Origin: an uncultured Acidobacteriota bacterium
Lineage (GTDB): Bacteria; Acidobacteriota; Vicinamibacteria; Marinacidobacterales; SMYC01
Length of the DNA: 64,000 nt
Direction of reading: 5' to 3'
NCBI GenBank assembly: GCA_963815675.1
Contig: CAWFHP010000020.1
Location: 143,430-207,429, forward strand
Below are positions 1 through 64,000 of this stretch, piece by piece. Numbering within the stretch: position 1 is the stretch's first letter; each line of letters begins with the position of its first letter. The notes under the pieces were generated by a model. It ran no database searches. It saw only the letters and a list, made by a program, of their open reading frames with translations, and was not told where the DNA came from. Made by a program: the position numbers and the translations under genes.

Positions 1-789
1 TCGTACAGCGTCCGGCACTGGATGGGCTCGAGCCCGACGATCTTGTGCTCGGGCCAGATTTGCTTCAGGCGGTCGCCGGCGGCGATAGTGCCGCCGCTCC
101 CCATGGCGGAAACGAAGGCGGCGATGCGTCCCGCTCCTACGCCGTCTTCGGCGAGACGCTCGGCGAGAGAGGCGACGGTATTGCCGGTGACCTCGTAGTG
201 GAAGCGGTAATTCCCCATCACCTCGAACTGATTGAGGATGCGTACGTCGGGGTCCTTCCGGAGCTCCCACGTTTTGTCGTAGAATCTCCTTGACGTTGGA
301 CTCGCTCCCCGGCGTCTTGATGACATCGGCGCCGAAGCTCTCGATGAGCTCGAACCTCTCGCGGCTCATTCCCTCGGGAAGGACGACGACGCTCCGACAG
401 CCGACGCGCCCGCCGACCCAGGCCCCTCCGACGCCGTAGTTTCCCGTGCTCGGCCAGACGAGGCGATGCTTGTGGGGATCGACCTCACCTTCGCCGATGA
501 GCTCGGCGAGCACCGAATACGCGGCTCCGACCTTGTGGCTTCCCGTGGGGAAGTTGCGGCTGTAGATGACGACGATGGGTGCCTCGACGCCCGTAACCTC
601 CCTGGGCACGACGAAGTGCCGGATCTCGTCGTCGTCTCCGTACCAGGTGATGTTGTAGAGGTTCACCGGATCGAGCGGGTCTCTATCCCGGGCCGCGCTC
701 GCTTTCGCCCGCACGGTGGGATCGATCGTCCAGGGCTGACGCATTTCGGAGAGGGTAGGACCGAGATTCATCGCGAGAATATATCGCAT
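1..789 (-). pseudogene. PLP-dependent fold-type-II enzyme (cysteine synthase/TrpB-like); 3' end lies outside the window; frame broken by a 1-nt insertion near 283
   Basis: Own translation from the ATG at 789 (not in the ORF track because it runs off the window). It reads MRYILAMNLGPTLSEMRQPWTIDP...RNFPTGSHKVGAAYSVLAEL...WPSTGNYGVGGAWVGGRVGCRSVVVLPEGMSRERFELIESFGADVIKTPGSESNVKEI. The sensible reading then continues one base out of frame: YDKTWELRKDPDVRILNQFEVMGNYRFHYEVTGN...FVSAMGSGGTIAAGDRLK. The SHK lysine motif and GSGGT loop fit the family. Confidence 0.7.
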
Positions 790-846
790 CCCTTCTTGTC
801 GCCGCCGCCGATGGATCGGGCAGCGAAGCTAGGCTCCACGGGGACG

Positions 847-1962
847 CTAGCCGACGATGCGCTCGTAGCTCTCGGGGTCGGTAGCGCCTTCGGTGCAGAG
901 GAGGAGTACCGTCGAGTTCCCGTCGAGCCCCAGCTCCGCGCGGTAGGCTTCCGAAGACGCCACCGCCATCAAGCCGGCGAGCGCCGCCGCTCCCGTCTCG
1001 CCCGAAACGATGCCGTTTTGCGCGAGTACCCGCATCGCGTCCTCCGCGAAAGCATCCTCGACCGCGACGCACCAATCGAGCCCGGCGTCGAGCGTGGGGA
1101 AGGCGATCGAGGAGGGCGTTCCGCAATTGAGCCCGGCCATGATCGAATCCTGAGGGCCTGGAAGAGTCACGATCCGTCCCGCTTCGATCGAGGCGAGAAG
1201 GCAGGCGGCCCGCGCGGGCTCGACGCCGGCGACCCGCGTGCCCGGCATCCTCTTGTAGAAATCGACGGCCGCGGCGCCGAGTGCGCCGACTCCGATGGGA
1301 ACGAAGGTGAAGGTGGGACGTCCCTCCATTTGTTCCGCGACTTCCCGGAAGATCGTTCCGTAGCCCTCGATCACCCATCGGGGGATCTCTTCATACCCGG
1401 GCCAGGAGGTGTCGTCGACGACGAGGCACCGCTCGTTCATCTCTTCCGCGGAACGAGCGATGGTGTCGTCGTAGTCGCCGTCGACGACCGCGACTTCCGC
1501 CCCTTCGCCCTCAATCGCGTCGATTCGAGCGCGCGCCGTTCCTCGGGGGACGAAGATGCGGGCCTCGAAGCCGAGGAGCCTCGCCATATGGGCAACCGCA
1601 CGCCCGTGGTTCCCGTCGGTTGCGGCCGCGAGAGTGAAAGGCCTCAAGAAGGATGTCTGCCTCGCGAGCTCGTCCAGCGTCGACCAGCCATCGAAGGGCA
1701 AACCGGTGTGAGTCTGGAGCGCGCGATACGTGGCCCAGGATGCCCCGAGAAGCTTGAACGAGGGCAGCCCGAATCGGCTCGACTCGTCCTTGACGAGGAC
1801 CCGACCGACCCCCACCCGCGCCGCGATCGACGGCGCGGAGGTCAGAGGCGTCGGCCGGTATTGCGGGAGCTTGCGGTGGAAGGCGAAGGGATCGGGCGAC
1901 CTCGATTCCGACCCGGGAGCGGGTATCGTGCCCGCCCGGGGATTGCGGAGAACGACCGTCAC
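847..1962 (-). CDS. dpaL: diaminopropionate ammonia-lyase (PLP-dependent, YgeX/DpaL family)
   Basis: 371-aa ORF. FHRKLPQYRPTPL...VLVKDESSRFGLPSFKLLGASWA and AATDGNHGRAVA are hallmarks of this family. The GTG start overlaps the upstream stop (GTGA). Confidence 0.8.
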   Translation of the reverse strand: MTVVLRNPRAGTIPAPGSESRSPDPFAFHRKLPQYRPTPLTSAPSIAARVGVGRVLVKDESSRFGLPSFKLLGASWATYRALQTHTGLPFDGWSTLDELARQTSFLRPFTLAAATDGNHGRAVAHMARLLGFEARIFVPRGTARARIDAIEGEGAEVAVVDGDYDDTIARSAEEMNERCLVVDDTSWPGYEEIPRWVIEGYGTIFREVAEQMEGRPTFTFVPIGVGALGAAAVDFYKRMPGTRVAGVEPARAACLLASIEAGRIVTLPGPQDSIMAGLNCGTPSSIAFPTLDAGLDWCVAVEDAFAEDAMRVLAQNGIVSGETGAAALAGLMAVASSEAYRAELGLDGNSTVLLLCTEGATDPESYERIVG

Positions 1963-3012
1963 GCGAGTCTCTCGAAGAGTCGTTTCTTCTGCTCGGCCGC
2001 GCGGGCGCGGATCTCCTCCGCGTCCACGCGAGTCGGGATGCCGTCACGAAGGACGACCTCGTTTCCGACGCGCACTTCGAGCGGTCTGACGCCGGCGGTA
2101 TACGCGAGATGCCACGGGCTCATCGGCGCGTACGACCACGTGACCCGATCTTCGCGCGCCTGGGGGAAGATCTCCCAGCCCGCTTCGAGCCAGTTCCACG
2201 CCGTTTCCGGAGACGCGGTCACATCGTTCTCGCGCTGGCGCAGGTAGGCGATGCGAAACGCCTCGATCATGTCGCCTCCGATTCCGTCCGAGCCGAGCAC
2301 GATCCGGTTGGGTCGCGTCGCGGGGGCGGCGTAGCCGACGGAGTTGTTCATATTGGAGAGGGGATTGTGAGCGATCGTCCCCGGAAGATCGCGATCGAGG
2401 TGGACCGCGTGAGCCAGGAGCCAGTTCTCTCGAGAGCGATGCTCGAGCCGCCGTCCGGCGTCGACGTCCTCCGGTGCCTCCGCGACGTGGATGTGAACGC
2501 CGGCGTCCGAGATCCTTCGCCAGAGCGCAGACGGCGTCGAGCGTATCGTCAGAGAGCGTGAACGAAGCGTGTGCCCCGACGTATCTCGGGGCGGTCGGGG
2601 CTGGTTTCGTGCGCAGGTACCGTTCGTTCTCCCGAAGGCCCGCTCTCGCGTCGTCGAGACCGTTACGATCGGTCACCTCGTAACACGTCGAGACCCTCAC
2701 TCCGACCTCGGCGCAGGCCTCGGCCACGACCGTGAGCGAGCCGTCAATGGCGTTCGGTGACGCATGGTGGTCGATGATCGCCGTCGTGCCACGCTCGAGC
2801 GCCTCGAGGGCGCCCAGCATCGCGGACCAGCGGACCATGTCCAGATCGAGCGCCTTGTCGAGTCTCCACCAGATGAGCTCGAGAATCTCGCCAAACGTCT
2901 TCGGCGTGCTCGGAGGCGCCGGCATGCCTCGGGCGAGAGAGGAATAGAGATGATGATGGCCGCAGACGAGCCCGGGTGTCGTAGCTTCCATCTCCGCGCT
3001 CGAGCCCTTCAT
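1959..3012 (-). pseudogene. ssnA: SsnA-type aminohydrolase (amidohydrolase superfamily); frameshifted near 2506 and missing the usual N-terminal ~55 residues
   Basis: ORFs 2044..3012 and 1959..2351 are two halves of one protein. First half: PGLVCGHHHLYSSLARG...WWRLDKALD...IIDHHASPNAIDGSL...GAHASFTLSDDTLDAVCALAKDLG. After the shift: AGVHIHVAEAPEDV...AHNPLSNMNNSVGYAAP...LGSDGIGGDM. It is colinear with E. coli SsnA as I recall it. The span is 3n+1 nt. Confidence 0.75.
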
Positions 3013-3295
3013 GAGGCGTCATTCTATCCGACTCTCCGTCGGCAGAAATGTCGGTGCTCTTTACAGGCCGATGGTGGACGATAACTCTTTGTCGGCGAGC
3101 ACCTTAACGGATCGGAGCTCGGGTCGTCCGTGACCTCTCTGTCGAGATTCCTGACATCTGGAAAGCGCCTCGTGACGAGGGCTGATGAGACAAAGACTTC
3201 AGTCTCAGTCGGTTAGGCACTGATGCCGTGACTGGCTCGCGTTTTGCTAAGTGACGTATGGGCTGATTCTTTCGTATTTGAGAGAGCCGGAGACA

Positions 3296-4273
3296 ATGGC
3301 GCGCCACGCCTATACACGAATTCGCACAAGCTCGACGAGTGCCACGGGATTCCCAACGAGCGCGCCGAAGCGTCGCGTCCTCCTCATCGAAAACCCTGCC
3401 TATCCCGCTCTGCGTCTGCGCGAGCTCGCGATGCGCGCGGGATTCGCGGTCACGTCGGCGAGCGCCGGCCCGCTCCTCAGGTCGGCTACTCGGAAGAGCG
3501 CGCCCGATTTGATTCTTCTGAGCTCCGTCACCGGTCCGCCCGGCCCGTCGGAGATTGCGCGGGGGATCAAAGAAGATCCCGAGACCCGCTCGATTCCCAT
3601 CATCCACGTGATCGATAGCCGTCGATACGACGAGCTATCGCGCTTCGCCTACCCCACGGAGGCCCAGGTGGCCGATGACGCGGACGACGAGCAGATCGTG
3701 AAAACGATGCGGATGCTCACCGTGCGCTCCTCGCGGGTCCGGTTCGGAGGCCGGAGCAGCGGCAACGCCGCTCCGCTCGAGGGCGATCTCGACCGCGACA
3801 CGTTTCCCGAAGTGCTCCAGTTCCTGTTCGCGACCTCCAAGACGGGAAGAATCTCCGTTCGTGAAGCGTGCCGCGAAGGCGCGATATTTCTGGAGGACGG
3901 GCAGGTCGTCCATGCGGAGGCAGGCCAGGCGTCGGGGCTCGCCGCGTTTCGCGAGCTGTGCTTCTCGTCGCGGGGCCATTTCCGTTTCGAGCCCAACGTA
4001 GCGTCGGCGCGAAAGACCATGGGTCACGACGGGATCGGCCTGCTTCTCGAGTCGGCACGTCAGAAAGACGTGGCCGAGCGCGACGGCGGACATGCCGCCC
4101 CGCTCCCCGAAGATAGAATCGTTCGCCGCTCGCCCCCCAAGCCAGACGGGAAGCTTCCCACCGTCGCCCTGCCGGAGTCCTCTCCGGGAGGAGTATCCAT
4201 CGCGGGCATAGTGCTGGTGGCATCCGCGATTCTGCTCTTCGCCCTCGGCGTCTACGCCTGGTCCGGCGGCTAG
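3296..4273 (+). CDS. receiver-like domain + DUF4388 (PATAN-type) domain protein with C-terminal membrane anchor
   Basis: ORF 3251..4273. RRVLLIENPAY...DLILLS...IPIIHV resembles a CheY-like receiver. LEGDLDRDTFPEVLQFLFATSKTGRISV...GAIFLEDGQVVHAEAG...GLAAFRELC fits the DUF4388 pattern. There is a C-terminal hydrophobic stretch VSIAGIVLVASAILLFALGVYAW. The start is unresolved (3251 or 3296). Confidence 0.6.
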   Translation: MARHAYTRIRTSSTSATGFPTSAPKRRVLLIENPAYPALRLRELAMRAGFAVTSASAGPLLRSATRKSAPDLILLSSVTGPPGPSEIARGIKEDPETRSIPIIHVIDSRRYDELSRFAYPTEAQVADDADDEQIVKTMRMLTVRSSRVRFGGRSSGNAAPLEGDLDRDTFPEVLQFLFATSKTGRISVREACREGAIFLEDGQVVHAEAGQASGLAAFRELCFSSRGHFRFEPNVASARKTMGHDGIGLLLESARQKDVAERDGGHAAPLPEDRIVRRSPPKPDGKLPTVALPESSPGGVSIAGIVLVASAILLFALGVYAWSGG

Positions 4274-4278
4274 TTAAA

Positions 4279-4355
4279 TTAGGGACAGGCACTAATTTCC
4301 GCGACCGTCGCTCGCGTCGGAGCGGAGAAAAATGAGTGCCTGTCCCTAATTTTTT
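4279..4355. terminator. bidirectional hairpin between convergent genes (perfect 15-bp stem, T-run)
   Basis: ttagggacaggcact (4279-4293) is the exact reverse complement of agtgcctgtccctaa (4335-4349). It is followed by tttttt (4350-4355) and preceded by A/T-rich ttaaa. It lies between the stop at 4273 (+) and the stop at 4355 (-). The 41-nt loop is GC-rich and partly self-complementary. Confidence 0.55.
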
Positions 4356-6931
4356 CAGCGGCGGGCGCGGCGTTTCATCGGCAGCGTGTCGCGCCACACA
4401 CCGTCGACTTCGTGCAGGCAGGCGGCGACGGCGCCGGCGGTCGGCACGAGGCCGATCTCCCCGACTCCTTTGATCCCGTAGGGGGAGCGGGGCTCCGGGC
4501 TCTCGACGAGGATTACCTGAACGTCGGGCATCTCCGAGGGACGAAGGATCCCGAGGCTCCGGAACGTCATGTTGCGGGGCCGTGCGTTCTCGTCGGCCGG
4601 AAACTCCTCGCTCAGTGCGAATCCGAGTCCCATGTGCACCGCGCCCTCCACCTGTCCTTCGCAGAGCAGGGGGTTGACGGCACGGCCCACGTCGTGCGCC
4701 GCGACGACCTTCTCGATTCTTCCCGTCGCCCGATCGGCGATGACGAGCTGCGCCGCATAACCGAACGTCGAGTGGATGATCGGATGCTCCAGCCCCTCGT
4801 AGAGCGAGTGCGTCCAATCGACCCGATACTCGCCGAGGTAGTCGACGCCCTGTTGGCGTCCGTCGGACTCCGCGGCGCGGCAGGCCTCGCGCACGGACCC
4901 CGCGGTCATCAGCGTCGCTCGCGAGCCCGTCGTCTGTCCAGCGCCGAGCTCCCGGCTCGTGTCGACGACGACCCGCACCCGCTCCGGGTCGACGCCCAGC
5001 TCCTCGACGGCGATCTGGAGGGCCACGGTGTGCACGCCCTGACCCATCTCGGTCCAGCAGTGCCGTACTTCGACGGTACCGTCTTTCTCGAAGCGCACGA
5101 CCGCTTTCGCGATCTCTTTGAAGCCGTTTCCGAGCCCCGAGTTCTTGAGGCCGAGGCCGAGACCGACGGCCTTGCCGGCCGCGACCGCTTCGTCATAAGC
5201 GGGCTTCACCGCGTCGAGGCAGGCCCTCGCCCCCAGCGAGCCTTCGTCCATGATCTGTCCCGGGCCCCAGACCGCGCCGGGTGTGACGACGTTTCGAGCC
5301 CGGATCTCGAAGCCGCTCGTGCCCGCCTTTTCCGCGAGCCGATCGAGAACGCCGTCGAGAGCGAAGTGCGCCTGGTTGGCGCCGAATCCCCGGAACGCGC
5401 CGCAAATGGGGTTGTTGGTTCGAACCGCAATCGCTTCCACGTCGACCGCCGGCACCTGAAAGGGTCCAGTCGCGTGGCCCGCGGCGCGCTCGAGGACTTT
5501 CATGCCGACCGAGGCGTACGCGCCCGAGTCGCCGATCATCCGGGCGCGAATCGCGGTGAGCTTTCCCTGGGCGTCGCACCCCGCCCAGTATTCCATCCGG
5601 ATCGGGTGGCGCTTGGGGTGAAGGAGAAGCGATTCCTCCCGGCTCAGCGTGCACTTCACCGGCTTTCCGAGCAGATGGGCGGCGAGCGCGGTCTGAGCCT
5701 GGTTCGAGAGATCTTCCTTTCCACCGAAAGCGCCGCCGTTGGAGACGAGCTCGACCCGGATGCGCTCGGGCGCGACGCCCAGAACCGACGCGATCTGGTT
5801 TCGGTCGTCCCAGATCCCCTGGCCGCCCGAGTACACCTCCAGCCGGCCGTTCTCGCGTGCAACGGCGAGCGTCGACTCCGGCTCGAGAAACGCGTGCTCC
5901 ACTCGCTGCGTCTGGAAGGTCTCGTGCACCTGGTGCGCCGACGAGGCGAGCGCGGCATCCACGTCCCCCCGCCGGTAGGTCGAGCGGGACAAGACGTTGT
6001 CGGATGTACCCCAGACCGCGATCTCCGGATCGTCGATGGCGGAGACGGCGTCGGTGAGGGGACGAAGGACGCGATACTCGACATCGACGCTCGCGGCGGC
6101 GCGCCGCGCCGTCTCGCGATCCCTTGCGACGACGATGGCGAGTACGTCGCCGAGATACGATGTGAGTCCGCCCTCGGGAATGAAGATGGGCCAGTCCTTG
6201 TGGATGAGGCCGACGCGCAGTTCCCCGGGAACGTCCTTCGCGGTGAAGATGGCTTCGACTCCCGGCTCGGCGGCGGCGCGCGCGGTGTCGACGCGCAGGA
6301 TCTCGGCTCGGGCGTGATCGGTGAGCCGCAGCGCCGCGTGAAGCATGCCCGGAACGCGCATGTCGTCGATGTAAGGCCGCCGGCCGACGGCGAGCTCACA
6401 CCCCTCGTACTTGGTGCCGGAGGTCCCGATACCGCGCGGGGACTCGAGCGTCACGCTCTCTCCGGAAGCGAGGAGGTCGATGGCATCGAGTATCTTCACG
6501 TAGCCGGTGCAACGGCAGACGTGCGCTCCGAGAAACCGCGCGGCTTCCTTCCGGCCCAGCGACGATCCCTTCGCGTCGAGGAGGGCCTTGGTGCGCATGA
6601 CGATTCCCGGCGTACAGAAGCCGCATTGAAGTGCGCCCTTCGCGGCGAACGCCGTGGCGTAGCGCTCGATCTCGTCCGCGTCGAGCCCTTCGAGAGTGAC
6701 GACCTCTTTTCCCTCCACCGACTCGAGCGATTGGGTACAGCTCGTCACCGCGCGGCCGTCGACGAGTAGGGTGCAGCAGCCGCATTGTCCCGAGGGTGAG
6801 CAACCGTCCTTGGGAGAGATGATGCCGAGCTCTTCGCGAAGGGCGGCGAGGAGATGAGGATGCCGGCCCTCGACTTCGACGCCGCGGCCGTTGAGGGTGA
6901 AGGTCGTCGTCGTCGTTTGCATCCGCGTCAT
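4355..6931 (-). CDS. molybdopterin-dependent hydroxylase with fused N-terminal [2Fe-2S] domains (XdhD / aldehyde oxidoreductase-like; no FAD domain)
   Basis: 858-aa ORF. Two 2Fe-2S cysteine clusters (CSPSGQCGCCTLLV; CGFCTPGIV...CRCTGY) are followed by xanthine dehydrogenase/aldehyde oxidase type Moco-binding regions (GGAFGGKED, CGAFRGFGANQ, GQGVHT, EGQVEGAVHMGLG). Confidence 0.85.
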   Translation of the reverse strand: MTRMQTTTTTFTLNGRGVEVEGRHPHLLAALREELGIISPKDGCSPSGQCGCCTLLVDGRAVTSCTQSLESVEGKEVVTLEGLDADEIERYATAFAAKGALQCGFCTPGIVMRTKALLDAKGSSLGRKEAARFLGAHVCRCTGYVKILDAIDLLASGESVTLESPRGIGTSGTKYEGCELAVGRRPYIDDMRVPGMLHAALRLTDHARAEILRVDTARAAAEPGVEAIFTAKDVPGELRVGLIHKDWPIFIPEGGLTSYLGDVLAIVVARDRETARRAAASVDVEYRVLRPLTDAVSAIDDPEIAVWGTSDNVLSRSTYRRGDVDAALASSAHQVHETFQTQRVEHAFLEPESTLAVARENGRLEVYSGGQGIWDDRNQIASVLGVAPERIRVELVSNGGAFGGKEDLSNQAQTALAAHLLGKPVKCTLSREESLLLHPKRHPIRMEYWAGCDAQGKLTAIRARMIGDSGAYASVGMKVLERAAGHATGPFQVPAVDVEAIAVRTNNPICGAFRGFGANQAHFALDGVLDRLAEKAGTSGFEIRARNVVTPGAVWGPGQIMDEGSLGARACLDAVKPAYDEAVAAGKAVGLGLGLKNSGLGNGFKEIAKAVVRFEKDGTVEVRHCWTEMGQGVHTVALQIAVEELGVDPERVRVVVDTSRELGAGQTTGSRATLMTAGSVREACRAAESDGRQQGVDYLGEYRVDWTHSLYEGLEHPIIHSTFGYAAQLVIADRATGRIEKVVAAHDVGRAVNPLLCEGQVEGAVHMGLGFALSEEFPADENARPRNMTFRSLGILRPSEMPDVQVILVESPEPRSPYGIKGVGEIGLVPTAGAVAACLHEVDGVWRDTLPMKRRARR

Positions 6932-6958
6932 CGTGGATCGGTCCTCGGCTCGAAAACG

Positions 6959-7889
6959 TCAAGACTTCGGCGGCATGGCTCCACGGCGCTCGGTGATGAG
7001 CCGGTAGTGCTCGGGCATCCGGTAGCGGGCGAAGTCGAACAGGGTCTCCTTGTAGTTCTTGCAGAGATCCGAGATCGCAGCGCGCCACGGCGAGCTCGTC
7101 GCCGTTCGTCTGACATTGTGCCACGATTTGGCCCGAGGGCGCGATGATGGCACTCTGCGCGAGCGAGTCCACGCCCTCCTCGAGACCCCCTTTGGCGACT
7201 CCCACCACCCACGTCCCGTTCTGGTATGCCCCGGCCTGCATCACGAGATGATTGTGGAAACCGGCGAGCGCGTCCTGCGTCGGGTCCGGGGCGTAATGGA
7301 GAGGCGTGTTGTAACCGATGAGGATGATCTCGACTCCCTGGAGACCGAGGACGCGATAGGTCTCCGGCCACCTCCGGTCGTTGCAGATCGCCATTCCCAC
7401 GACGCCGCCGAAAGCGCGCCAGGCTCGAAACCCCTCGGGGCCCGGCTCGAAGTAACGCCGCTCGAGGTGCTGGAACCGCCTCCAGGGCTCGTGCTCCGCG
7501 TGTCCGGGAATGTGGACCTTGCGGTATTTCCCCACGATCGAGCCGTCGCGCTCGACGAGGATCTGGGTGTTGTAGTGATGCCCGTCCGGCGTGAGCTCGG
7601 CGTAGCCGAGAGAAAGGCCGATGCGCAGCCTCTTCGCCTCGTCGAAGAGAGGCCGCGTCGCGGCATTCGGCATCTCCGTCTCGAAGAAGGCGTCGACTTC
7701 GGACTGCGACTCGAGAAACCAGCGGGGGAAGAAGGTGGTGAGCGCGAGCTCGGGATAGACCACGAGCTCGGTGCCTTGCTCGGCGGCGCGATGGAGGAGG
7801 GCGAGGAGTCTTTCCACGATCTCGACCCGTGACTCGCTCCTCGCCACCGGACCGAGCTGCGCCGCGCCGACGACTCGCTCCCGGCTCAT
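6959..7889 (-). pseudogene. N-carbamoyl-D-amino-acid hydrolase (nitrilase superfamily); frameshifted near 7072
   Basis: The N-terminal 270 aa of ORF 6396..7889 are nitrilase-like (YPELALTTFFPRW, GKYRKVHIPG, MAICNDRRWPE with the catalytic Cys). After ...VARCDL the real continuation DLCKNYKETLFDFARYRMPEHYRLITERRGAMPPKS* is in the frame of ORF 6959..7153. The span is 3n+1 nt. Confidence 0.8.
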
Positions 7890-9199
7890 ACGCGGGGCGG
7901 ACCGGGAACGGGATCGGTCTCGGTGAGGGTCAGGATCGTCTGGAGAAAAACGTTGGCGCCGAGCTCGAGGTCGGCCGCGTCGGTGTGCTCGCGCGGGTTA
8001 TGGCTCACCCCCTTGACGCTCGGGGTGAAGACCATGCCGGTGGGGCAGACGCGCGCGAGCATCTGCGCGTCGTGGCCGGCGCCTGCGGGAAGACGCCGAA
8101 CGCTCGCTCCCAGCGATCGAGCCGTTTCCTCCACGAGATCGATGACGCGAGGGTCGAACTGGACCGGCTCGAAGCGCGCGAGCCTGCGGGTCGCGATCTC
8201 TACACCCTCCGCGTCCGCCATCTGACCGAGAAATTCGTCGAGACTGGCCTCGGCCCCCTGGAGAAGCTTCTCGTTGGTGTTCCTCAGATCGACGGTGAAG
8301 ACCGCCTTCTGCGCCACGACGTTGACGAGATTCGGCTCGAGGTTGATGGCGCCGACGGTCCCGACCTGCGCCCCGCCCATTTCTTTCGTCAGCCTCCGCA
8401 CGAACGCCGCGGTCTCGCCCGCGACATAGCCGGCGTCGTGACGATAGGACATGGGCGTCGTACCGGCGTGGTTCGCCTGGCCCTTCACCGTGACCTCGGT
8501 CCAGGAGATGCCCTGAACGCCGGTGACGGCGCCGATACGGATTGACTCCGCCTCGAGCACCGGCCCCTGCTCGATGTGGAGCTCGACGTAGGCGTAGGGG
8601 GCGGGGCCGGGAGAAGGGGCTTGTCCGCGGTAGCCGATCGAGTCCAGCTCGTCGACGACGCGCTTGCCGTCGATGGTGACGGCGTCGTGCGCCTCTTCGA
8701 GAGACAGCCCGCCCACGTACACGAGACTTCCCATCATGTCGGGGGCGACGCGGCTTCCTTCCTCGTTGGAGAAGAACGCCACCGCCAGCGGACGCCGCGT
8801 GGTGAGCTTGCGGTCGTTCAGCGTCTCGACGATCTCGAGGCCCGCGAGCACACCGAGGTTACCGTCGTAGCGGCCGCCGGTGCGGACGGTGTCGATATGG
8901 GAGCCGCAGAGGACGGGAGGCAGGTCCTCGAGGCCGGGCCGAAACCCGACGGCGTTTCCGATGGCGTCGATGGTGACGGTGAGTCCCAGCTTTCGCATCC
9001 ACGCGGTGACGAGGTCGCGGCCCTCCTTGTCGGCGGCGGTGAAGGCGAGACGATTGCACCCCCCGTCGTCCCGCGCGCCCTTACTGGCGAGCTCTTCGAG
9101 GCGTTTCGAAAGCCTCTTTCCGTCGACGCGCAGAGCTCGGCGCGCGGCTGCCTCCATGGGGGTCACGGGGGCGACTGGGGTCGGAGATTTTTTCGACAT
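7886..9199 (-). CDS. M20-family amidase: N-carbamoyl-L-amino-acid hydrolase / allantoate amidohydrolase / bacterial-type beta-ureidopropionase family
   Basis: 437-aa ORF. GGCNRLAFTAADKEGRDLV...IDAIGNAVG...GSHIDTVRTGGRYDGNLGVLAGLEIV...FSNEEGSR...GAGHDA are typical AmaB/AllC/HyuC motifs. Confidence 0.8.
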   Translation of the reverse strand: MSKKSPTPVAPVTPMEAAARRALRVDGKRLSKRLEELASKGARDDGGCNRLAFTAADKEGRDLVTAWMRKLGLTVTIDAIGNAVGFRPGLEDLPPVLCGSHIDTVRTGGRYDGNLGVLAGLEIVETLNDRKLTTRRPLAVAFFSNEEGSRVAPDMMGSLVYVGGLSLEEAHDAVTIDGKRVVDELDSIGYRGQAPSPGPAPYAYVELHIEQGPVLEAESIRIGAVTGVQGISWTEVTVKGQANHAGTTPMSYRHDAGYVAGETAAFVRRLTKEMGGAQVGTVGAINLEPNLVNVVAQKAVFTVDLRNTNEKLLQGAEASLDEFLGQMADAEGVEIATRRLARFEPVQFDPRVIDLVEETARSLGASVRRLPAGAGHDAQMLARVCPTGMVFTPSVKGVSHNPREHTDAADLELGANVFLQTILTLTETDPVPGPPRV

Positions 9200-9285
9200 T
9201 GGCTGCTCCTCGAAAGGACGGGCTACAGTCGATGTTACAACACGGCGCAGTTGTCGGGGGGATCGGCGAGTGATAGTTTCATCTC

Positions 9286-10158
9286 ATGGCTAGAATCGTC
9301 AAGGGCGGACTCATCCAGTGTCGGAACCCCATCAACGACGAGGGCCGGCCCGTGAAAGAGATCCAGGCGGCGGCGCTCGAAAAGCACCTCCCCTTCATCG
9401 AGCAGGCGGGACGCGAGAAGGTTCAGCTCCTCTGCCTCCAGGAGATCTTCAACGGGCCTTATTTCTGTCCCTCGCAGGACGCTCGCTGGTACGACGCCGC
9501 CGAGCCGGTCCCCGGCCCGACGACGGAAGCGCTCGCGCCATACGCGCGAAAGCACCAGATGGTGATGGTCATACCGGTCTACGAGCGGGAGCAGGCCGGC
9601 GTGTACTACAACAGCGCCGCCATCCTCGACGCCGACGGGAGCTACCTCGGGAAGTATCGCAAGAATCACCTTCCTCACACCGCGGGATTCTGGGAGAAGT
9701 ACTTCTTCAAGCCGGGAAACCTCGGCTATCCGGTCTTCGATACCGCCTACGCGCGCGTCGGGATTTACATTTGCTACGACCGCCACTTCCCCGAGGGAGC
9801 GCGGCTTCTCGGCCTCAAGGGAGCCGAAGTGGTGTTCAATCCTTCGGCGACGGTCGCCGGCCTCTCCCAGTATCTGTGGAAGCTCGAGCAGCCGGCGCAT
9901 GCGGTCGCGAACGGATACTTCATGGGCTGCCTCAACCGGGTGGGCGAGGAGCCGCCGTGGAAGATCGGGAAGTTTTACGGGCATAGCTACTTCGTCGACC
10001 CGCGGGGCCAGTTCCTCGCCGAGGGGAGCGAGGACGGGGACGAGCTCGTCACCGCCGAGATGAACCTCGACGTCATCGAGGAAGTGCGGCGCGTGTGGCA
10101 GTTCTATCGAGACCGAAGGCCCGAGACCTACGGCGACATGACCGCCCTTCTTCCTTGA
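9286..10158 (+). CDS. beta-ureidopropionase-like carbon-nitrogen hydrolase (nitrilase superfamily)
   Basis: 290-aa ORF. IVKGGLIQ...LLCLQEIFNGPYFC...GKYRKNHLPH...IYICYDRHFPE (catalytic Cys)...NPSAT. This pattern fits beta-alanine synthase type enzymes. Confidence 0.75.
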   Translation: MARIVKGGLIQCRNPINDEGRPVKEIQAAALEKHLPFIEQAGREKVQLLCLQEIFNGPYFCPSQDARWYDAAEPVPGPTTEALAPYARKHQMVMVIPVYEREQAGVYYNSAAILDADGSYLGKYRKNHLPHTAGFWEKYFFKPGNLGYPVFDTAYARVGIYICYDRHFPEGARLLGLKGAEVVFNPSATVAGLSQYLWKLEQPAHAVANGYFMGCLNRVGEEPPWKIGKFYGHSYFVDPRGQFLAEGSEDGDELVTAEMNLDVIEEVRRVWQFYRDRRPETYGDMTALLP

Positions 10159-10174
10159 GTCAGGGACGAACGCT

Positions 10175-11506
10175 ATGGGCGCGAAGGCCGTCTGGCCGCT
10201 TCCCGCGGATCGCCTCGAGAAGCGTTTCGCCGACAAGAAACCTGCGTTCGGCGCGAGCGAAGCGCTCGCGGAAGCCAATCGCTGTTTGTACTGCTACCAC
10301 GCGCCTTGCGTCGCCGCCTGCCCAACCGCCATAGACATCCCGTCGTTCATCCGCAAAATCGCTACGGGAAACCTGAAAGGGTCGGCGCGCACGATTCTCA
10401 AGTCGAACCTTCTCGGGGCGAGCTGCGCCGTCGTTTGTCCCGTCGAGGTGCTCTGCGAAGGCGCCTGCGTCGAGAACGATCTCGGCTCTCGCCCGATCGA
10501 GATCGGACGGCTCCAGCGTTACGCCATGGATCGTGCTCGCTCGGCGAGCCTTCTGGAAAAGAAGCCCCCCACGGGGAAGAAGGTCGCCCTCGTGGGGGCC
10601 GGGCCCGCGAGCCTCGCGTGCGGAGGTGCGCTCGCGCTCGCCGGACATACGGCGGTTCTCTTCGAGAAGGAGCTCTTCGCCGGCGGGCTCAATATGACCG
10701 GCGTCGCCCCTTACAAGCTCCGTGCCGAGGGATGCCTTTCCGAAGTCGAGTTCATTCGCGATCTCGGCGTCGAGATCCGCACCGGGGTAACGGTGGGCGC
10801 GGACGGCATCACTCCCGAGGAGCTTCTCGCCGGCTTCGACGCCGTGTTTCTGGGGATCGGGCTCGGAGACGACTCGCTCCGCGGGGTGGAAGGAAGCGAC
10901 AGCGGCCGCGTGCTCGGAGCGCTCGAGTGGATCCGGCAGATGAAGCTCGACTCGCGAGCTCTGCTCGAGGGCGTGTCGGACGCCGTCGTCGTGGGAGGAG
11001 GCAATACCGCCCTCGATGCGGTTCAGGAGCTCGCCGCCCTCGGCGTCCCCACGGTGACGCTCGTGTATCGCCGGGAGGAGCGCCGGATGCCGGGCTATCG
11101 GCACGAATGGGAAGCGGCGAGAAAGCTCGGGGTGAGGCTCGCGGAGGAGGCCATCCCGGGCGCGATCCGCGTCGGCGAAGACGGCTCGGTTTCGAGCGTC
11201 GCGCTCGACCGCGCACGGGACGGGAAGTCGACGGGTGAACGTCTCTACGAGATCCCCTGTGATCTGGTGCTGGTCGCGACGGGGCAGGAACGTCTCCAGG
11301 AGCTCGTGGAGTCGTTCGAAGGCGTGCGCTGCGACGAGAAAGGGAGGGTCATCGCCGATCCGGACCGCCTCGTGACGGGAAACCCGCGGGTCTTCACCGG
11401 TGGCGATGCCTACAACGGCGGCAAAGAAGTGGTGAACGCGGCCGCGGACGGACAGCGCGCTGCCCGCGCCATCGATCGACTCCTGCGAGAAGAAGCCCAT
11501 GCCTGA
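10175..11506 (+). CDS. preT: NAD-dependent dihydropyrimidine dehydrogenase subunit PreT (GltD-like)
   Basis: 443-aa ORF. It has N-terminal Fe-S cysteine motifs (CLYCYHAPCVAACP; CPVEVLCEGAC) and two Rossmann dinucleotide motifs (VALVGAGPASLA; VVVGGGNTALD). It sits directly upstream of, and overlaps, preA. Confidence 0.8.
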   Translation: MGAKAVWPLPADRLEKRFADKKPAFGASEALAEANRCLYCYHAPCVAACPTAIDIPSFIRKIATGNLKGSARTILKSNLLGASCAVVCPVEVLCEGACVENDLGSRPIEIGRLQRYAMDRARSASLLEKKPPTGKKVALVGAGPASLACGGALALAGHTAVLFEKELFAGGLNMTGVAPYKLRAEGCLSEVEFIRDLGVEIRTGVTVGADGITPEELLAGFDAVFLGIGLGDDSLRGVEGSDSGRVLGALEWIRQMKLDSRALLEGVSDAVVVGGGNTALDAVQELAALGVPTVTLVYRREERRMPGYRHEWEAARKLGVRLAEEAIPGAIRVGEDGSVSSVALDRARDGKSTGERLYEIPCDLVLVATGQERLQELVESFEGVRCDEKGRVIADPDRLVTGNPRVFTGGDAYNGGKEVVNAAADGQRAARAIDRLLREEAHA

Positions 11507-12773
11507 CCTCTCGATTGACTTCGCCGGGATCAAGAGTCCCAACCCTTTCTGGCTCGCCTCGGGGCCTCCCACGAACTCCGGTGAGCAGGTCCTTCGCGCC
11601 TTCGACGCCGGCTGGGGCGGCGCCGTGTGGAAGACCCTGGGAAACCCCATCGTAAACGTGTCGAGCCGTCTCGGGGCCGTCGACCTGAACGGCCAGCGGA
11701 TGATGGGGCTCAACAACATCGAGCTCATCACCGATCGCCCCCTCGACCTGAACTTCCGCGAGATCGCCGAGGTGAAGAAGCGCTTCCCCGACCACGCAGT
11801 CATCGTCTCCTTGATGGTGGAGAGCCGCGACGAGTGGCGTACGATGCTGAAGCGCTCGGAGGACAGCGGCGCCGACGGAGTCGAGCTGAACTTCGGCTGC
11901 CCGCATGGAATGTGCGAGCGTGGGATGGGCTCCGCCGTGGGGGAAGAGCCGCGGGTGTTGAAGGAGCTCGTCCAGTGGGTCATGGAGGAAACGGCCCTCC
12001 CGGTCATCGCGAAGCTTTCCCCCAACGTGACCGACGTCCTCGAGCCGGCGATGGCCGCCCGGGAAGGCGGCGCGAACGCCCTATCCCTCATCAACACCAT
12101 CAAGAGCATCGTCGGGGTCGACCTCGATCGTCTCGTCCCCTATCCATCGGTGGGCGACCGGTCGTCCCACGGCGGCTATTGCGGCCCGGCGGTGAGACCG
12201 ATCGCGCTCCACCTGGTCGCGCGGCTCGCGCGGGCCCCCGAGCTCGGCCTTCCGATATCGGGAATCGGCGGCATCTCGAGCTGGCGAGACGCCGCGGAGT
12301 TTCTCGCCCTGGGGGCGAGCTCCGTTCAAGTCTGCACCGCGGTGATGCACTACGGCTATCGCATCGTCGAAGAAATGATCGAAGGTCTGGGCGACTACCT
12401 CGCGAGCAAGGGCATGCGCTCGGTCACGGAGCTCTCGGGAGCGGCGGTTCCCGCGTTCCACGAGTGGGGTGATCTGGACCTGAACTACCACGTCGTCGCC
12501 GCGATCGACGGGGACAAGTGCATCGGCTGCAATCTCTGCCATGTCGCCTGCTGGGACGGCGCTCACCAATGCATCCATCTTCCACGGGAGGGTCACGTTC
12601 CCCTGGTGGATGAGCCCGAATGCGTGGGTTGCAATCTCTGCGAGCTCGTCTGTCCCGTCGAGGAGTGCATCACCATGGTGGAAAGAAGGCGTGCTCCCGA
12701 AGTCGAGACCTGGAACGATCGCGTCGCCTGCGGCCGCGATCGCGTCCCCGGCGGCCTGTCCGATCCGTCCTGA
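11499..12773 (+). CDS. preA: dihydropyrimidine dehydrogenase subunit PreA (DHODH-like TIM barrel + 2x[4Fe-4S])
   Basis: 424-aa ORF. FAGIKSPNPFWLASGPPT...NFGCPHGM...GIGGIS, plus C-terminal ferredoxin motifs CIGCNLCHVAC and CVGCNLCELVCP. Confidence 0.85.
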   Translation: MPDLSIDFAGIKSPNPFWLASGPPTNSGEQVLRAFDAGWGGAVWKTLGNPIVNVSSRLGAVDLNGQRMMGLNNIELITDRPLDLNFREIAEVKKRFPDHAVIVSLMVESRDEWRTMLKRSEDSGADGVELNFGCPHGMCERGMGSAVGEEPRVLKELVQWVMEETALPVIAKLSPNVTDVLEPAMAAREGGANALSLINTIKSIVGVDLDRLVPYPSVGDRSSHGGYCGPAVRPIALHLVARLARAPELGLPISGIGGISSWRDAAEFLALGASSVQVCTAVMHYGYRIVEEMIEGLGDYLASKGMRSVTELSGAAVPAFHEWGDLDLNYHVVAAIDGDKCIGCNLCHVACWDGAHQCIHLPREGHVPLVDEPECVGCNLCELVCPVEECITMVERRRAPEVETWNDRVACGRDRVPGGLSDPS

Positions 12774-12808
12774 CGAAGGGAGTCGTCCTCAGGGGCTCAG
12801 AACGCCGC

Positions 12809-13867
12809 CTATCCTCCGAGATTCGACCGAAAGGTCTCTTCCATTCCCGAATCGGAGCTTGCTTCCGCTCCCACTTCGAACACCCTCTTCCGAAGTAGGG
12901 ACTCGACCAGGCGCAGGATACGAACGTCGGTGAAAGGTGAGATATCGAGAACGTGCTCGATCGTTTCGTGACGAACGATCGCCTGAAAGATCTCGATCTC
13001 CGCGGGGGTATGGCTCGTGAGGGGAAGCGGACAATCGGGGTTGAGAACGAGACGTGCCGCGAGAGGAGGAAGCCGCGCGGCGAGCTTCCCGAGCTCCAGC
13101 GCCTGTGCGGTTCCGTCGCTCAGCAGAGTCTCGACGGGCAGAGCAATGGTGCAGGGCAGATTGTCGGGCTCGGTCAATGCCTCGACGACGTAGGAAGCTT
13201 CCTGCCACCGAAAGATTCGGTAGAGCGCCTTCTCGCCGACGGTGCTCCCGTACTCGACGTGGAAGACGTTGCCTTCGTGAAAATAGATCGCCGCCCGGGC
13301 CCCGGCGTGCTCGAGGACCGCCCTGGCCGAGCCGGGGCGAAGCGCGAGACCCTCGATCAGATCGACGAGGCAGACGTCGTCGTGATCTCCTACCCGAATG
13401 GTCTTGAGCTTGTCGAGTCCGGCCGCGTACGGGCTCAGGACGCGACCACGACGCCCGGGTATCCACGCCTCCAGAGACTTGAGCCCCGAACGGCTGCCGG
13501 CCGCATCGGAGCGCGCCTTCAGCTCCAGCCGAACGACGTGGTTTCCGATCAAGATGCGGTCGCCCGTCGAGAGTCCTCTCTGCTCGACAGGCTGCCCGTT
13601 GAGCTGGGTTCCGTTGGTGCTCCCGAGATCTCTCAATAGCAGAAAGCCATCCTCTTTGATGATCTCGGCGTGGAAGTTCGACACCGTGCGAGACGAAAGC
13701 CGGAGCTCGTTGGACCGGTGGCGCCCGATCCGGATTCGCTCGATCCGGCTCAGGTCGTACGCATGGACCGCTTGTTCGGTCGAGAGCAACAGAAGCTCGT
13801 GAGCATCGGTATCTCTCTCCCGGGAGACGGGCTCGGACTGCACGTGAGACGAAGGAGCAATTCCCAT
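12809..13867 (-). CDS. FHA domain + DUF4388 (PATAN-type) domain protein
   Basis: ORF 12809..14065. FHA core: IRIGRHRSNELRLSSRTVSNFHAEIIKEDGFLLLRDLGSTNGTQLNGQPV. The DUF4388-like part is GARAAIYFHEGNVFHVEYGSTVGEKALYRIFRWQEASYVV. The likely start is the ATG at 13867 (MGIAPSS); the upstream part of the ORF is not protein-like. Confidence 0.7.
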   Translation of the reverse strand: MGIAPSSHVQSEPVSRERDTDAHELLLLSTEQAVHAYDLSRIERIRIGRHRSNELRLSSRTVSNFHAEIIKEDGFLLLRDLGSTNGTQLNGQPVEQRGLSTGDRILIGNHVVRLELKARSDAAGSRSGLKSLEAWIPGRRGRVLSPYAAGLDKLKTIRVGDHDDVCLVDLIEGLALRPGSARAVLEHAGARAAIYFHEGNVFHVEYGSTVGEKALYRIFRWQEASYVVEALTEPDNLPCTIALPVETLLSDGTAQALELGKLAARLPPLAARLVLNPDCPLPLTSHTPAEIEIFQAIVRHETIEHVLDISPFTDVRILRLVESLLRKRVFEVGAEASSDSGMEETFRSNLGG

Positions 13868-14116
13868 GCCAGCGCAAGCCGAGGGTTTTCCCACCCGTCT
13901 TGGAAGCGGATCTCGTGGCAAAAACGTAATGTGCGCGTGCCGCGCTCGCCCGATCTCCAAGGAATTCACAGGGGGCAGTCCCGTCAGCGGGCGGCACGAT
14001 CTTTGAATACCTTTTGGGGACGAGTCCATCGGACTCGTGGGGGTGTGGGGAAAATGCCGGCGCATTCCGGTTTTTTACCGCCACTTCGCACGGATCCGAA
14101 GGGACCGGGGGCTCTG

Positions 14117-15842
14117 ATGACGTCTCGAAACGCGGTCTTGATCGTCGACTCGCAGCGGCAGAAGCGCCAGCGACTCGTCTTTGAGCTGCGCCGCCTGTTC
14201 GGCGAGGAGCTCGAGATCGTGGAAGTCTCGTCTCTCGACGAGGCGGACGCGAGTCTGCTCGCTTCCGCTCGTCCCGATTGCATTCTCATCGAAGACCGCG
14301 CACTCTCTTGCGACCGCGCCGTGCTGGCGAAACTGGCGAAGACCCGCGACGGGTCGTCGGTACCAGTGGTGATGGTCGCCGAGACGGACGAGGACGAAGC
14401 GGTTGCCGCGGCAATCGACACCGGCGCCTACGACGTCCTCGGTCGGGAACGGGTGGGTGGAATGGTGCCCTTCGTCACCGTTCGAAACGCGCTCGAAGCG
14501 TCCCGTATGCGGCGGACACTCCAGCGCGGGCTGGGATACGAGGAGGATCCCGTCACCTCGCTTCCCAGCCGCGGCTCGTTCTGCGAGCGTCTCGCTCATG
14601 CGCTATCCGGGGACCGGGAGCGAAGAGCGACGGGAGTGGTGCTCATCGGCATCGACGGGTTCAAAGCGATCAACAGCAGCTTCGGCTACGAAGTGGGCGA
14701 CCAGCTCCTCCGGATGATTGCCGGCCGACTGCGCCACTGCGTACGCAACGCCGACTCGGTTGCGAGATGGGGAGGCGACGAGTTCGCCGGCCTCCTCGAA
14801 TCGATGTCCCGGCCGGAGGACGCCGCGTTCGTGGCGAAGCGAATTCTCTACGCCCTCGGCCGCCCCTTCGCGTACCGCGGCCAGGACTTCTATCTGAGCG
14901 CGAGCATCGGGATCGCGCTCCATCCTGAAGACGGGGTCGACGTTGCGACGTTGACCCAGCACGCCGACGCGGCGATGTACCGGGTCAAGCGTCTGGGCGG
15001 AAACAACTACCAGGCCTACTCCGACCAGATGAATGTCAACCTCTCCGACCAGATCGCGCTCGCCAACCGCCTCCGAGGAGCGGTGAAGAAGGACGAGTTC
15101 GTTCTGCACTACCAGCCTCAGCTCGACGTCCGCGACGGCCGCGTCATCGGGCTCGAAGCGCTCATTCGGTGGAACGACTCCGTCCAGGGCTTCTGCTCTC
15201 CCGCCGACTTCATCCCCGTCCTCGAAGAGACGGGTCTCATTCTGCCCGTGGGGGAATGGGTGCTTCGCAAGGCTTGCACCCAGGCGCGGGCCTGGCAGTA
15301 CGCCGGGCTCGAGAACCTCCGTATCTCGGTGAATCTCTCGCCGAAGCAGTTCCGGCAGGAGCATCTCTCCCGTCGGGTCGAGACGATCTCTGAAAGAGAC
15401 CGGCCTCGCTCCCGACAAGCTCGTGCTCGAGCTCACGGAGAGCGTTCTCATGGACGATCAGAAACACAGCGGAAGGATCCTCGACGAGCTCAAGGATCTG
15501 GGCTCGTTCATCGCGCTCGACGATTTCGGGATGGGCTATTCATCGCTGGGGGTTTTGAAGGCATTCCCCGTCGACACGTTGAAGATCGATCGGAGCTTCA
15601 TCCGCGACATCGGTGAGGACGACGAGGACCGAGCGATCTGCTCCGCCATCGTGAGCCTCGGCCGTGCGCTGAACCTTCAGGTCATGGCCGAGGGAGTCGA
15701 GACCGAGGCGCAGGTGGGAATTCTACGGGAGCAGGGTTGCCACCTGATCCAGGGATTCCTGTTCGCACGGCCCATGCCTCCCGACGACGTGTGGAACTGG
15801 CTCACCGCGAATAACTCGGCGAGCAGCCGGGAACTGACATAA
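14117..15842 (+). pseudogene. response-regulator receiver + GGDEF + EAL protein (c-di-GMP turnover); frameshifted near 15390
   Basis: Starts MTSRNAVLIVDSQ... (receiver). GGDEF region: RWGGDEFAGLL. EAL region: HYQPQLDV...GLEALIRW. After ...RRVETI the real continuation [21 protein letters not shown]...[10 protein letters not shown]...LKIDRSF...AEGVET is in the frame of ORF 15423..15842. The span is 3n+1 nt. Confidence 0.85.
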
Positions 15843-15892
15843 GATCTCGTTAGTCGCTCCGGTCTCTTTCTCCGTTCTCTTCGGAGACCAAC

Positions 15893-17215
15893 GTGGCTCG
15901 TGCGAACGTGACCGCAAACAAGCTCGTTCAACTCCTCGACAGGATCCAGTCGAGCGCAGAGCGCCCGCTCGGCGCTCTCGACGAGCTCCGTACGCTCTAT
16001 CGGCAGAGCCCGCGAGAGGTCCGCGAGCTGTTCTTCACCGCGCTCCTCGCGGGGATGGAGGTTGCGCGCGAGTCAATCGCGGAGCCGGCTCGCGCGGTTC
16101 TCGACGCACCGGCGGACGACGCGCTCGGTTGGACCTCGAGACTGACCGATCTGCGCCGCGCGCTCGAGTCGCCGCGGATGCGTGCCTTTCGCCGGTTTCT
16201 GAACGCTTCCGGCGGGCTCAAATTTCTTCTGGACTTGAGGGCCGACATCCTCGCCGCCGAGCGGCAGTCGGGACTCGATCTGGGCCCCCTGGACGAGGAG
16301 ATCGCTTATTTGTTCACCTCCTGGTTCCAGTTCGGCTTCCTCTTCCTCCACGAGATTACGCAGGAGTCGTCCTATCGCCAGATTCGTTTTCTCAAGGAGC
16401 ACGACATGGTTCATCCCATGGCGAGCCTGGAAGAGATGGGAAATCGTCTGGGAGAGGACCGGCGCTCCTTCGCCCTCTATCACCGCGCGATGCCCGAAGA
16501 GCCCATCGTGTTCATCGAGGCGGCCCTCACCCGGCGCATCCCGAGCTCGATTCACGAGATCCTGGACCATCCCGGACAGACGATCGAGACCCAACCCGAC
16601 ACCGCCATCTTCTACTCCATCAACAACGCACAGAACGGGCTCGTGGGACTCGGTTTGGGAAAGCTCCTCATCTTCCAGGTGGTCGAGGCCATCCGGAAGG
16701 ATCGCCCGGCGATCCAGACCTTCGCCACGCTCAGCCCGGTCACCGGGTTCTGGCGGCGCTACTTACAGCCGATCCTCGAAGGAAGAGACGAACCCTTCCG
16801 GCTCAAGAAGACCGGGCTGGTAGCGAAGTTCTCCGAGAGCGCGCGCCGGAGAATCCTCGCGCGGCGGGAAACACCCGACGCGGATTTCGTCGCGACTCTC
16901 GTCGACATTCTTTCGCAGCCGAGCTGGATCGAGGACGACGCTCTGCGAAGAGAGCTAGAAAGGCCGTTGACTCAAATCGCGTACTTCTACTTGACCGAGG
17001 AGACGGACCCGCGAGGAAAACCGATCAACCCCGTCGCGTCCTTTCACATCGGGAACGGAGCGCGCCTGAGCGCGAAAAACGTGCACTTCGCCGCCAACCG
17101 CACCGAGCGCGGCCTGAAGGACTCCTGCGGGGTCATGGTGAGCTACGTCTATTCCAGCACCTGGCTCCACGACCTGAGGCGGTCCGCTCGGGCGATGTTG
17201 CCCTGGCAGTCGTAA
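15893..17215 (+). CDS. malonyl-CoA decarboxylase family protein
   Basis: 440-aa ORF with a GTG start preceded by ggaga. WFQFGFLFLHEITQESS...VHPM...FYSINNAQNGLVGLGLGKLLI...LSPV...FHIGNGA fits the MCD family as I recall it. Confidence 0.7.
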   Translation: MARANVTANKLVQLLDRIQSSAERPLGALDELRTLYRQSPREVRELFFTALLAGMEVARESIAEPARAVLDAPADDALGWTSRLTDLRRALESPRMRAFRRFLNASGGLKFLLDLRADILAAERQSGLDLGPLDEEIAYLFTSWFQFGFLFLHEITQESSYRQIRFLKEHDMVHPMASLEEMGNRLGEDRRSFALYHRAMPEEPIVFIEAALTRRIPSSIHEILDHPGQTIETQPDTAIFYSINNAQNGLVGLGLGKLLIFQVVEAIRKDRPAIQTFATLSPVTGFWRRYLQPILEGRDEPFRLKKTGLVAKFSESARRRILARRETPDADFVATLVDILSQPSWIEDDALRRELERPLTQIAYFYLTEETDPRGKPINPVASFHIGNGARLSAKNVHFAANRTERGLKDSCGVMVSYVYSSTWLHDLRRSARAMLPWQS

Positions 17216-17263
17216 CGCGGATTCCGGTTCAACTCCGCCTTGCATCGTTCCCATTCGAGAGAA

Positions 17264-19540
17264 TCAGAACTGGAAGAGCAGCTGGGCCGCGACACTGCGC
17301 CGGGGGGCGTACTGGATCGGCGTGAGCTGGCTCTCCTTCGCGATGGCGTAGATGTTGTTGGTCACGTTGGTGGCGTCGACCTGAAGCTGCAGTTTCTGAT
17401 CCCCCGAGCTCCATAGGTCGACCCTGGCCATCAGATCGAGAGCTCCGTGCTGGGGCAGGTACTCGAAGGCTCCATCTTGCTCGACCGGTGTGCCGCTTCC
17501 ATAGCGGAAAAAGCCGTTGGCTTCGAGCGCACGCCACGAGCTCCGATAGGTACCGCTCGCCACCACCGTGTTGCGCTGGTCGAATGCCGGGACGACCCTC
17601 TCTCCAGGCTCGAGCACCTCGTCGGAGAATCCGCCACTGACCGGACCGACGAACTGTACCTTCGCGAGCGCGTACTGAATTCGGGCGCTGAGCCCGTTTT
17701 CTCGTCGCGGCCGGAGCTCGAGCGCGATCTCGAGCCCGCTCGCGATCGCCTCGGAGAAGTTGGTGGGCACGAAGATCCGGGTGTTGCCGATTTCCGTGTT
17801 CTCGAACGAGTTGTGGCCGTTGTGATGGTAGGCTCCAATATCGAGGAAGAGTCCGCTCCGAATCCGCTGGCTGAGCCCGGCCTCGAATAGATTCTGCCGG
17901 TACGCGTGCGGCGGGCCGACGGGCTCCGTGTCTCCTTCGACCTGGTCTCCCAGATAGTTCGCGAGAAGAACGTACTCGATGGGCGGCGGAGTGAACAATC
18001 GGCTGTAGGACGCTCGAATCACCGTGCCGGAATCGGGGAAGTGATAGGCCATGCCGAGACGCGGGCTCGCCTGGTGCTCCCGGCGCAAGATGTTGAAGTG
18101 GTCGAAACGAAGACCGAGGTCGAGAGTGAGGTTTGAGAAAAGCGAAAGGCGGTCCTGGAGGTACAGCCCCACGACCGATCCTGTATCCTGACCGTCGAAA
18201 GAGATCTGATCGAGCTCTTCCCCCGTGCCTGCCTCACGAGCATCGTACGAGAGGGTTTCGTCGAATCCGAGGTGGGTAAAGTCGATTCCCGCCTTCCATT
18301 GATGGATCCCGGAGGCGCGGTACCAGTCGAGCTTCCCTCCGAGAGTCGAGGTCTTTCGCGAACCATCGGCGAACGAAGTCACCGGGTCGCTCGTCGGCAG
18401 GACGCGGTCGGAAACATGCCGTTGATACAACGCCGCCGAGAACAACGTGCTCTCGGACGGCGCACGCTGCCAGCTGAGAATGCTCGTCACCGACCCGAGA
18501 TCGCGGTGGGCGTTCCGCCCGACGTCCTGTTCGTCCGAGGTGTTGGGAAGATTGAAGTTCGTTTCCCCGCCGGAGACGAGCAGCCGGAAGAAATCCTTTT
18601 CGCGGCGGTAGTCGAGCTGAACGTCTCCCCGGCCGCCCGAGCCGTGGTCGTGGAGCTCGTCGGGCTGGGGCGGATTGAGATACCGGTCGGTCTGGAACCC
18701 TCCCCCGTACACGAAGTACCCGAAGCTTCCCTTGGAGCCGCCGTAATCGACGGAGGCGCTCTGCTGGCCGATGCTGCCCATCCGGAGATTCGCGCTGCCG
18801 CTGCCGTTCATCGAGGCGCCCGAGCGCGTGGTGATATCCAGTACGCCGCCGAAGCGATTGCCGAACTCGGCAGGGAACCCGCCGGTCACCATGTTCACGC
18901 TCTCGAAGATCTCCGGGCTGAGGCCGGGAAAGAAGTTCTGGTGGGGGTTGTCGAGAAACGACACCCCGTTGATGAACTGGTGAAGCGAAAGTTCGTTGCC
19001 ACGAACGTGGACGAAGTTGTCGTGCCCGCCGATGGCGCCCGGCATCGTGTATTGCGCCATCGTGGGGACGTCCCGGGTCACGTGGGACGGCATCGAGTCC
19101 ATGGTGGCACGGGTCACATAGGTCGAGCTTCCCGTGCGCTGCGGGTCGATGACGGGGGCGGCCGCGCTCACCTCCACGCTCTCTTGCACGCTTTCCACCG
19201 GAACGAGGCTCAACGTGATCCGGAGCGCGTCCCGCGGCTTGAGCTCCAGTGGATGGTTCAGCGGATAGTAACCGTCGCGGATCGCGAAGAGTTGGTATAC
19301 GCCGGGGGGGACGGGCGGCAGAGAGAACGATCCGTCCTGCCGCGAGCGTCCGTCGGCGACGAGCGAGCCTTTGCTTCTGACTTCGATGGTGGTCCCGTCG
19401 AGCGGCTTTCCGCTCTTTTGGTCCGCGGTCACTCCGACAATCTTGGCGTCGGTCGACTGCGCGGCGGCCAACCCTCCGAAGGCGAGCAAGAAAACAGGAA
19501 CGATCCCGAGGGATCTCGAAAGCATGGGCATCCTCCTCAC
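17264..19540 (-). CDS. TonB-dependent receptor with N-terminal CarboxypepD_reg-like domain
   Basis: 758-aa ORF with a signal peptide. It has a carboxypeptidase-regulatory-like beta-sandwich (GVTADQKSGKPLDGTTIEV...GSFSLPPVPPGVYQL), plug and barrel segments, and a C-terminal aromatic residue (...AAQLLFQF). Confidence 0.8.
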   Translation of the reverse strand: MRRMPMLSRSLGIVPVFLLAFGGLAAAQSTDAKIVGVTADQKSGKPLDGTTIEVRSKGSLVADGRSRQDGSFSLPPVPPGVYQLFAIRDGYYPLNHPLELKPRDALRITLSLVPVESVQESVEVSAAAPVIDPQRTGSSTYVTRATMDSMPSHVTRDVPTMAQYTMPGAIGGHDNFVHVRGNELSLHQFINGVSFLDNPHQNFFPGLSPEIFESVNMVTGGFPAEFGNRFGGVLDITTRSGASMNGSGSANLRMGSIGQQSASVDYGGSKGSFGYFVYGGGFQTDRYLNPPQPDELHDHGSGGRGDVQLDYRREKDFFRLLVSGGETNFNLPNTSDEQDVGRNAHRDLGSVTSILSWQRAPSESTLFSAALYQRHVSDRVLPTSDPVTSFADGSRKTSTLGGKLDWYRASGIHQWKAGIDFTHLGFDETLSYDAREAGTGEELDQISFDGQDTGSVVGLYLQDRLSLFSNLTLDLGLRFDHFNILRREHQASPRLGMAYHFPDSGTVIRASYSRLFTPPPIEYVLLANYLGDQVEGDTEPVGPPHAYRQNLFEAGLSQRIRSGLFLDIGAYHHNGHNSFENTEIGNTRIFVPTNFSEAIASGLEIALELRPRRENGLSARIQYALAKVQFVGPVSGGFSDEVLEPGERVVPAFDQRNTVVASGTYRSSWRALEANGFFRYGSGTPVEQDGAFEYLPQHGALDLMARVDLWSSGDQKLQLQVDATNVTNNIYAIAKESQLTPIQYAPRRSVAAQLLFQF

Positions 19541-19627
19541 GAAAAGATTTCCTGTCAGGGAAAGCCGTAGCCTCCTGACACAAAGACGACAGAATCTCGT
19601 AAGAAGGGTTAGCGGGGAGGGGGAATC

Positions 19628-19993
19628 TCAATCTCGCCGTATCCGTCCCAGACTCGATCGCGAGACGGCTGCAGGCGGGCCATTATTTGCAGCCCGGGAG
19701 TGACCTCGAAACGAGGGAGGGGCGCGACGATCCGGAGGGAAGAAGGGGGAGTCGCGTGGGATGAATGCGTGCCGCAGGGGACCGCCGTCGATGCGAGAGC
19801 TGGAGATCTCTCGATGACAGGAGTCCTCAGCGAGATCGCCGTGATGGCTCCGTGTCATCCGGGCGCAGAAACAGGCGCCGGGCCGGCAATGCGAATTGAG
19901 AGCGTTGAGACCCGAGGCGATGCCGGCGAGGGACTCGAGGCACAGAAGATGGCTCGCGATGAGGAGCGCCGCCAGCTTCACCCGGAGCGTCAT
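19628..19993 (-). CDS. hypothetical small secreted Cys/His-rich protein (uncertain)
   Basis: MTLRVKLAALLIASHLLCLESLAG looks like a signal peptide. It is followed by HCRPGACFCARMTRSHHGDLAEDSCH. The C-terminal half is low-complexity and not convincing. It lies just upstream of the TonB receptor, in the same orientation. Confidence 0.3.
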   Translation of the reverse strand: MTLRVKLAALLIASHLLCLESLAGIASGLNALNSHCRPGACFCARMTRSHHGDLAEDSCHREISSSRIDGGPLRHAFIPRDSPFFPPDRRAPPSFRGHSRAANNGPPAAVSRSSLGRIRRD

Positions 19994-20170
19994 TCTAGTG
20001 CATTGATGCCGTGGGGCCAGCATCCATCAGGGCCGCGGGGACCCCACCTCCGCGGCGTGTCGCTACGTGCTTCGCACTGCGCGACGGCTGACGGCACACC
20101 CACGGCTTCTTGTGTCGTCGGCCCGTGCGGGCCGTGCTCGCTCCGCTCGCGCAGGGTTCACATGATTTTT

Positions 20171-20705
20171 TCAGCACCCTGCTGGCGCTACCTGTTCTTG
20201 CTCGATGGCGTCTCGCACCGCCCGTACGTTCGCGGTGACGAGCTCTTCCATCGCTTCCCGGATTACATAGTTGTTCGAGAGGGTGGCGTAGAGTCCGTCG
20301 GGGACCTCGTAGGAGAGTCGCATCACGAGCTCCGCGCCCTCTTCCCGGGGCACGAATCTCGTGCTCCAGGACCCAGCGCGGAAAGTACCCTCTCGCCTTC
20401 ACGTTGGTGAAGCGCGTGGGTGGTCGATACTCGGATACGACGACGTCCCAGCTGACGTCGACGGGCCAACGATGGAGTCGATAACGAAAGATCGTTCCCG
20501 GGCGGAGATCGGATGGATGCTGCTCCAGCCGGACCGCCAGGGAGTCCGGAAACGCGCTCTTCCAATTCGCCGGGCGGTCCATGAAGGCGAAAACCTCGGG
20601 CGCGGAGCGTCGGATGAGCTCGCGCTTCTCGATGACGGTGACGTCGTATTCGGGTTTCGGCTTCCGCCGTCTCGACGCTCGACCGCTCGACCATGACACC
20701 GTCAT
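20171..20705 (-). pseudogene. SRPBCC (START/polyketide cyclase-like) family protein; frameshifted near 20356
   Basis: The N-terminal part of ORF 19995..20705 reads ...IRRSAPEVFAFMDRPANWKSAFPD...YFPRWVLEHE. It joins ORF 20171..20353 (VPREEGAELVMRLSYEVPDGLYATLSNNYVIREAMEELV...) after removing one T from GATTC. The span is 3n+1 nt. Confidence 0.65.
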
Positions 20706-20756
20706 CCTAGCTCCATCCGCGGGCGAATGGAAAACCGGAAGCGTGAAGGGCGTCGC

Positions 20757-21125
20757 TCAGAGGTCGCGGGCGACCTCGGCGAGTCGGGAGCGGACGACTC
20801 GGCGCCTCTCGGGCGCGAGGGGAGCTTCGAGCACGAGCACGACGAGAGCACGCTCGTCGATGCGCTCCACGAGAAAACGAGGGTCGTCGCCGGGCGGCGG
20901 CTCGCCGATGAGCGCCCCCAGGATGGGATCGGCGCCGGAGTCCATCAGTCCCGCAAGAGGGTGGGGAAGTCGGAACTCGACGTGCCCGACGGTGGCGAAG
21001 GGATTGCCGTGCTCGTCGACGAGGAATCCAGCCGAGGCCCCGATCTCGGATATTAAGGATTCCAGACGGGAGCGGACGCGCGCGAGCTTGTCGCCCGAGG
21101 AGAGGATCTCGTCGGAAATCGCCAT
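20757..21125 (-). CDS. Roadblock/LC7 (MglB-like) domain protein
   Basis: 122-aa [27 protein letters not shown]...[10 protein letters not shown] fits the Roadblock/LC7 fold pattern. Confidence 0.6.
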
Positions 21126-21250
21126 CGTTCCGCTCCATCGTCTCTTTCGACGCTTCCAGCGTCAAGCAAAGCCTCGTTGGTCGGGATCCCGTGCCGTGGT
21201 ATAGTACGCCTATCGAGGGGCCCTCGCGGGACCTTCGCGAGGAGAATTCC

Positions 21251-21448
21251 ATGTCGATGTACCCGCTTCTGATCGGTCCGGTAGGCTTGCCCGAGCTTCT
21301 CGTCATTCTCGCCATCGTGTTCCTGATCTTCGGAGCGAACAAACTCCCGCAGCTCGGCGCCGGGCTGGGCGAGGGCATCAAGAACTTCAAGAAGTCGATC
21401 AAGGGCGCTGGCGACGACGAGAAGACCGAAGAGGGCAAGAGCAAGTAG
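21251..21448 (+). CDS. tatA: twin-arginine translocase subunit TatA/E
   Basis: [52 protein letters not shown]... is the canonical TatA TM helix plus amphipathic helix. The ATG at 21251 lies inside ORF 21191..21448. Confidence 0.85.
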
Positions 21449-21495
21449 CCGCTCTTCGAACGCCCTTTTCCCGCCTCCCCCAACTCGCGCCACAG

Positions 21496-22063
21496 CTATT
21501 TTTTTCGAATGTCCGTGATGATGAGCGTATTCGTGCGCTCGTCAAAGACGACCGAGCCGCGCGGCGACACGAACCGGGCGAGCATCGGCGCGATATCTTG
21601 CGCGCGCGCGTAGGCGAGCTTCACGTAGGTGGTCGTGAGCGGGCCGGAGAGGGCTTTCTCGTCCTCGTACTTGCGCCGCTCCTCGTACTCCTTTCGGAGC
21701 CTTTCCGAAGTGGCCACGCGCACCAGATTCGGGCCTAGCTCGTCTTTGGCGAGACCGCAGGTGCGCAGCACGAGAATCGAGCACCTGAGTCCAGGGGAGC
21801 TGCTTGAGCTTCAAGGTCGCGTTGCAGGACACTTCGGGATCGGCCGCGAGGTTGAGGCCACCCACCTCGGCGAGGAGCCTCAGCACGTCGAGCACGTCGG
21901 CCTCTTTCACGTCGATGTCGATGAGCGCCTCCTTGTCCTCCCGAACGGGATGCGCTGGTCGGCGTCTGCGTCTGCGTCTGCGTTGTCTGCGTCTGGTTCT
22001 GAGTCTGAGTCTGGGCTGGGCCTGGGTCGAGAGCAGCATGAAGGTGAGAAGGGCGGTCATCAT
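21496..22063 (-). pseudogene. secretin N-terminal-domains-only protein (PilQ/GspD N0 + N1-like, no pore domain); frameshifted near 21776
   Basis: ORF 21542..22063 gives IDIDVKEADVLDVLRLLAEVGGLNLAADPEVSCNATLKLKQLPWTQVLD. ORF 21496..21771 continues VLRTCGLAKDELGPNLVRVAT...TTYVKLAYARAQDIAPMLARFVSPRGSVVFDERTNTLIITDIRKK*. The two join by deleting one T of GATTC. The start forms an ATGA overlap with the upstream MBL gene. Confidence 0.65.
21962..22024. repeat. hexanucleotide-periodic tract (gcgtct/gagtct units) inside the 5' end of the secretin-N gene
   Basis: gcgtct gcgtct gcgtct gcgttgtct gcgtct ggttct gagtct gagtct gggctg ggcctg on the + strand. Confidence 0.8.
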
Positions 22064-22785
22064 AGCGTCAACCTCATTCCGTCTTCCGCGAGCTCGAAGG
22101 TGAGCTCTTGTCGTCGCGCGATGACGTCCTCGCCCGGGTGGACGAGAAGGGTCCGGCGGGCCCCGATTCGGTCCCGATGGCTCGTGAGGTCACGGTTGTT
22201 CATGTGCTTCTCGAGCGGGGTCTCGAAGCTGGAGCATTCGCAAATGAACAGGTCGGCGCCTCCCGTCTCCTGCACGAGGACCTCGGTCCAGGCGGTGTCG
22301 CCGGAATAGACGATGACCCGGCCTTCGATCTCGAGCCGAAAACCGAACGCGACGCCTCGCGAGAAATGATCGACCTCGAATGGACGGACGGTCGCGGGGC
22401 CGACGGCGACGTCGCGCCCGCCCTCGAGATCGCGAAGATCGAGAGGAAAGTCGACCGACAGCCCCGGGAAGAAGTCCTGCGTTGCCTCGTGAACGATGCG
22501 GGCCGTTCCTCTCGGTCCTGCCACGGTCAAAGGCTTCGTGCGGTGCGAATGGTATCCCGCGTGGCACAAGAGAAACGGCACGCCGGCGAAGTGGTCGCCG
22601 TGGTGGTGCGAGAGGAGAACGAGGTCGACGTCCGCCGGGTCCAGTGATTCCTTCTTCAGCGCGACGAGGGTCGTGGGGCCGCAATCGAGAAGAACGCCGA
22701 ACGCGGCAGTCCGCACGAGGATCGCCATGGCGTTTCTCCCGCCACTCGCGAACGCGTTGCCGGTTCCGAGAAACAGAACTTCCAT
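22060..22785 (-). CDS. MBL-fold metallo-hydrolase
   Basis: 241-aa ORF with the HxHxDH motif (LLSHHHGDHFAG) and an N-terminal FLGTGNAF typical of RNase Z/PhnP-like MBL proteins. Confidence 0.75.
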   Translation of the reverse strand: MEVLFLGTGNAFASGGRNAMAILVRTAAFGVLLDCGPTTLVALKKESLDPADVDLVLLSHHHGDHFAGVPFLLCHAGYHSHRTKPLTVAGPRGTARIVHEATQDFFPGLSVDFPLDLRDLEGGRDVAVGPATVRPFEVDHFSRGVAFGFRLEIEGRVIVYSGDTAWTEVLVQETGGADLFICECSSFETPLEKHMNNRDLTSHRDRIGARRTLLVHPGEDVIARRQELTFELAEDGMRLTL

Positions 22786-22809
22786 CGGTTTTCGCCGGAG
22801 AACATCATT

Positions 22810-23124
22810 CTACCGAGGCGGGGTCGGTCCCGACAAATCGCGGCAAGGCCCGCAGAGGAAACCCGTTTCGCGCTCGCTCGTCTCCACCACCCGGCCGCAA
22901 CGGTCGCATTCCCGGCTGAGCGGCTTCATGAACGAGGAGCGTTTGCTGTCGATGAGATCGGAGAGGTACCGCTTCAGCCTCTCGCCGTCGCCCGAGGCGA
23001 AATAGCGCGTGTCCTCGAGCGGATCCTCCGCGGGATGATTTCTCTCCGAGATCGTTACTTCGACCCGGCGCCCTTCTCCGTCGTCGGTGTCCCAGGTGCT
23101 TTCGATTCGAATCTCGATGGCCAT
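22810..23124 (-). CDS. hypothetical protein with C-terminal CxxC...CxxC zinc-ribbon
   Basis: 104-aa ORF with protein-like acidic composition. RECDRCGRVVETSERETGFLCGPCRD forms a 4-Cys ribbon. The start lies inside the 3' extension of larE. Confidence 0.5.
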   Translation of the reverse strand: MAIEIRIESTWDTDDGEGRRVEVTISERNHPAEDPLEDTRYFASGDGERLKRYLSDLIDSKRSSFMKPLSRECDRCGRVVETSERETGFLCGPCRDLSGPTPPR

Positions 23125-23963
23125 TGAAGCACCTCGTTCAGGCTTCCGGTACGATACCCCTCCAGGTCGATGGCGACGAAACGGTAGCCGACGCGCTTGA
23201 GCTCCTCGACCAGCCGGAGACGCATCTCCGGTGAGAGCGCTCTTTCAATCTCGTCCGGTCCGAACTCCAGCCGGGCGAGCGCATCGTGATGCCGCACGCG
23301 CATGTGGCGAAAGCCCATCCGGCGGAGAGCTTCCTCGCCGCGCTCCACCATCGAAAGCTTCTCGATGGTGATGGGCGTTTCGTAGGGAATGCGGGAGGAT
23401 AGACAGGCGGAGGCGGGCTCGTTCGCGGTGGGAAGGTTCCGCTTTCCCGACAGGAACCGAATCTCGGCTTTCGTGAGCTCGGCCTCTTCGAGAGGGCTCC
23501 TGACTCCGTGGAGCTGCGCCGCTCTTCGGCCGGGGCGGAAATCGCCCCGGTCATCGGTGTTCGCGCCGTCGGCGAGGAAACGGAAGCTCTTCCTTTCGGG
23601 AAGCGAGGAGAGCCGGTCGTACAGCTCGCTCTTGCAGTGGAAGCACCGGTCGGGATGGTTCGCGGTGTAGGCATCGCTCTCGATCTCGCCCGTGGGGACG
23701 AAGCGATGAGAGAGGCCGAACCGTTCCACGACCTCGAGCGCCAGTCGGCGCTGGTAATCGGGGTAGCTCGGGCTTTCGCCGGTTACGGCCAGGGCGCGCT
23801 CGCCGAGGGTCTCGTGAGCGACGACCGCGAGATAGGCGCTGTCGACGCCGCCGCTGAAGGCTACGATGACCGACTCCATCTCCGAAAGAATTCGTTGGAG
23901 CTTGCATTCTTTCTCGAAGGCTTTCGCGGCCCGGGCGGCGTCGTCGGGATGGGAGGAGCTCAT
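23055..23963 (-). CDS. larE: PP-loop ATPase of the LarE (ATP-dependent sacrificial sulfur transferase) family
   Basis: ORF 23055..24026; the likely start is the ATG at 23963. PP-loop motif: VAFSGGVDSAYLA. It also has CFHCKSELY and a SACLSSRIPY motif. The last ~25 codons overlap the next ORF and may not be genuine. Confidence 0.7.
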   Translation of the reverse strand: MSSSHPDDAARAAKAFEKECKLQRILSEMESVIVAFSGGVDSAYLAVVAHETLGERALAVTGESPSYPDYQRRLALEVVERFGLSHRFVPTGEIESDAYTANHPDRCFHCKSELYDRLSSLPERKSFRFLADGANTDDRGDFRPGRRAAQLHGVRSPLEEAELTKAEIRFLSGKRNLPTANEPASACLSSRIPYETPITIEKLSMVERGEEALRRMGFRHMRVRHHDALARLEFGPDEIERALSPEMRLRLVEELKRVGYRFVAIDLEGYRTGSLNEVLQWPSRFESKAPGTPTTEKGAGSK

Positions 23964-23964
23964 G

Positions 23965-24148
23965 TCACTGGTCTTTCCACTCGACGATCTCTTCGTCGGC
24001 GATGTCGAGCTCGATGGGAGAAACATTCACCACCTGGAGAGTCACGCCGCATTCGGGACAACCGATGCTCTGGCCGAGAATCGACGTCGAGCTCGTCGAT
24101 CTCGATCTCGCTCTCGCAGGCGGGGCAAACGGGATAGTCGGCGTTCAT
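23965..24148 (-). pseudogene. LysW-like small zinc-ribbon (amino-group carrier protein family look-alike); frameshifted near 24080
   Basis: MNADYPVCPACESEIEIDELDVD, then after deleting one T of GATTC: LGQSIGCPECGVTLQVVNVSPIELDIADEEIVEWKDQ*. It has the two CPxC knuckles and an acidic tail as in LysW/ArgW. The stop lies 1 nt before the larE ATG. The span is 3n+1 nt. Confidence 0.6.
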
Positions 24149-24202
24149 GGTCCGAGGCCGGGATTATAGGCCAAGCCCGCCGCGCCCGTGAAAAGCCGCT
24201 CA

Positions 24203-26788
24203 TCAGGGCTGGAGCAGGAGCTTCGATTCCAGGGCGGCTTCGACGGTGGACCGCTCGAGGCGCAGCGGATGGCTTTGGCCCGCGAGCCACCCCGGGTTCT
24301 CGTCGAAGTAGTGCGGGCTCAACGGATGGCCCGAAGCTCCCGTAGGGACGATCGAGCGGGAAGCATCGGGATTGGAGAGGTCGGCGAGGAGTCGAAAGGA
24401 CGTTCCCACCGTCGTCCGGAAGGGCTCGCGGAGGGAGACGACGGCATTGGCGACGGTGAAGGTCGACCCACCGAAAGGTATGGGACCCCGGCTGAAGAGC
24501 CAGCTCAACGGCCCTTTCGCGCCCAGGGGATGCCGGAAGGTGACACCGTGCAGCCGTCCCCAATCCCAGCCGTCGACATCGTTTCCCTGCCGACTCGAAA
24601 GGAGCGCGACCGCCTCGTCGAGGCTCTTCAGGAAGATCTGCTCGCGGGTCTCGACGGCGGGGGTACCGCGGACGTCCCAGAACGCCGACGCGTCGTCATC
24701 GACGACGGCGTGGAGGCCACCCGCGTGGCCGAGCTCGAGGAAATCCAGGTAGTCGGCGAAGAGCGCGTCACCGAGCTCGTCCTTGAACGTGTTCTCGACG
24801 AGACGCCGGTAGAGCGCCTCGTAGATGGCGGGTGCGGGACCCGAAGTCATCTGGCCGTTCCAGTTTCGGAGCACTTCGACGGCACGGGCGCTCTTCTCGT
24901 CCACGGGCTTGAGCGCGACCGCGTGCCGCAGCACCGCTTCAGTCGAGGCGTCGTAGCGGTCCCCTTGAAATCTGGCGAAATCGTCCAGGCTCGATTTGGG
25001 AATCGTCTTCAACAAGTCCCGGATGCGGTTCGCGCGGAACGGCGCGAGCGTATCGGCTCCGAGCGGGTAGGGGGTCTCGGGCGCGAGCATCTGTTGATTG
25101 GCGCTCACGATCATTCCCTCTTCGGGATTGAAGATCATCGGCTTGAGCTCGTGAGGGATGCTGCCCTGCCATTCGAAAGCGCCGGAAGCCCCGTCTACCG
25201 GAGCGGTGCCGTCGCTTCCGACGCGCACGGGGATCTCTCCCGCGGGGAAAAAGCCGATGTTTCCTTCGACGTCCGCGTACAGGAAAGAGAGCGGCGGGCT
25301 CGACCAGGTTCGAAGCGCTTCTGTGAACTCCTCCCACGACCCGGCACGATCGAGCTGGAGCGCCGCGAGGATGAGATCCCCCGACCACAGCGCATCCCAG
25401 CGCTGGGCGAGCAACCTGCCGTCTGACGTCTCGCCGACGACGACACCGTGCCGGGTCAAGCGGACCTGCTCGGCAACCGGGCTCGCGTCTTTTACGGTGA
25501 TGGTCTCGGTTACGACATCGAGATCACGGAAACCTTCCGGAGTCGCGTACTGCTTCGGGTTGTCGGGATTCAGCGTCTCGACGTAGATGTCCTGCACGTC
25601 GGCGAACAGAGCCGTGATGCCCCAGGCGATGCGGCGGTTCTGCCCGATCACGACGAGGGGCAGTCCCGCGAGACTCGCGCCCGCGACGTCAAAACCGCCT
25701 CCCGAGAGGTGGATCTCGTACCAGACGGAGGGCATCGAGAGGACGAGGTGAGGATCGGAGGCGAGGAGCGGTCGGCCGGTCGACGAACGCTCGCTCGATA
25801 CCACCCAGGCGTTGCTCGCTCCCGGATAGGCAAAATTCCTTGCGGCGTCACCGTGGTCGAGAGACGCCACGCGGTACGTGGAGGTCGGTCCCGGAGGTTC
25901 CGATTTCTCCGTCTCGGCGGGCGGCGGCGCCACACCGGTGAGGGTGTACGCGGCGTCTCGTCCCACCGCCGCGGTCAGGTTCTGACGCAGCATCTCCACG
26001 CGACCGTTGTACGACAGAACGTAGGCCATCCACTTTTCGATGACGAGGCTATCGACCGCTTCCCATGGAGCGGGCGTGAGACCGAGGAGGCGGAACTCGG
26101 GAGGAAGGGTGTCGGCATGAGCGGTGCGGTAGGCGTTCACTCCCGAGGCATAGGCCTCGAGGACCTCGCGGGCTTCGGGTGCCATCCGGTCGAGCTCGGA
26201 GCGGGCCGCCTGCGCGAGGCCCATGCGGCGCGCCACCCGATCCTGGTCTACGGCGTCGCGGCCGAAGATCTCGGCGAGCCGTCCCGAACCGAGCCGGCGC
26301 GAGAGCTCCATCTGGAAGAATCGATCCTGCGCATGCACGTAGCCCATCGCCCGCGCGAGGTCCCGGATGTCCGCCCCGTACAGATGAGCAACGCCGTCGC
26401 GATCGCGCAGCACTTCGACCGGTGCCGTGAGCCCCGCGACGTGGATGACGCCGTCTACCTGAGGAAGCGATTTCCGAACGTCGTACAACAGATATCCGCC
26501 GAGCCCGCCGAGAACGAGTACGACGGCGAGGACGGCGAGAAGCAACAGCTTGAGCCAGGATTGGCCCGAGCCCGAGCTGTGACGGGTGGGGCGCGCGGGT
26601 GGACGGACGGATGGGGGTGCCGATCGACCCCGACCCGCGGGCGGCGCCGGACGCGGACCCGTCGGTCTGGGGGGCGGGGACTTCGCTCCCGCCTCTCCCG
26701 GCCGCTTGGGGGTTTTTCCCGGCGGTCGGGGCGGTGGCGGAAGAGGCTTGGGTCCACCGGGACGTCTCGGTAGTTTCTTGACTGCCAC
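24203..26788 (-). CDS. penicillin acylase (Ntn-hydrolase, penicillin amidase/AHL acylase) family protein with Pro-rich N-terminal extension and TM anchor
   Basis: 861-aa ORF. The autoprocessing site is ...YPGASNAWVVSSERSSTGRPLLASDPHL (SNxW nucleophile). A hydrophobic helix LKLLLLAVLAVVLVLGGLGGYLL follows about 75 Pro/Arg/Lys-rich residues. Confidence 0.8.
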   Translation of the reverse strand: MAVKKLPRRPGGPKPLPPPPRPPGKTPKRPGEAGAKSPPPRPTGPRPAPPAGRGRSAPPSVRPPARPTRHSSGSGQSWLKLLLLAVLAVVLVLGGLGGYLLYDVRKSLPQVDGVIHVAGLTAPVEVLRDRDGVAHLYGADIRDLARAMGYVHAQDRFFQMELSRRLGSGRLAEIFGRDAVDQDRVARRMGLAQAARSELDRMAPEAREVLEAYASGVNAYRTAHADTLPPEFRLLGLTPAPWEAVDSLVIEKWMAYVLSYNGRVEMLRQNLTAAVGRDAAYTLTGVAPPPAETEKSEPPGPTSTYRVASLDHGDAARNFAYPGASNAWVVSSERSSTGRPLLASDPHLVLSMPSVWYEIHLSGGGFDVAGASLAGLPLVVIGQNRRIAWGITALFADVQDIYVETLNPDNPKQYATPEGFRDLDVVTETITVKDASPVAEQVRLTRHGVVVGETSDGRLLAQRWDALWSGDLILAALQLDRAGSWEEFTEALRTWSSPPLSFLYADVEGNIGFFPAGEIPVRVGSDGTAPVDGASGAFEWQGSIPHELKPMIFNPEEGMIVSANQQMLAPETPYPLGADTLAPFRANRIRDLLKTIPKSSLDDFARFQGDRYDASTEAVLRHAVALKPVDEKSARAVEVLRNWNGQMTSGPAPAIYEALYRRLVENTFKDELGDALFADYLDFLELGHAGGLHAVVDDDASAFWDVRGTPAVETREQIFLKSLDEAVALLSSRQGNDVDGWDWGRLHGVTFRHPLGAKGPLSWLFSRGPIPFGGSTFTVANAVVSLREPFRTTVGTSFRLLADLSNPDASRSIVPTGASGHPLSPHYFDENPGWLAGQSHPLRLERSTVEAALESKLLLQP

Positions 26789-26804
26789 TTGGAGAAAAGT
26801 CTCT

Positions 26805-27294
26805 CTAGGTCTTGCGTACGTAATGACCGGAGCGCCCGCCTTTCTTCTCGATGAGGCGGATGTCCCCGATCACCATGGTCTTATCGGCAGATTTCACCAT
26901 GTCATAAACGGTAAGTGCGGCAATGGAGACGGCGGTCAGGGCCTCCATCTCGACGCCCGTTCTCCCGAACGACCGGACCCGGGCCTCGATCTCGAAGCCC
27001 GCGCCTCGATCCTCGAGGGTGACGTCGACGTGGTCGAGGGCCAGGGGGTGGCAGAGGGGGACGAGAATCCGCGGTGCGCTTGGCGGCGAGGATTCCGGCG
27101 AGGCGTGCCGTTTCGACGACGTTGCCTTTCTTGTTGCGCCCGCCCCGCACGAGCTCCATCGCCGGCCGGGAAATCTCGACGAACCCCCGCGCCACCGCCT
27201 CTCGGAGGGTCTCGGCCTTTCCGCCGACGTCCACCATCCGCGCCGAGCCTTTCGCCGAAACGTGGCTCAGCGTCGGTTTCACTTTCCGGGCCAT
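26805..27294 (-). pseudogene. moaC: cyclic pyranopterin monophosphate synthase MoaC; frameshifted near 27068
   Basis: ORF 26902..27294 gives [18 protein letters not shown]...[23 protein letters not shown]. After deleting one T of GATTC it continues [80 protein letters not shown]. The span is 3n+1 nt. Confidence 0.85.
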
Positions 27295-28535
27295 CGGTCC
27301 TCTTTGTTCAAGAACGAATCGAGTGGATGGACGCGAACGGTGTCGCCCGCTTCGAGCCGGTCCCGCTCCGCGGGAACGATGAGCAGCGCGTTCGATTTCG
27401 CGAACGCGACGATGTCTCCCGAGCCTCTGGAGGGAATGGGCCGCGCGACGAGCTCTCCGTCCTCGCCGGGCGCGACCCAGCCCGGAAGATACGCTCTTCG
27501 CGGACCTCGATTCGAGAGGCCATTCGAGAGCCGTGCGCGGAGAAGGGGAGGCGACGGATTGTCCGCTCCCTCGAGGCGGGCGAAGGCCGTCCTCACGAAG
27601 AGCTCGAATGTCACCATCGTCGATACCGGATTTCCCGGGAGTCCAAATACCAGCTTACCATCGCCTCTCACGCCGAATACGAGCGGTTTTCCCGGTTTGA
27701 GCGCGACGGCGTCGACGAGAATCCGAACGCCGAGCTCGGCGAGGACTTTCTCGACGAGGTCGAAGCGTCCCATCGAGACCCCGCCGGAGAGCAAGAGCAC
27801 GTCGGCTCGAAAGCCGGTCTCGACGAGTCTGCGAATCGAAGGCTCGTTGTCCTCGGCGACTCCCAGGTAGCTCGCCTCGATCCCCACTTCTCGGCACTGC
27901 GCCTGGAGAGAGAACCCGTTGCTGTTGCGAATCTGCCCCGGGCCGGGCCGGACCGACGGATGGACGAGCTCGTCGCCCGTGGCGATGATCGCTGCCCGGG
28001 GGCGGCGCCCAACCGAGAGCCGGGTCTTTCCCACGGTGGCCGCGACCGCGATCGCGGCGGCGTCGAGTCGCGTGCCCGCTCGGAGCACCACGTCCGCCGC
28101 CTTCGTCTCGCTTCCCCTCGGCGCGATGTTCTCGCCGGGCGCGACCGACTCGAGAATCGAAATCGAGACCACGTCGCTCTCGTGAGCCGGTCGGGCCTCG
28201 TGGGAATGCTCCACCATCTGGACCGCGTCGGCGCCGTCGGGAACGGGGGCACCGGTCATGATGGAAGCCGCCTCCCCAGCCTCGACGCGAAACTCGGGGT
28301 AGGAGCCCGCGGGTACGACGCCCACGACCCGGAGAGTCGAAGGAACGGCGCGGGTATCGCAAGCACGGACGGCATAGCCGTCGACGGCCGAGCGCGGAAA
28401 GGGAGGCATGTCGATGTCGGAGACGACGTCTTCTCGCAGCAGCCGTCCTTCGGCCTCGGCGAAGTCGACCTCCTCGCTCGGGAGAGGTCTCGCGTGGGAG
28501 AGGACGATTGCGACGGCCTCTTCGACCGGAATCAT
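27279..28535 (-). CDS. moeA: molybdopterin molybdenumtransferase MoeA
   Basis: This is the C-terminal 418 aa of ORF 27279..29606, starting [18 protein letters not shown]...[13 protein letters not shown]...IMTGAPVP...IATGDELV...GQIRNSNG...SGGVSMG...KPGKPLVFG. The ATG at 28535 overlaps the reconstructed lpxD stop (ATGA). Confidence 0.85.
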
Positions 28536-29606
28536 GGGTCGGGCTTCTCGGGCTTCTCGTCTCGGTCCGATGTCCCGCGCGCTCGGGACCGGAGCTCTCG
28601 CTCGAGCTCGCCGATTTGCTTCCGCAACCGGGCGAGCCCGCGAAGCTCGGCCGCGAGTCTTGAGCACTTCCCGATGCGGCCGTGCCGGATAACCCGAGAC
28701 GACGGCCTTTTCGGAAACGTTGCCGATGACTCCCGACTGCGCGATCAGAACCGCGTCGTCACCGATGGTGAGATGATCCACGAGGCCCACCTGGCCTCCC
28801 ATCAGCACCCGCTCGCCCACGATCGTGCTGCCGGAAATCCCGACCTGGGCCGCCATCGCCGAGTCCCTGCCGATCTCGACGTTGTGCGCGATATGTACCA
28901 GGTTGTCGATCTTGACACCGCTCCGGATGAGCGTGCGGCCGAGGGTCCCGCGGTCGATGGTGGCGTTGGCCCCGATCTCCACGTCGTCCTCGATGACGAC
29001 CGTCCCCACGTGCCGGATCTTGAGGAACTTTCCCTCGCGACGCGCGAAGCCGAATCCATCGGCCCCCACGACCGCTCCCGGATGGAGAATGACGCGGTTG
29101 CCGATGCGACAACTCTCCCGGATGACGACGTTGGGCCAGAGGACGCAGTCCTCGCCGATGGAGACGTCTTTCCCGAGGAAGACGCCGGGATGCACGACGC
29201 TCCGCGCTCCGAGGGTCACGCCCGCTTCGAGCGTGGCGAATGGGAGAATGGCGACGTCTTCGGCGAGACGAGCGTCGGGCGAGACCGACGCGAGAGGGTC
29301 GACGCCCTTTCGAGCGGAGGGTTTCGGGTAGAACATCTCGACGAGGTCGATGAGCGCCAGAAACGGGTCGGGGTGGACCAGCTGGGGGACGGAGATCCCG
29401 TCGAGTGGCTCGCGGGTCACGAGCGCGCCGGCGCGGGACGCGGCGAGCTCGGCGCGGTAGCGCTGGTCGGCATAGAGACTCACGTCCGAAGGCCCCGCGT
29501 CTCCCAGAGAGGCGAGTCCGGTGATGCGTGACGAGCCGTCTCCGACGAGCCTCGCGCCGAGGCGCCGGGCGAGAGTTTCGACGTCGAACGATTGACCAGA
29601 GCTCAA
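28532..29606 (-). pseudogene. lpxD: UDP-3-O-acylglucosamine N-acyltransferase LpxD; frameshift near 28658 fuses it in silico to moeA
   Basis: The N-terminal 315 aa of ORF 27279..29606 carry left-handed beta-helix hexapeptide repeats ([20 protein letters not shown]...[18 protein letters not shown]...[14 protein letters not shown]). After ...ARPHREVLK the alternative frame gives [24 protein letters not shown]...KPDP*, ending at 28532. The span is 3n+1 nt. The start is a TTG, as in the ORF track. Confidence 0.8.
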
Positions 29607-29933
29607 AAGAGGGCCCAGAGGCTTCGATGTTCCATGGGTTTACGGGCTCGGCGCGTAACCGCGACAACGATTAGGATATGTCAGAAGTGATTGCCGTTCC
29701 AAATGTTTCCGTGGGACAATATGAGGTTGGGGGGATAGGTCATCGGCTATCGCCGCGGGTTCGCTCTCCCGTGACCGACTCCGACCCTTTTGGTAAACTG
29801 GATTAGCGTGCCCAATCGAGTCGTCTCGTTCGCTGAGCTCGGCAAAACGTTGGCCAACTGACGGTAAACATCGCGAAACGTCAGGCCAGAATCTGGCCCG
29901 GGTTGCCGGTGCGGCTAGTGTGGAAAAGCTTCG

Positions 29934-32292
29934 ATGTCTGAGACTCCGTTGAAAACCTTAGGCAAATATCAGATCAAGAGAGAGCTCGGCAAAGGAGCCA
30001 TGGGTGTCGTCTACCTCGGCTTCGACCCTGGACTCGAGCGTGAGGTCGCGCTGAAGGTGATGGCGAGCGCCATCGTCTCGGACAGCGAGCTCAAGGAGCG
30101 CTTCGAGCGCGAAGCGAAATCGGTGGCGAGACTCCAGCACCCGAACATCGTCACCGTCTACGACCTCGGCTACGACGAGCAGGGAGCTCCCTTCATCGCG
30201 ATGGAGTATCTGAAGGGGCAGGATCTCGAGAATCGCATTCGGCGCGATCCGTTGACCTTCCGGGAGAAGCTCGACGTCGTCGCCCAGACCTGCCGCGGGC
30301 TCGCGCACGCGCACAAGAACGGCATCGTCCATCGCGACGTCAAGCCGGCGAACGTCTTCATCAGCGACAGCGGTGAGGCGAAGATCATGGACTTCGGCGT
30401 CGCCCGCTGGAAGGACGCTTCTCACACCCAAACGGGCGCCGTCCTCGGTACCGCCGACTACATGTCGCCGGAACAGATTCGCGGCCAGAAGGATTCTCGA
30501 CGGGCGATCCGATATTTTCAGCGTCGGTGTCATCCTCTATCGGCTCTTGACCAACAAGAAGCCGTTTGCCGGAGAGAACATTCAATCGGTCTTCTTCAAA
30601 ATCCTGAACCAGGAGTCGCCGGAGCTCGTTCTCCCCGAAGGCAGCGAGATGCCCGAGCTCCAGGCGATTGTCGACAAGGCCCTTTCCAAGAGCCTCGATG
30701 AGCGCTACGCGACCGCCGAAGATTTGGCGGAAGACATCAAGGACTTGATGAGCCTCTACCGGGACACGCTCAACGAGGACACCGTCTTTGACACGCTCTT
30801 CGATCCCTCGACGGTTCCCGAGATGGACCATGGATTGGACGGAAGCGGACGGCGACGCACGACGACGACCGGTCGGGTGCTCGGCACGTCGGGCTCGAGA
30901 GCCGGGGCCGGGCTCTCTCGGACCCATCGGCCGGGGACCGCCTTTCCTTCGACCACCCCCGGTCGCACCGCGTCGGGCCGCTCCGTGGTCCAGCGCACCG
31001 TCGCCGGACGCACGGTGGCGGGGCCGACCCGGATGATGCCGAGAGCGCAGATGGGTGGCACTTCCGTCTCCGCCTCTTCGGTAGGGATCCCCATCCAGGA
31101 GGCGGGCGGCGCTCTCAAGTACGTCGTCGCGGTGGTGCTGCTTCTCGGCCTCGGCGGGGGAGTCTACTGGTTCACCCAGCTCCGGAACCGCCCCGACGTC
31201 AAAGCGGGGACGGACATCGTGCAGACCGCGGGGACGCCCGCACCCACCATCGAGGAGCGTCTGGCCAAGGTGCAAAGCGCTCTCGATCAGGGCTATCTCA
31301 CCGCGGCCTCCAATGACGTGGAGCAGATCCTGCTCGCGGATCCACAGAATGCTCAGGCGCTCGAGCTGAAAGCTCGGATCGAGCAGGCGCAACGTCAGGC
31401 TCAGACGAACAACACGCAAACGACTCACGCGCAAACGGTCCCCACGACGACCGCGCCGATTCAACCCAAGGGACCGTCGAAGAGCGAGGAGGCCTCGCAG
31501 CTCGCCGTCCAGGCTTCCGTCGCGATGGGAAACGGCAGGCTCGACGAGGCGGACAATCTCATTCGTCAGGGCCGCCAGCTCGACCCGGCCAGTGCCGTAT
31601 GGCAGCAGCTCAGCCAGCAGATGGACCGCGTGCGCAAGGACGCCGCGCAGGCGGAGGCGATGCGCCAACGACAGTCGGTCATCGACGGTTTCGTGAGTCA
31701 GGCAGCGCAGGCGGTGAAGAACCGGGACTACGAGGGTGCCATCGCCGCCTACGACAAGGCGCTCGAACAGGATCCGACCAACGTTCAACTTCTCACCGGG
31801 AAGAACAACGTCCTCGTCGCGATGGAGCAGCAGAAAGCGGCCGCCTCGGTCCGGGCGCTCCAGATTAGCGAGACCGCCACCGAGTACCTGTCGCCGGGAA
31901 GTGCCAACGAGGGACCCAAGGGATTCGACACCGGGGGAGTCGAGGTCCACCAGGCCACCAAGGCGCCCGAGAATCCCGGCGAGCTCATCGTGCAAATCCA
32001 GCCCGAAACGGTGCAGCCCGGCGACCCGTACCTGCTGCGCGTACGGGTCCACAATCAGGGAAACAAACCGATCGGGGTCAAGACCATCGAGCTGGTATCG
32101 ACCTACGGCCCGAAGACCACAGGGAAGGGCCAGCAGCTGACGCCTCTGGTGCAGCGCGTCAATCCGCGAGACACCAGCGTCATCTGGGAGACGAGAGGTA
32201 CCTGGACGGAGGCTCAGAACCAGGGGAGCATCGAGGCGATCGTGACGCTCATCGGAGACGCGAAGCTGAGGAAGACGATTCGATGGCAGTGA
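29934..32292 (+). pseudogene. membrane Ser/Thr protein kinase (Hanks type) with periplasmic helical region and C-terminal Ig-like domain; frameshifted near 30494
   Basis: ORF 29934..30701 carries GKGAMGVVY, ALKV, HRDVKPANVF, DFGVA and DYMSPEQIRGQK. After deleting one T of GATTC it continues DLDGRSDIFSVGVILYRLL... in the frame of ORF 30373..32292. A TM helix follows (YVVAVVLLLGLGGGVYWF), then a C-terminal CARDB-like segment (PGDPYLLRVRVHNQGNKPI). The span is 3n+1 nt. Confidence 0.85.
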
Positions 32293-32797
32293 TTACGTCT
32301 TTCTACTCCTCGCCGCCTTCGCCCTGCCCGTCCCCGTCTTCTCCCGGCCGACCGCATCCGAAGAGCCCACGATCGATCATCAGCCCGTCGAGTGCTCCGT
32401 TCCCGGGAAGAACACGCGCATCTGCGCGTATGTCCTCGACGACGGCGAGGTGAAACGGGTCCGGGTCTATTTCCGTGCCGACAAGCAGGCGGCCTACTAC
32501 TGGAGCGACATGGCCTTCGACGGTATCCAATTCTGCGCCACCCTTCCGGTGGCGAAGAAGGACGTTTCTCAAATCGAGTACTACATCTGGGCGGTGGACG
32601 ACGAGTTCCAGTCGATCCGCACCCGGAGCTATCGCGTTTCTCTCGAGCCGAAATCGCCCTGCGCCTATCCCGTCGTCGATGACGACCCCGAACGAGTCTC
32701 GAAGCTCGTCGTGCACGCCACCGCGGAAAAGCAGGGCAAATCGCTCGAGGAGTTCGAAGAGCAAGGGGTCGTCGAGTTCGTTGCCGCGAAGAAATAG
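32283..32797 (+). pseudogene. small secreted protein of unknown function (domain shared with the protein at 43626..45326); start region disturbed
   Basis: The frame holding ORF 32450..32797 is open from 32270. It encodes a signal-peptide-like VFLLLAAFALPVPVFS upstream of the listed GTG, but has no in-frame start. The ATG at 32283 and GTG at 32289 (the latter in a GTGA overlap with the kinase stop) are out of frame by 2 nt. Deleting ta at 32294-32295 (gatTAc) gives MAVIVFLLLAAFALPVPVFSRPTASEEP... Confidence 0.5.
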
Positions 32798-32812
32798 CAC
32801 TCGGTCGAGAGC

Positions 32813-33511
32813 GTGACCGTGGTGGACCCGTCACGTTCTCGCGCGCGCCTCACCGTTCTCATTCCGGCGAAGAACGAAGAGGCGACCATCGCCGAGGTGG
32901 TCCAGGGCGCGTTCCGTCACTCCGCCGACGTCCTCGTCGTCGACGGGAGCTCGAAAGACGAGACCGCGGCACGCGCCGCTGCCGCCGGTGCGCGCGTCTG
33001 CCGGGACGAGGGCAAGGGCAAGGGGCGCGCCATCCGGGAGGCCCTACCGCAGCTCAAGGGTGAGGTGACGGTCCTGATGGACGCCGACGGATCGCACGAT
33101 CCCGAGGACATTCCGAAGCTCATCGCCCCGATCTTCGCCGACGAAGCGGACCATGTTTCGGGCTCGCGGCTTCTCGGAGGCTCGAGCGAGCTCCACGGCG
33201 GCTTCGACGAGTGGGCTCGTCTTGCCGGGAGCTCCTTCATCACCGCCTGCATCAACAAACGCTACGGGGTGCGCCTCTCCGACAGTCAGAACGGCTTTCG
33301 CGCCATCCGAACGGAGCTGCTGAGGTCTCTCCCGCTCCGCTCGAAGCACACCACCATCGAGCAGGAGATGATCGTGAAGACCCTTCGCTCGAAGCACAGG
33401 CTCGCGGAGGTGCCCACGCACGAGTACCCGCGACGAGCCGGTGTCTCGCACATCTCGGTTTGGCGCGACGCCCCGAGCTACGTCGTCTCGCTCATCGAGC
33501 TGATGATGTAA
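32813..33511 (+). CDS. family 2 glycosyltransferase (polyprenyl-phosphate sugar synthase-like: DPM1/ArnC/Ppm1 type)
   Basis: 232-aa ORF. LTVLIPAKNEEATI...LVVDGSSKDET...VLMDADGSHDPEDIPKLI (DxD)...SGSR...QNGFRA fits short soluble GT2 enzymes that load sugars on polyprenyl phosphate. Confidence 0.7.
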   Translation: MTVVDPSRSRARLTVLIPAKNEEATIAEVVQGAFRHSADVLVVDGSSKDETAARAAAAGARVCRDEGKGKGRAIREALPQLKGEVTVLMDADGSHDPEDIPKLIAPIFADEADHVSGSRLLGGSSELHGGFDEWARLAGSSFITACINKRYGVRLSDSQNGFRAIRTELLRSLPLRSKHTTIEQEMIVKTLRSKHRLAEVPTHEYPRRAGVSHISVWRDAPSYVVSLIELMM

Positions 33512-33542
33512 ATACGTGTAAGAAGAGAGATGTGGAGATAAG

Positions 33543-33603
33543 AGGGGATAGGGGATCAAGGAATGGATCCTCGTTCTCCTCCCCTCGTCTCCTCCTATCC
33601 CCT
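33543..33603. other. purine-rich/pyrimidine-rich inverted repeat (possible terminator or regulatory hairpin) in the GT2-otsB spacer
   Basis: aggggatagg (33543-33552) pairs with cctatcccct (33594-33603). There is an inner ggatc...gatcc hairpin. A G/A-rich left half faces a C/T-rich right half. Confidence 0.35.
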
Positions 33604-33670
33604 TATCCCCCTCGTATTGCGAGCGGAGCTTCTGCCTCTGAGGTTCGGATCCCCCGCGTGATTTGTTAGC

Positions 33671-34420
33671 ATGATGAGAGTGCCGGATTTTCGGTCCGAT
33701 TGGGCCTTGTTTCTCGACGTCGATGGAACCCTCCTCGCAATCGTGGACGATCCCGACGCCGTCGAGCCCGAGCCCGCGGTCCTGGAAGCGCTCGCGGCCA
33801 TCGAGCGGGACAACGGTGGAGCGATCGCTCTGGTGAGTGGACGATCGATCGCGCAGCTCGATCGCATCTTCGCGCCGCTGCGTCTTCCAGCAGCCGGTCT
33901 TCACGGTTACGAGAGACGGAATCGAAACGGTCGGACGATGCGCTCCGAGATCGACCCCGGGGCGCTCGAGCCGGTCCGGGCACGCTTCGAGCGATTCGTC
34001 GCAGAGCATTCCGGGAGTCTCCTGGAGGACAAGAACCTGTCGCTCGCGCTTCACTACCGCCGCGCGCCCGAAGCCGCGGGGGATGCCGAGGCGCTGGGGC
34101 GCGAGCTCGCGACCGAGCTTCCCCGCGATTTTCGCATTCAGCCGGGCAAGATGGTGCTCGAAGTCAAGCCGGGTGGCGGTACGAAGGGAACCGCGATCGC
34201 GGCGTTCATGGCCGAGCCTCCGTTTCGAGGAAGGGTCCCGGTCTTTCTCGGAGACGATGCCACCGATGAGGACGGCTTTCGCTGGGTCAACGAGCGCGGC
34301 GGTTACTCGATCAAAGTGGGGCCGGGGGCGACGGAAGCGGGGGCCCGTCTCGAGCACGTCGGGGCGGTGAAGAGCTGGCTACTAAGATACCGGGACTTTC
34401 TCGAGGAAGTGCGAACTTGA
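33671..34420 (+). CDS. otsB: trehalose-6-phosphate phosphatase
   Basis: 249-aa ORF with HAD motifs FLDVDGTL, SGRS and GDDATDEDGF. It has the OtsB-like KNLSLALHYR and VLEVKPGGGTKG. Confidence 0.85.
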   Translation: MMRVPDFRSDWALFLDVDGTLLAIVDDPDAVEPEPAVLEALAAIERDNGGAIALVSGRSIAQLDRIFAPLRLPAAGLHGYERRNRNGRTMRSEIDPGALEPVRARFERFVAEHSGSLLEDKNLSLALHYRRAPEAAGDAEALGRELATELPRDFRIQPGKMVLEVKPGGGTKGTAIAAFMAEPPFRGRVPVFLGDDATDEDGFRWVNERGGYSIKVGPGATEAGARLEHVGAVKSWLLRYRDFLEEVRT

Positions 34421-36204
34421 TGCAGACCCTCGACCTCGCCCTCATCGGCAACTCCAGCTTCAGCGCCCTCGTCGACGGCGAGACCAATGTCGTCTGGTCC
34501 TGCTTTCCCCGCTTCGACAGCGACCCGGTTTTCGACATGCTCCTGCGGGGCTTGCGGGAGCCCGAAGACGGGATCTACCGGGTGGAGCTCTTCGAGCACT
34601 CTCACTCCGAGCAGGAGTATCTTCCCAATACGGCGGTTTTGAGGACGCTACTCTCCGACTCTCACGGGGGAGCGGTCGAGGTCATCGACTTCGCGCCTCG
34701 GTTCAAGCAATTCGGCCGTACCTTCCGCCCGCTCACCTTCGTGAGGCTCGTGCGTCCCGTCTCCGGCAGTCCCCGAATCCGAATCCGCCTCCGTCCGACG
34801 AGCGCCGCCGGCCGCGTCCAGCCGGTGGTGACTCACGGAAGCAACCATGTTCGTTACGTGCTGCCTCACGTGACGCTGCGCGTCACGACGGACGCGTCGA
34901 TCACGACTCTGCTCGACGACACGCCCCTCATCCTCGAACGTCCGCTCACGTTGATCCTCGGACCCGACGAGACGCTCCAGAGCGGGGTCGCCGAGACCGG
35001 CCGGTACTTCCTTCAGGAGACCGTCTCCTACTGGCACGAGTGGGTGCGCTATCTCGGGATTCCCTTCGAATGGCAGGATGCGGTGATCCGCGCCGCAATC
35101 ACCCTCAAGCTGAACTCCTACGACGATACCGGAGCCATCGTCGCCGCGATGACGACGTCGATTCCCGAGGCACCCGGTACCGTCCGAAACTGGGACTATC
35201 GCTACTGCTGGTTGCGCGACGCTCAGTTCGTCGTCGGAGCCCTGAGCCGCCTGGGGGTGACCAAGACGATGGAGAGCTATCTCAGCTTCATCATCAACGT
35301 CGCCGCCGGGAGCGTGGACGGCCAGCTCCAGCCGGTCTACGGCATCAACGGGCGCACTCGACTCGAGGAGAATATCGTGGAGGGACTCGCCGGGTACCGC
35401 GGCATGGGCCCCGTCCGTTTCGGAAACCAGGCCTACCAGCAAGTCCAGAACGACGTCTATGGCGCCGCCGTGCTCGCCGCCACCCACATGTTCTTCGATC
35501 GCCGGCTGGCTACACCGGGAGACGAGAGCCAGTATCGGCGCCTCGAGCACCTGGGCGATCTCGCCGTTGAAGTGTTCGCCGAGCCCGATGCCGGCCCGTG
35601 GGAGCTCCGCGGAGCTCGGCACGTCCATACCTACTCGGCGGTGATGTGCTGGGCGGCCTGCGATCGGCTCTCGAAGATCGGAAGCCGACTCGGTCTCACG
35701 GAGCGAGCGCAGCATTGGAGCCGCCTTGCCGAAGGGATGCGAACTACGATCTCCGAGAGCGGTTTCAACTCCGATCTCGGAAGCTTCACCGGGAGCTTCG
35801 GAGGAACCGATCTCGACGCGGCCCTGCTTCTGCTCCCGAGCCTCGGGTTCCTCCCGCCCTCGGATCCGCGGTTCGCGGGAACATTGAAGGCGGCCGAGCA
35901 GTACCTCTTGAAGGGCGATTTCCTATTCCGTTACACGAACGCCGACGACTTCGGCTACCCCGAGACGGCTTTTCTCGTCTGCAGCTTCTGGTACGTCGAC
36001 GCGCTCCACGCGGTCGGTCGCGTCGAAGAGGCTCGGGAGCTCTTCGAGAAGCTTCTCGCCCGCCGCAATCGGCACGGCCTTCTCTCCGAAGACATCCATC
36101 CCGAGACCGGGGAGCTCTGGGGGAATTTCCCGCAGACTTACAGTATGGTGGGAATGATCAATTCGGCCAGAAAGCTGAGCAAGCCCTGGGAGCTGGGATA
36201 TTGA
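34420..36204 (+). CDS. glycoside hydrolase family 15 protein (glucoamylase/trehalase-like)
   Basis: About 594 aa. NWDYRYCWLRDAQF, FGNQAYQQVQNDVYG and PWELRG are GH15 catalytic-domain signatures. The ATG at 34420 overlaps the otsB stop (TGATG). Confidence 0.8.
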   Translation: MQTLDLALIGNSSFSALVDGETNVVWSCFPRFDSDPVFDMLLRGLREPEDGIYRVELFEHSHSEQEYLPNTAVLRTLLSDSHGGAVEVIDFAPRFKQFGRTFRPLTFVRLVRPVSGSPRIRIRLRPTSAAGRVQPVVTHGSNHVRYVLPHVTLRVTTDASITTLLDDTPLILERPLTLILGPDETLQSGVAETGRYFLQETVSYWHEWVRYLGIPFEWQDAVIRAAITLKLNSYDDTGAIVAAMTTSIPEAPGTVRNWDYRYCWLRDAQFVVGALSRLGVTKTMESYLSFIINVAAGSVDGQLQPVYGINGRTRLEENIVEGLAGYRGMGPVRFGNQAYQQVQNDVYGAAVLAATHMFFDRRLATPGDESQYRRLEHLGDLAVEVFAEPDAGPWELRGARHVHTYSAVMCWAACDRLSKIGSRLGLTERAQHWSRLAEGMRTTISESGFNSDLGSFTGSFGGTDLDAALLLLPSLGFLPPSDPRFAGTLKAAEQYLLKGDFLFRYTNADDFGYPETAFLVCSFWYVDALHAVGRVEEARELFEKLLARRNRHGLLSEDIHPETGELWGNFPQTYSMVGMINSARKLSKPWELGY

Positions 36205-37652
36205 GTCGCCTCGTCGTCGTTTCGAATCGCGTGCCGCTGCCGCGCGGCTCGAAGCCCCCCGAGGGCGGTCTCGCGACCGCTGTCCTCGCCGCGCTCGAGT
36301 CCCGGGGAGGACTCTGGTACGGCTGGAGCGGGGCTACGACGAACGAGACGAATCCGCCCATCGGCCGGTCGCGGCTGGGGGCCGTCGAGTTCGCCACGAT
36401 TCCGCTCGCGAAGAACGACTACGACGACTATTACAAGGGGTTTTCCAACCGCGTCTTGTGGCCGTTGTTCCACATGCGGCTCGACCGCATGGAGTTCCGG
36501 CGCGGATTCGAAGAGGGATATCGGCGGGTGAACCAGCTGTTCGCGCGGCGCCTCCTTCCTCTACTGCAGGAAGGTGACCTGATTCGGGTCCACGACTATC
36601 ACCTCATCCCCCTTGGTCGCGAGCTCCGGCGCGCGGGTTGGGGCGGCGCCATAGGCTTCTTCCTCCACGTTCCCTTTCCTCCTTTCGACGTGCTGCGGGC
36701 CCTGCCACGCCATCGAACCCTCCTCAGCGAGCTCCTCTCGTACGACCGCGCCGGGTTCCAGACCGACCTGGACGTTCTGAACTTCCGGGCGAGCGTACGT
36801 CACGAGCTTCCCGCGGCGCGGCTCACGGCCTCGGGAATCGAGATGGATGGTCACACCACGACCGCGAATGTCTTCCCCATCAGCGTGGACGTGGACGAGG
36901 TGGCACGGGAGGCGCGCAAGGCGCGAGGCTCCGTCCAGGGCCGGCGGCTCATCTCGAGCTTGAACGGCCGGCGGCTCATGGTGGGGGTCGATCGGCTCGA
37001 TTACAGCAAGGGACTCACCGAGCGTTTCCGAGCCTTCGAGCGGATGCTGGAGCGCCACCCGCCCTATCGCGGAAGGGTGGTTTTGCTGCAGGTGGCCCAG
37101 CCGTCGAGAGGCGATGTACCCGAGTACCAGACGATGCGCAAAGCGCTCGACGGAGTGGCGGGAGAGATCAACGGTCGTTTCTCCGACTACGACTGGATGC
37201 CGATTCGATACTTGAACAAGGGATTCGCCCGGTCGACCATCCTCGGGTTTCTTTCGATTGCCGAGGTCGCTCTCGTGACGCCGCTTCGGGACGGGATGAA
37301 CCTCGTTGCCAAAGAGTTCGTGGCTTCGCAGAACCCGGAGAGTCCGGGCGTGCTCGTGCTGTCCGAGCTCGCGGGCGCGGCGCGCGAGCTCGATGCCGCG
37401 GTCTTCGTGAACCCTCACGACGTCGACGACATCGCCGACGGAATCGATCGCGCTCTATCGATGTCGCTTCCCGAGCGGAAGGAGCGATGGCGGGCGATGA
37501 TGGCGGTCCTGCGGCGCAACGACATCCATCGATGGAGGCGGCGCTTCGTGGAATCTCTCGAGTCGCGACAGGCCTCGTCCTCGCCGCCCTCGGCGGAGCG
37601 GCGGCTCCATCGCGAACGGACCCGTCTTCGGGGCCTCGAAACGGAGACTTGA
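36201..37652 (+). CDS. otsA: alpha,alpha-trehalose-phosphate synthase (GT20)
   Basis: This is the real part of ORF 35598..37652, starting at the TTG at 36201, which overlaps the GH15 stop. LVVVSNRVP...GGLATAVL...LWYGWSG...VHDYHL...FFLHVPFP...GVDRLDYSKG...PLRDGMNLVAKEF...LSELAGAA. Confidence 0.85.
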   Translation: MSRLVVVSNRVPLPRGSKPPEGGLATAVLAALESRGGLWYGWSGATTNETNPPIGRSRLGAVEFATIPLAKNDYDDYYKGFSNRVLWPLFHMRLDRMEFRRGFEEGYRRVNQLFARRLLPLLQEGDLIRVHDYHLIPLGRELRRAGWGGAIGFFLHVPFPPFDVLRALPRHRTLLSELLSYDRAGFQTDLDVLNFRASVRHELPAARLTASGIEMDGHTTTANVFPISVDVDEVAREARKARGSVQGRRLISSLNGRRLMVGVDRLDYSKGLTERFRAFERMLERHPPYRGRVVLLQVAQPSRGDVPEYQTMRKALDGVAGEINGRFSDYDWMPIRYLNKGFARSTILGFLSIAEVALVTPLRDGMNLVAKEFVASQNPESPGVLVLSELAGAARELDAAVFVNPHDVDDIADGIDRALSMSLPERKERWRAMMAVLRRNDIHRWRRRFVESLESRQASSSPPSAERRLHRERTRLRGLETET

Positions 37653-37664
37653 GTCGGTGCTCCA

Positions 37665-38504
37665 ATGGCGATGGTGACGCAAGGAATCGCGCGAGCGCGA
37701 GCGCGAGCGCGCCGCGGGCGCGGCCCCGGCACCGTCTATCGGCGGCTCAAGTCGATTCAATACCTGGCGACCCGGGACTGGAACGCCGTCCTGGAGTTCA
37801 CCTTCGCGTCCAGACCAGGCGCGGCGTCGGTCGCCGAGCGCGTCGCCCTTCTGCGGCGCTTCGTCGCGGTGACGAACGGGGTTCGGGGCTACCACACGCT
37901 CGGGGAGATCCTCACGGTCGCGGGCGCCATCCTCGCGCGATCGGACGTTCCGGGCAGAGGACCGATCGTGCTCGAAGCGGGATGCGGATACGGCGCCTCG
38001 ACCGCCAAGCTCTCCCTCGCCGTTCGACTCGCGTCCGGACGTCTCATCGCGTGCGATTCTTTTCGCGGCATGCCCGAAAACGACGAGGAGCACCTGCTCA
38101 TGGACGGCCGACGCACGCGTTTTCGTGCCGGGGCATTCCGCGGGACACTCGCTTCCGTCGAGCGCACCGTCCGCGAATGGGGCGCTTTCGAGGTGTGCCG
38201 GTTCGAGAAGGGCGCGTTCGAGGACACTCTCCCGCGGCTCGAGCCATCCGCGTCGCTCGACGTCGTCGTGCTCGACGTGGATCTCGCGAGCTCGACCCGC
38301 ACCTGCGTCCGGGAGCTCTGGGCCCGGCTTCGCCCGGGCGGGGTCTTGTTCTCCCTCGACGGGCAGCTCCGCGCGACCCACGAGATCCTCGGCGACCCGG
38401 CGTTCTGGCGGCACGAGGTGGGAGCGCCCCCGCCGCAAATCGAAGGCCTGGGAGCGCGAAAGCTCCTCACGCTGCGCAAGTCCGGGGCCGGGGCCCGCGA
38501 TTGA
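37665..38504 (+). CDS. class I SAM-dependent methyltransferase (TylF/MycF macrocin-O-methyltransferase-like)
   Basis: 279-aa ORF. The SAM-binding motif is VLEAGCGYGAST. DSFRGMPE and VLDVDL are reminiscent of the TylF family. Confidence 0.6.
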   Translation: MAMVTQGIARARARARRGRGPGTVYRRLKSIQYLATRDWNAVLEFTFASRPGAASVAERVALLRRFVAVTNGVRGYHTLGEILTVAGAILARSDVPGRGPIVLEAGCGYGASTAKLSLAVRLASGRLIACDSFRGMPENDEEHLLMDGRRTRFRAGAFRGTLASVERTVREWGAFEVCRFEKGAFEDTLPRLEPSASLDVVVLDVDLASSTRTCVRELWARLRPGGVLFSLDGQLRATHEILGDPAFWRHEVGAPPPQIEGLGARKLLTLRKSGAGARD

Positions 38505-38559
38505 GAGCGCAGAGCCGCCCGCCCTATACTGTCTACGGGATCCGGAACGGAGAGGTCGA

Positions 38560-39999
38560 GTGAAACTACTGCTGCTGAATCCACCCACCGTTGAAGGCAA
38601 GGGCTTCATCCGCGAAGGGCGATGCACCCAGGAGGGCGGGGTGTGGACGACCCTCTGGCCTCCCATCTCCCTCGCCACCATCGGCGCCGTTCTCGAGCGC
38701 GACGGGCACGACGTCGCGGCCAAAGACGCGTCCGCTACCGGCTATCCCAGAATGAAGCTCCTCGCCGACATCGCGGAAGCGCCTCCCGACGCCGTCATCT
38801 GGTCCACGGGCACGCCGTCGATCGTGGACGATCTCGCGCTCGCAACCGAGATCAAGAGGGTGGCGCCGGCGACGAGAACCGCCGTATTCGGGACGCACGT
38901 GACCGCGCTCGATGAGACTTGCCTCGCCGACACCCCCGCGCTCGACGCCATTTTCCGGAATGAGCCGGAAGCGACGGCGGCGGAGTGGGTTTCGAAGCTT
39001 CGGACTCCCGAGAGGTTCCCGGAGATTCTCGGCTTGAGCTTTCGTGAGCCGCCTGGTGGAAGCGACGGACGTCCGGATGGGACCATCCGACGGAATCCCG
39101 ACCGGCCGTTTCTGACCGACCTCGACGATCTCCCCGCGCCCGCGTGGCACCTCTTCGATCTCGACGCCTATCGGCTGCCGCTCAAGGGCGAGCAGTTTCT
39201 CATGGTGACGCCCCATCGCGGCTGTCCCTATCCCTGCAGCTATTGCACCGCCCAGACGTATTACGGCGCCAAGCTCAGACGCCGCTCGGTCGAGCGCGTC
39301 ATCGACGAGATCCGCCGAAATGTGGAGGTCCACGGTGTCAAGGAGCTGTTCTTCTGGTCGGATACCTTCACCCTCGACAAGCGCTACGTGATGGCCCTCT
39401 GCGAGGCGATGATACCCCTCGGCGTTTCCTGGGCGTCGAACAGCCGTGTCGACACTATCGACGCCGAGCTCGCGAGCGCGATGCGGCGCGCGGGCTGTTG
39501 GATGATTCCGTTCGGAATCGAGAGCGGAAGCCAGGAGCTCCTCGACGCCGTCGGAAAAGGCGCCACCGTCGACGAGGCCGAGCGGGCGGTCGCGGTGGTG
39601 AAGGCTGCCGGCATCAAGGTCGCCGGGCACTTCGTTCTCGGACTTCCCGGTGAGACGAAGGAGAGCCTCGACGAGACGCTCGACCTCGCCGCCCGTCTTC
39701 CCCTCGACTTCGAGCAGTTCTACTGTGCCGTACCGTTTCCCGGCTCGCGGCTCTACGACGAGGCGCGGGAGAAGGGCTGGCTCCACGAGAATGACTTTTC
39801 CCGCTACCGTCAGGACGAGGCGATCCTCGAGCTTCCGGGCTTGACGCCGGACGAGGTGGCCCGCTACCGGCAGGCCGCGTACCGGAGGTTCTACACCCGG
39901 CCGAAAGTGGCGATGAGTGCTCTCGGCCTCCTGTCTCCGAGAAATCTCTGGCGAGCGACATCCGCCTTCAAACGCTTCATCGGCTGGACTCACGCCTGA
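38560..39999 (+). CDS. B12-binding-domain radical SAM protein (class B)
   Basis: This is the real part of ORF 38125..39999, from the GTG at 38560, which is preceded by ggagagg. The N-terminal part is a Rossmann-like B12 domain (KLLLLNPP...LATIGAVLERDGHDV). The radical SAM cluster is GCPYPCSYCTAQ. Confidence 0.8.
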   Translation: MKLLLLNPPTVEGKGFIREGRCTQEGGVWTTLWPPISLATIGAVLERDGHDVAAKDASATGYPRMKLLADIAEAPPDAVIWSTGTPSIVDDLALATEIKRVAPATRTAVFGTHVTALDETCLADTPALDAIFRNEPEATAAEWVSKLRTPERFPEILGLSFREPPGGSDGRPDGTIRRNPDRPFLTDLDDLPAPAWHLFDLDAYRLPLKGEQFLMVTPHRGCPYPCSYCTAQTYYGAKLRRRSVERVIDEIRRNVEVHGVKELFFWSDTFTLDKRYVMALCEAMIPLGVSWASNSRVDTIDAELASAMRRAGCWMIPFGIESGSQELLDAVGKGATVDEAERAVAVVKAAGIKVAGHFVLGLPGETKESLDETLDLAARLPLDFEQFYCAVPFPGSRLYDEAREKGWLHENDFSRYRQDEAILELPGLTPDEVARYRQAAYRRFYTRPKVAMSALGLLSPRNLWRATSAFKRFIGWTHA

Positions 40000-40020
40000 C
40001 GCCTGGCGCGTCCGATTGAG

Positions 40021-41727
40021 ATGATCCTCGGTCTCTGGGATGGTCATGACGCGGGCGCGGCACTCGTCGACGAGTCGGAGAAGCGCATCGTCTGCGCCGT
40101 CAATGAGGAGCGCCTCACCCGGCGCAAGCTCGAAGTGGGATTTCCCTGCCGTTCCATCGAGGTGGCGCTTCGCGAGGCCGGTCTCGCGCCGAGCGCCGTC
40201 ACGGAGATTGCCGTCTCGACGTACGATCCCGCCAAGACGCTGACCCGGTGGTTTCCTTCGCTGAAGGAGAAGTACTACCTCCTTCGGCGCCGGAAGGTGA
40301 GGCCACGCCGCCTGGATTCCATGCGCCGTGCCGTCAAGTACGAGCTCACGACCTGGAGGCCCAACCGGCTCTCGCGGAGCTTGAGCGAGGCCGCGCTTTC
40401 TCGGGAGCTCGGAAAACTGGGCCTCGGGCGCGCCAAGCTCCGTTGGGTGCGGCATCACATGGCGCACGCCGCGACCGCGGCCTTCACATCCGGGTACGAC
40501 TCCGCCCTCGTCGTCACCCTCGACGGAGTGGGGGACGGGCTCTCGGGAACGATCTCGACGCTGGGAAACGGCAAGCTCGAGATTGTCTCCACCCTCGGTG
40601 CGCGGGACTCGTTCGGGATCTTCTACGAGCTCGTCACTCGTCTCCTCAACATGAGGGAGCTCGAGGACGAGGGCAAGGTCATGGCCCTCGCCTCTTACGG
40701 GTACCCGCCGCCGGACGGGCGCAACCCGTTGATGGATTCGTTCGAGGTCGACGGGGTCGGCGTGCGCTGCCGGCTATCGCCCTCGCGTCTCGAAGCGTTT
40801 CTCGCCGCCGAGCTCGCGCTCGTCCCCTCGGAGCAGTTCGCTTTTTTCACCCAGCAAGTCGTCGAGACCAAGGCCGTCGAGCTCGTGCGCAACGCGTTGC
40901 AACGGACGGGATTGAGGCGTGTCGCTTATGCCGGGGGTGTCGCCAGCAACATTCAGGTGAACCGGAAGCTATGGGACCTCCCTGAGTGCGAGGAGATCTT
41001 CGTGTTTCCACACATGGGAGACGGGGGGCTCGCGCTCGGAGCGGCGCTCGCCCGCGCCGCCGAGATCACCGGGGGCGCTCACTTCGCGCTCGGTGACCTC
41101 CGCCTCGGTCCGACGATCGCGGCCGGCGAAGCGGAGTCCGCCCTTCGCGCCTCGGGACTCCCGTTCCAGAAGATCCCCTGCGCCGCGAAGGAAACGGCGC
41201 GCCGCCTCAAAGAAGGGCAAATCGTCTTCTGGTTCCAGGGCCGGATGGAGTTCGGTCCGCGGGCGCTGGGCGGACGGAGCATTCTCGGCCGTCCCGATCG
41301 GGTGGAGCTCCGAGACCGGCTGAACTTGAAGCTCAAGCGACGCGTGTGGTACCAGCCGTTCTGCCCGTCACTGCTCGACGAGGAGGGGGAGCGTTTGCTG
41401 GAAGGCGGCGAGGTTCCGAACCGCTACATGACGATGGCCTACCGGGTTCGTCCCGAGGCGATGGAGTCGCTTCGTGGCGTCGTCGGCCGCGACGGGACGT
41501 GCCGGCCCCAGATGGTCGACGAGAGCTACGGCAACTACCATCGGCTGCTCGTCGAGATGAGAGACGCGATTGGCGTGGGAGCGGTCTTGAACACCAGCTT
41601 CAACCAGCACGGAGAGCCTATAGTGGCCACGCCCGTCGAGGCCATCGATTGTTTCGTGCGCTCGGGAGCCGACGCTCTGACGATGGAGGATTTTCTCGTG
41701 GAGAGACCGGAGGGAGCCGCGCGTTGA
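40021..41727 (+). CDS. carbamoyltransferase (NodU/CmcH family)
   Basis: 568-aa ORF. ILGLWDGHDAGAALV...NEERLTRRK...HHMAHAATA...TLDGVGDG...GGVASN...PHMGDGGLALGAA...RMEFGPRALGGRS...NTSFN. Confidence 0.85.
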   Translation: MILGLWDGHDAGAALVDESEKRIVCAVNEERLTRRKLEVGFPCRSIEVALREAGLAPSAVTEIAVSTYDPAKTLTRWFPSLKEKYYLLRRRKVRPRRLDSMRRAVKYELTTWRPNRLSRSLSEAALSRELGKLGLGRAKLRWVRHHMAHAATAAFTSGYDSALVVTLDGVGDGLSGTISTLGNGKLEIVSTLGARDSFGIFYELVTRLLNMRELEDEGKVMALASYGYPPPDGRNPLMDSFEVDGVGVRCRLSPSRLEAFLAAELALVPSEQFAFFTQQVVETKAVELVRNALQRTGLRRVAYAGGVASNIQVNRKLWDLPECEEIFVFPHMGDGGLALGAALARAAEITGGAHFALGDLRLGPTIAAGEAESALRASGLPFQKIPCAAKETARRLKEGQIVFWFQGRMEFGPRALGGRSILGRPDRVELRDRLNLKLKRRVWYQPFCPSLLDEEGERLLEGGEVPNRYMTMAYRVRPEAMESLRGVVGRDGTCRPQMVDESYGNYHRLLVEMRDAIGVGAVLNTSFNQHGEPIVATPVEAIDCFVRSGADALTMEDFLVERPEGAAR

Positions 41728-43442
41728 GCCGACGAGTTTTCTGGTCATCCTCGATCCTGTTTCTCGCCGCCGGTGGCGCGCTCGCGCTCTGGCTCACAGG
41801 GAAGCATCCGGGAGAGCTCCGGGACACGCTGGAGTGGCTGTCGCCCCGGAGCCTCGATTCCACGTTCCTGCTCCTCGTATCCGGCGCCGTCGCCAGCTTT
41901 TCGGCAATCCGAGGCTCATTTCCCGGCAGGAGCCTTCTGCTTCCGCTCGCCGTCGGCCTCGTTGCTTTCGTGATGGTGGCGACGATCCCGCCCCGCACCC
42001 ACCGGATCTACTACGACGAGGACATCTACGAGAACGTCGCCCAGAACATCCTCTGGGTGGGACGGGCGCAGATGTGCAACGAAGGCATCCTGGAGCAGGG
42101 GACGTTTCGGTGCGACAACTTCGAGTACAACAAAGAGCCGAACGGGTTTCCCTTCCTTCTCTCGCTCGCGTTTCGATTCGGAGGCGTACGGGAGAGCACG
42201 GCCCACGCGATGAACCACGCCGTGTTCGCCCTGGGGGCGGTGGCGGTCTTCTGGATCGCCGCGATGCTCTTCGACGGCGCGTGGGCTGGCGCCGGAGCCG
42301 CCCTCGTCTATGTCTTGATTCCCCAGAATCTGCTCTGGGGGGCGACGGTCGCGGCGGAGCCGGCCGCCGCCTCGTTCGCGGCCCTCGGTCTCGGTGCCTG
42401 GATTCTATTCTGCAGGCAACCCGCGCCCTCGACGGCCGTCTTTGGATCGGCGGGGCTCGCCTTCGCTTGCCAGTTCCGTGCCGAGTCCGGTCTGATTCTC
42501 CTGCCTGCCGCGGTAGTGACGCTCCTGCTCGCGCGGGGGATTTTGAGAACGCGCGAGCTCTGGTGGGCAGCCGTCCTCACGCTCGTGCTCCTGACTCCGC
42601 ACTTCGCTCATATGGCGGCGGTTCGCGGCGAGCGGTGGGGAAGCGGGGACGGCGACAAGTTCTCGCTCTCCGCGGCGAAAGAGAACTGGAGACCCAACGT
42701 CGACTACCTCGCGAAAGGCGAAGACTTCCCGACTCTCTTCACCGCGCTCGCGCTCCTCGGTCTGTTCGACTCGCGGCGTTACCGGGAGGGGGCGACGACG
42801 CTCGTCTGGTTCCTCGCGTTTTTCGGGATCTTCATCCCCTTCTATGCCGGGAGCTACCGGTACGGCGCCGACGTACGGTTCTCTCTGGTGAGCGCGGCGC
42901 CGCTCGCGGTCCTGGCCGGAGCGGGACTCGCGTGGCTCTCGACGAAGCTCCATCGGATGCGGCCTGAGCGCCTGTCCCTGCGCTTCGCTCCCTATGCCGT
43001 CGCGATCTATGCTTTCACGCTCTATTTGCCTCTCACCCGCGCGGTGGGAAGGGAGTCATGGGCCTCTCGTGCAGATCATGCGGCCGCGTTACGGATGGTG
43101 GCAGAAATACCCGAGGACGCAATCGTGCTCACCCACAACCCGGGAATGCTCCAGGTGATGGGAAGAAGCGCGGCACAAGTCTCGATCGCGACCACCGCGC
43201 CGCAGGTGGTGGATACGTACTTCCACCGTTTCGCCGGCGGCGTCTATTTTCATTACAACTTCTGGTGCAACATTCCCGACCCGCTTCAGAACGAGTTCTG
43301 CACCAACGTGTTGGCCCGTTATGGAACCCGGGTGGTCATGGAAGAGAGTGCCGGATTCTACCGCTACGTGCTCTATCGCCTCCTTCCGAAGAGTGCTCCA
43401 CCCGAGCCGCCGACGCCTCCGCTTGCGCGCAGCCAACCCTAG
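41724..43442 (+). CDS. polytopic membrane glycosyltransferase, GT-C fold (GT39/GT83 PMT/ArnT-like)
   Basis: This is the real part of ORF 41346..43442, from the TTG at 41724, which overlaps the preceding stop. It has about 11-12 hydrophobic helices. The first extracytoplasmic loop has an acidic motif (RIYYDEDIYENVAQNI) like the DE/DxD motif of PMT/ArnT enzymes. There is a soluble C-terminal domain. Confidence 0.6.
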   Translation: MSRRVFWSSSILFLAAGGALALWLTGKHPGELRDTLEWLSPRSLDSTFLLLVSGAVASFSAIRGSFPGRSLLLPLAVGLVAFVMVATIPPRTHRIYYDEDIYENVAQNILWVGRAQMCNEGILEQGTFRCDNFEYNKEPNGFPFLLSLAFRFGGVRESTAHAMNHAVFALGAVAVFWIAAMLFDGAWAGAGAALVYVLIPQNLLWGATVAAEPAAASFAALGLGAWILFCRQPAPSTAVFGSAGLAFACQFRAESGLILLPAAVVTLLLARGILRTRELWWAAVLTLVLLTPHFAHMAAVRGERWGSGDGDKFSLSAAKENWRPNVDYLAKGEDFPTLFTALALLGLFDSRRYREGATTLVWFLAFFGIFIPFYAGSYRYGADVRFSLVSAAPLAVLAGAGLAWLSTKLHRMRPERLSLRFAPYAVAIYAFTLYLPLTRAVGRESWASRADHAAALRMVAEIPEDAIVLTHNPGMLQVMGRSAAQVSIATTAPQVVDTYFHRFAGGVYFHYNFWCNIPDPLQNEFCTNVLARYGTRVVMEESAGFYRYVLYRLLPKSAPPEPPTPPLARSQP

Positions 43443-43472
43443 CCCTTTCCAACCCTTGGGTCGTGGGGGTGC

Positions 43473-43500
43473 TTGACAGCGGCGGGTGAATCGCGATAAA
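43473..43500 (+). promoter_or_regulatory. candidate sigma-70-type promoter for the gene at 43626
   Basis: There is an exact TTGACA at 43473-43478, a 16-nt spacer, then GATAAA at 43495-43500. It lies in a 183-nt AT-enriched spacer. No experimental support. Confidence 0.3.
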
Positions 43501-43625
43501 CCCTACGCTACCCCCAGATTTGCAGCGGATCTCGCTGACGCTTGGAGGAGGTTCGCGACGGATTTTTTTCGTCTTTATTGCATGAACCTCGAGAACAAAA
43601 CTCATATCGACAGGGTGGAACGATC

Positions 43626-45326
43626 ATGATGGGGATTCGACGCGCCGCGAAGCTGGGTGTACTGTTTGGGGTCTCGATGTCCTGGTGCAGCTGGGGTTTC
43701 GGGGGAACGGGACAGGGGGCGGCACAAACATCCGACGCGTCCGAGATCGCTCTCGACCCTGCTATCGAATGCTGGTACGACTCGGCGTTTCCGATACTCG
43801 GGGCCCAGCTGACGCCTCCGGAGGAGGTCGTTCACTCGCGGCTCTACTTCCGTTGCAGCCTCTACCCCGATTACTACTTCGTCGACCTGGCGGAAGAGAA
43901 CGGGACGTTTCGCGGCGTGGCGCCCCAGGCGGATTCGCAGTGTCCCCGCGTACATTATTACGTCGAGATGCTCACCCGGGACTTCACCTCGACGCGCACG
44001 GAAGAACGAATCGCCGACGTCACGAGCGCGAGCGAATGCCGGAGGCGTTATCCGGCCGCGGGTTTGTTTCCCGGCGATGATCCCAAGATCTTCCTCGGCT
44101 CGACCATCAACGGCCCCTCGATGGCGCCCGGTTTCAAGAGCATAGGCGTTGCGGGCTTCATCTCCGCCACCGGGGCTACCGTGCCCGCCGCCGAGGGAGG
44201 GATCTCGACGGGTCTCGTCGCCGGCCTCGCGGCCGGTGGTGCTGCCGTCGGGGTCGGAGTCCTGGCATCCGGTGGCGGGAACACGACGACGACGACGGCG
44301 CCGGCGATTCCGTCTCCGCCCCCCCCGACGACGACGATCCCCCCGACGACGTCGGTGCCCGCGGTCCAGTCGGTCAAAGCCTGTTTTCGTTTGGACCCTC
44401 CCGATGGCGTGATCGAGCAGAACGAGGCCTTGCGAATCGACGGCCGCTGCTCCGAAGGGGGCGACGCCCTTCAGTTCCATTACGACCTGGGCGACGGCCG
44501 GATCAAAGAGGGGCAGGCGTTCGTTACCGCCATCTGGCCGACGCCCGGAATCTACACGCTTACCCTCACGGTGAGCCGCGCTTCGAGTTCGCTGCGGTCG
44601 GGCAACGGGCTGGATGAAGACAGTTATTCCGCGGAGATCACCGTGCAGGAGCCACCCCCCCCACCCGAGCCCGTCGTCGCGGATTTCATCGCACGGCCGA
44701 AGGGCGACACCTGCATCGTGAGCTTCGACGCCTCTCCGTCCTCGGGCCCGATTGACCGCTATCAGTGGGCTCTCGACGTCAACAACGACCTGGGAGCCGG
44801 AGTGATCCGGCTCGACGGTCTGTCGGTGAGCTACGACTGGAAGCAAGCTTGCTTCGATGACTCCTTCAACGGCTCGTTCGTCGCCCGACTCGCGGTGTCC
44901 GGCCCCGCGGGCGCGAGCGACAGCATCGAGAAGAAGGTCGTCCTCTTCATCCCCTTCAGGACGAGCGACGCCAAGACGGTGAACGGCCGCGTCGAAGGAG
45001 CGGTCTCGACCGCGATGCTCGATTCGAAACGAGCGCGGGGGCAGGTGCTGCTGGGCGAGGGGCAGAGCTACCCGGTGACGTCGGAGACTCCCGTCCTGCT
45101 TCGCTACTCCGCCAAGAGCGGTCGGAACGAGCTCCAGGCGGTGATGGCGAGCGATACGCCCACTTTATGGAGATTCGACTTCAGCGGTACTCGCGGTTTC
45201 GTCGTGGGAAGCCTTCGCACCCTCGCGGGACAGGAGGTGAGCCGCGACGCGTACTCCGTCGTCCTGCGCTTCGCGGGCCAGCCGGGCGAGCGCGCGCAGA
45301 TCGAGTACCGAATGGAGCCTCAGTAG
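43626..45326 (+). CDS. secreted multidomain protein: unknown N-terminal domain, Gly/Ala-rich hydrophobic stretch, Thr/Pro linker, two PKD/Ig-like domains, C-terminal beta-rich domain
   Basis: ORF 43542..45326; the likely start is the ATG at 43626 (MMGIRRAAKLGVLFGVSMSWCSW signal peptide). The linker is GGGNTTTTTAPAIPSPPPPTTTIPPTTSVP. PKD-like segments: FHYDLGDGRIKEG...GIYTLTLTV and CIVSFDASPSSGPIDRYQWAL. Confidence 0.7.
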   Translation: MMGIRRAAKLGVLFGVSMSWCSWGFGGTGQGAAQTSDASEIALDPAIECWYDSAFPILGAQLTPPEEVVHSRLYFRCSLYPDYYFVDLAEENGTFRGVAPQADSQCPRVHYYVEMLTRDFTSTRTEERIADVTSASECRRRYPAAGLFPGDDPKIFLGSTINGPSMAPGFKSIGVAGFISATGATVPAAEGGISTGLVAGLAAGGAAVGVGVLASGGGNTTTTTAPAIPSPPPPTTTIPPTTSVPAVQSVKACFRLDPPDGVIEQNEALRIDGRCSEGGDALQFHYDLGDGRIKEGQAFVTAIWPTPGIYTLTLTVSRASSSLRSGNGLDEDSYSAEITVQEPPPPPEPVVADFIARPKGDTCIVSFDASPSSGPIDRYQWALDVNNDLGAGVIRLDGLSVSYDWKQACFDDSFNGSFVARLAVSGPAGASDSIEKKVVLFIPFRTSDAKTVNGRVEGAVSTAMLDSKRARGQVLLGEGQSYPVTSETPVLLRYSAKSGRNELQAVMASDTPTLWRFDFSGTRGFVVGSLRTLAGQEVSRDAYSVVLRFAGQPGERAQIEYRMEPQ

Positions 45327-45333
45327 GAATCGA

Positions 45334-45365
45334 ACGCAAAGACGCAACGGGGCAGAAGCGCAAAG
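45334..45365 (+). repeat. tandem NCGCAAAG octamers (4 units), 8 nt downstream of the stop at 45326
   Basis: acgcaaag acgcaacg gggcagaa gcgcaaag. The 13-mer aacgcaaagacgc (45333-45345) recurs as an exact reverse complement at 50765-50777. Confidence 0.8.
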
Positions 45366-45556
45366 AAAGGCATACCGGGAATGTCGCGGCCGAGCACTTC
45401 GGCGCTTCCGGATCGCGAGCCCTCATCCTGCCAGCGGCTCGTGCGCGGCGCTTTGGCGGTCTCCGCGCCTTTACGTCCAATTCCGACCCGTTCCGTCGTT
45501 CTGTCCGCCCGCCAGTGGAGCCGCACCGCCGCGCGCCGGATGCTAAAATAGTCTTC

Positions 45557-47041
45557 ATGGGAGGCTTTGTCGGGAGATTTGTCGCCCTGGCCCTCGTTTT
45601 GCCGGCGGCAACCTCGACGGCGGGGCCCCAGGTAGCGGAGGTCACGCAGGCGAAAGCGGACGTCTCGCCTCGGTCTCCCGTACAGGTCCTGAGTCTCGAG
45701 GAGGCGGTCAAGCTCGCACTCGTCAACAACTTGAACCTGCAGTCCACCGTGGACGTGGTGCAGGGGGCGCAAATCTCCGAGAACCTGGCCGAGTCCCGTT
45801 TCAACGTCAAGGTGACGCCATCCTACGCGAGAGGTATCGGAGAACAGTCGCTCGTCGATCAGCGGCTCGGAGTCGAGGTGTCGAAGCTTCTTCCCACGGG
45901 GACGACGGTTACCGGCGCCCTCCAAACCGACTGGACGGCGAACCAGGCCGGGAATTTCAACAACACCGGGCTGTCGGTGGGCATCACCCAGCCGCTTCTG
46001 CGAGGCTTCGGGCCGAGGACGACGACATTCGACCTTCAGAACGCGCGACGCGGCCTCCAGAGCGCAGACCGGAACCTCGAGCTGTCCCGGGAGCGACTCG
46101 CGGTAGACGTCGTCTCGAGCTACTACAACATCGTTCGCCAGTCGGGGCTCGTCGAGGTCGCGGAGAAATCCGTCGAACGAAGCAAGGAGCTGCTGCGGGC
46201 CTCCAACGCCCGGCTCGAAGTCGGCCTCGCGTCCAAGCTCGACGTGTTCCGGGCCGAGCTCCAGCTCTCCCAGGCCCAGGACTCCGTCATCTTCCGCAAG
46301 GAAGCGCTCGATCTCGCCCTCGATGGGTTCAAATTCAATCTCGGCCTCCCACCGTCGGAGGAAGTCTATCTCGAGATGGTAGAGCCGGAGTACGAGCCCC
46401 AGGTCATCGACGTCGACGCCCTCACCGCGGTTGCGCTGAAAAACCGCATCGAGGTTCAGGAAGAGCGCGATCGCATCCACGATGCGGAACGATCTCTCGC
46501 CGTCTCCAGGCAGAACCTCCTCCCTCAGCTCGATCTCAATCTCCGCTACGAGCAGCGGGGCATCGGTGACTCCTTGTACTCCAGCTTCAACTTCTTCGAC
46601 CACGCTATGAACGTGTACCTCTCGACGAGCTACGCGCTCGACCGCTCCTCGGAGAACGCTTCTTTCGCGCTCTCCCAGATCGACGTCAACGCCCGGCAGC
46701 GGTCGCTCCGTCTCGTCGAGTACAACGTCGCCAACGAAGTCCGCGCGGCGGCCCGAAACGTCGACCGGATCGGAAAAAGCCTCGTTCTCCAGGAGCGCAA
46801 CATCGATTTCGCCGAGAAGCAGCTCCGGCTTGCGAGCCTTCGCTACCAGCGAGGCCTCGCGAGCAACTTCGACATCATCGACGCCGAGAACAACGTGATC
46901 CAGGCGCGGAGCAATTACGTTTCGCTCGTGTCCGACTACCACGTCGCCCAGATGGAGCTGAAGCGGGTGACCGGCACGCTCGACATCGAGAAAGAGTTCG
47001 CTCCGGGTAACTTTCTTCCGAGCGCGAGGCATCACCCATGA
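45557..47041 (+). CDS. TolC-like outer-membrane efflux protein
   Basis: This is the real part of ORF 45167..47041, from the ATG at 45557 (MGGFVGRFVALALVLPAATSTAG signal). It has the two OEP repeats (LSLEEAVKLALVNNLNLQ...; ALTAVALKNRIEVQEERDRI...). Confidence 0.8.
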   Translation: MGGFVGRFVALALVLPAATSTAGPQVAEVTQAKADVSPRSPVQVLSLEEAVKLALVNNLNLQSTVDVVQGAQISENLAESRFNVKVTPSYARGIGEQSLVDQRLGVEVSKLLPTGTTVTGALQTDWTANQAGNFNNTGLSVGITQPLLRGFGPRTTTFDLQNARRGLQSADRNLELSRERLAVDVVSSYYNIVRQSGLVEVAEKSVERSKELLRASNARLEVGLASKLDVFRAELQLSQAQDSVIFRKEALDLALDGFKFNLGLPPSEEVYLEMVEPEYEPQVIDVDALTAVALKNRIEVQEERDRIHDAERSLAVSRQNLLPQLDLNLRYEQRGIGDSLYSSFNFFDHAMNVYLSTSYALDRSSENASFALSQIDVNARQRSLRLVEYNVANEVRAAARNVDRIGKSLVLQERNIDFAEKQLRLASLRYQRGLASNFDIIDAENNVIQARSNYVSLVSDYHVAQMELKRVTGTLDIEKEFAPGNFLPSARHHP

Positions 47042-48694
47042 GCGAAACGACACCCCGGTCGGCGGCTTTTCGCGACGGCGCCCGCGCCGCCGTCAGGTCC
47101 GCGCTCGAGGCGGCGTCGTCGTGGTGGCGGGAGCCCGCGCGGGTTCGAGATCGTCTCGAAGCCCTCTGGGATCACGTCCGGCGCGATCCCCGGCGGGGTA
47201 TCGTACCCGGGCTCGGTCTCGTCGCCGTCGTCCTCGTTCTAGGAAACCTCGTCTCGTCGCGCTCGAATGATCGATCGCTCGTGGGAGCAGTGCAGCAAGG
47301 ACCCTTCGAGGTCAAGATTCGTGGAATCGGGAACGCTCCAGGCGCTCCGTTCCGTCACCTACTCCTCCACCATCCCGGGAAGCCAGGCGAAGATTCTCGA
47401 GCTCGTTCCGGAAGGAACCCACGTCGAGGTCGGCGACTCGCTGGTGAAGTTCGACCGGCAACCCTTTGCCGAGGAGCTGGAGCGATCGAAAGCCCAGCTC
47501 GCCCAGGCGGAGGCGGAGCTGGTGAAGGCGGAGCAGGAAGTGAAGCTCCTCCAGATCTCGTCGAAAGAAGATCTGACCGCGTCGCAGGACAAGGTGCGTC
47601 TCGCCGAGCTCGAGGTCCAGACGGTCGCCGAAGGCAAGGGCAAGGTCGCCGAAGCGGAGTCGGCCGCTCAGCTCGCCCAGGCGAAGCGCGAACTGGAGAA
47701 GGCCGAGTCCAATTACGAGGACCTGAAGCCGCTCCTCGCGGAAGGATTCATCACCAAGCTGGAGCTCGACCGAGCGAGTCAAGCGGTTGAGAAGGCGAAG
47801 GAAGATCTCGATCTTCTCGAGATCAAGCACCATACCTACATGGACTACACGAGGCCCGCCGAGATTGAGAGCTCGCAGGCGGCTCTCGCCACCAACAAGG
47901 AAGCTCTCAGGCAGACGGAACGGGCGGGCACGTATCGGCTCTCGCAGGCGGAGGCCGCCCTGAAGCTCGCTCAGAGCAAGCACTCCGAGCTCGTCTCCCG
48001 GGTGGAGACCGAGACCCAAAACCTGGACCAGTGCGAGATCCGAGCCACGGTCTCGGGGCTCGTCATCTACAAAGAGGTGTTCTTCGGGAGCGAGAAGCGC
48101 AAAGTCCAGGTAGGCGATCAGGTCTGGCCCAACCAGCCGCTCATCATGCTGCCCGATCTCTCGAAGATGATGGTGGAGACCCAGGTGCGCGAGACCGACA
48201 TCTACAAGGTCGAGAAAAACCAGCAGGTGGTGATCTCGGTCGATGCCTATCCCGAGCTGAAGCTTCGGGGAGAGGTGGATTTCATCGGGACCCTGGCGCA
48301 GGCGGACGACGCCCGGCGGGGAGGAAAATACTTCACCGTGAGCATAATGGTGGAGCGTGCCGACCCGCGTTTGAGGCCGGGGATGTCGGCTCGCGTCGAG
48401 CTCCTCGTCGAACGTCTGGACAACGCCGTTTACGCCCCGCTCGAGGCTGTTTTCGAGCGAGGAGGCAAGCACTATTGCTACCTCGTTCGCGGGGGCTCGA
48501 CCGAGGCGAGAGAAGTCCTCGTCGGCGCGAGCAACGAGAACCACATCGTCATCGAGGCCGGGCTCGAGCCGGGCGATCGCGTTCTGCTCGCCGATCCCAA
48601 GGACGAAGGCCGTCCTCTCGGAGGTGAGAGCGTTCCCGGGTTTCTCGATGTCGTCGCGCCCGGCAACGTGTCTCCGTCCCACGAGGAGCCTTGA
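47038..48694 (+). pseudogene. HlyD/MacA-type periplasmic adaptor (membrane fusion protein); frameshifted near 47318
   Basis: ORF 47038..47790 is sensible up to ...VQQGPFEVKI. After deleting one T of GATTC it continues VESGTLQALRSVTYSSTIPG...ILELVPEGTHVEVGDSLVKFD...coiled coil...beta-barrel, in the frame of ORF 47267..48694. The span is 3n+1 nt. Confidence 0.8.
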
Positions 48695-48749
48695 GCCGCG
48701 GCTGGCCGGGGACGCTTCGACGGGCTCGGGCCGAAACGTGCTCTCTGCG

Positions 48750-49480
48750 ATGAGCGCCCACGATTCGCCAGCGTCGAAGGTCGAGCCGCGGCGTCCGCTC
48801 ATCCAGGCCGTCGACGTCCGGCGGATCTATCATCGCGCGGGCCGTGACCTGGCGGCGCTCGATGGCATCAACCTCACCATCACCCGCGGAAGCTTCGTCG
48901 CCGTCATGGGCCGCTCGGGGTCGGGAAAGTCAACGCTCCTGAACCTGATGGGCTGCCTCGATTTTCCCACTGCCGGGGCGATGCTCCTCGACGGAACCGA
49001 CACCCGCAGCCTCGACGACCAGCGCCGCAGCCGGCTTCGGAACCGGCTCGTCGGGTTCCTGTTTCAGTCCTTCAACCTCATCGGCCAGATGTCGGTCGAA
49101 GAGAACGTGGAGACCGCCCTCCTCTACGGAGACGTGCCCGAGGCGGAGTGGAAGGATCGGATTCGAGCGCCTCCTCTGCCGCCTCGGCCTCCAGGATTCG
49201 GGCCTCCCATCGACCGTCGGAGCTCTCCGGGGGCGAGGCCCAGCGAGCGGCGCTCGCCCGAGCTCTGGTCAACGAGCCCGAACTCCTTCTCGCCGACGAG
49301 CCGACGGGCAACCTCGACTCCCGCACCGGTGAAGAGGTGCTCGAGCTCCTCGAAGAGCTCGTCGCCGAGGGACGCACTCTCGTGCTCGTGACCCACGATT
49401 CGACGGTGGCGAAGCGGGCGCACCGCGTCGTTTCCATCGCCGACGGTCGGGTGGAGAGCGACCGGGAGGTCGCGCGTTGA
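48750..49480 (+). pseudogene. ABC transporter ATP-binding protein (MacB/LolD type); two frameshifts near 49162 and 49197
   Basis: Walker A is [12 protein letters not shown], with the Q-loop FQSF in ORF 48624..49391. The segment [11 protein letters not shown] is in the third frame. [20 protein letters not shown]...[12 protein letters not shown] (signature and Walker B) are in ORF 49148..49480. Deleting one T from each of the two GATTC sites gives ...[32 protein letters not shown].... The span is 3n+2 nt. Confidence 0.85.
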
Positions 49481-50691
49481 GATCCCGGCCGCTGCTGAAG
49501 CTCGCCTGGCGAGGGCTCGCCCTCCACCGGCTCCGCTCCCTCCTCTCCGCTCTCGGGATTGTCTTCGGCGTGAGCGCCGTCATCGCCATGTTGTCTGTGG
49601 GGGAGGGGGCGCGGCGGGAGATCCTCGCCGAGGTCGGGCGTCTGGGTGTCACCCGGGTCACGGTTCGGGCGGGCTCGCTCTCGCGTGAGACGGAGACCGA
49701 AGCGAAAGATCTCCAGTCCCCGGGGCTCTCGCTCGCCGATGCGAGCGCCATCTCCGAAGTTTGTCCGAAGATTGAGAGCCTCGCGCCCCTCCGGCAGAGC
49801 TCGGAGAAGATCGTCCGCGGCGAGCATCGCGTCGAGTCGACCATCGTCGCCACGACGCCCTCGTTCGCGCGAACCGAGGAGCTCACCCTGCGCGACGGGC
49901 GCTTCGTCGCCGACGCCGACGTGAACGATTGAAAGCGCATCGTCGTGCTCGGGCACGACCTCGAAGCGCAGCTGTTCCCCTACGAGAAGGCTCTCGGGGC
50001 CGAGGTCCAGATCGGAGAGGAATGGTTTACCGTGGTGGGGACGCTCCTGCCGCGAGAGCGTGCGCGGCAGGGAGGCCGGCTCTCGGGACGCAACCTGAAT
50101 CGCGTCGCCTTCGTACCCCTCTCCTCGATGTCGTCTCCGGGCGGGCGCGTCGACGAGATCACGATGCGCATCACCGCCGCCGATGCCGTCCCCGACGCCG
50201 CGCGACTCATCGAGAGCGTCGTGTCCCGAAGACATCGGGGTGCGCGCGACTTCGAGCTGGTGGTGCCGCAGGAGCTCATCGCGGGCTACGAGCGCGCCCG
50301 ATTCCAGTTCAACGTCGTCGTGGGCGCGGTCGCGGCGATCTCGCTCCTCGTCGGCGGGATTGGCATCATGAATATCATGCTGGCGAACGTGACCGAGCGC
50401 GTTCGCGAGATCGGGATCCGCCGTTCGCTCGGCGCCAGTCAAAAGGACGTCACCCAGCAGTTTCTCGCCGAGGCGCTGGTCCTGACCACGGTGGGCGGCC
50501 TCGCGGGGATCCTGCTCGGAGCGGTCGCGTCGGTGGGGATCTCCACTTACGCCGGCTGGCCCACGGCCCTCAGCTTCCGCGCTCTCGTTTACGCGCTCGC
50601 GCTCGCGGCCTTCACCGGAATCAGCTGTGGTCTCTACCCGGCGGTCTCCGCCGCCCGCCGCAGCCCGGTGGAATCGCTCCGCCACGAGTAG
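49477..50691 (+). pseudogene. ABC transporter permease (MacB_PCD + FtsX domains); in-frame TGA at 49930-49932
   Basis: ORFs 49477..49932 and 49945..50691 are in the same frame: ...RFVADADVND * KRIVVLGHDLEAQLF.... The N-terminal TM helix and periplasmic domain are in the first ORF. The FtsX 3-TM bundle (GIGIMNIMLANVTERVREIGIRRSLGA) is in the second. Confidence 0.8.
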
Positions 50692-50707
50692 CAAAGAACA
50701 AAACCTA

Positions 50708-50777
50708 ACGCAAAGGCCCGAAGGCGCGAAGGCGCAAAGAAAACCAAATCCTCTTTGCGTCTTGGCGTCTTTGCGTT
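50708..50777. repeat. inverted array of NCGCAAAG octamers (4 forward, 3 reverse) forming a long hairpin between convergent genes; probable bidirectional terminator
   Basis: Forward units at 50708-50739: acgcaaag gcccgaag gcgcgaag gcgcaaag. The loop is aaaaccaaatcc. Reverse units at 50752-50775: tctttgcg tcttggcg tctttgcg. It lies between the stop at 50691 (+) and the stop at 50786 (-). Confidence 0.7.
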
Positions 50778-50785
50778 ACGGGTCT

Positions 50786-51124
50786 TCAGGCGAAGCTTTT
50801 GACGGCGTCGTCCTCGTTGTCGAAGATCTCGAAGATGGGGAGGAGCTTGGTCATGGTGAGGGAGTTGTGGACTCGCTTGGACGGGTTCAGTAGCTTGAGC
50901 TTGCCGCCGAACCGCTCCACCGTTCGATGTCCCGAGACGAGCTCGCCCATGCCCGTCGAATCCATGAAGGTCACGTCGGAGAAGTCCACGAGAATCTGTT
51001 TGCGGTTGGAAGCGAGAAGCGTGTCGATCGCTTCCCGGAACTCCTCGTCGCCCCCTCCACCGGTAAGCTGTCCCGAGAGCACGAGGATGCTCACGCCGTC
51101 TCTCTCGCGGAGGTCGAGCTTCAT
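50786..51124 (-). CDS. STAS-domain anti-sigma-factor antagonist (SpoIIAA-like)
   Basis: 112-aa ORF. ILVLSGQLTGG...ILVDFSDVTFMDSTGMGELV...GGKLKLLNPSKRV fits the anti-anti-sigma pattern, including the phosphorylatable Ser in DST. Confidence 0.75.
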   Translation of the reverse strand: MKLDLRERDGVSILVLSGQLTGGGGDEEFREAIDTLLASNRKQILVDFSDVTFMDSTGMGELVSGHRTVERFGGKLKLLNPSKRVHNSLTMTKLLPIFEIFDNEDDAVKSFA

Positions 51125-51157
51125 ACGAAAACTCCTTGCTTATACACTCTCGCGCGC

Positions 51158-53065
51158 TCAGCCGGTCACGGAGCGAATCGCTTCCCAGTCCACGCGGACG
51201 GGGTAGCGCTCGGTGAGGCTGGCGACGAATGCGTTCCAGACCCTCACGCGCTGTTCGTTGGTGACTTGCTCCCCGAAGGTCGACTTCTGCTTGTCGAACT
51301 CCTCCTGGGAGAAACCCGACTTCTCGTCCACCCGGATGATGACGTAGCCGTTGTCGGCGGGAAGCGGCTGGGAGAACTCACCCACCGGCAGCTCGAACGC
51401 CCTCGCCTGCACCGCGGCCGAGCGGCCCGCTTCCGGAAGCTGGGTCCCGCGGAAGAAGCTCTCGGTGGATTGAAGCTCGATTCCCGCCTTTTCGGGGCCC
51501 TCGGCGACGAGCTTGGCGCGAAGCTCATCCGCCTTCTTCTTCGCCATCTCCATGAGCTTCTGGTCCCGCACCTTGTCGCGGGCTTCGGCCTTCACTTCGT
51601 CGAAGCCCGGAACGCCCGCGGGCCTCTCTTCCAGAACCTGGAGGAAGGCATAGCCGCTCTGGAGTCGAACGGGCTCGGACACTTTGCCGACATCGGTCTC
51701 GAACGCGACCCGGGTGGCGTCGGGGGAATTACCCAGCTGAGGCAGCGCGTCGGACCTTCCGAAAAATCCCGTCTCTTGCGGCACGAGCAACGGGTACTGA
51801 GCCGACAGGGCGTCGACGCTTCCCGAAGCGCGGAGCTTCTCGGAGGCGCTCGCCACCGCCTTTTCCATCTCGTCCTGGGCCTTTTGCTGCGTGATGGTGG
51901 TCCGGATCTCCTCTTTCACCGAATCGAACGGACGGGTGAAAGCGGCTTGATGCCCGGTGACCTTTATGATGTGAAAGCCGTAGGTGGTCCGCACCAGGTC
52001 GCTCACCGCTCCCTCGGGGAGAGAGAAGGCGACTTCTTCGAACTCGGGGACCATCTGGCCGCGGGAGAAGAACCCGAGATCGCCCCCTTTGTCCGCGGAG
52101 GTGTCTTCCGAGTACTTCTTGGCGAGCTCGGCGAAGTCCCCTCCCGCCTTCACCTGCGCGAGCACTTCCTCCGCCTTCTTCCGCACCGCTTCTTCGTTCT
52201 TGTCCGGGCCGGTCTTGAAGAGAATGTGGCTCGCCCTCACCTGTTCCGGAGAGGAGAACTTGTCGCTGTTCTCGTCGTAGTACCGCTTGATCTCCCGGTC
52301 GCTGACGCTCACCGAGGATGTAAAGAGCTGAGGTGTAAGGGTGATGAAGCGGACCTTCCTCTGCACCGGACGTTCGAACGTTTTGGGATTCTCGTCGTAG
52401 AACCGGCGTGCCTCTTCGTCGGGGACCTGGACCTCGTTCTCGAAGTCGGATTTGGCCACGGTCACGTAACCGAGCTTCACCTTCTCGTTGCGCCGGCGAT
52501 ATTCCTCTTCGACGTCGGTCCCGGAAACGACGACGCCGTCGGTCACGAGACTCTGAAGCTTCTGGCGAATGAGGTCCTGTCGGAGCTGCTCCTCGAACTC
52601 CGACGCGCTCAACGAGTATCGCGACAACATGTTCAAGTAGGCTTCGCGACCGATGAACCTTCCCTGGTTCTGGAACTCGGGGAGGTCTAGAATGTACTTG
52701 CTGACTTCCGCATCGGTGACCGTGATTCCCTGGCGCTCGGCCTCTAGAAGCAGGATCTTGTTCTGCACCAGCTGCCGCAGCACCAGATTGTCGAACCCGA
52801 GCTGCTTCATGAGCTCGGGCGAATATTGGCCGCCGAGCTGCTGCCGATAGCGATTCTCCTGCGCATGGTAGCTCTGGAGGAACTCCTGCGAAGAGATGGG
52901 CTTGCCTTCGACCCAGGCCACGTTGCCCGTTCCCGTCGCGCCGCCGTTCGGTGAGAGGAAATCGGGAATATAGAGCAGAATGAAGGCGAGGATGACCACG
53001 CCAAGGAGGAAGGCCCCCACCAGCCAACCCATGCTCTTGCGGTTACGAAAGTACTTCAGCATCAA
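51158..53065 (-). CDS. ppiD: periplasmic chaperone / peptidyl-prolyl isomerase PpiD-like (N-terminal TM anchor, SurA-N-like and parvulin domains)
   Basis: 635-aa ORF. TM helix: WLVGAFLLGVVILAFILLYI. Parvulin core: VRASHILF...GGDLGFFSRGQMVPEFEEVAFSL...TTYGFHIIKV. Confidence 0.75.
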   Translation of the reverse strand: MMLKYFRNRKSMGWLVGAFLLGVVILAFILLYIPDFLSPNGGATGTGNVAWVEGKPISSQEFLQSYHAQENRYRQQLGGQYSPELMKQLGFDNLVLRQLVQNKILLLEAERQGITVTDAEVSKYILDLPEFQNQGRFIGREAYLNMLSRYSLSASEFEEQLRQDLIRQKLQSLVTDGVVVSGTDVEEEYRRRNEKVKLGYVTVAKSDFENEVQVPDEEARRFYDENPKTFERPVQRKVRFITLTPQLFTSSVSVSDREIKRYYDENSDKFSSPEQVRASHILFKTGPDKNEEAVRKKAEEVLAQVKAGGDFAELAKKYSEDTSADKGGDLGFFSRGQMVPEFEEVAFSLPEGAVSDLVRTTYGFHIIKVTGHQAAFTRPFDSVKEEIRTTITQQKAQDEMEKAVASASEKLRASGSVDALSAQYPLLVPQETGFFGRSDALPQLGNSPDATRVAFETDVGKVSEPVRLQSGYAFLQVLEERPAGVPGFDEVKAEARDKVRDQKLMEMAKKKADELRAKLVAEGPEKAGIELQSTESFFRGTQLPEAGRSAAVQARAFELPVGEFSQPLPADNGYVIIRVDEKSGFSQEEFDKQKSTFGEQVTNEQRVRVWNAFVASLTERYPVRVDWEAIRSVTG

Positions 53066-53191
53066 ACACCCTCAGCTCCTCGGATCTCGTCATGCTACTC
53101 GAAGCGTTTCGAGCAATCAAGCTCGCCGCCAGGAGGCATTGCAAGGGTAGGAATTTCTATGCTAAACTTTTTAAAATCAGCTGTGTAGACG

Positions 53192-54458
53192 ATGCCGAGG
53201 CACAATCCGTACCGGACAAATACCGGTATTCACATCGAATGGTTTACCGTCAAGCGGAGCACTATCTACACGCTCATCACTCTGGTTTTCCTCTTCATGG
53301 GCGCCGCGGGCTGGGGCTACTACCAGATATTCGGGCCGAGGCCCGACGATACGAGCGTGAACGCCGCCCCTCCCGAGACGGACAAGAGCGCGCGCTTTCT
53401 CGACCTCGACGGCTCGGTGAAAGTGAGAAAATCCGGCACCTACGAATGGATCAACGCTACCCGCGCGATGGCGCTCAGTCGCGACGACACCATCCGCACG
53501 GTAGGCAACTCGAAGGCGCGGGTGCGGCTCTTCGACGGTACCGAATATCTGGTGAAACCGGATTCGATTCTCGTGATCGAAGAGGCTTCGGAAGACCCCG
53601 AGACCAAAGCACAGCGGTCGAAGGTGAAACTGACCGCGGGGCAGGTGAACCTGAAAACCCCCACCGGAAACGTCGATGGGTCTCGCTCCGATTCTGGCGA
53701 CCCCGACCACCGAGGCAACCTTCGACGAGAACACCACCGCCGACGTCAGCTTCGACACTTCGACGGGGAATTCCGGGTTCACGGTTTTCAGCGGTAAGAC
53801 CGAGCTACGTTCGGGCGACAACAAGGTCACCCTGTCCTCGTCCCAGGCGGTCGACGTGCGCGCGGACAATTCCTTCACCAACATCATCGAGCTGCCGGGG
53901 ATTCCCGCAATCGTCTCTCCCGCGAACCTCTCCGTTATCCCCGTTGCGCCCACGACCGAGTTCCGATGGCGCTCGGTCTCGGGTGCGCGCCGCTACCACG
54001 TTCTGCTCGACCGTTCGCCGTACTTCCGCGATCCGATTCTCGAGAGCACGGTGCCGAACGTTTCCATTCTGCACAAAGGGCTTCCCGCGGGAACCTACTA
54101 CTGGCAGGTGACGGCGATCGACCGGGACAACCGCCAGGGCGCACCGAGCGAGTTCGCGAAGTTCACCGTTTCGTCGCGGGCGGTGGATGCGGGCGCTTCG
54201 CCGGAGCTCACCGTGTTCAAGCCCACCGTCACCCTGGATGGCCTGGTGACCGTGAGAGGCAGGACCGATGCCGGAATCGTGGTGACCGTGGACCGGGGTA
54301 TGGGAGATGACCGGGTCGAGGTCAAAGGCGACGGCACCTTTACCTACTATTTCACCGTTCGAGAGGCCGGCCGTCACGAGGTGACGGTCAAGGCTCGCAA
54401 GCGCGAGGGTGGTGGCGTGACCGAAAAGAAGGTGTACGCCGAGATAGGGACCGACTGA
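53192..54458 (+). pseudogene. membrane-anchored FecR-domain protein with C-terminal Ig/FN3-like domains; frameshifted near 53692
   Basis: ORF 53192..53797 has a TM helix (IYTLITLVFLFMGAAGWGYY) and a FecR-like region (GSVKVRKSGTYEWINATRAMALSRDDTIRTVGNSKARVRLFDGTEYLVKPDSILVI). After ...GSRSD, deleting one T of GATTC continues LATPTTEATFDENTTADVSF... in the frame of ORF 53676..54458. The span is 3n+1 nt. Confidence 0.7.
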
Positions 54459-54460
54459 AT

Positions 54461-56023
54461 GTGAGCGAGCTCCCCATCGCCGAGCAACGACAGGCGGCGC
54501 GCGGTCAGGATGATTCGCCCCGCTCAGACTTGGGGAATGACCGCGGCCGACGGCGTATGCGAGAGACGGTCGAGTCGACCCGCAGACGAAGAACTCAGGT
54601 TCGCGGCACCGGTGCGCGCCGCAAGCGGAGGAGCAAGCTCGGCCTGTTGGCGCAATCCCCGGCGCTCGTCCGCGATTTCGTCGACCTGGGCGCCGCGGAG
54701 GATCTGGAGATCGTTCACCTCGATCCGACCGGGCTTGCCCGCGGGGCGCGCGGTCTGACCGAGCGCTACGACGCCATCATCATCGACGAGCGCGTGAAGC
54801 TCGAGCCCGGGATCACGCGCTGGCTGCGCAAGACGAGCCCCGAAGTTCCTCTCATCTCGTTCGGCGGACCGCCCGAGCCCGGTGCTCGCTCGGTCTACGT
54901 CCTCCACTTGCGAGAGATGCCGGCGCGGGGCTCCCTGCGGCCGCTCGTCGCCGACGCCCGGCGCTACCTTCAGGCGAACCGCAAGGCGGCGAATCTGTCG
55001 CGACGTCTCCGGGAGATTTCACGCCGCCTCCAGGTGCTCGGCGGCATCGTGGCGACCGCGAACTCGATTCTGGAGCCGCGACGCGTGATCAACGTCATCA
55101 TGTCCCAGATCCAGGAGCTCATTCCCTCCGAAGCCTGGTCCATTCTCCTCGTGGACGAGAATACGGGGGAGCTCGCTTTCGAGATGGCCCTGGGCGAGAA
55201 CAGCTCCGACCTGAACGACACCCGGATCAAGCTCGGCGAAGGAGTGGCGGGCTGGGTGGCACAGACTGGCGAGCCTGCGATCGTGAACGACGTCCGGCGC
55301 GACCGGAGGTTTCAGGGCAAGTTCGACCAGCTGACCCGTTTCCAGACCCGTTCGATTCTTTGCGCACCTCTCCTGTCGCGCGGGCGGACGATCGGCGTCG
55401 TCGAGATCATGAACCGGGCTGCGGGAAGCCGATTCACCAAGAAAGACATGAACCTGCTCCTGACCCTGGTCGAACCCGCCGCCATCGCTCTCGAGAACGC
55501 CATCCTCTTCCAGAAGACCGAGCAGCTCGCGGTGACCGACGACCTCACCAAGCTCTACAACTCGCGCTACCTCAACGGCTACCTCGACAGCGCCATATCC
55601 CGTGCGAAGAAGCACTCCGGGAATCTCGCCGTCCTCTTTCTCGACCTGGACGGGTTCAAGTCGATCAACGACCGCCACGGACACTTCTACGGGAGCCGCA
55701 CCCTCCACGAGGTAGGGGGCCTCATTCGCGCCGCGGTGCGCGAGGAGGATGTGGTCAGCCGCTACGGCGGCGACGAGTTCGTCGTTGTTTTGCCGGATAC
55801 CGACGCCGAAGGCGCGCTGGCGGTCGCCGAGCGCGTCCGAGACTCGCTCAAGCGTCATGTCTTTCTTGCCGAGTTCGGTTTCGAGGCTCGACTCTCCGCC
55901 AGCTTCGGAGTGAGTCTTTATCCCGATCACGGTCAGAATCCACAAGATCTTATGCAAAAAGCCGACCAGGCAATGTATAGTGTGAAGGAGCGAGGTAAAG
56001 ACGCCGTTTGCCTGGCGAGCTGA
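54461..56023 (+). CDS. GAF-domain diguanylate cyclase (GGDEF)
   Basis: 520-aa ORF. GAF region: [21 protein letters not shown]...[20 protein letters not shown]...ILCAPL. GGDEF domain: [12 protein letters not shown]...[16 protein letters not shown]...[11 protein letters not shown]. The N-terminal 60 aa are Arg-rich; the start could instead be the ATG at 54557. Confidence 0.8.
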
Positions 56024-56096
56024 GTTTTCACCCGAATTCACAACCAAATCGAATCAAAAGTTGATTTCGAATTTCACCGACTCGAGCTCGAAACGA

Positions 56097-57122
56097 ATGT
56101 ATCTCCGTTCTGTGTTCAGCCTGTTCTCGAATGAGCTGGCCATCGATCTCGGCACAGCCAACACTCTCGTCTTCGCGAAGGGAAAGGGGATCGTGGTCTC
56201 CGAGCCTTCCATCGTCGCCATCAACGACGCCACCGCCAAGGTCGAGGCGGTCGGAAAAGAGGCGAAGGAGATGCTCGGCCGAACGCCGGGCAACATTACC
56301 GCCATCCGCCCCATGAAGGACGGCGTCATCGCCGACTTCGAGGTGACGGAGAAGATGCTCGCCTACTTCATTCAGAAGGCCCATAACCGCAAGGTCTGGG
56401 TGGCGCCGCGGATCGTAATCGGCATTCCTTCCGAGATCACGCAGGTGGAAAAGCGCGCGGTCAAGGATAGCGCTCTCCGTGCCAAAGCGAGCGAGGTCTT
56501 TCTCGTCGACCAGGCGATGGCTGCCGCCATCGGCGCGGGCCTGCCCGTCACCGAGCCTTCGGGCAACATGGTGGTGGACATCGGGGGCGGTACCACCGAT
56601 ATCGCCGTCATCTCGATGGCGGGCATCGTCTATTCGAGCTCGGTCCGGGTCGCCGGAAACGAGATGGACGAGGCGATCATCAAGTACCTGCGAAAGAAGT
56701 ACAACCTGCTCATCGGGGAGCGCACCGCCGAACAGGTGAAAATCGAAGTCGGTTCGGCCTACCCGCTCGACAAGCCGATGACGATGGAGATCAAGGGACG
56801 CAACCTCATCGAGGGCATCCCCAAGACTCTGGTAATTACCGACGAGGAGATCCGGGAAGCGCTGGAGGAAACGGTCTCGATCCTCGTCAACGCCGTCCGA
56901 GTCGCGCTCGAGCGGACTCCGCCCGAGCTCTCCGCCGACATCGTCGATCGAGGCATCGTTCTGACCGGCGGTGGGGCGCTCCTGAAGAATCTCGATAAGC
57001 GACTTCGTGAGGAGACCGGTCTTCCAGTCTCGATGGGCGAAGATCCGCTCTCGTCGGTCGTCCTCGGCGCCGGACGGATGCTCGAGGACGTCAAGCTTCT
57101 CCGAAAAGTGTGTCTGGTCTGA
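56097..57122 (+). CDS. mreB: rod shape-determining protein MreB
   Basis: [26 protein letters not shown]...[10 protein letters not shown]...[13 protein letters not shown]...VLTGGGALL is a canonical actin-like MreB. The ATG at 56097 lies inside ORF 56061..57122. Confidence 0.95.
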
Positions 57123-57185
57123 GCACAAACGAGAACCGGAACCGCTGATCTCTGATCACGACTACTGATCATGGATCGCTGACCA

Positions 57186-58052
57186 ATGGCTACGACGACA
57201 TCCGCACCGCTCGGCTCGCGGGGCGGACACATTATCTTCATCCTCGTGCTCGTGGCGGAGGCTCTGCTCCTTTCCTCTCAGGTGACCACAGATACCGGAC
57301 ATTCGGCGCTCCGGTCCCTCGTCGTCGCGCTCTTTTCGCCCATCCAGCGAGGCGCTGACGCGACGCTCGGGGGTATTCGGTCGGCTTGGTACGGATACGT
57401 GGACCTGCGGGGAGTCCGGGCGGAGAACCGAGAGCTCAAGGAAGAGGTGGCGCGGCTCGACCAGGCCCTGTGGATGGAGCATGACGTCGTCGCGAGCTAC
57501 CGGCGCTTGAGCTCGGTTTTGGAGCTCGCGGAGCGAATTCCCGGCAATCCCATCGTGGCGGAGGTCGTGGGTCTCGACGCCAGCGCCTGGTTCCGCACCA
57601 TCACCGTGAACCGAGGAAAGGCCCGTGGGGTCCGGCTCAACGCGCCGGTGATCGCCGCCGGTGGTCTCGTGGGCCGCGTGATCTCGATCGGCCCCGACGT
57701 CGCCCAGATTCAGCTCGTCACCGACCGCGATTGCTCCGTGGGAGCGCTTCTGGCTCGAACCCGCACGAGGGGCGTCGTTGCGGGGAGCGGGGAGCAGGTG
57801 AGCCCCACCGGGCTGACGCTCAACTACGTGAGCAATCTGGAGGACGTGGTCGAGGGTGATCTCATCGTCACGTCGGGTATGGACGGGATCTATCCCAAGG
57901 GGATTGCCATCGGTCGCGTTGCCTCGGTTCGCAACGGTCCCCGGTTGTTCAAGCTGGTGACGGTCGAGCCAGCGGCCCGACTCGACGGGCTCGAGGAAGT
58001 CTTCATCCTACAGCCGGTCGTGACCGACGATATCACCGAGCGGGTCGAGTGA
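57186..58052 (+). CDS. mreC: rod shape-determining protein MreC
   Basis: 288-aa ORF downstream of mreB with a TM helix, a coiled-coil (ENRELKEEVARL) and a beta-barrel domain (GLVGRVISIGPDVAQIQLVTD...VTSGMDGIYPKGIAIG). Confidence 0.9.
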   Translation: MATTTSAPLGSRGGHIIFILVLVAEALLLSSQVTTDTGHSALRSLVVALFSPIQRGADATLGGIRSAWYGYVDLRGVRAENRELKEEVARLDQALWMEHDVVASYRRLSSVLELAERIPGNPIVAEVVGLDASAWFRTITVNRGKARGVRLNAPVIAAGGLVGRVISIGPDVAQIQLVTDRDCSVGALLARTRTRGVVAGSGEQVSPTGLTLNYVSNLEDVVEGDLIVTSGMDGIYPKGIAIGRVASVRNGPRLFKLVTVEPAARLDGLEEVFILQPVVTDDITERVE

Positions 58053-58530
58053 GGCTTTTCGAGGTCGGCGTCGCCATCCTGGTGGCCTTCGTCGTCCAGA
58101 CCGTTCTCGGCCGCTATCTGCCTTTCCTGGGCAACCATCTCGACCTGTTCACGGTGGTGGCGGCGGGCTTCGGACTCGTGCGGGGGCGGATGCCCGGCAT
58201 GGTGAGCGGGGCGGCCGCGGGGCTCCTCCAGGACGCGTTCTCTGGGGGCTTTCTCGGATTCAACGGGATCTCCAAGACCACCGTAGGCTACCTTTCGGGA
58301 ATCGCGGGGCGACATTTGATCATCCGCGGCTGGTCGACCCGCGCACTCTTTTTCGCGCTCGCGACCCTTCTCGATCTCATCATTCTCGGCGTCGTCGGCT
58401 ACGCCGCCGAGTTCCCGCGGGTGATGGGCGAGGGGCTGGCGCCGCTTTACCTCTGTTTCGGAAACGCCCTGGCTGGTATCCTTCTGGTGAGGGCTCTCGA
58501 GCGCCGCGACCCCGGCGACTCGTCTCGAGC

Positions 58531-58534
<4 letters not shown>
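58049..58534 (+). CDS. mreD: rod shape-determining protein MreD
   Basis: 161-aa polytopic membrane ORF overlapping the mreC stop and the mrdA start. The call rests on position and hydrophobic profile. Confidence 0.8.
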
Positions 58535-60462
<1,928 letters not shown>

Positions 60463-61550
60463 CTGGCTGACCGTCCTCGGCCTCGTCGTCGTGTCGGGGT
60501 TCGGTCTCATCGTCATTTACAGCGCCACGCAGGCGGGTCCTACGCCCGAGCTCTATCGGTCTCAAATCGCGAGGCTCGTGATCGCGATGGCACTGCTCGG
60601 CTTCGTCATGCTGTTCGACTATCACACCATCGTCGATCGTGCGGAGCTCATCTACGTCTCGGTCCTGCTGCTCCTCTTGTATCTCGTCCTCTTCGGAGGT
60701 CTTCGCGCGGGCACGAACCGGTGGATCGAGCTCGGAGTGGGAACGTTCCAGCCGGGTGAGCTCGCCAAGATCGGCGTCGTGATTCTTCTCGCCAAGTACT
60801 ATGCGGCGGTTCGAAAGAACCATCTCGGCACGACCGAGGTCTTCATCACCGGGCTGTTTGCGGGGATTCCCATCGTCCTCATCGCCCTGCAGCCCGATCT
60901 CGGCACGGCGGCCACCATCGGGATGGTGTATCTGTCGATGGCACTGCTCGCGGGCGTTCGTGCCCGCCTCGTTCTCGCTGGAGCCATCGCCGTGACCCTC
61001 ACCCTTCCCCTCGGATGGGCGTTCGTGCTGAAGGATTACCAGAAAGAGCGGGTCTACGCGTTCCTCGATCCCAGCCGGGATCCGCGTGGCTCGGGCTATC
61101 AGAGCATCCAGTCCACCATCGCCGTCGGATCCGGTGGATTCGCGGGCAAGGGCTGGATGAAAGGAACCCAGAGCCAGCTGCAATTCCTCCCCGCGCCGCA
61201 TACGGATTTCGTTTTCGCCGTCGTCGCCGAGGAGTTCGGCTTCGTGGGTGTATCGACGGTGATCATCTTGTATCTCGTCATCGTGTTGCGGTGTATCGAC
61301 ACCGCCCGCAGGTCGCGGGACCGGCTCGGCGTGTACCTCGTTTTCGGGGTGCTCTCGATGTTCGTATTCCAGACGCTCTACAACCTGGCCATGGTCGCGG
61401 GGCTCGTTCCGATCAAGGGATTTCCTCTGCCGCTCATGAGCTACGGAGGCTCCTCGATGCTCGCCACGATGCTCGGATTCGGCCTCGTCCTGAACGTCAG
61501 GATGCGCCGGTTCGTAAATTGACCTGGCTGGCCTGGAAAAGAAGGAATGA

Positions 61551-61598
61551 ACGCAAAGTCGCAAAGGCGCAACGACGCAAAGGCGGAAAGGCGCAAAG
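61551..61598 (+). repeat. six tandem NCGCAAAG octamers, 29 nt downstream of the rodA stop
   Basis: acgcaaag tcgcaaag gcgcaacg acgcaaag gcggaaag gcgcaaag. It is preceded by ggaatgaa; locus 45327 has ggaatcgaa in the same position. Confidence 0.85.
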
Positions 61599-61613
61599 AG
61601 GAACCGTGACGCG

Positions 61614-61650
61614 TCCGGCCGACCCGAAACGCGGCTGGATTGCATTTTTG
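61614..61650 (+). terminator. candidate rho-independent terminator of the mre-mrd-rodA operon
   Basis: tccggccg (61614-61621) pairs with cggctgga (61632-61639) over 8 bp including one G-U. The loop is 10 nt. It is followed by ttgcattttt g. Confidence 0.4.
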
Positions 61651-62276
61651 TGATAGATTCTTGGAGAAGCGATCTCTTCTGAAAGGAAGGGGATCGCCGC
61701 TCGACTAGGCTCACGTTCTCAGACCCCTGAGCGGGACCGGTGGGCGGTCGCTCGAAAGTTTTGGTTTCTTGTTGGATCTGGGATTTTTTTACGGAGGGCA
61801 GGTTTTCTTCCCTCTCTTGAATCGAGGAGGCCGGGCTCGTTCGGTTGCGGGCAGGCTGGAGGGAACGGCGAAGCGTACCCTGGGGATACGGCAGCGCCGG
61901 GATGCTCCGACCGGGAAAACCCCGGCTGGGAGCTCCGGGTTCGGGCGACGCTCGAATTCCGGGACCGCGTGGTCTCCTGGCTCGAGGGTCGGCGATTTTC
62001 GACCCAATCCCCAATGCAAAGTGTCTAAGGACTCGATCAGGTTGAAACGATTGGAACTCTTGTCATTCGGGAAGCGTCGTGGAAGACGGACGGTCGTCCT
62101 CGCCATCGCTTGCGCGCGGCCGAGGACCGATTCCACGCCCCGGCGCAACGCCGCATCGCCGTCGGTGCGACCCGACTGACGCCGCTTCCGCAACCTCACG
62201 AGTTTCGCGGCACCGCTGTATTTTCCTTCCGCCCGTCGCGAAGCGCCCGCCTCGATGGAGTGTCACGAGGCTACTC

Positions 62277-63779
62277 ATGACGAAAGAAATGATCGTGAGC
62301 CACAGCCCTTTGCAGACGCGGTTGGCGATCGTCGAGGACAACGTCGTCTCCGAGGTCGCGTTCGAGCGCGAGCGCAGCCGCGGTGTCGTGGGCAACATCT
62401 ACAAAGGGCGGGTCAACCGGGTCCTGCCGGGAATGCAGTCCGCGTTCGTCGACATCGGGCTCGAACGGGACGCCTTTCTCTACGTGTCGGACGTGCTCGA
62501 GGACGAGGACTTTCTCACCGAAGAGGAGGCCAAGATCGTCGAGACCGAGCGCGAGATTCGAGCCGCGGCGGGGGCGAACCAATCCATCGACCAGCTCCTC
62601 AAGCAGGGCCAGGAAGTCCTCGTCCAGGTCGTCAAAGAGCCGCTCGGGACAAAAGGGGCCCGCATCACGTCCTACGTGAGCTTGCCGGGAAGACTCCTGG
62701 TGTACATGCCGACGGTCGACCACGTCGGAGTCTCCCGGAAGATCGATTCGGCCGAGGAGCGGGGCCGTCTCCGGAAGTTGATCCAGAAATCGCGCCAGCG
62801 AGGCGGTGGCTACATCGTGCGAACCGCCGCCCAGGGGAAGGAGGACGACGGCATCGTCGCGGATCTCCGGTATCTGGAGCAGAAGTGGCAGGAGATCGGT
62901 CAACGCGCCGAGCAGGTGCGGGCGCCGGCCCTCATTCATCGCGACCTGGGATTGGTGTTCAAGTACATCCGTGACGTGCTCTCGCCGGAGTTCTCGGCCA
63001 TACGCATCAATTCCGAGGAGCTGTTCGACCAGGTGCTCAACTACGTGCGGCAGATCCAGCCGCAGATGCTGCACCGGGTGAAGTACTACTCCAAGAACTA
63101 TCCCATCCTGGAGGAATACGGCGTTCAGGCCGAGATCGACAAGGCGCTCCGAAGCAAAGTGTGGCTCAAGTCGGGAGGCTACATCGTCATCAACCAGACC
63201 GAGGCGCTGGTGGCGATCGACGTCAATACCGGGCGCTATACCGGCGACCGGCGGCTGGAAGACACCATCACCCGCATCAACATCGAGGCGGTCGAGGAGA
63301 TCGTGCACCAGATCCGTCTCCGGGACCTCGGAGGCATCATCGTCATCGACTTTATCGACATGGAAGAGCGGCGGAACCAGCAAAGAGTCTCCGCCGCGCT
63401 CGAGAGCGCGCTGAGGAAGGATCGCTCACCCACGAAGAGCATCCAGATCAACGAGTTCGGTCTCGTCGTGCTCACCCGCAAGCGGGTGAAGCGCTCCTTG
63501 GAGCGCGTGCTCTGCCGGCCCTGCCCGCATTGCCAGGGCAGCTCCTGGGTCAAGTCCCCGACGACGGTTGCGTTCGAGATCGTCGATCAGGTACGCAAGA
63601 CCATGAACGAGTTCCCCAATGGGCTGACGGTTCGAGTCCACCCGGAAGTTGCCCGAGCGCTGAAAGGCAAGGAGGCGCCGGTGCTCGATGAGCTGAAGTC
63701 GCTGCTGAAGCACGACGTGGACGTCCGCTCCGACAGCAACATGTACGAGGAGCAGTACGAGCTGGTCGCCCGGCGCTGA
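62277..63779 (+). CDS. rng: ribonuclease G / Rne-Rng family endoribonuclease
   Basis: This is the real part of ORF 62079..63779, from the ATG at 62277. S1 domain: GNIYKGRVNRVLPGMQSAFVDIGLERDAFL. Catalytic core: GGYIVINQTEALVAIDVNTG...NIEAVEEIVHQIRLRDLGGIIVIDFIDM. There is a Zn-link-like CPHCQG. About 500 aa, RNase G sized. Confidence 0.9.
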   Translation: MTKEMIVSHSPLQTRLAIVEDNVVSEVAFERERSRGVVGNIYKGRVNRVLPGMQSAFVDIGLERDAFLYVSDVLEDEDFLTEEEAKIVETEREIRAAAGANQSIDQLLKQGQEVLVQVVKEPLGTKGARITSYVSLPGRLLVYMPTVDHVGVSRKIDSAEERGRLRKLIQKSRQRGGGYIVRTAAQGKEDDGIVADLRYLEQKWQEIGQRAEQVRAPALIHRDLGLVFKYIRDVLSPEFSAIRINSEELFDQVLNYVRQIQPQMLHRVKYYSKNYPILEEYGVQAEIDKALRSKVWLKSGGYIVINQTEALVAIDVNTGRYTGDRRLEDTITRINIEAVEEIVHQIRLRDLGGIIVIDFIDMEERRNQQRVSAALESALRKDRSPTKSIQINEFGLVVLTRKRVKRSLERVLCRPCPHCQGSSWVKSPTTVAFEIVDQVRKTMNEFPNGLTVRVHPEVARALKGKEAPVLDELKSLLKHDVDVRSDSNMYEEQYELVARR

Positions 63780-63806
63780 CCCCCGAAGGCGGAGGCGAAA
63801 AGACGC

Positions 63807-64000
63807 TTATTCCGTTTCTGTCGGCTCCGGGGGCTTTTCGGGCTTCTTCTGGTAGATGGTCCTGGGATCGAAATTTGGGTCCGCCGCGAAGGCTCGGCTG
63901 AACGTATCCACCGCATCGGAGTATTGGCGCAGTATCTGTTGGGCGTACCCCATGAGGTAGAGCGCGTCGGCGCGCCCGGGCTCGAGCTCGAGCGTCTTCT
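63807..64000 (-). CDS. TPR-like repeat protein, C-terminal fragment (5' part outside the window)
   Basis: Own translation of the minus strand: ...KTLELEPGRADALYLMGYAQQILRQYSDAVDTFSRAFAADPNFDPRTIYQKKPEKPPEPTETE*, with the stop (taa) at 63807-63809. Confidence 0.5.
   Translation of the reverse strand, partial: KTLELEPGRADALYLMGYAQQILRQYSDAVDTFSRAFAADPNFDPRTIYQKKPEKPPEPTETE

Follow-up and report, generated by a model that had tools for sequence, protein, structure and literature searches.

The 14 single-base lesions that break 13 conserved genes in the window, the whole 64,000-nt stretch of acidobacterial DNA analysed here, are almost certainly assembly artefacts rather than mutations of the bacterium, judging from comparison with related sequences. 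Every lesion is a +1 insertion, and 10 of the 14 lie in GATTC (in gene sense) where relatives read GATC. Same-species contigs cover eight insertion sites and lack the extra base at all eight, seven of them reading GATC. Taken as a whole, the data are very probably explained by consensus errors in a long-read metagenome assembly, with modification of GATC as the probable trigger. As the breaks exist only in the sequence file, the 13 genes are to be treated as intact.

Single-base insertions in the window

A first-pass annotation had listed 14 single-base insertions in 13 genes, and this count is borne out by three lines of evidence: (i) DNA alignments show a single surplus base at each of the 14 sites, (ii) a frame scan with a self-trained codon model detects the frame changes, and (iii) a Pfam search of the window ORFs finds domains interrupted at the lesion positions (Table 1). 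The scan places a +1 change within a few nt of positions 282, 2506, 7072, 15390, 20354, 21774, 24078, 27066, 30492, 47316 and 53690; at 49160/49195 it detects a net shift of +2. The window sequence contains all ten GATTC/GAATC pentamers, the one in moaC lying one base to the left of where it had first been placed. Positions at most 2 nt from such a pentamer make up 2.5% of the window, so that the coincidence of 10 out of 14 lesions with them has p = 1e-13. The G of GATTC occupies codon position 1 at six sites and position 3 at four.

At 282, the PALP domain is cut, the log-likelihood score of the scan (LLR) is 66 and the closest genome from another genus (G001) reads GAGAT-CTACG. Amidohydro_1 ends at profile position 148 of 345 at 2506, and the EAL domain is cut at 15390, with a change from frame 2 to frame 3 in tblastn at 15389. 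The Pkinase match is split, profile positions 1–174 ending at ~30495 and positions 176–253 resuming at ~30502; the 4-nt gap in G001 at 30492 corresponds to one codon plus one base. The insertion in lpxD joins LpxD to MoeA in frame (ORF 27279–29606, Pfam LpxD, Hexapep and MoeA). The four lesions outside GATTC had all been described as touching a possible GATC, which holds for 2506, 7072 and 15390 but not for 28658 in lpxD: a GATC origin is unsupported there because G001 reads GAC-CG, and this lesion is probably not GATC-derived.

The original list was incomplete. Against near-identical contigs, further +1 insertions appear at 19594 and 58563, both GATTC and both in stretches without a called gene on the JGI contigs, as well as at 17449, 19801, 20190 and 21469, and there is one 1-nt deletion at 56048. 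The proposal that the spectrum consists of insertions only applies to the genes in the window but not to the genome, where ~14% of frame breaks are deletion-type. A replication origin was considered as the reason for the switch of lesion strand at ~29.8 kb and was rejected, the GC skew being featureless.

Table 1 Insertion sites and one substitution in the window, with the corresponding reading in G001, the family genomes, the Logan contig (L140) or the JGI contigs (L139, L141, L142)
Positions	Strand	Lesion and gene	Comparison or support
282..286	-	+1 insertion, PLP-dependent enzyme gene	GAATC on + (GATTC in sense)
2499..2510	-	+1 adjoining GATCTC (GATCTCG[G]AC), amidohydrolase (SsnA-like) gene	LLR 56; 1-nt gap in G001
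7059..7075	-	+1 between two GATCTC (GATCTCG[G]ATCTC), C-terminal end of CN-hydrolase gene	Scan, alignment, Pfam
15386..15393	+	GATC[T]CTG, +1 in GGDEF-EAL gene	G001 CGATC-CTG
19590..19598		GATTC insertion, no called gene on JGI contig	L139 GAGA-TCTG
20354..20358	-	GATC to GATTC, SRPBCC (Polyketide_cyc2-like) gene	L140 and L139 GAGA-TCG
21774..21778	-	GATC to GATTC, Secretin_N gene	L139 CGA-TCTCG; GATC in G001
24078..24082	-	GATC to GATTC, LysW-type zinc-ribbon gene	L139 CGA-TCTCGG; GATC in G001
27065..27069	-	GATCTC to GATTCTC, moaC	Same lesion in G001; extra base absent in 16 family genomes
28654..28660	-	+1 insertion (GAC[T]CG), 3' end of lpxD	G001 GAC-CG
30492..30496	+	GATTC, Ser/Thr kinase gene	tblastn frame 3 to 1
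47316..47320	+	GATC to GATTC, macA/HlyD-family gene	G001 AAGAT-CGTGG
49160..49164	+	GATC to GATTC, ABC ATPase gene (first of two)	L141 GGAT-CGAG
49195..49199	+	GATTC, +1, ABC ATPase gene (second of two)	L141 GGATA-GGG, one base fewer
49927..49932	+	GATTGA, C to T in GATC giving in-frame TGA, MacB permease gene	L141 GATCGA
53690..53694	+	GATC to GATTC, FecR-like gene	L142 CGAT-CTGG; tblastn frame 2 to 3
58561..58565		GATTC insertion between gene after mreC and PBP2 gene	L142 CGGA-TCTGG

Genome-wide error spectrum

We extended the analysis to the whole genome under study (G000; 20 contigs, 7.46 Mb, 64% GC). Over 237 kb aligned to G001, its frame breaks comprise 42 insertion-type and 7 deletion-type events, and those of G001 are likewise insertion-biased (24 versus 3). 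Among the 42 insertions of G000, 16 (38%) fall within GATTC/GAATC, where the null is 1.5% (p = 2.6e-19), and 11 more (26%) have GATC at most 6 nt away (null 6.6%, p = 3e-7). About 36% have no GATC nearby, and a second, motif-independent insertion bias therefore exists. The share of lesions in GATTC/GAATC, ~70–100% in the window, is accordingly reduced to ~40% for the genome, or ~64% with the GATC-adjacent ones.

The codon-model scan, in which the upstream frame had to be open for >100 nt, counted 1,132 insertion-type and 294 deletion-type changes. Frameshifts were recognized better from how far the upstream frame ran before its next stop than from the requirement that both frames be open, which at 64% GC failed to separate gene junctions from frameshifts. 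Near the scan peaks, GATTC occurs 119 times (25 expected) and GAATC 81 times (19.5 expected), while the control pentamers GAGTC and GACTC remain at expectation; GANTC, a CcrM-like motif suggested by the GAC[T]CG context in lpxD, was rejected on the same counts. An exact-site test gives 2.05% and 1.44% of GATTC and GAATC pentamers, respectively, versus a mean of 0.53%. The first-pass proposal that frameshifts concentrate at these pentamers thus extends to the genome, where both orientations occur. We estimate a total of ~1,400 frameshift errors at a density of about 1 per 5 kb, of which roughly 450–600 would be conversions of GATC to GA(A/T)TC.

Methyltransferases and origin of the extra bases

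A search for a Dam-like or an m4C/m5C methyltransferase, proposed together with the lesion list, returned a Dam-family PF02086 gene with a DPPY motif (C6:~132,443–133,290, 182 bits); profile searches of the genome found no C5 enzyme (PF00145) and no above-threshold match to PF01555. Of 26 relatives, 25 carry the PF02086 gene, mostly as a single copy among those searched. In the G000 assembly, the gene's own reading frame is broken by a deletion-type error. A point against the preferred explanation is that several few-contig relatives that possess Dam and read GATCTC at the moaC site show no error there. In its PF02086 match and DPPY motif, the gene resembles E. coli Dam, a D12-class N6-adenine methyltransferase that recognizes GATC; unlike that of E. 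coli Dam, its specificity is predicted, and the D12 family includes enzymes with other motifs. Because a Dam-family gene is present and neither a C5 nor an N4/N6 enzyme was found, modification of GATC is probably the trigger.

We propose that GATC would be modified in the organism, most likely to N6-methyladenine by the conserved solitary Dam-family enzyme, and that the raw signal would be distorted at the modified sites. The basecaller or polisher would then double the T (the A on the other strand), yielding GATTC/GAATC, or alternatively call C as T, yielding GATT. Such an error would outlast the consensus at metagenomic coverage because the bias is systematic. The sequencing platform is rather likely to have been Oxford Nanopore; clues to single-molecule reads are the contig count of 20 for 7.46 Mb and the frameshift density of about 1 per 5 kb.

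An artefact independent of DNA modification is unlikely, yet it is the most serious competitor. It could arise (i) from a basecaller, assembler or polisher that fails at GATC-containing k-mers or (ii) from a PacBio CLR-type process, in which the polymerase pauses opposite m6A and emits extra cognate T pulses on an insertion-biased background. The insertion bias of both genomes is more typical of CLR-type than of nanopore data, the insertions without a nearby GATC fit such a background, and the enrichment near scan peaks depends on the flanks (8-fold for GATTCT, 28-fold for AGAATC). Against this stand the facts that, among the tetramer and pentamer contexts compared, GATC alone is affected, and that the Dam-type enzyme is the sole methyltransferase found in the three classes searched. 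Bases other than the cognate T/A are also inserted 1–3 nt from GATC, and the C-to-T counterpart GATCGA to GATTGA accounts for 7 of 49 internal stops genome-wide; both are more in keeping with signal distortion around a modified base than with polymerase stutter. Even a CLR-type process, moreover, still requires m6A.

In another version, which we regard as improbable, the signature of insertions and C-to-T changes would reflect a GATC modification that current basecaller models handle poorly. Since training data usually contain ample Dam-methylated E. coli DNA, the mark in this acidobacterial lineage could then differ from ordinary Dam 6mA, or be 6mA whose behaviour differs in the flanks GATCT/AGATC. 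A weaker variant would regard the moaC lesion common to two genera as a truly hypermutable methylated site.

Independent assemblies and relatives

The attribution to a consensus error rests on four same-species contigs with 95–99% identity, one from Logan and three from JGI. At 20356, the Logan contig (SRR9023183, 99.3% identity) has GAGATCG. The JGI 3300081965 contigs, 95–97% identical, read GATC at 24080, 21776, 20356, 19594, 49163, 53693 and 58563, and are one base shorter at 49199. Intact on JGI contigs are the genes for LysW (Zn_ribbon_LysW, 60 aa, L139), Secretin_N (176 aa, L139), SRPBCC and the MacB permease (404 aa, L141); the SRPBCC gene measures 175 aa on the Logan contig and 173 aa on L139, with GATCTC in G001. 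G001 reads GATC at 283, 20356, 21775, 24079 and 47319; it and the 16 family genomes back the sites that the same-species contigs do not reach. Exact look-up of several window ORFs and frameshift fragments gave no match, and 7 of 10 proteins of one set were unmatched; no mention of ERR11594398, SRR9023183 or 3300081965 was found in the literature searched by accession.

Together with the genome-wide enrichment, these comparisons support the first-pass reading of a systematic, GATC-locked consensus error and its view that real pseudogenisation is unlikely. We consider real mutations of the strain, whether by mass pseudogenisation or by hypermutation at Dam sites, very improbable. The lesions do stand in the deposited sequence and the identical moaC lesion recurs in G001, a member of a second genus, but the same-species contigs are free of every lesion that they cover. 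The reading frames downstream of the lesions retain 66–82% protein identity to G001 with no further decay, and ~1,400 frameshifts would strike roughly a fifth of the genes, lpxD, moaC and dam included. At the moaC site, 6 of the 16 family genomes without the extra base read GATCTC; for G010, a congener of G001, the reading is GATCTC. The MoaC read-through (162 aa) shares 93% full-length identity with a JGI protein, and no MoaC of at least 94% identity is on record. Recoding, in which a real extra base is bypassed by a programmed +1 frameshift or by four-base decoding at GAT-T-C, would account for a frame that is always restored by removing a single base, but it is practically negligible, given that the base is missing from near-identical genomes coding for the same proteins, that the codon phase varies, that both pentamer orientations occur and that 19594 and 58563 carry the insertion where no gene is called.

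Comparison with known sequencing errors

In nanopore assemblies of Klebsiella, consensus errors occur at the Dcm methylation motif CCWGG (Wick et al. 2019, PMC6591954). The errors described here likewise follow one short methylation motif, account for much of the consensus error as a whole, outlast the consensus through their systematic nature and would hinge on basecaller training for the modification. They differ from the Dcm 5mC case in the motif, GATC, in consisting mainly of +1 insertions, and in that platform and modification are deduced. For R10.4.1 data, ambiguous calls (T/C and A/G) next to a methylated A were reported with the minimal motif RA/TY (Lohde et al. 2024, PMC11610573), and the GATC to GATT changes seen here (49930 and the GATTGA stops) are exactly of the T-Y type. 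Substitutions predominate among published methylation errors of nanopore data and are reported there in isolate genomes (PMC11610573), whereas the frame-breaking GATTC/GAATC insertions are a class not described in that work. As a counterpoint to the preferred explanation, we did not find a motif-locked insertion class described in the literature consulted.

In soil data, frameshift errors are commoner in nanopore than in HiFi assemblies (nanoMDBG, PMC13087279), and nanopore soil MAGs polished with mmlong2/Medaka have been published (PMC12313526). The present genome resembles these MAGs in its high contiguity and many truncated proteins; motif-locking of the kind found here is unreported in both studies.

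Implications

The value of the finding is practical and concerns quality control, not biology. Probably about one fifth of the genes of this species-representative genome carry annotations that wrongly show them as split, truncated or, like the LpxD-MoeA ORF, fused. Estimates of completeness and counts of pseudogenes from the assembly are therefore unreliable, as is any "fusion protein" or "frameshift switch" that it seems to contain. The motif-lock offers a cheap rule for repair and quality control, namely to examine frame breaks for GA(A/T)TC and GATT(G). For the organism itself, the sequence data hint that GATC may be methylated in this acidobacterial family by a conserved solitary Dam-type enzyme. 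If the signature does reflect a poorly handled GATC modification, the error map would survey the methylome, or DNA modification, of uncultured soil bacteria at no extra cost.

Same-species assemblies lack the extra bases

We tested the lesions, each a single extra base that breaks a reading frame, against independent assemblies of the same species, and these near-identical contigs provide the decisive evidence. Four independent contigs were reached via exact-protein look-ups, and their readings are listed in the table together with the Pfam domains that are interrupted exactly at lesion sites. Across the ~19 kb covered by these contigs, we found 12 insertions and one deletion, and eight of the 12 insertions convert GATC to GATTC. 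Two GATTC insertions, at 19594 and 58563, were missing from the 14 lesions of the first-pass annotation and lie outside the genes called on the JGI contigs. Further +1 insertions occur at 17449, 19801, 20190 and 21469; the one at 19801 adjoins GATCTC, and one of the four sits in an A-run, as does the single-base deletion at 56048. The proposed insertion-only spectrum holds for genes in the window; genome-wide, ~14% of frame breaks are of deletion type.

Small tandem duplications are also present in the window only, relative to the near-identical contigs, at 20675–20681 (7 nt), ~50713 (8 nt) and ~58580 (24 nt, (CCGAGA)n); these could represent strain variation or assembly artefacts.

Readings of same-species contigs and Pfam domains at lesion sites (window positions)
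Source	Length	Identity to window	Reading or break
Logan contig, SRR9023183	1,524 nt	99.3%, two mismatches	GAGA-TCG at 20356; SRPBCC gene intact, 175 aa
JGI 3300081965 contig	9,792 nt	95.4%	GATC at 24080, 21776, 20356; LysW, Secretin_N, SRPBCC genes intact
JGI 3300081965 contig	1,766 nt	96.3%	GGAT-CGAG at 49163; one base fewer at 49199; C at 49930
JGI 3300081965 contig	7,707 nt	96.9%	CGAT-CTGG at 53693
Pkinase (Pfam)			profile 1–174 ends ~30495; 176–253 restarts ~30502
PALP (Pfam)			cut at 282
Amidohydro_1 (Pfam)			cut at 2506
EAL (Pfam)			cut at 15390

Lesions within the window

All ten GATTC/GAATC pentamers originally listed are present, the moaC one being GAATC at 27065–27069, one base to the left of where it had been placed. 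With 672 long ORFs of the genome as the training set for a codon log-odds model, we scored, at each position, a +1 (insertion) or −1 (deletion) frame change against no change. The insertion-type log-likelihood gain was 32–73 at 11 of the 14 sites, with a maximum mostly 0–4 nt and never >15 nt from the pentamer; the 49160/49195 pair corresponds to a net +2 change, and the lpxD site is too near the gene end to be scored. The window contains 182 GATTC/GAATC pentamers and 437 GATC; positions within 2 nt of a pentamer make up 2.5% of it and hold ten of the 14 lesions (p = 1e-13).

The closest genome, G001 (40 contigs), belongs to another genus and is syntenic with nearly all of C20, the contig holding the window. 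G001 reads GATC at the window pentamers at 283, 20356, 21775, 24079 and 47319, reads CGATC-CTG at 15389 (window, CGATCTCTG), is one base shorter at 2507, 7069, 28656 and 53693, and is shorter by one codon plus one base at 30493. For lpxD, derivation from GATC is unsupported, as G001 reads GAC-CG with a conserved Thr. The 775-aa ORF at 27279–29606, in which Pfam detects LpxD, hexapeptide repeats and MoeA, is not a natural fusion: the +1 insertion at ~28656 takes the lpxD stop out of frame and joins the two genes.

In moaC, GATTCTC and the frameshift are common to the window and G001 (G001:C6). The extra base occurs in none of 16 other family genomes, six of which, including G010 from G001's own genus, read GATCTC, and the window's MoaC, read through the shift (162 aa), aligns over its full length with a JGI metagenome protein at 93% identity. 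Its presence in two genera is best explained by one systematic error recurring at a conserved GGATCTC, and G001 itself is probably a long-read MAG affected in the same way.

Error spectrum across the genome

The window spans C20:143430–207429 of a genome (G000; 7.46 Mb, 20 contigs, 64% GC, 93.6% completeness) that protein matches assign to Acidobacteriota, close to Vicinamibacteria. G000 was compared with G001 (237 kb against 490 kb) at isolated non-triplet gaps with good flanks, each event being credited to whichever genome has the frame change. G000 carries 42 insertion-type and seven deletion-type frame breaks. Sixteen of the 42 insertions are located at GATTC/GAATC (null 1.5%, p = 2.6e-19), 11 more lie within 6 nt of GATC (null 6.6%, p = 3e-7), and one deletion-type event is also at GATC (GAT-T vs GATCT). 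G001's own errors are likewise insertion-biased (24 vs 3 deletion-type in the 237 kb; six at or near GATC).

Scanning the whole genome with the codon model gave 1,132 insertion-type and 294 deletion-type events with an upstream frame open for >100 nt. Near the insertion-type peaks, the pentamer count proposed in the first-pass annotation, with expectations set by controls from the same genes, revealed enrichment of GATTC (119 vs 25 expected) and GAATC (81 vs 19.5 expected), whereas the control pentamers GAGTC and GACTC remained at expectation. In an exact-site test, 2.05% of GATTC and 1.44% of GAATC pentamers were hit, compared with a mean of 0.53%, an excess of ~250 sites at ~55% sensitivity. 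We estimate ~1,400 frameshift errors in G000, with ~450–600 GATC to GA(A/T)TC errors striking ~1% of its 50,120 GATC sites. The link to GATC extends genome-wide, but the share of GATC-linked lesions there is below that in the window. GATCT/AGATC contexts are struck most, with T doublings about twice as frequent as A doublings when counted on the GATCT strand.

GATC-type lesions are commoner in the window than on average (six peak-linked sites vs 1.7 expected), a surplus that probably explains why the window drew attention. T is the doubled base on the sense strand of local genes in all 12 window GATTC lesions (p ~0.002, given a genome-wide T:A split of ~60:40), in part, but only in part, because sense-strand GATCT is preferred.

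A substitution class accompanies the insertions. At 49927–49932 the window reads GATTGA and the 96%-identical JGI contig GATCGA; the C to T change at 49930 introduces an in-frame TGA and so divides the MacB permease gene in two. Across the genome, GATTGA accounts for seven of the 49 in-frame stops with coding signal in the same frame on either side, and GATC to GATT for six of 18 mismatches where the close contig has GATC. A Logan contig of run ERR11594398 differs from window 56686–58508 at two positions in total, 56834 and 56996, both third codon positions of an mreB-like gene with C in the Logan contig and A or T in the window; at both, the window may carry a substitution error.

A candidate trigger

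A methyltransferase search, as the first-pass annotation had suggested, recovered a single Dam-family gene in G000 (PF02086, 182 bits, DPPY motif; C6:~132,443–133,290), which in this assembly is itself interrupted near residue 229 by a frame error of the deletion type. Dam-family genes occur in 25 of 26 relatives searched. Profile searches of G000 detected no C5 methylase (PF00145) and no N4/N6 methylase (PF01555) above threshold, so that the sole enriched error motif pairs with the sole such enzyme recovered. Judged from sequence, putative GATC methylation by this enzyme is the likely trigger of the errors.

Nanopore consensus errors are known to be dominated by methylation motifs (PMC6591954), and in R10.4.1 data T/C and A/G calls are ambiguous next to methylated A, in the motif RA/TY (PMC11610573), with which the GATC to GATT class agrees. 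For the insertion form, we found no description in this methylation-error literature (PMC6591954, PMC11610573). The overall insertion bias is also compatible with other single-molecule chemistries, so nanopore is no more than the probable platform.

Artefact rather than biology

The extra bases are not real biology of the organism: near-identical genomes lack them, frames downstream of the shifts remain 66–82% identical to G001 at the protein level, and lesions fall also where no gene is called and at different codon positions (G of GATTC at position 1 at six sites and position 3 at four). Were they real, lpxD, moaC and roughly one-fifth of all genes would be inactivated. Same-species contigs without the bases, intact genes and genome-wide motif enrichment bear out the original reading as consensus error and not pseudogenes. 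The lesion pattern is confirmed as an observation but not as a feature of the organism's biology; the value of the finding lies in quality control, and little beyond.

Follow-up and report, generated by a model that had tools for sequence, protein, structure and literature searches.

A run of eight genes in an uncultured Acidobacteriota bacterium places trehalose synthesis amid enzymes of a putative lipid-carrier glycosylation system, and raises the question of whether the eight genes serve one pathway. The run lies at positions 32813-43442 (+) of a 64,000-nucleotide stretch of DNA, here called the window. A preliminary description claimed eight co-directional genes with three overlapping junctions and assigned a domain to each. 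Consistent with this, ORF calls recovered all eight genes and the three start/stop overlaps (otsB/GH15, GH15/otsA, and carbamoyltransferase/GT-C), each consisting of the 4 nt TTGA, and every one of the eight Pfam assignments, which were counted above the gathering score, agrees with the domains originally named. The remaining gaps measure 159 bp (GT2-otsB), 12 bp (otsA-methyltransferase), 55 bp (methyltransferase-radical SAM) and 21 bp (radical SAM-carbamoyltransferase). Note that because the + strand run spans 29934-50688, from a kinase gene to the end of a MacB-like gene, the co-directionality is not peculiar to the eight genes. On balance, we think that the run is a composite of a four-gene glycosylation module and an unrelated unit made up of the trehalose genes and the methyltransferase.

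A four-gene module conserved across phyla

The GT-C family is present in 218 species genomes, and 80 loci were fetched. In the 55 related loci for which 5.5 kb or more of upstream DNA was available, the carbamoyltransferase gene is upstream of the GT-C gene without exception (55/55), a GT2 gene is present in 42, and a radical SAM enzyme was detected in 42 (25 of the B12 type and 17 of the SPASM type; L022 is a 43rd such locus, with fragments only). None of the 55 has a radical SAM gene without GT2, and 13 have the carbamoyltransferase and GT-C genes with no other module gene. The start/stop overlap of these last two genes in the window is also found in relatives. The phyla named among the loci are Acidobacteriota, Thermodesulfobacteriota, Ignavibacteriales/Chlorobiota, Nitrospirota, Magnetococcales, Planctomycetota and Spirochaetales; the hosts, from six or more phyla, all appear to be diderm, and every carrier found is an uncultured MAG. 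Thus, GT2, radical SAM enzyme, carbamoyltransferase and GT-C form a widespread, conserved and uncharacterised module, of which we found no description in the searched literature. The two-part logic of GT2 and GT-C that had been proposed for the locus is supported, and the genes travel together across many phyla; the radical SAM-carbamoyltransferase-GT-C series does travel with GT2 (42/55), but the methyltransferase and otsBA are not conserved members.

The first gene of the module (32813..33511, +) encodes a 232-aa GT2 of the polyprenyl-phosphate-sugar synthase type (Glycos_transf_2, 78.7 bits). It matches DPMS (5mlz) and ArnC over its full length, and its best NCBIfam matches (AglJ at 148 bits, dolichyl-P-hexose transferase and PpgS) and its match to ArnC are all under their cutoffs. 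Because the protein has no transmembrane segment and scores far under every equivalog cutoff, its use of polyprenyl phosphate is putative. The radical SAM enzyme, product of the second module gene (38560..39999, +; GTG start; Radical_SAM 91.7 and B12-binding 41) carries the CxxxCxxC motif as CPYPCSYC and matches AprD4 at 9e-36; the carbamoyltransferase (40021..41727, +), of the TobZ/NodU/CmcH O-carbamoyltransferase type (Carbam_trans_N 116.5, Carbam_trans_C 187.1), is TobZ-like across both domains (TobZ, 1e-68).

The last gene (41724..43442, +; TTG start) encodes a GT-C-fold membrane glycosyltransferase (PMT_2 28.3, cutoff 26.1). Foldseek searches with its AlphaFold model (pLDDT 93.6) returned ArnT at the top (E 7e-9, TM 0.54-0.57), followed by STT3, ALG12, DPY19, PglB and Aft. 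No ArnT sequence was matched by the family profile at E<=1 and the protein has no NCBIfam match; the model resembles ArnT, STT3 and PglB by fold only. Residues D98-E99 in the first outer loop (loop 1) are invariant, both this loop and the soluble C-terminal domain have conserved cysteines, and NCBI names the relatives GT39-family.

A proposed pathway and its candidate acceptors

In the pathway that we infer, whose lipid carrier, sugar, sequence of tailoring steps, carbamoylated product and acceptor are all predicted, a soluble or peripheral GT2 would transfer a hexose from a nucleotide sugar to polyprenyl phosphate at the cytoplasmic face of the membrane. Still in the cytoplasm, the lipid-linked sugar would then be tailored by the radical SAM enzyme and by the carbamoyltransferase, which depends on ATP and carbamoyl phosphate, much as ArnD acts on Und-P-Ara4FN. 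A flippase encoded outside the window (none was found within its 64 kb) would carry the lipid-linked donor across the membrane, and the GT-C enzyme would hand the carbamoylated sugar to an acceptor outside the cytoplasm. The likeliest acceptors would be Thr-rich linkers of secreted proteins, such as that of the PKD-domain protein encoded immediately downstream (43626..45326, +), whose Thr/Pro-rich linker (44283-44354) contains TTTTTAPAIPSPPPPTTTIPPTTS.

The preliminary description had likewise pointed to this adjacent protein as a target, and the related loci support the idea. Within 4 kb of the module, 26 ORFs with Thr-rich tracts were found, in 23 of 83 loci, as against two in farther flanks, both spurious-looking (482 vs 393 kb, p=1.6e-5); this comparison counts related loci, and its control is the outer flanks of the same loci only. 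In 222 kb of other DNA, the sole Thr-rich matches were two module-adjacent PKD proteins. Of 16 deep GT-C lineages (clusters at 50% identity), 8 show the enrichment. The neighbouring proteins are of diverse kinds (GH10, GH16+CBM6, a pilin-like protein, lipoproteins, a BACON-domain protein), with the poly-Thr tract as their sole common feature. This enrichment of Thr-rich secreted proteins beside the module favours protein O-glycosylation, and the module probably puts a carbamoylated sugar on such proteins. Counted against the proposal is that the best structural match of the GT-C enzyme is ArnT, a lipid A enzyme, and not PMT.

This match is also the starting point of the alternative that survives best, namely that the module is an ArnC/ArnT-like system that transfers a carbamoylated sugar to lipid A, LPS core or another envelope glycan rather than to proteins. 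Such a system has a GT2-made Und-P-sugar that is modified while lipid-linked and then transferred by a GT-C enzyme, and ArnC aligns with the GT2 over its full length. Moreover, the carriers all seem diderm, the Vicinamibacteria-type loci have an LpxD-like gene in divergent orientation upstream, and class A PBP genes adjoin the module in L004 and L006. However, the TM-scores of 0.54-0.57 are modest, oligosaccharyl- and mannosyltransferases score nearly as high, and a sequence-level relation to ArnT is lacking. The module also uses other tailoring chemistry, lacks ArnA/B genes and is accompanied by no further conserved LPS gene; lipid A as the acceptor is without support, and the alternative leaves the enrichment of Thr-rich secreted proteins unexplained. 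We judge it unlikely, though it deserves more weight than the other alternatives considered below.

Protein O-glycosylation by the module would have close parallels in the GT2 and GT-C pairs of Ppm1/PMT (GT39) and of streptococcal GtrB-PgtC2 and PgfS-PgfM1; the streptococcal pairs modify poly-Ser/Thr tracts beside folded domains of extracytoplasmic proteins (PMC11092751). The PMT_2 match just above cutoff, the GT39-family names of the relatives and the invariant Asp-Glu pair of loop 1 all resemble PMT. Unlike PMT, the module GT-C has no MIR domain, and unlike PgtC2 it does not belong to the YfhO family. The hosts differ as well, being diderm rather than Actinobacteria, Firmicutes or eukaryotes, and the predicted donor is carbamoylated and radical-SAM-modified instead of plain Man, Glc or GalNAc.

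In three-component periplasmic systems, too, a cytoplasmic synthase charges polyprenyl phosphate and a GT-C-fold enzyme transfers the sugar outside the cytoplasm, and in GtrA/GtrB/Gtr* and pentofuranose systems the donor, while lipid-linked, may be remodelled by auxiliary enzymes (Kelly et al. 2024, PMC11127046). Five planctomycete-type loci encode a GtrA-family protein, and L094 encodes an EamA protein whose ArnE-like match is weak. Unlike these systems, the window has no flippase gene, the GT2 lacks the transmembrane anchor of GtrB, and the acceptor is probably protein rather than O-antigen. The auxiliaries also differ, being a carbamoyltransferase and a radical SAM enzyme, a combination for which the searched literature yielded no described system.

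A further parallel is hopanoid tailoring by HpnI, HpnJ and HpnK. In that pathway, the GT2 HpnI glycosylates a lipid, and the product is then acted on by HpnJ, a B12-binding radical SAM enzyme. Of the named matches to the module's radical SAM protein, that to HpnJ is the best, and it covers the full length. At 252 bits against a cutoff of 578, identity with HpnJ is ruled out. GT-C and carbamoyltransferase have no place in the hopanoid pathway, and the annotated neighbourhoods showed no hopanoid genes.

The trehalose genes and the methyltransferase

Between GT2 and the radical SAM gene lie otsB, encoding trehalose-6-phosphate phosphatase (33671..34420, +; Trehalose_PPase 131.7; TIGR00685 152 bits, cutoff 68), a GH15 trehalase-like hydrolase gene (34417..36204, +; Glyco_hydro_15 170, with TREH_N), otsA, encoding trehalose-6-phosphate synthase of family GT20 (36201..37652, +; TTG start; Glyco_transf_20 404.8; TIGR02400 547 bits, cutoff 565), and a gene for a TylF/MycF/NovP-type SAM-dependent O-methyltransferase (37665..38504, +; TylF 46.3). 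From this adjacency, a functional link between trehalose synthesis and the GT2/GT-C toolkit had been suggested; it could take the form of one operon for a trehalose-related decorated glycan or of a co-regulated stress regulon. The otsB-GH15-otsA triad lies within the module in 3 of about 85 loci (the window, its closest relative L001, and L094), which belong to one Vicinamibacteria-like subclade and show two different arrangements, L094 having the ots genes without GT2 and without the methyltransferase. About 80 other loci, those of the sister clade among them, have no ots genes; ots and methyltransferase genes alike are missing in L007-L009, L002, L003, L004 and about 75 others. In our tree, the window and L001 are sister to the ots-free L007-L009 (100% bootstrap), in which GT2 directly abuts the radical SAM gene.

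Elsewhere the triad is self-contained, standing alone in L093 and L095. GH15 proteins 60-72% identical to that of the window, one of them named trehalase, are common in Beta- and Gammaproteobacteria, and on a Sulfitobacter plasmid otsB adjoins GH15 with an otsA-type gene nearby. The methyltransferase, regarded earlier as a tailoring member, has a place within the module only in the window and in L001; homologues 60-74% identical to it are solitary genes, and it stands alone in L087 and L088. A sigma-70-like promoter match (TTGAGA-18-TATACT; 38501..38530, +) precedes the radical SAM gene and parts it from the methyltransferase gene, and its -10 block, CGCCCTATACTGTCT, is identical in L001 despite diverged flanks. 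We conclude that an ordinary otsB-GH15-otsA operon and a normally solitary methyltransferase gene are a lineage-specific insertion between GT2 and the radical SAM gene, with no demonstrable role in the module.

The trehalose link is thus unsupported, because the ots genes are inside the module in few loci, absent in sisters and separate in relatives; moreover, trehalose is metabolised in the cytoplasm, and none of the enzymes here ties it to a lipid carrier. In its favour, the ots loci are not a clade that excludes L007-L009, which calls for two insertions, or one insertion then loss, at the same locus; the contig of L010 has the triad only about 17 kb from the module; and the gaps on either side of the methyltransferase gene are short. 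This recurrence of ots near the module (window/L001, L094 and L010) counts against the composite reading. Even so, the neighbourhood survey largely refutes a functional link, which we consider highly improbable.

The tailoring enzymes also recall antibiotic deoxysugars such as noviose (O-methylated by NovP and carbamoylated by NovN), given the TylF/NovP-type methyltransferase, the TobZ/NovN/GdmN-type carbamoyltransferase and the radical SAM enzyme. Those sugars, however, are made by actinomycete secondary-metabolite clusters with Leloir glycosyltransferases and no GT-C, and the methyltransferase is not even a conserved member of the module. In moenomycin, a B12 radical SAM methylase and a carbamoyltransferase tailor the first sugar, a pairing of enzymes that the module shares. 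That sugar (unit F, moenuronamide) is a 3-O-carbamoyl-4-C-methyl-glucuronamide carried on a phospholipid (PMC13584161), but it is scarcely credible that the module makes its tailored lipid-linked sugar as an end product (a phosphoglycolipid like moenomycin or another small glycolipid, which GT-C only elaborates or exports), given that the loci lack the prenyl-phosphoglycerate synthase, further glycosyltransferases and transporter typical of such clusters, that the tightest coupling is of carbamoyltransferase with GT-C transferase, and that the module is a compact, housekeeping-like unit in many unrelated phyla.

Other features of the locus were also recorded. A purine/pyrimidine-rich imperfect palindrome in the GT2-otsB gap (33529..33607, +) is missing from L001, occurs once in the window and has no T-run, and its folding energy is no outlier against shuffles (z -1.56). 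Upstream of the module is a gene for a Ser/Thr protein kinase with a TPR-like periplasmic part (29934..32292, +), which is read in two frames (29934-30701 and 30373-32292), the shift falling near 30496-30509, and is conserved at this position in the Vicinamibacteria-type clade only. Next to it, a small secreted protein without a Pfam family (32283..32797, +), whose ATG start codon at 32283 is not in the frame of its body, is 83% identical to L001 574-1170 and has a domain in common with the N-terminal region of the PKD protein downstream.

A four-gene module within a co-directional run

The eight open reading frames named in a preliminary description of this locus are all present on the + strand between positions 32813 and 43442, and every domain assigned to them there scores at or above the Pfam gathering threshold. 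In order, the genes encode a GT2 glycosyltransferase (32813-33511), OtsB (33671-34420), a GH15 protein (34417-36204), OtsA (36201-37652), a TylF-like methyltransferase (MT; 37665-38504), a B12-binding radical SAM enzyme (38560-39999), a carbamoyltransferase (CT; 40021-41727) and a GT-C glycosyltransferase (41724-43442); directly downstream lies a gene for a secreted protein, the PKD protein (43626-45326). Each of the three overlapping junctions that had been claimed was seen, formed by a TTGA start/stop overlap. The + strand run is wider than these eight genes, extending from a kinase gene at 29934 to a MacB-like gene that ends at 50688. (The GC content of the window is 63-67%, an Rfam search of the window gave no matches, and the closest named homologues of the GT-C and MT proteins are from Vicinamibacteria MAGs; the source is an uncultured acidobacterium of Vicinamibacteria-like affinity.) The interpretation that had been placed on the cluster, in which trehalose synthesis was joined to a glycosylation and sugar-decoration toolkit, is partly supported: its GT2/GT-C lipid-carrier core is borne out, and its trehalose connection is not supported.

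We examined contigs carrying GT-C homologues at falling identity to the GT-C of the window. The closest relative, L001 (73% identity), has the identical set of eight genes. Loci L002 (59%) and L003 (50%) carry a kinase, a small protein, GT2, radical SAM, CT and GT-C, and in both the GT2-radical SAM interval is empty; L004 (38%) has GT2, radical SAM, CT and GT-C; in L005 (38%; Ignavibacteriales MAG), a radical SAM gene of another kind precedes GT2, CT and GT-C; and L006 (Thermodesulfobacteriota) has a class II aldolase followed by CT and GT-C. When one genome per species was scanned, 218 species proved to carry the GT-C family. We took 80 loci, all from MAGs; those with a named phylum represent at least six phyla. 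In a phmmer map of the loci, counted over the 55 for which 5.5 kb or more of upstream sequence was available, the CT gene lies upstream of GT-C in all 55, GT2 is present in 42, and a radical SAM enzyme is present in 42 (25 B12-type and 17 SPASM-type), with CT and GT-C standing alone in 13. The B12-type gene occupies the GT2-CT interval and the SPASM-type gene (~340 aa) sits upstream of GT2, and no locus in the map has a radical SAM gene without GT2. (One more locus, L022, has GT2 together with a B12-type radical SAM gene that is in fragments.) The GT2/radical SAM/CT/GT-C core is a real, widespread and uncharacterised module. With 230 clusters (50% identity, E<=1e-30) among 1.84 billion representatives, the GT-C family is distinct though not large.

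Two variant arrangements were also observed. Eight loci, planctomycete-type except for one from Spirochaetales (L043, L046, L051, L055, L062, L063, L075 and L083), carry a pair of GT-C paralogues, with the gene order CT, GT-C, ~1 kb, GT2, GT-C. In seven Thermodesulfobacteriota loci (L006, L020, L023, L024, L032, L056 and L059) a class II aldolase gene lies immediately upstream of CT-GT-C, and the surrounding 10 kb contain neither GT2 nor a radical SAM gene; at 263 bits, the aldolase falls one bit under the L-fuculose-phosphate aldolase cutoff of 264.

The trehalose genes and the methyltransferase

OtsA and OtsB belong to the expected families, GT20 synthase and HAD-IIB trehalose-phosphatase, respectively: OtsA matches Glyco_transf_20 at 404.8 bits and TIGR02400 at 547, slightly below the cutoff of 565, and OtsB matches TIGR00685 at 152 bits, above the equivalog cutoff of 68. 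The GH15 protein has the domain pair of the trehalase type (Glyco_hydro_15, 170 bits; TREH_N, 36 bits); its substrate specificity is a prediction because the TreH1 score of 307 bits is under the equivalog cutoff of 820.

In the phmmer map of the fetched loci, the ots genes and MT were found in L001 only. In a tree built from concatenated radical SAM, CT and GT-C sequences, the window and L001 together form the sister group of L007-L009 (bootstrap 100%); in L007-L009 the GT2 gene abuts the radical SAM gene, so the ots-MT block of the window is derived. The joining of trehalose synthesis to the glycosylation genes appears to be accidental, a matter of how genes are ordered in a single subclade, whose sister lacks the ots genes. 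The same triad, otsB-GH15-otsA, stands free in relatives L093 and L095; in L093 it is on the same contig as module locus L010, ~17 kb from the module and in opposite orientation, and in L095 its gene context is unrelated. Moreover, GH15 homologues at 60-72% identity are plentiful, Beta- and Gammaproteobacteria among them, and on an annotated Sulfitobacter plasmid otsB adjoins GH15 with a trehalose-6-phosphate synthase gene nearby. (A metagenome scan with OtsA as query gave four loci at 49% identity with uninformative neighbours.) Nor does MT hold up as a conserved member of the module, since its homologues (60-74% identical) are solitary genes and, in the phmmer map, it lies beside the module in L001 only. 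The MT homologue of L087 lies on a contig that agrees in length and source with the one bearing a GT-C homologue, P0038, and the two are probably one contig; the 10 kb around this MT contain no module gene.

One further locus, L094 (GT-C 61% identical), carries a kinase, a small protein, otsB, GH15, otsA, radical SAM, CT, GT-C, an EamA gene and a PKD gene, with GT2 and MT both absent. It falls outside the group of the window, L001 and L007-L009 in the tree, so that its arrangement is not monophyletic with that of the window; the triad came into the locus either in two separate events or in a single event followed by a loss. This repeated placement does not rescue a pathway-level link to trehalose. 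(Within L094 8651-20761, the triad takes the usual place of GT2, and the EamA transporter gene lies between GT-C and the PKD gene.) For annotation, the case shows that a neat co-directional run of eight genes can comprise two unrelated units, and the trehalose genes should not be assigned to a glycan pathway.

We found neither flanking direct repeats nor a break in composition that would mark the ots-MT block as a mobile element. The gap between MT and the radical SAM gene contains a promoter-like TTGAGA-18-TATACT that is common to the window and L001 despite diverged flanks, and a TTGTTAGCAT motif at the 5' end of otsB, common to the window, L001 and L093, is too short for interpretation. In the GT2-otsB gap, an imperfect palindrome of ~75 nt, purine/pyrimidine-rich, spans 33529-33607; it occurs once in the window and is missing from the 61-bp gap of L001. 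We rejected it as a terminator, as its fold energy is within that of shuffled sequences (z -1.56) and a T-run is absent.

Predicted chemistry of the module enzymes

The GT-C protein gave an AlphaFold model of high confidence (pLDDT 93.6, pTM 0.92), and its best 36 Foldseek matches in the PDB are all GT-C-type membrane transferases, nearly all of them GT-C glycosyltransferases, as expected of the transferase of a three-component lipid-carrier system. ArnT came first (E 7e-9, TM 0.54-0.57), followed by STT3, ALG12, DPY19, PglB and Aft/Emb. A less likely alternative is that the module is an ArnT-like system that modifies lipid A or LPS, a reading with which the leading place of ArnT would agree; the likeness to ArnT (GT83) is at the level of fold only, however, and a profile of 69 family members reached neither ArnT nor any other sequence in the PDB at E<=1. 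The GT-C of the window represents a separate GT-C family; it had no match in NCBIfam. Against Pfam PMT_2 it scores 28.3 bits, marginally past the cutoff of 26.1, and PMT structures stand low in the Foldseek list (ranks 25, 28 and below). Unlike PMT (GT39), which has a luminal MIR domain, it has no MIR domain by Pfam and carries a small alpha/beta C-terminal domain in the model. D98-E99 in the first loop is invariant in the 69 sequences, and PMTs carry a DE motif. Among the cysteines of loop 1 and the C-terminal domain, C515 is invariant, C118 and C526 are nearly so, and C130 likewise in a smaller alignment, a pattern that would fit an extracytoplasmic active side.

GT2, the other half of the proposed lipid-carrier logic, is a putative polyprenyl-phosphate sugar synthase of the GtrB/DPMS/ArnC type. 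Full-length phmmer matches include DPMS 5mlz (8e-11) and ArnC (1e-7), and the best NCBIfam matches are AglJ, dolichyl-P-hexose transferase, PpgS and ArnC, the first three far under their cutoffs. GT2 has no transmembrane segment and is in this like two of the short profiles that it matches, PpgS and dolichyl-P-hexose transferase. (A single-sequence AlphaFold model, at pLDDT 32.6, was too low for use.) As to a dedicated flippase, phmmer found no GtrA or EamA homologue in the whole 64-kb window. GtrA-family genes do occur in five planctomycete-type loci (L043, L046, L051, L055 and L075), and these, together with the EamA gene of L094, fit a flipped lipid-linked donor.

The CT is of the TobZ/NodU/CmcH type, with a Kae1-like N-terminal domain (Carbam_trans_N, residues 2-343, 116.5 bits) and a YrdC-like C-terminal domain (Carbam_trans_C, residues 393-562, 187.1 bits); it matches TobZ at 1e-68, and GdmN and NovN as well. 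Enzymes of the TobZ type use ATP and carbamoyl phosphate, so the CT should act in the cytoplasm. The radical SAM protein has a B12-binding domain (41 bits, cutoff 32.1) and a Radical_SAM core (91.7 bits) with the CxxxCxxC motif in the form CPYPCSYC, the domain content of the B12-binding class (class B). The closest relative of known structure is AprD4, which is not a methylase but a sugar diol dehydratase and works without cobalamin. One functional slot is filled by two unrelated classes, B12-type and SPASM-type; if these are isofunctional, epimerisation, oxidation or dehydration would be more likely than methylation. At the gene level, the analogy with moenomycin is to MoeK5/MoeM5. (In NCBIfam the protein is nearest to HpnJ; a hopanoid assignment on this basis was ruled out by score, 252.2 bits against an NCBIfam equivalog cutoff of 577.6.)

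By score, none of the module proteins can be placed in ArnT, HpnJ or an NCBIfam equivalog family, and the lack of a MIR domain speaks against PMT. By analogy, the module would work like a lipid-carrier system of the Gtr/Arn/PMT type, and it is best described as a new form of lipid-carrier/GT-C glycosylation, with its chemistry predicted throughout.

Candidate acceptors and flanking genes

The PKD protein had been singled out as a possible target on account of its linker, and this suggestion has gained support. The Thr/Pro-rich linker is kept in all orthologues of the protein, and a systematic scan of 83 loci gave 26 ORFs with Thr-dominated tracts, spread over 23 of the loci and no more than 4 kb from the module, compared with only two ORFs, both spurious-looking, in the farther flanks of those very loci, which served as the control (482 vs 393 kb; p=1.6e-5 by a binomial test). 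Other DNA, 222 kb in all, gave matches only to the two PKD proteins that adjoin the module, and the association holds in 8 of 16 GT-C clusters at 50% identity. The Thr-rich neighbours are mutually unrelated (GH10, GH10+CBM60, GH16+CBM6, a BACON-domain protein, a protein whose N terminus bears a methylation motif of the pilin type, and proteins not assigned to a family) and have in common a poly-Thr tract. In the distant locus L004, GT-C is directly followed by a tandem set of three paralogous lipoproteins, each with long Ser/Thr tracts. In streptococci, GT2/GT-C pairs glycosylate poly-Ser/Thr tracts (PMC11092751); this precedent, together with the enrichment of Thr tracts, makes protein O-glycosylation the leading acceptor hypothesis, and Thr-rich secreted proteins the most likely targets of the module.

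Our proposal, which is tentative and in our judgement somewhat short of an even chance, is that GT2, radical SAM, CT and GT-C form an undescribed O-glycosylation system, widespread in diderms, that transfers a polyprenyl-phosphate-delivered, O-carbamoylated and radical-SAM-modified hexose onto poly-Thr linkers of secreted and envelope proteins. The decorated proteins would be glycoside hydrolases, pilin-like proteins, lipoproteins and PKD proteins. In the full-text literature that we searched, we found no obligatory CT/GT-C pairing and no radical SAM/GT2 pairing. To our knowledge, no reported protein glycan carries a carbamoylated, radical-SAM-modified hexose. Auxiliary enzymes that remodel the donor are established in the lipid-carrier systems of O-antigens and arabinan (PMC11127046). 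Carbamoylated sugars are described as rare; they are known from natural products, among them moenomycin, in which the first sugar, borne on a phospholipid, is a C-methyl uronamide with a carbamoyl group (PMC13584161). If the proposal is correct, lipid-carrier/GT-C glycosylation would gain a donor chemistry new to it, in which carbamoylation is combined with a radical SAM step, and Acidobacteriota, Planctomycetota, Thermodesulfobacteriota and other little-studied diderm phyla a candidate general O-glycosylation route for Thr-rich linkers, by which the stability of their secreted enzymes could be controlled. In mass spectra the predicted modification would be plainly recognisable, as Hex + 43.006 Da on Thr-rich peptides, and the compact set of four genes is open to heterologous expression.

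Several of the neighbouring genes have features of their own. The three lipoproteins of L004 (12013-15382) have the lipobox LSC or VSC and mucin-like Ser/Thr tracts, and are followed by a second PMT_2-type GT-C (684 aa) and a PKD protein; in L043, L062 and L083, GH10/GH16 enzymes with poly-Thr linkers adjoin the module. In the window, the small secreted protein encoded in the kinase-GT2 interval shares a domain of ~115 aa with the N-terminal part of the PKD protein (32330-32794 vs 43824-44171; 28% identity, tblastn 2e-7), so that the module is flanked by two paralogous secreted domains; neither copy has a Pfam family. Beyond the PKD gene, 45521-50688 encodes OEP (TolC-like), HlyD-like, ABC ATPase and MacB-like permease proteins, a block that is syntenic in relatives at 58-73% GT-C identity. 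It may serve the adjacent proteins as a system for secretion or efflux, or may have no connection with them.

Four flanking genes, for the Ser/Thr kinase, the small secreted protein, the HlyD-like protein and the ABC ATPase, are frameshifted relative to their orthologues (at 30496-30509, 32283-32295, 47261-47319 and 49163-49199, respectively). Each frameshift adjoins a GATTC; by a rough estimate, the chance of a GATTC or GAATC in a 40-nt window is about 11%. The eight cluster genes are intact despite 33 such sites. The frameshifts look less like pseudogenisation than like errors that long-read basecalling makes systematically at a methylated motif of the GANTC type. Upstream, on the - strand, an LpxD-like hexapeptide acyltransferase and MoeA share a single stop-free frame (27282-29639); the two genes are separate in L002 and L094, and the shared frame is either in-frame adjacency or another assembly artefact.
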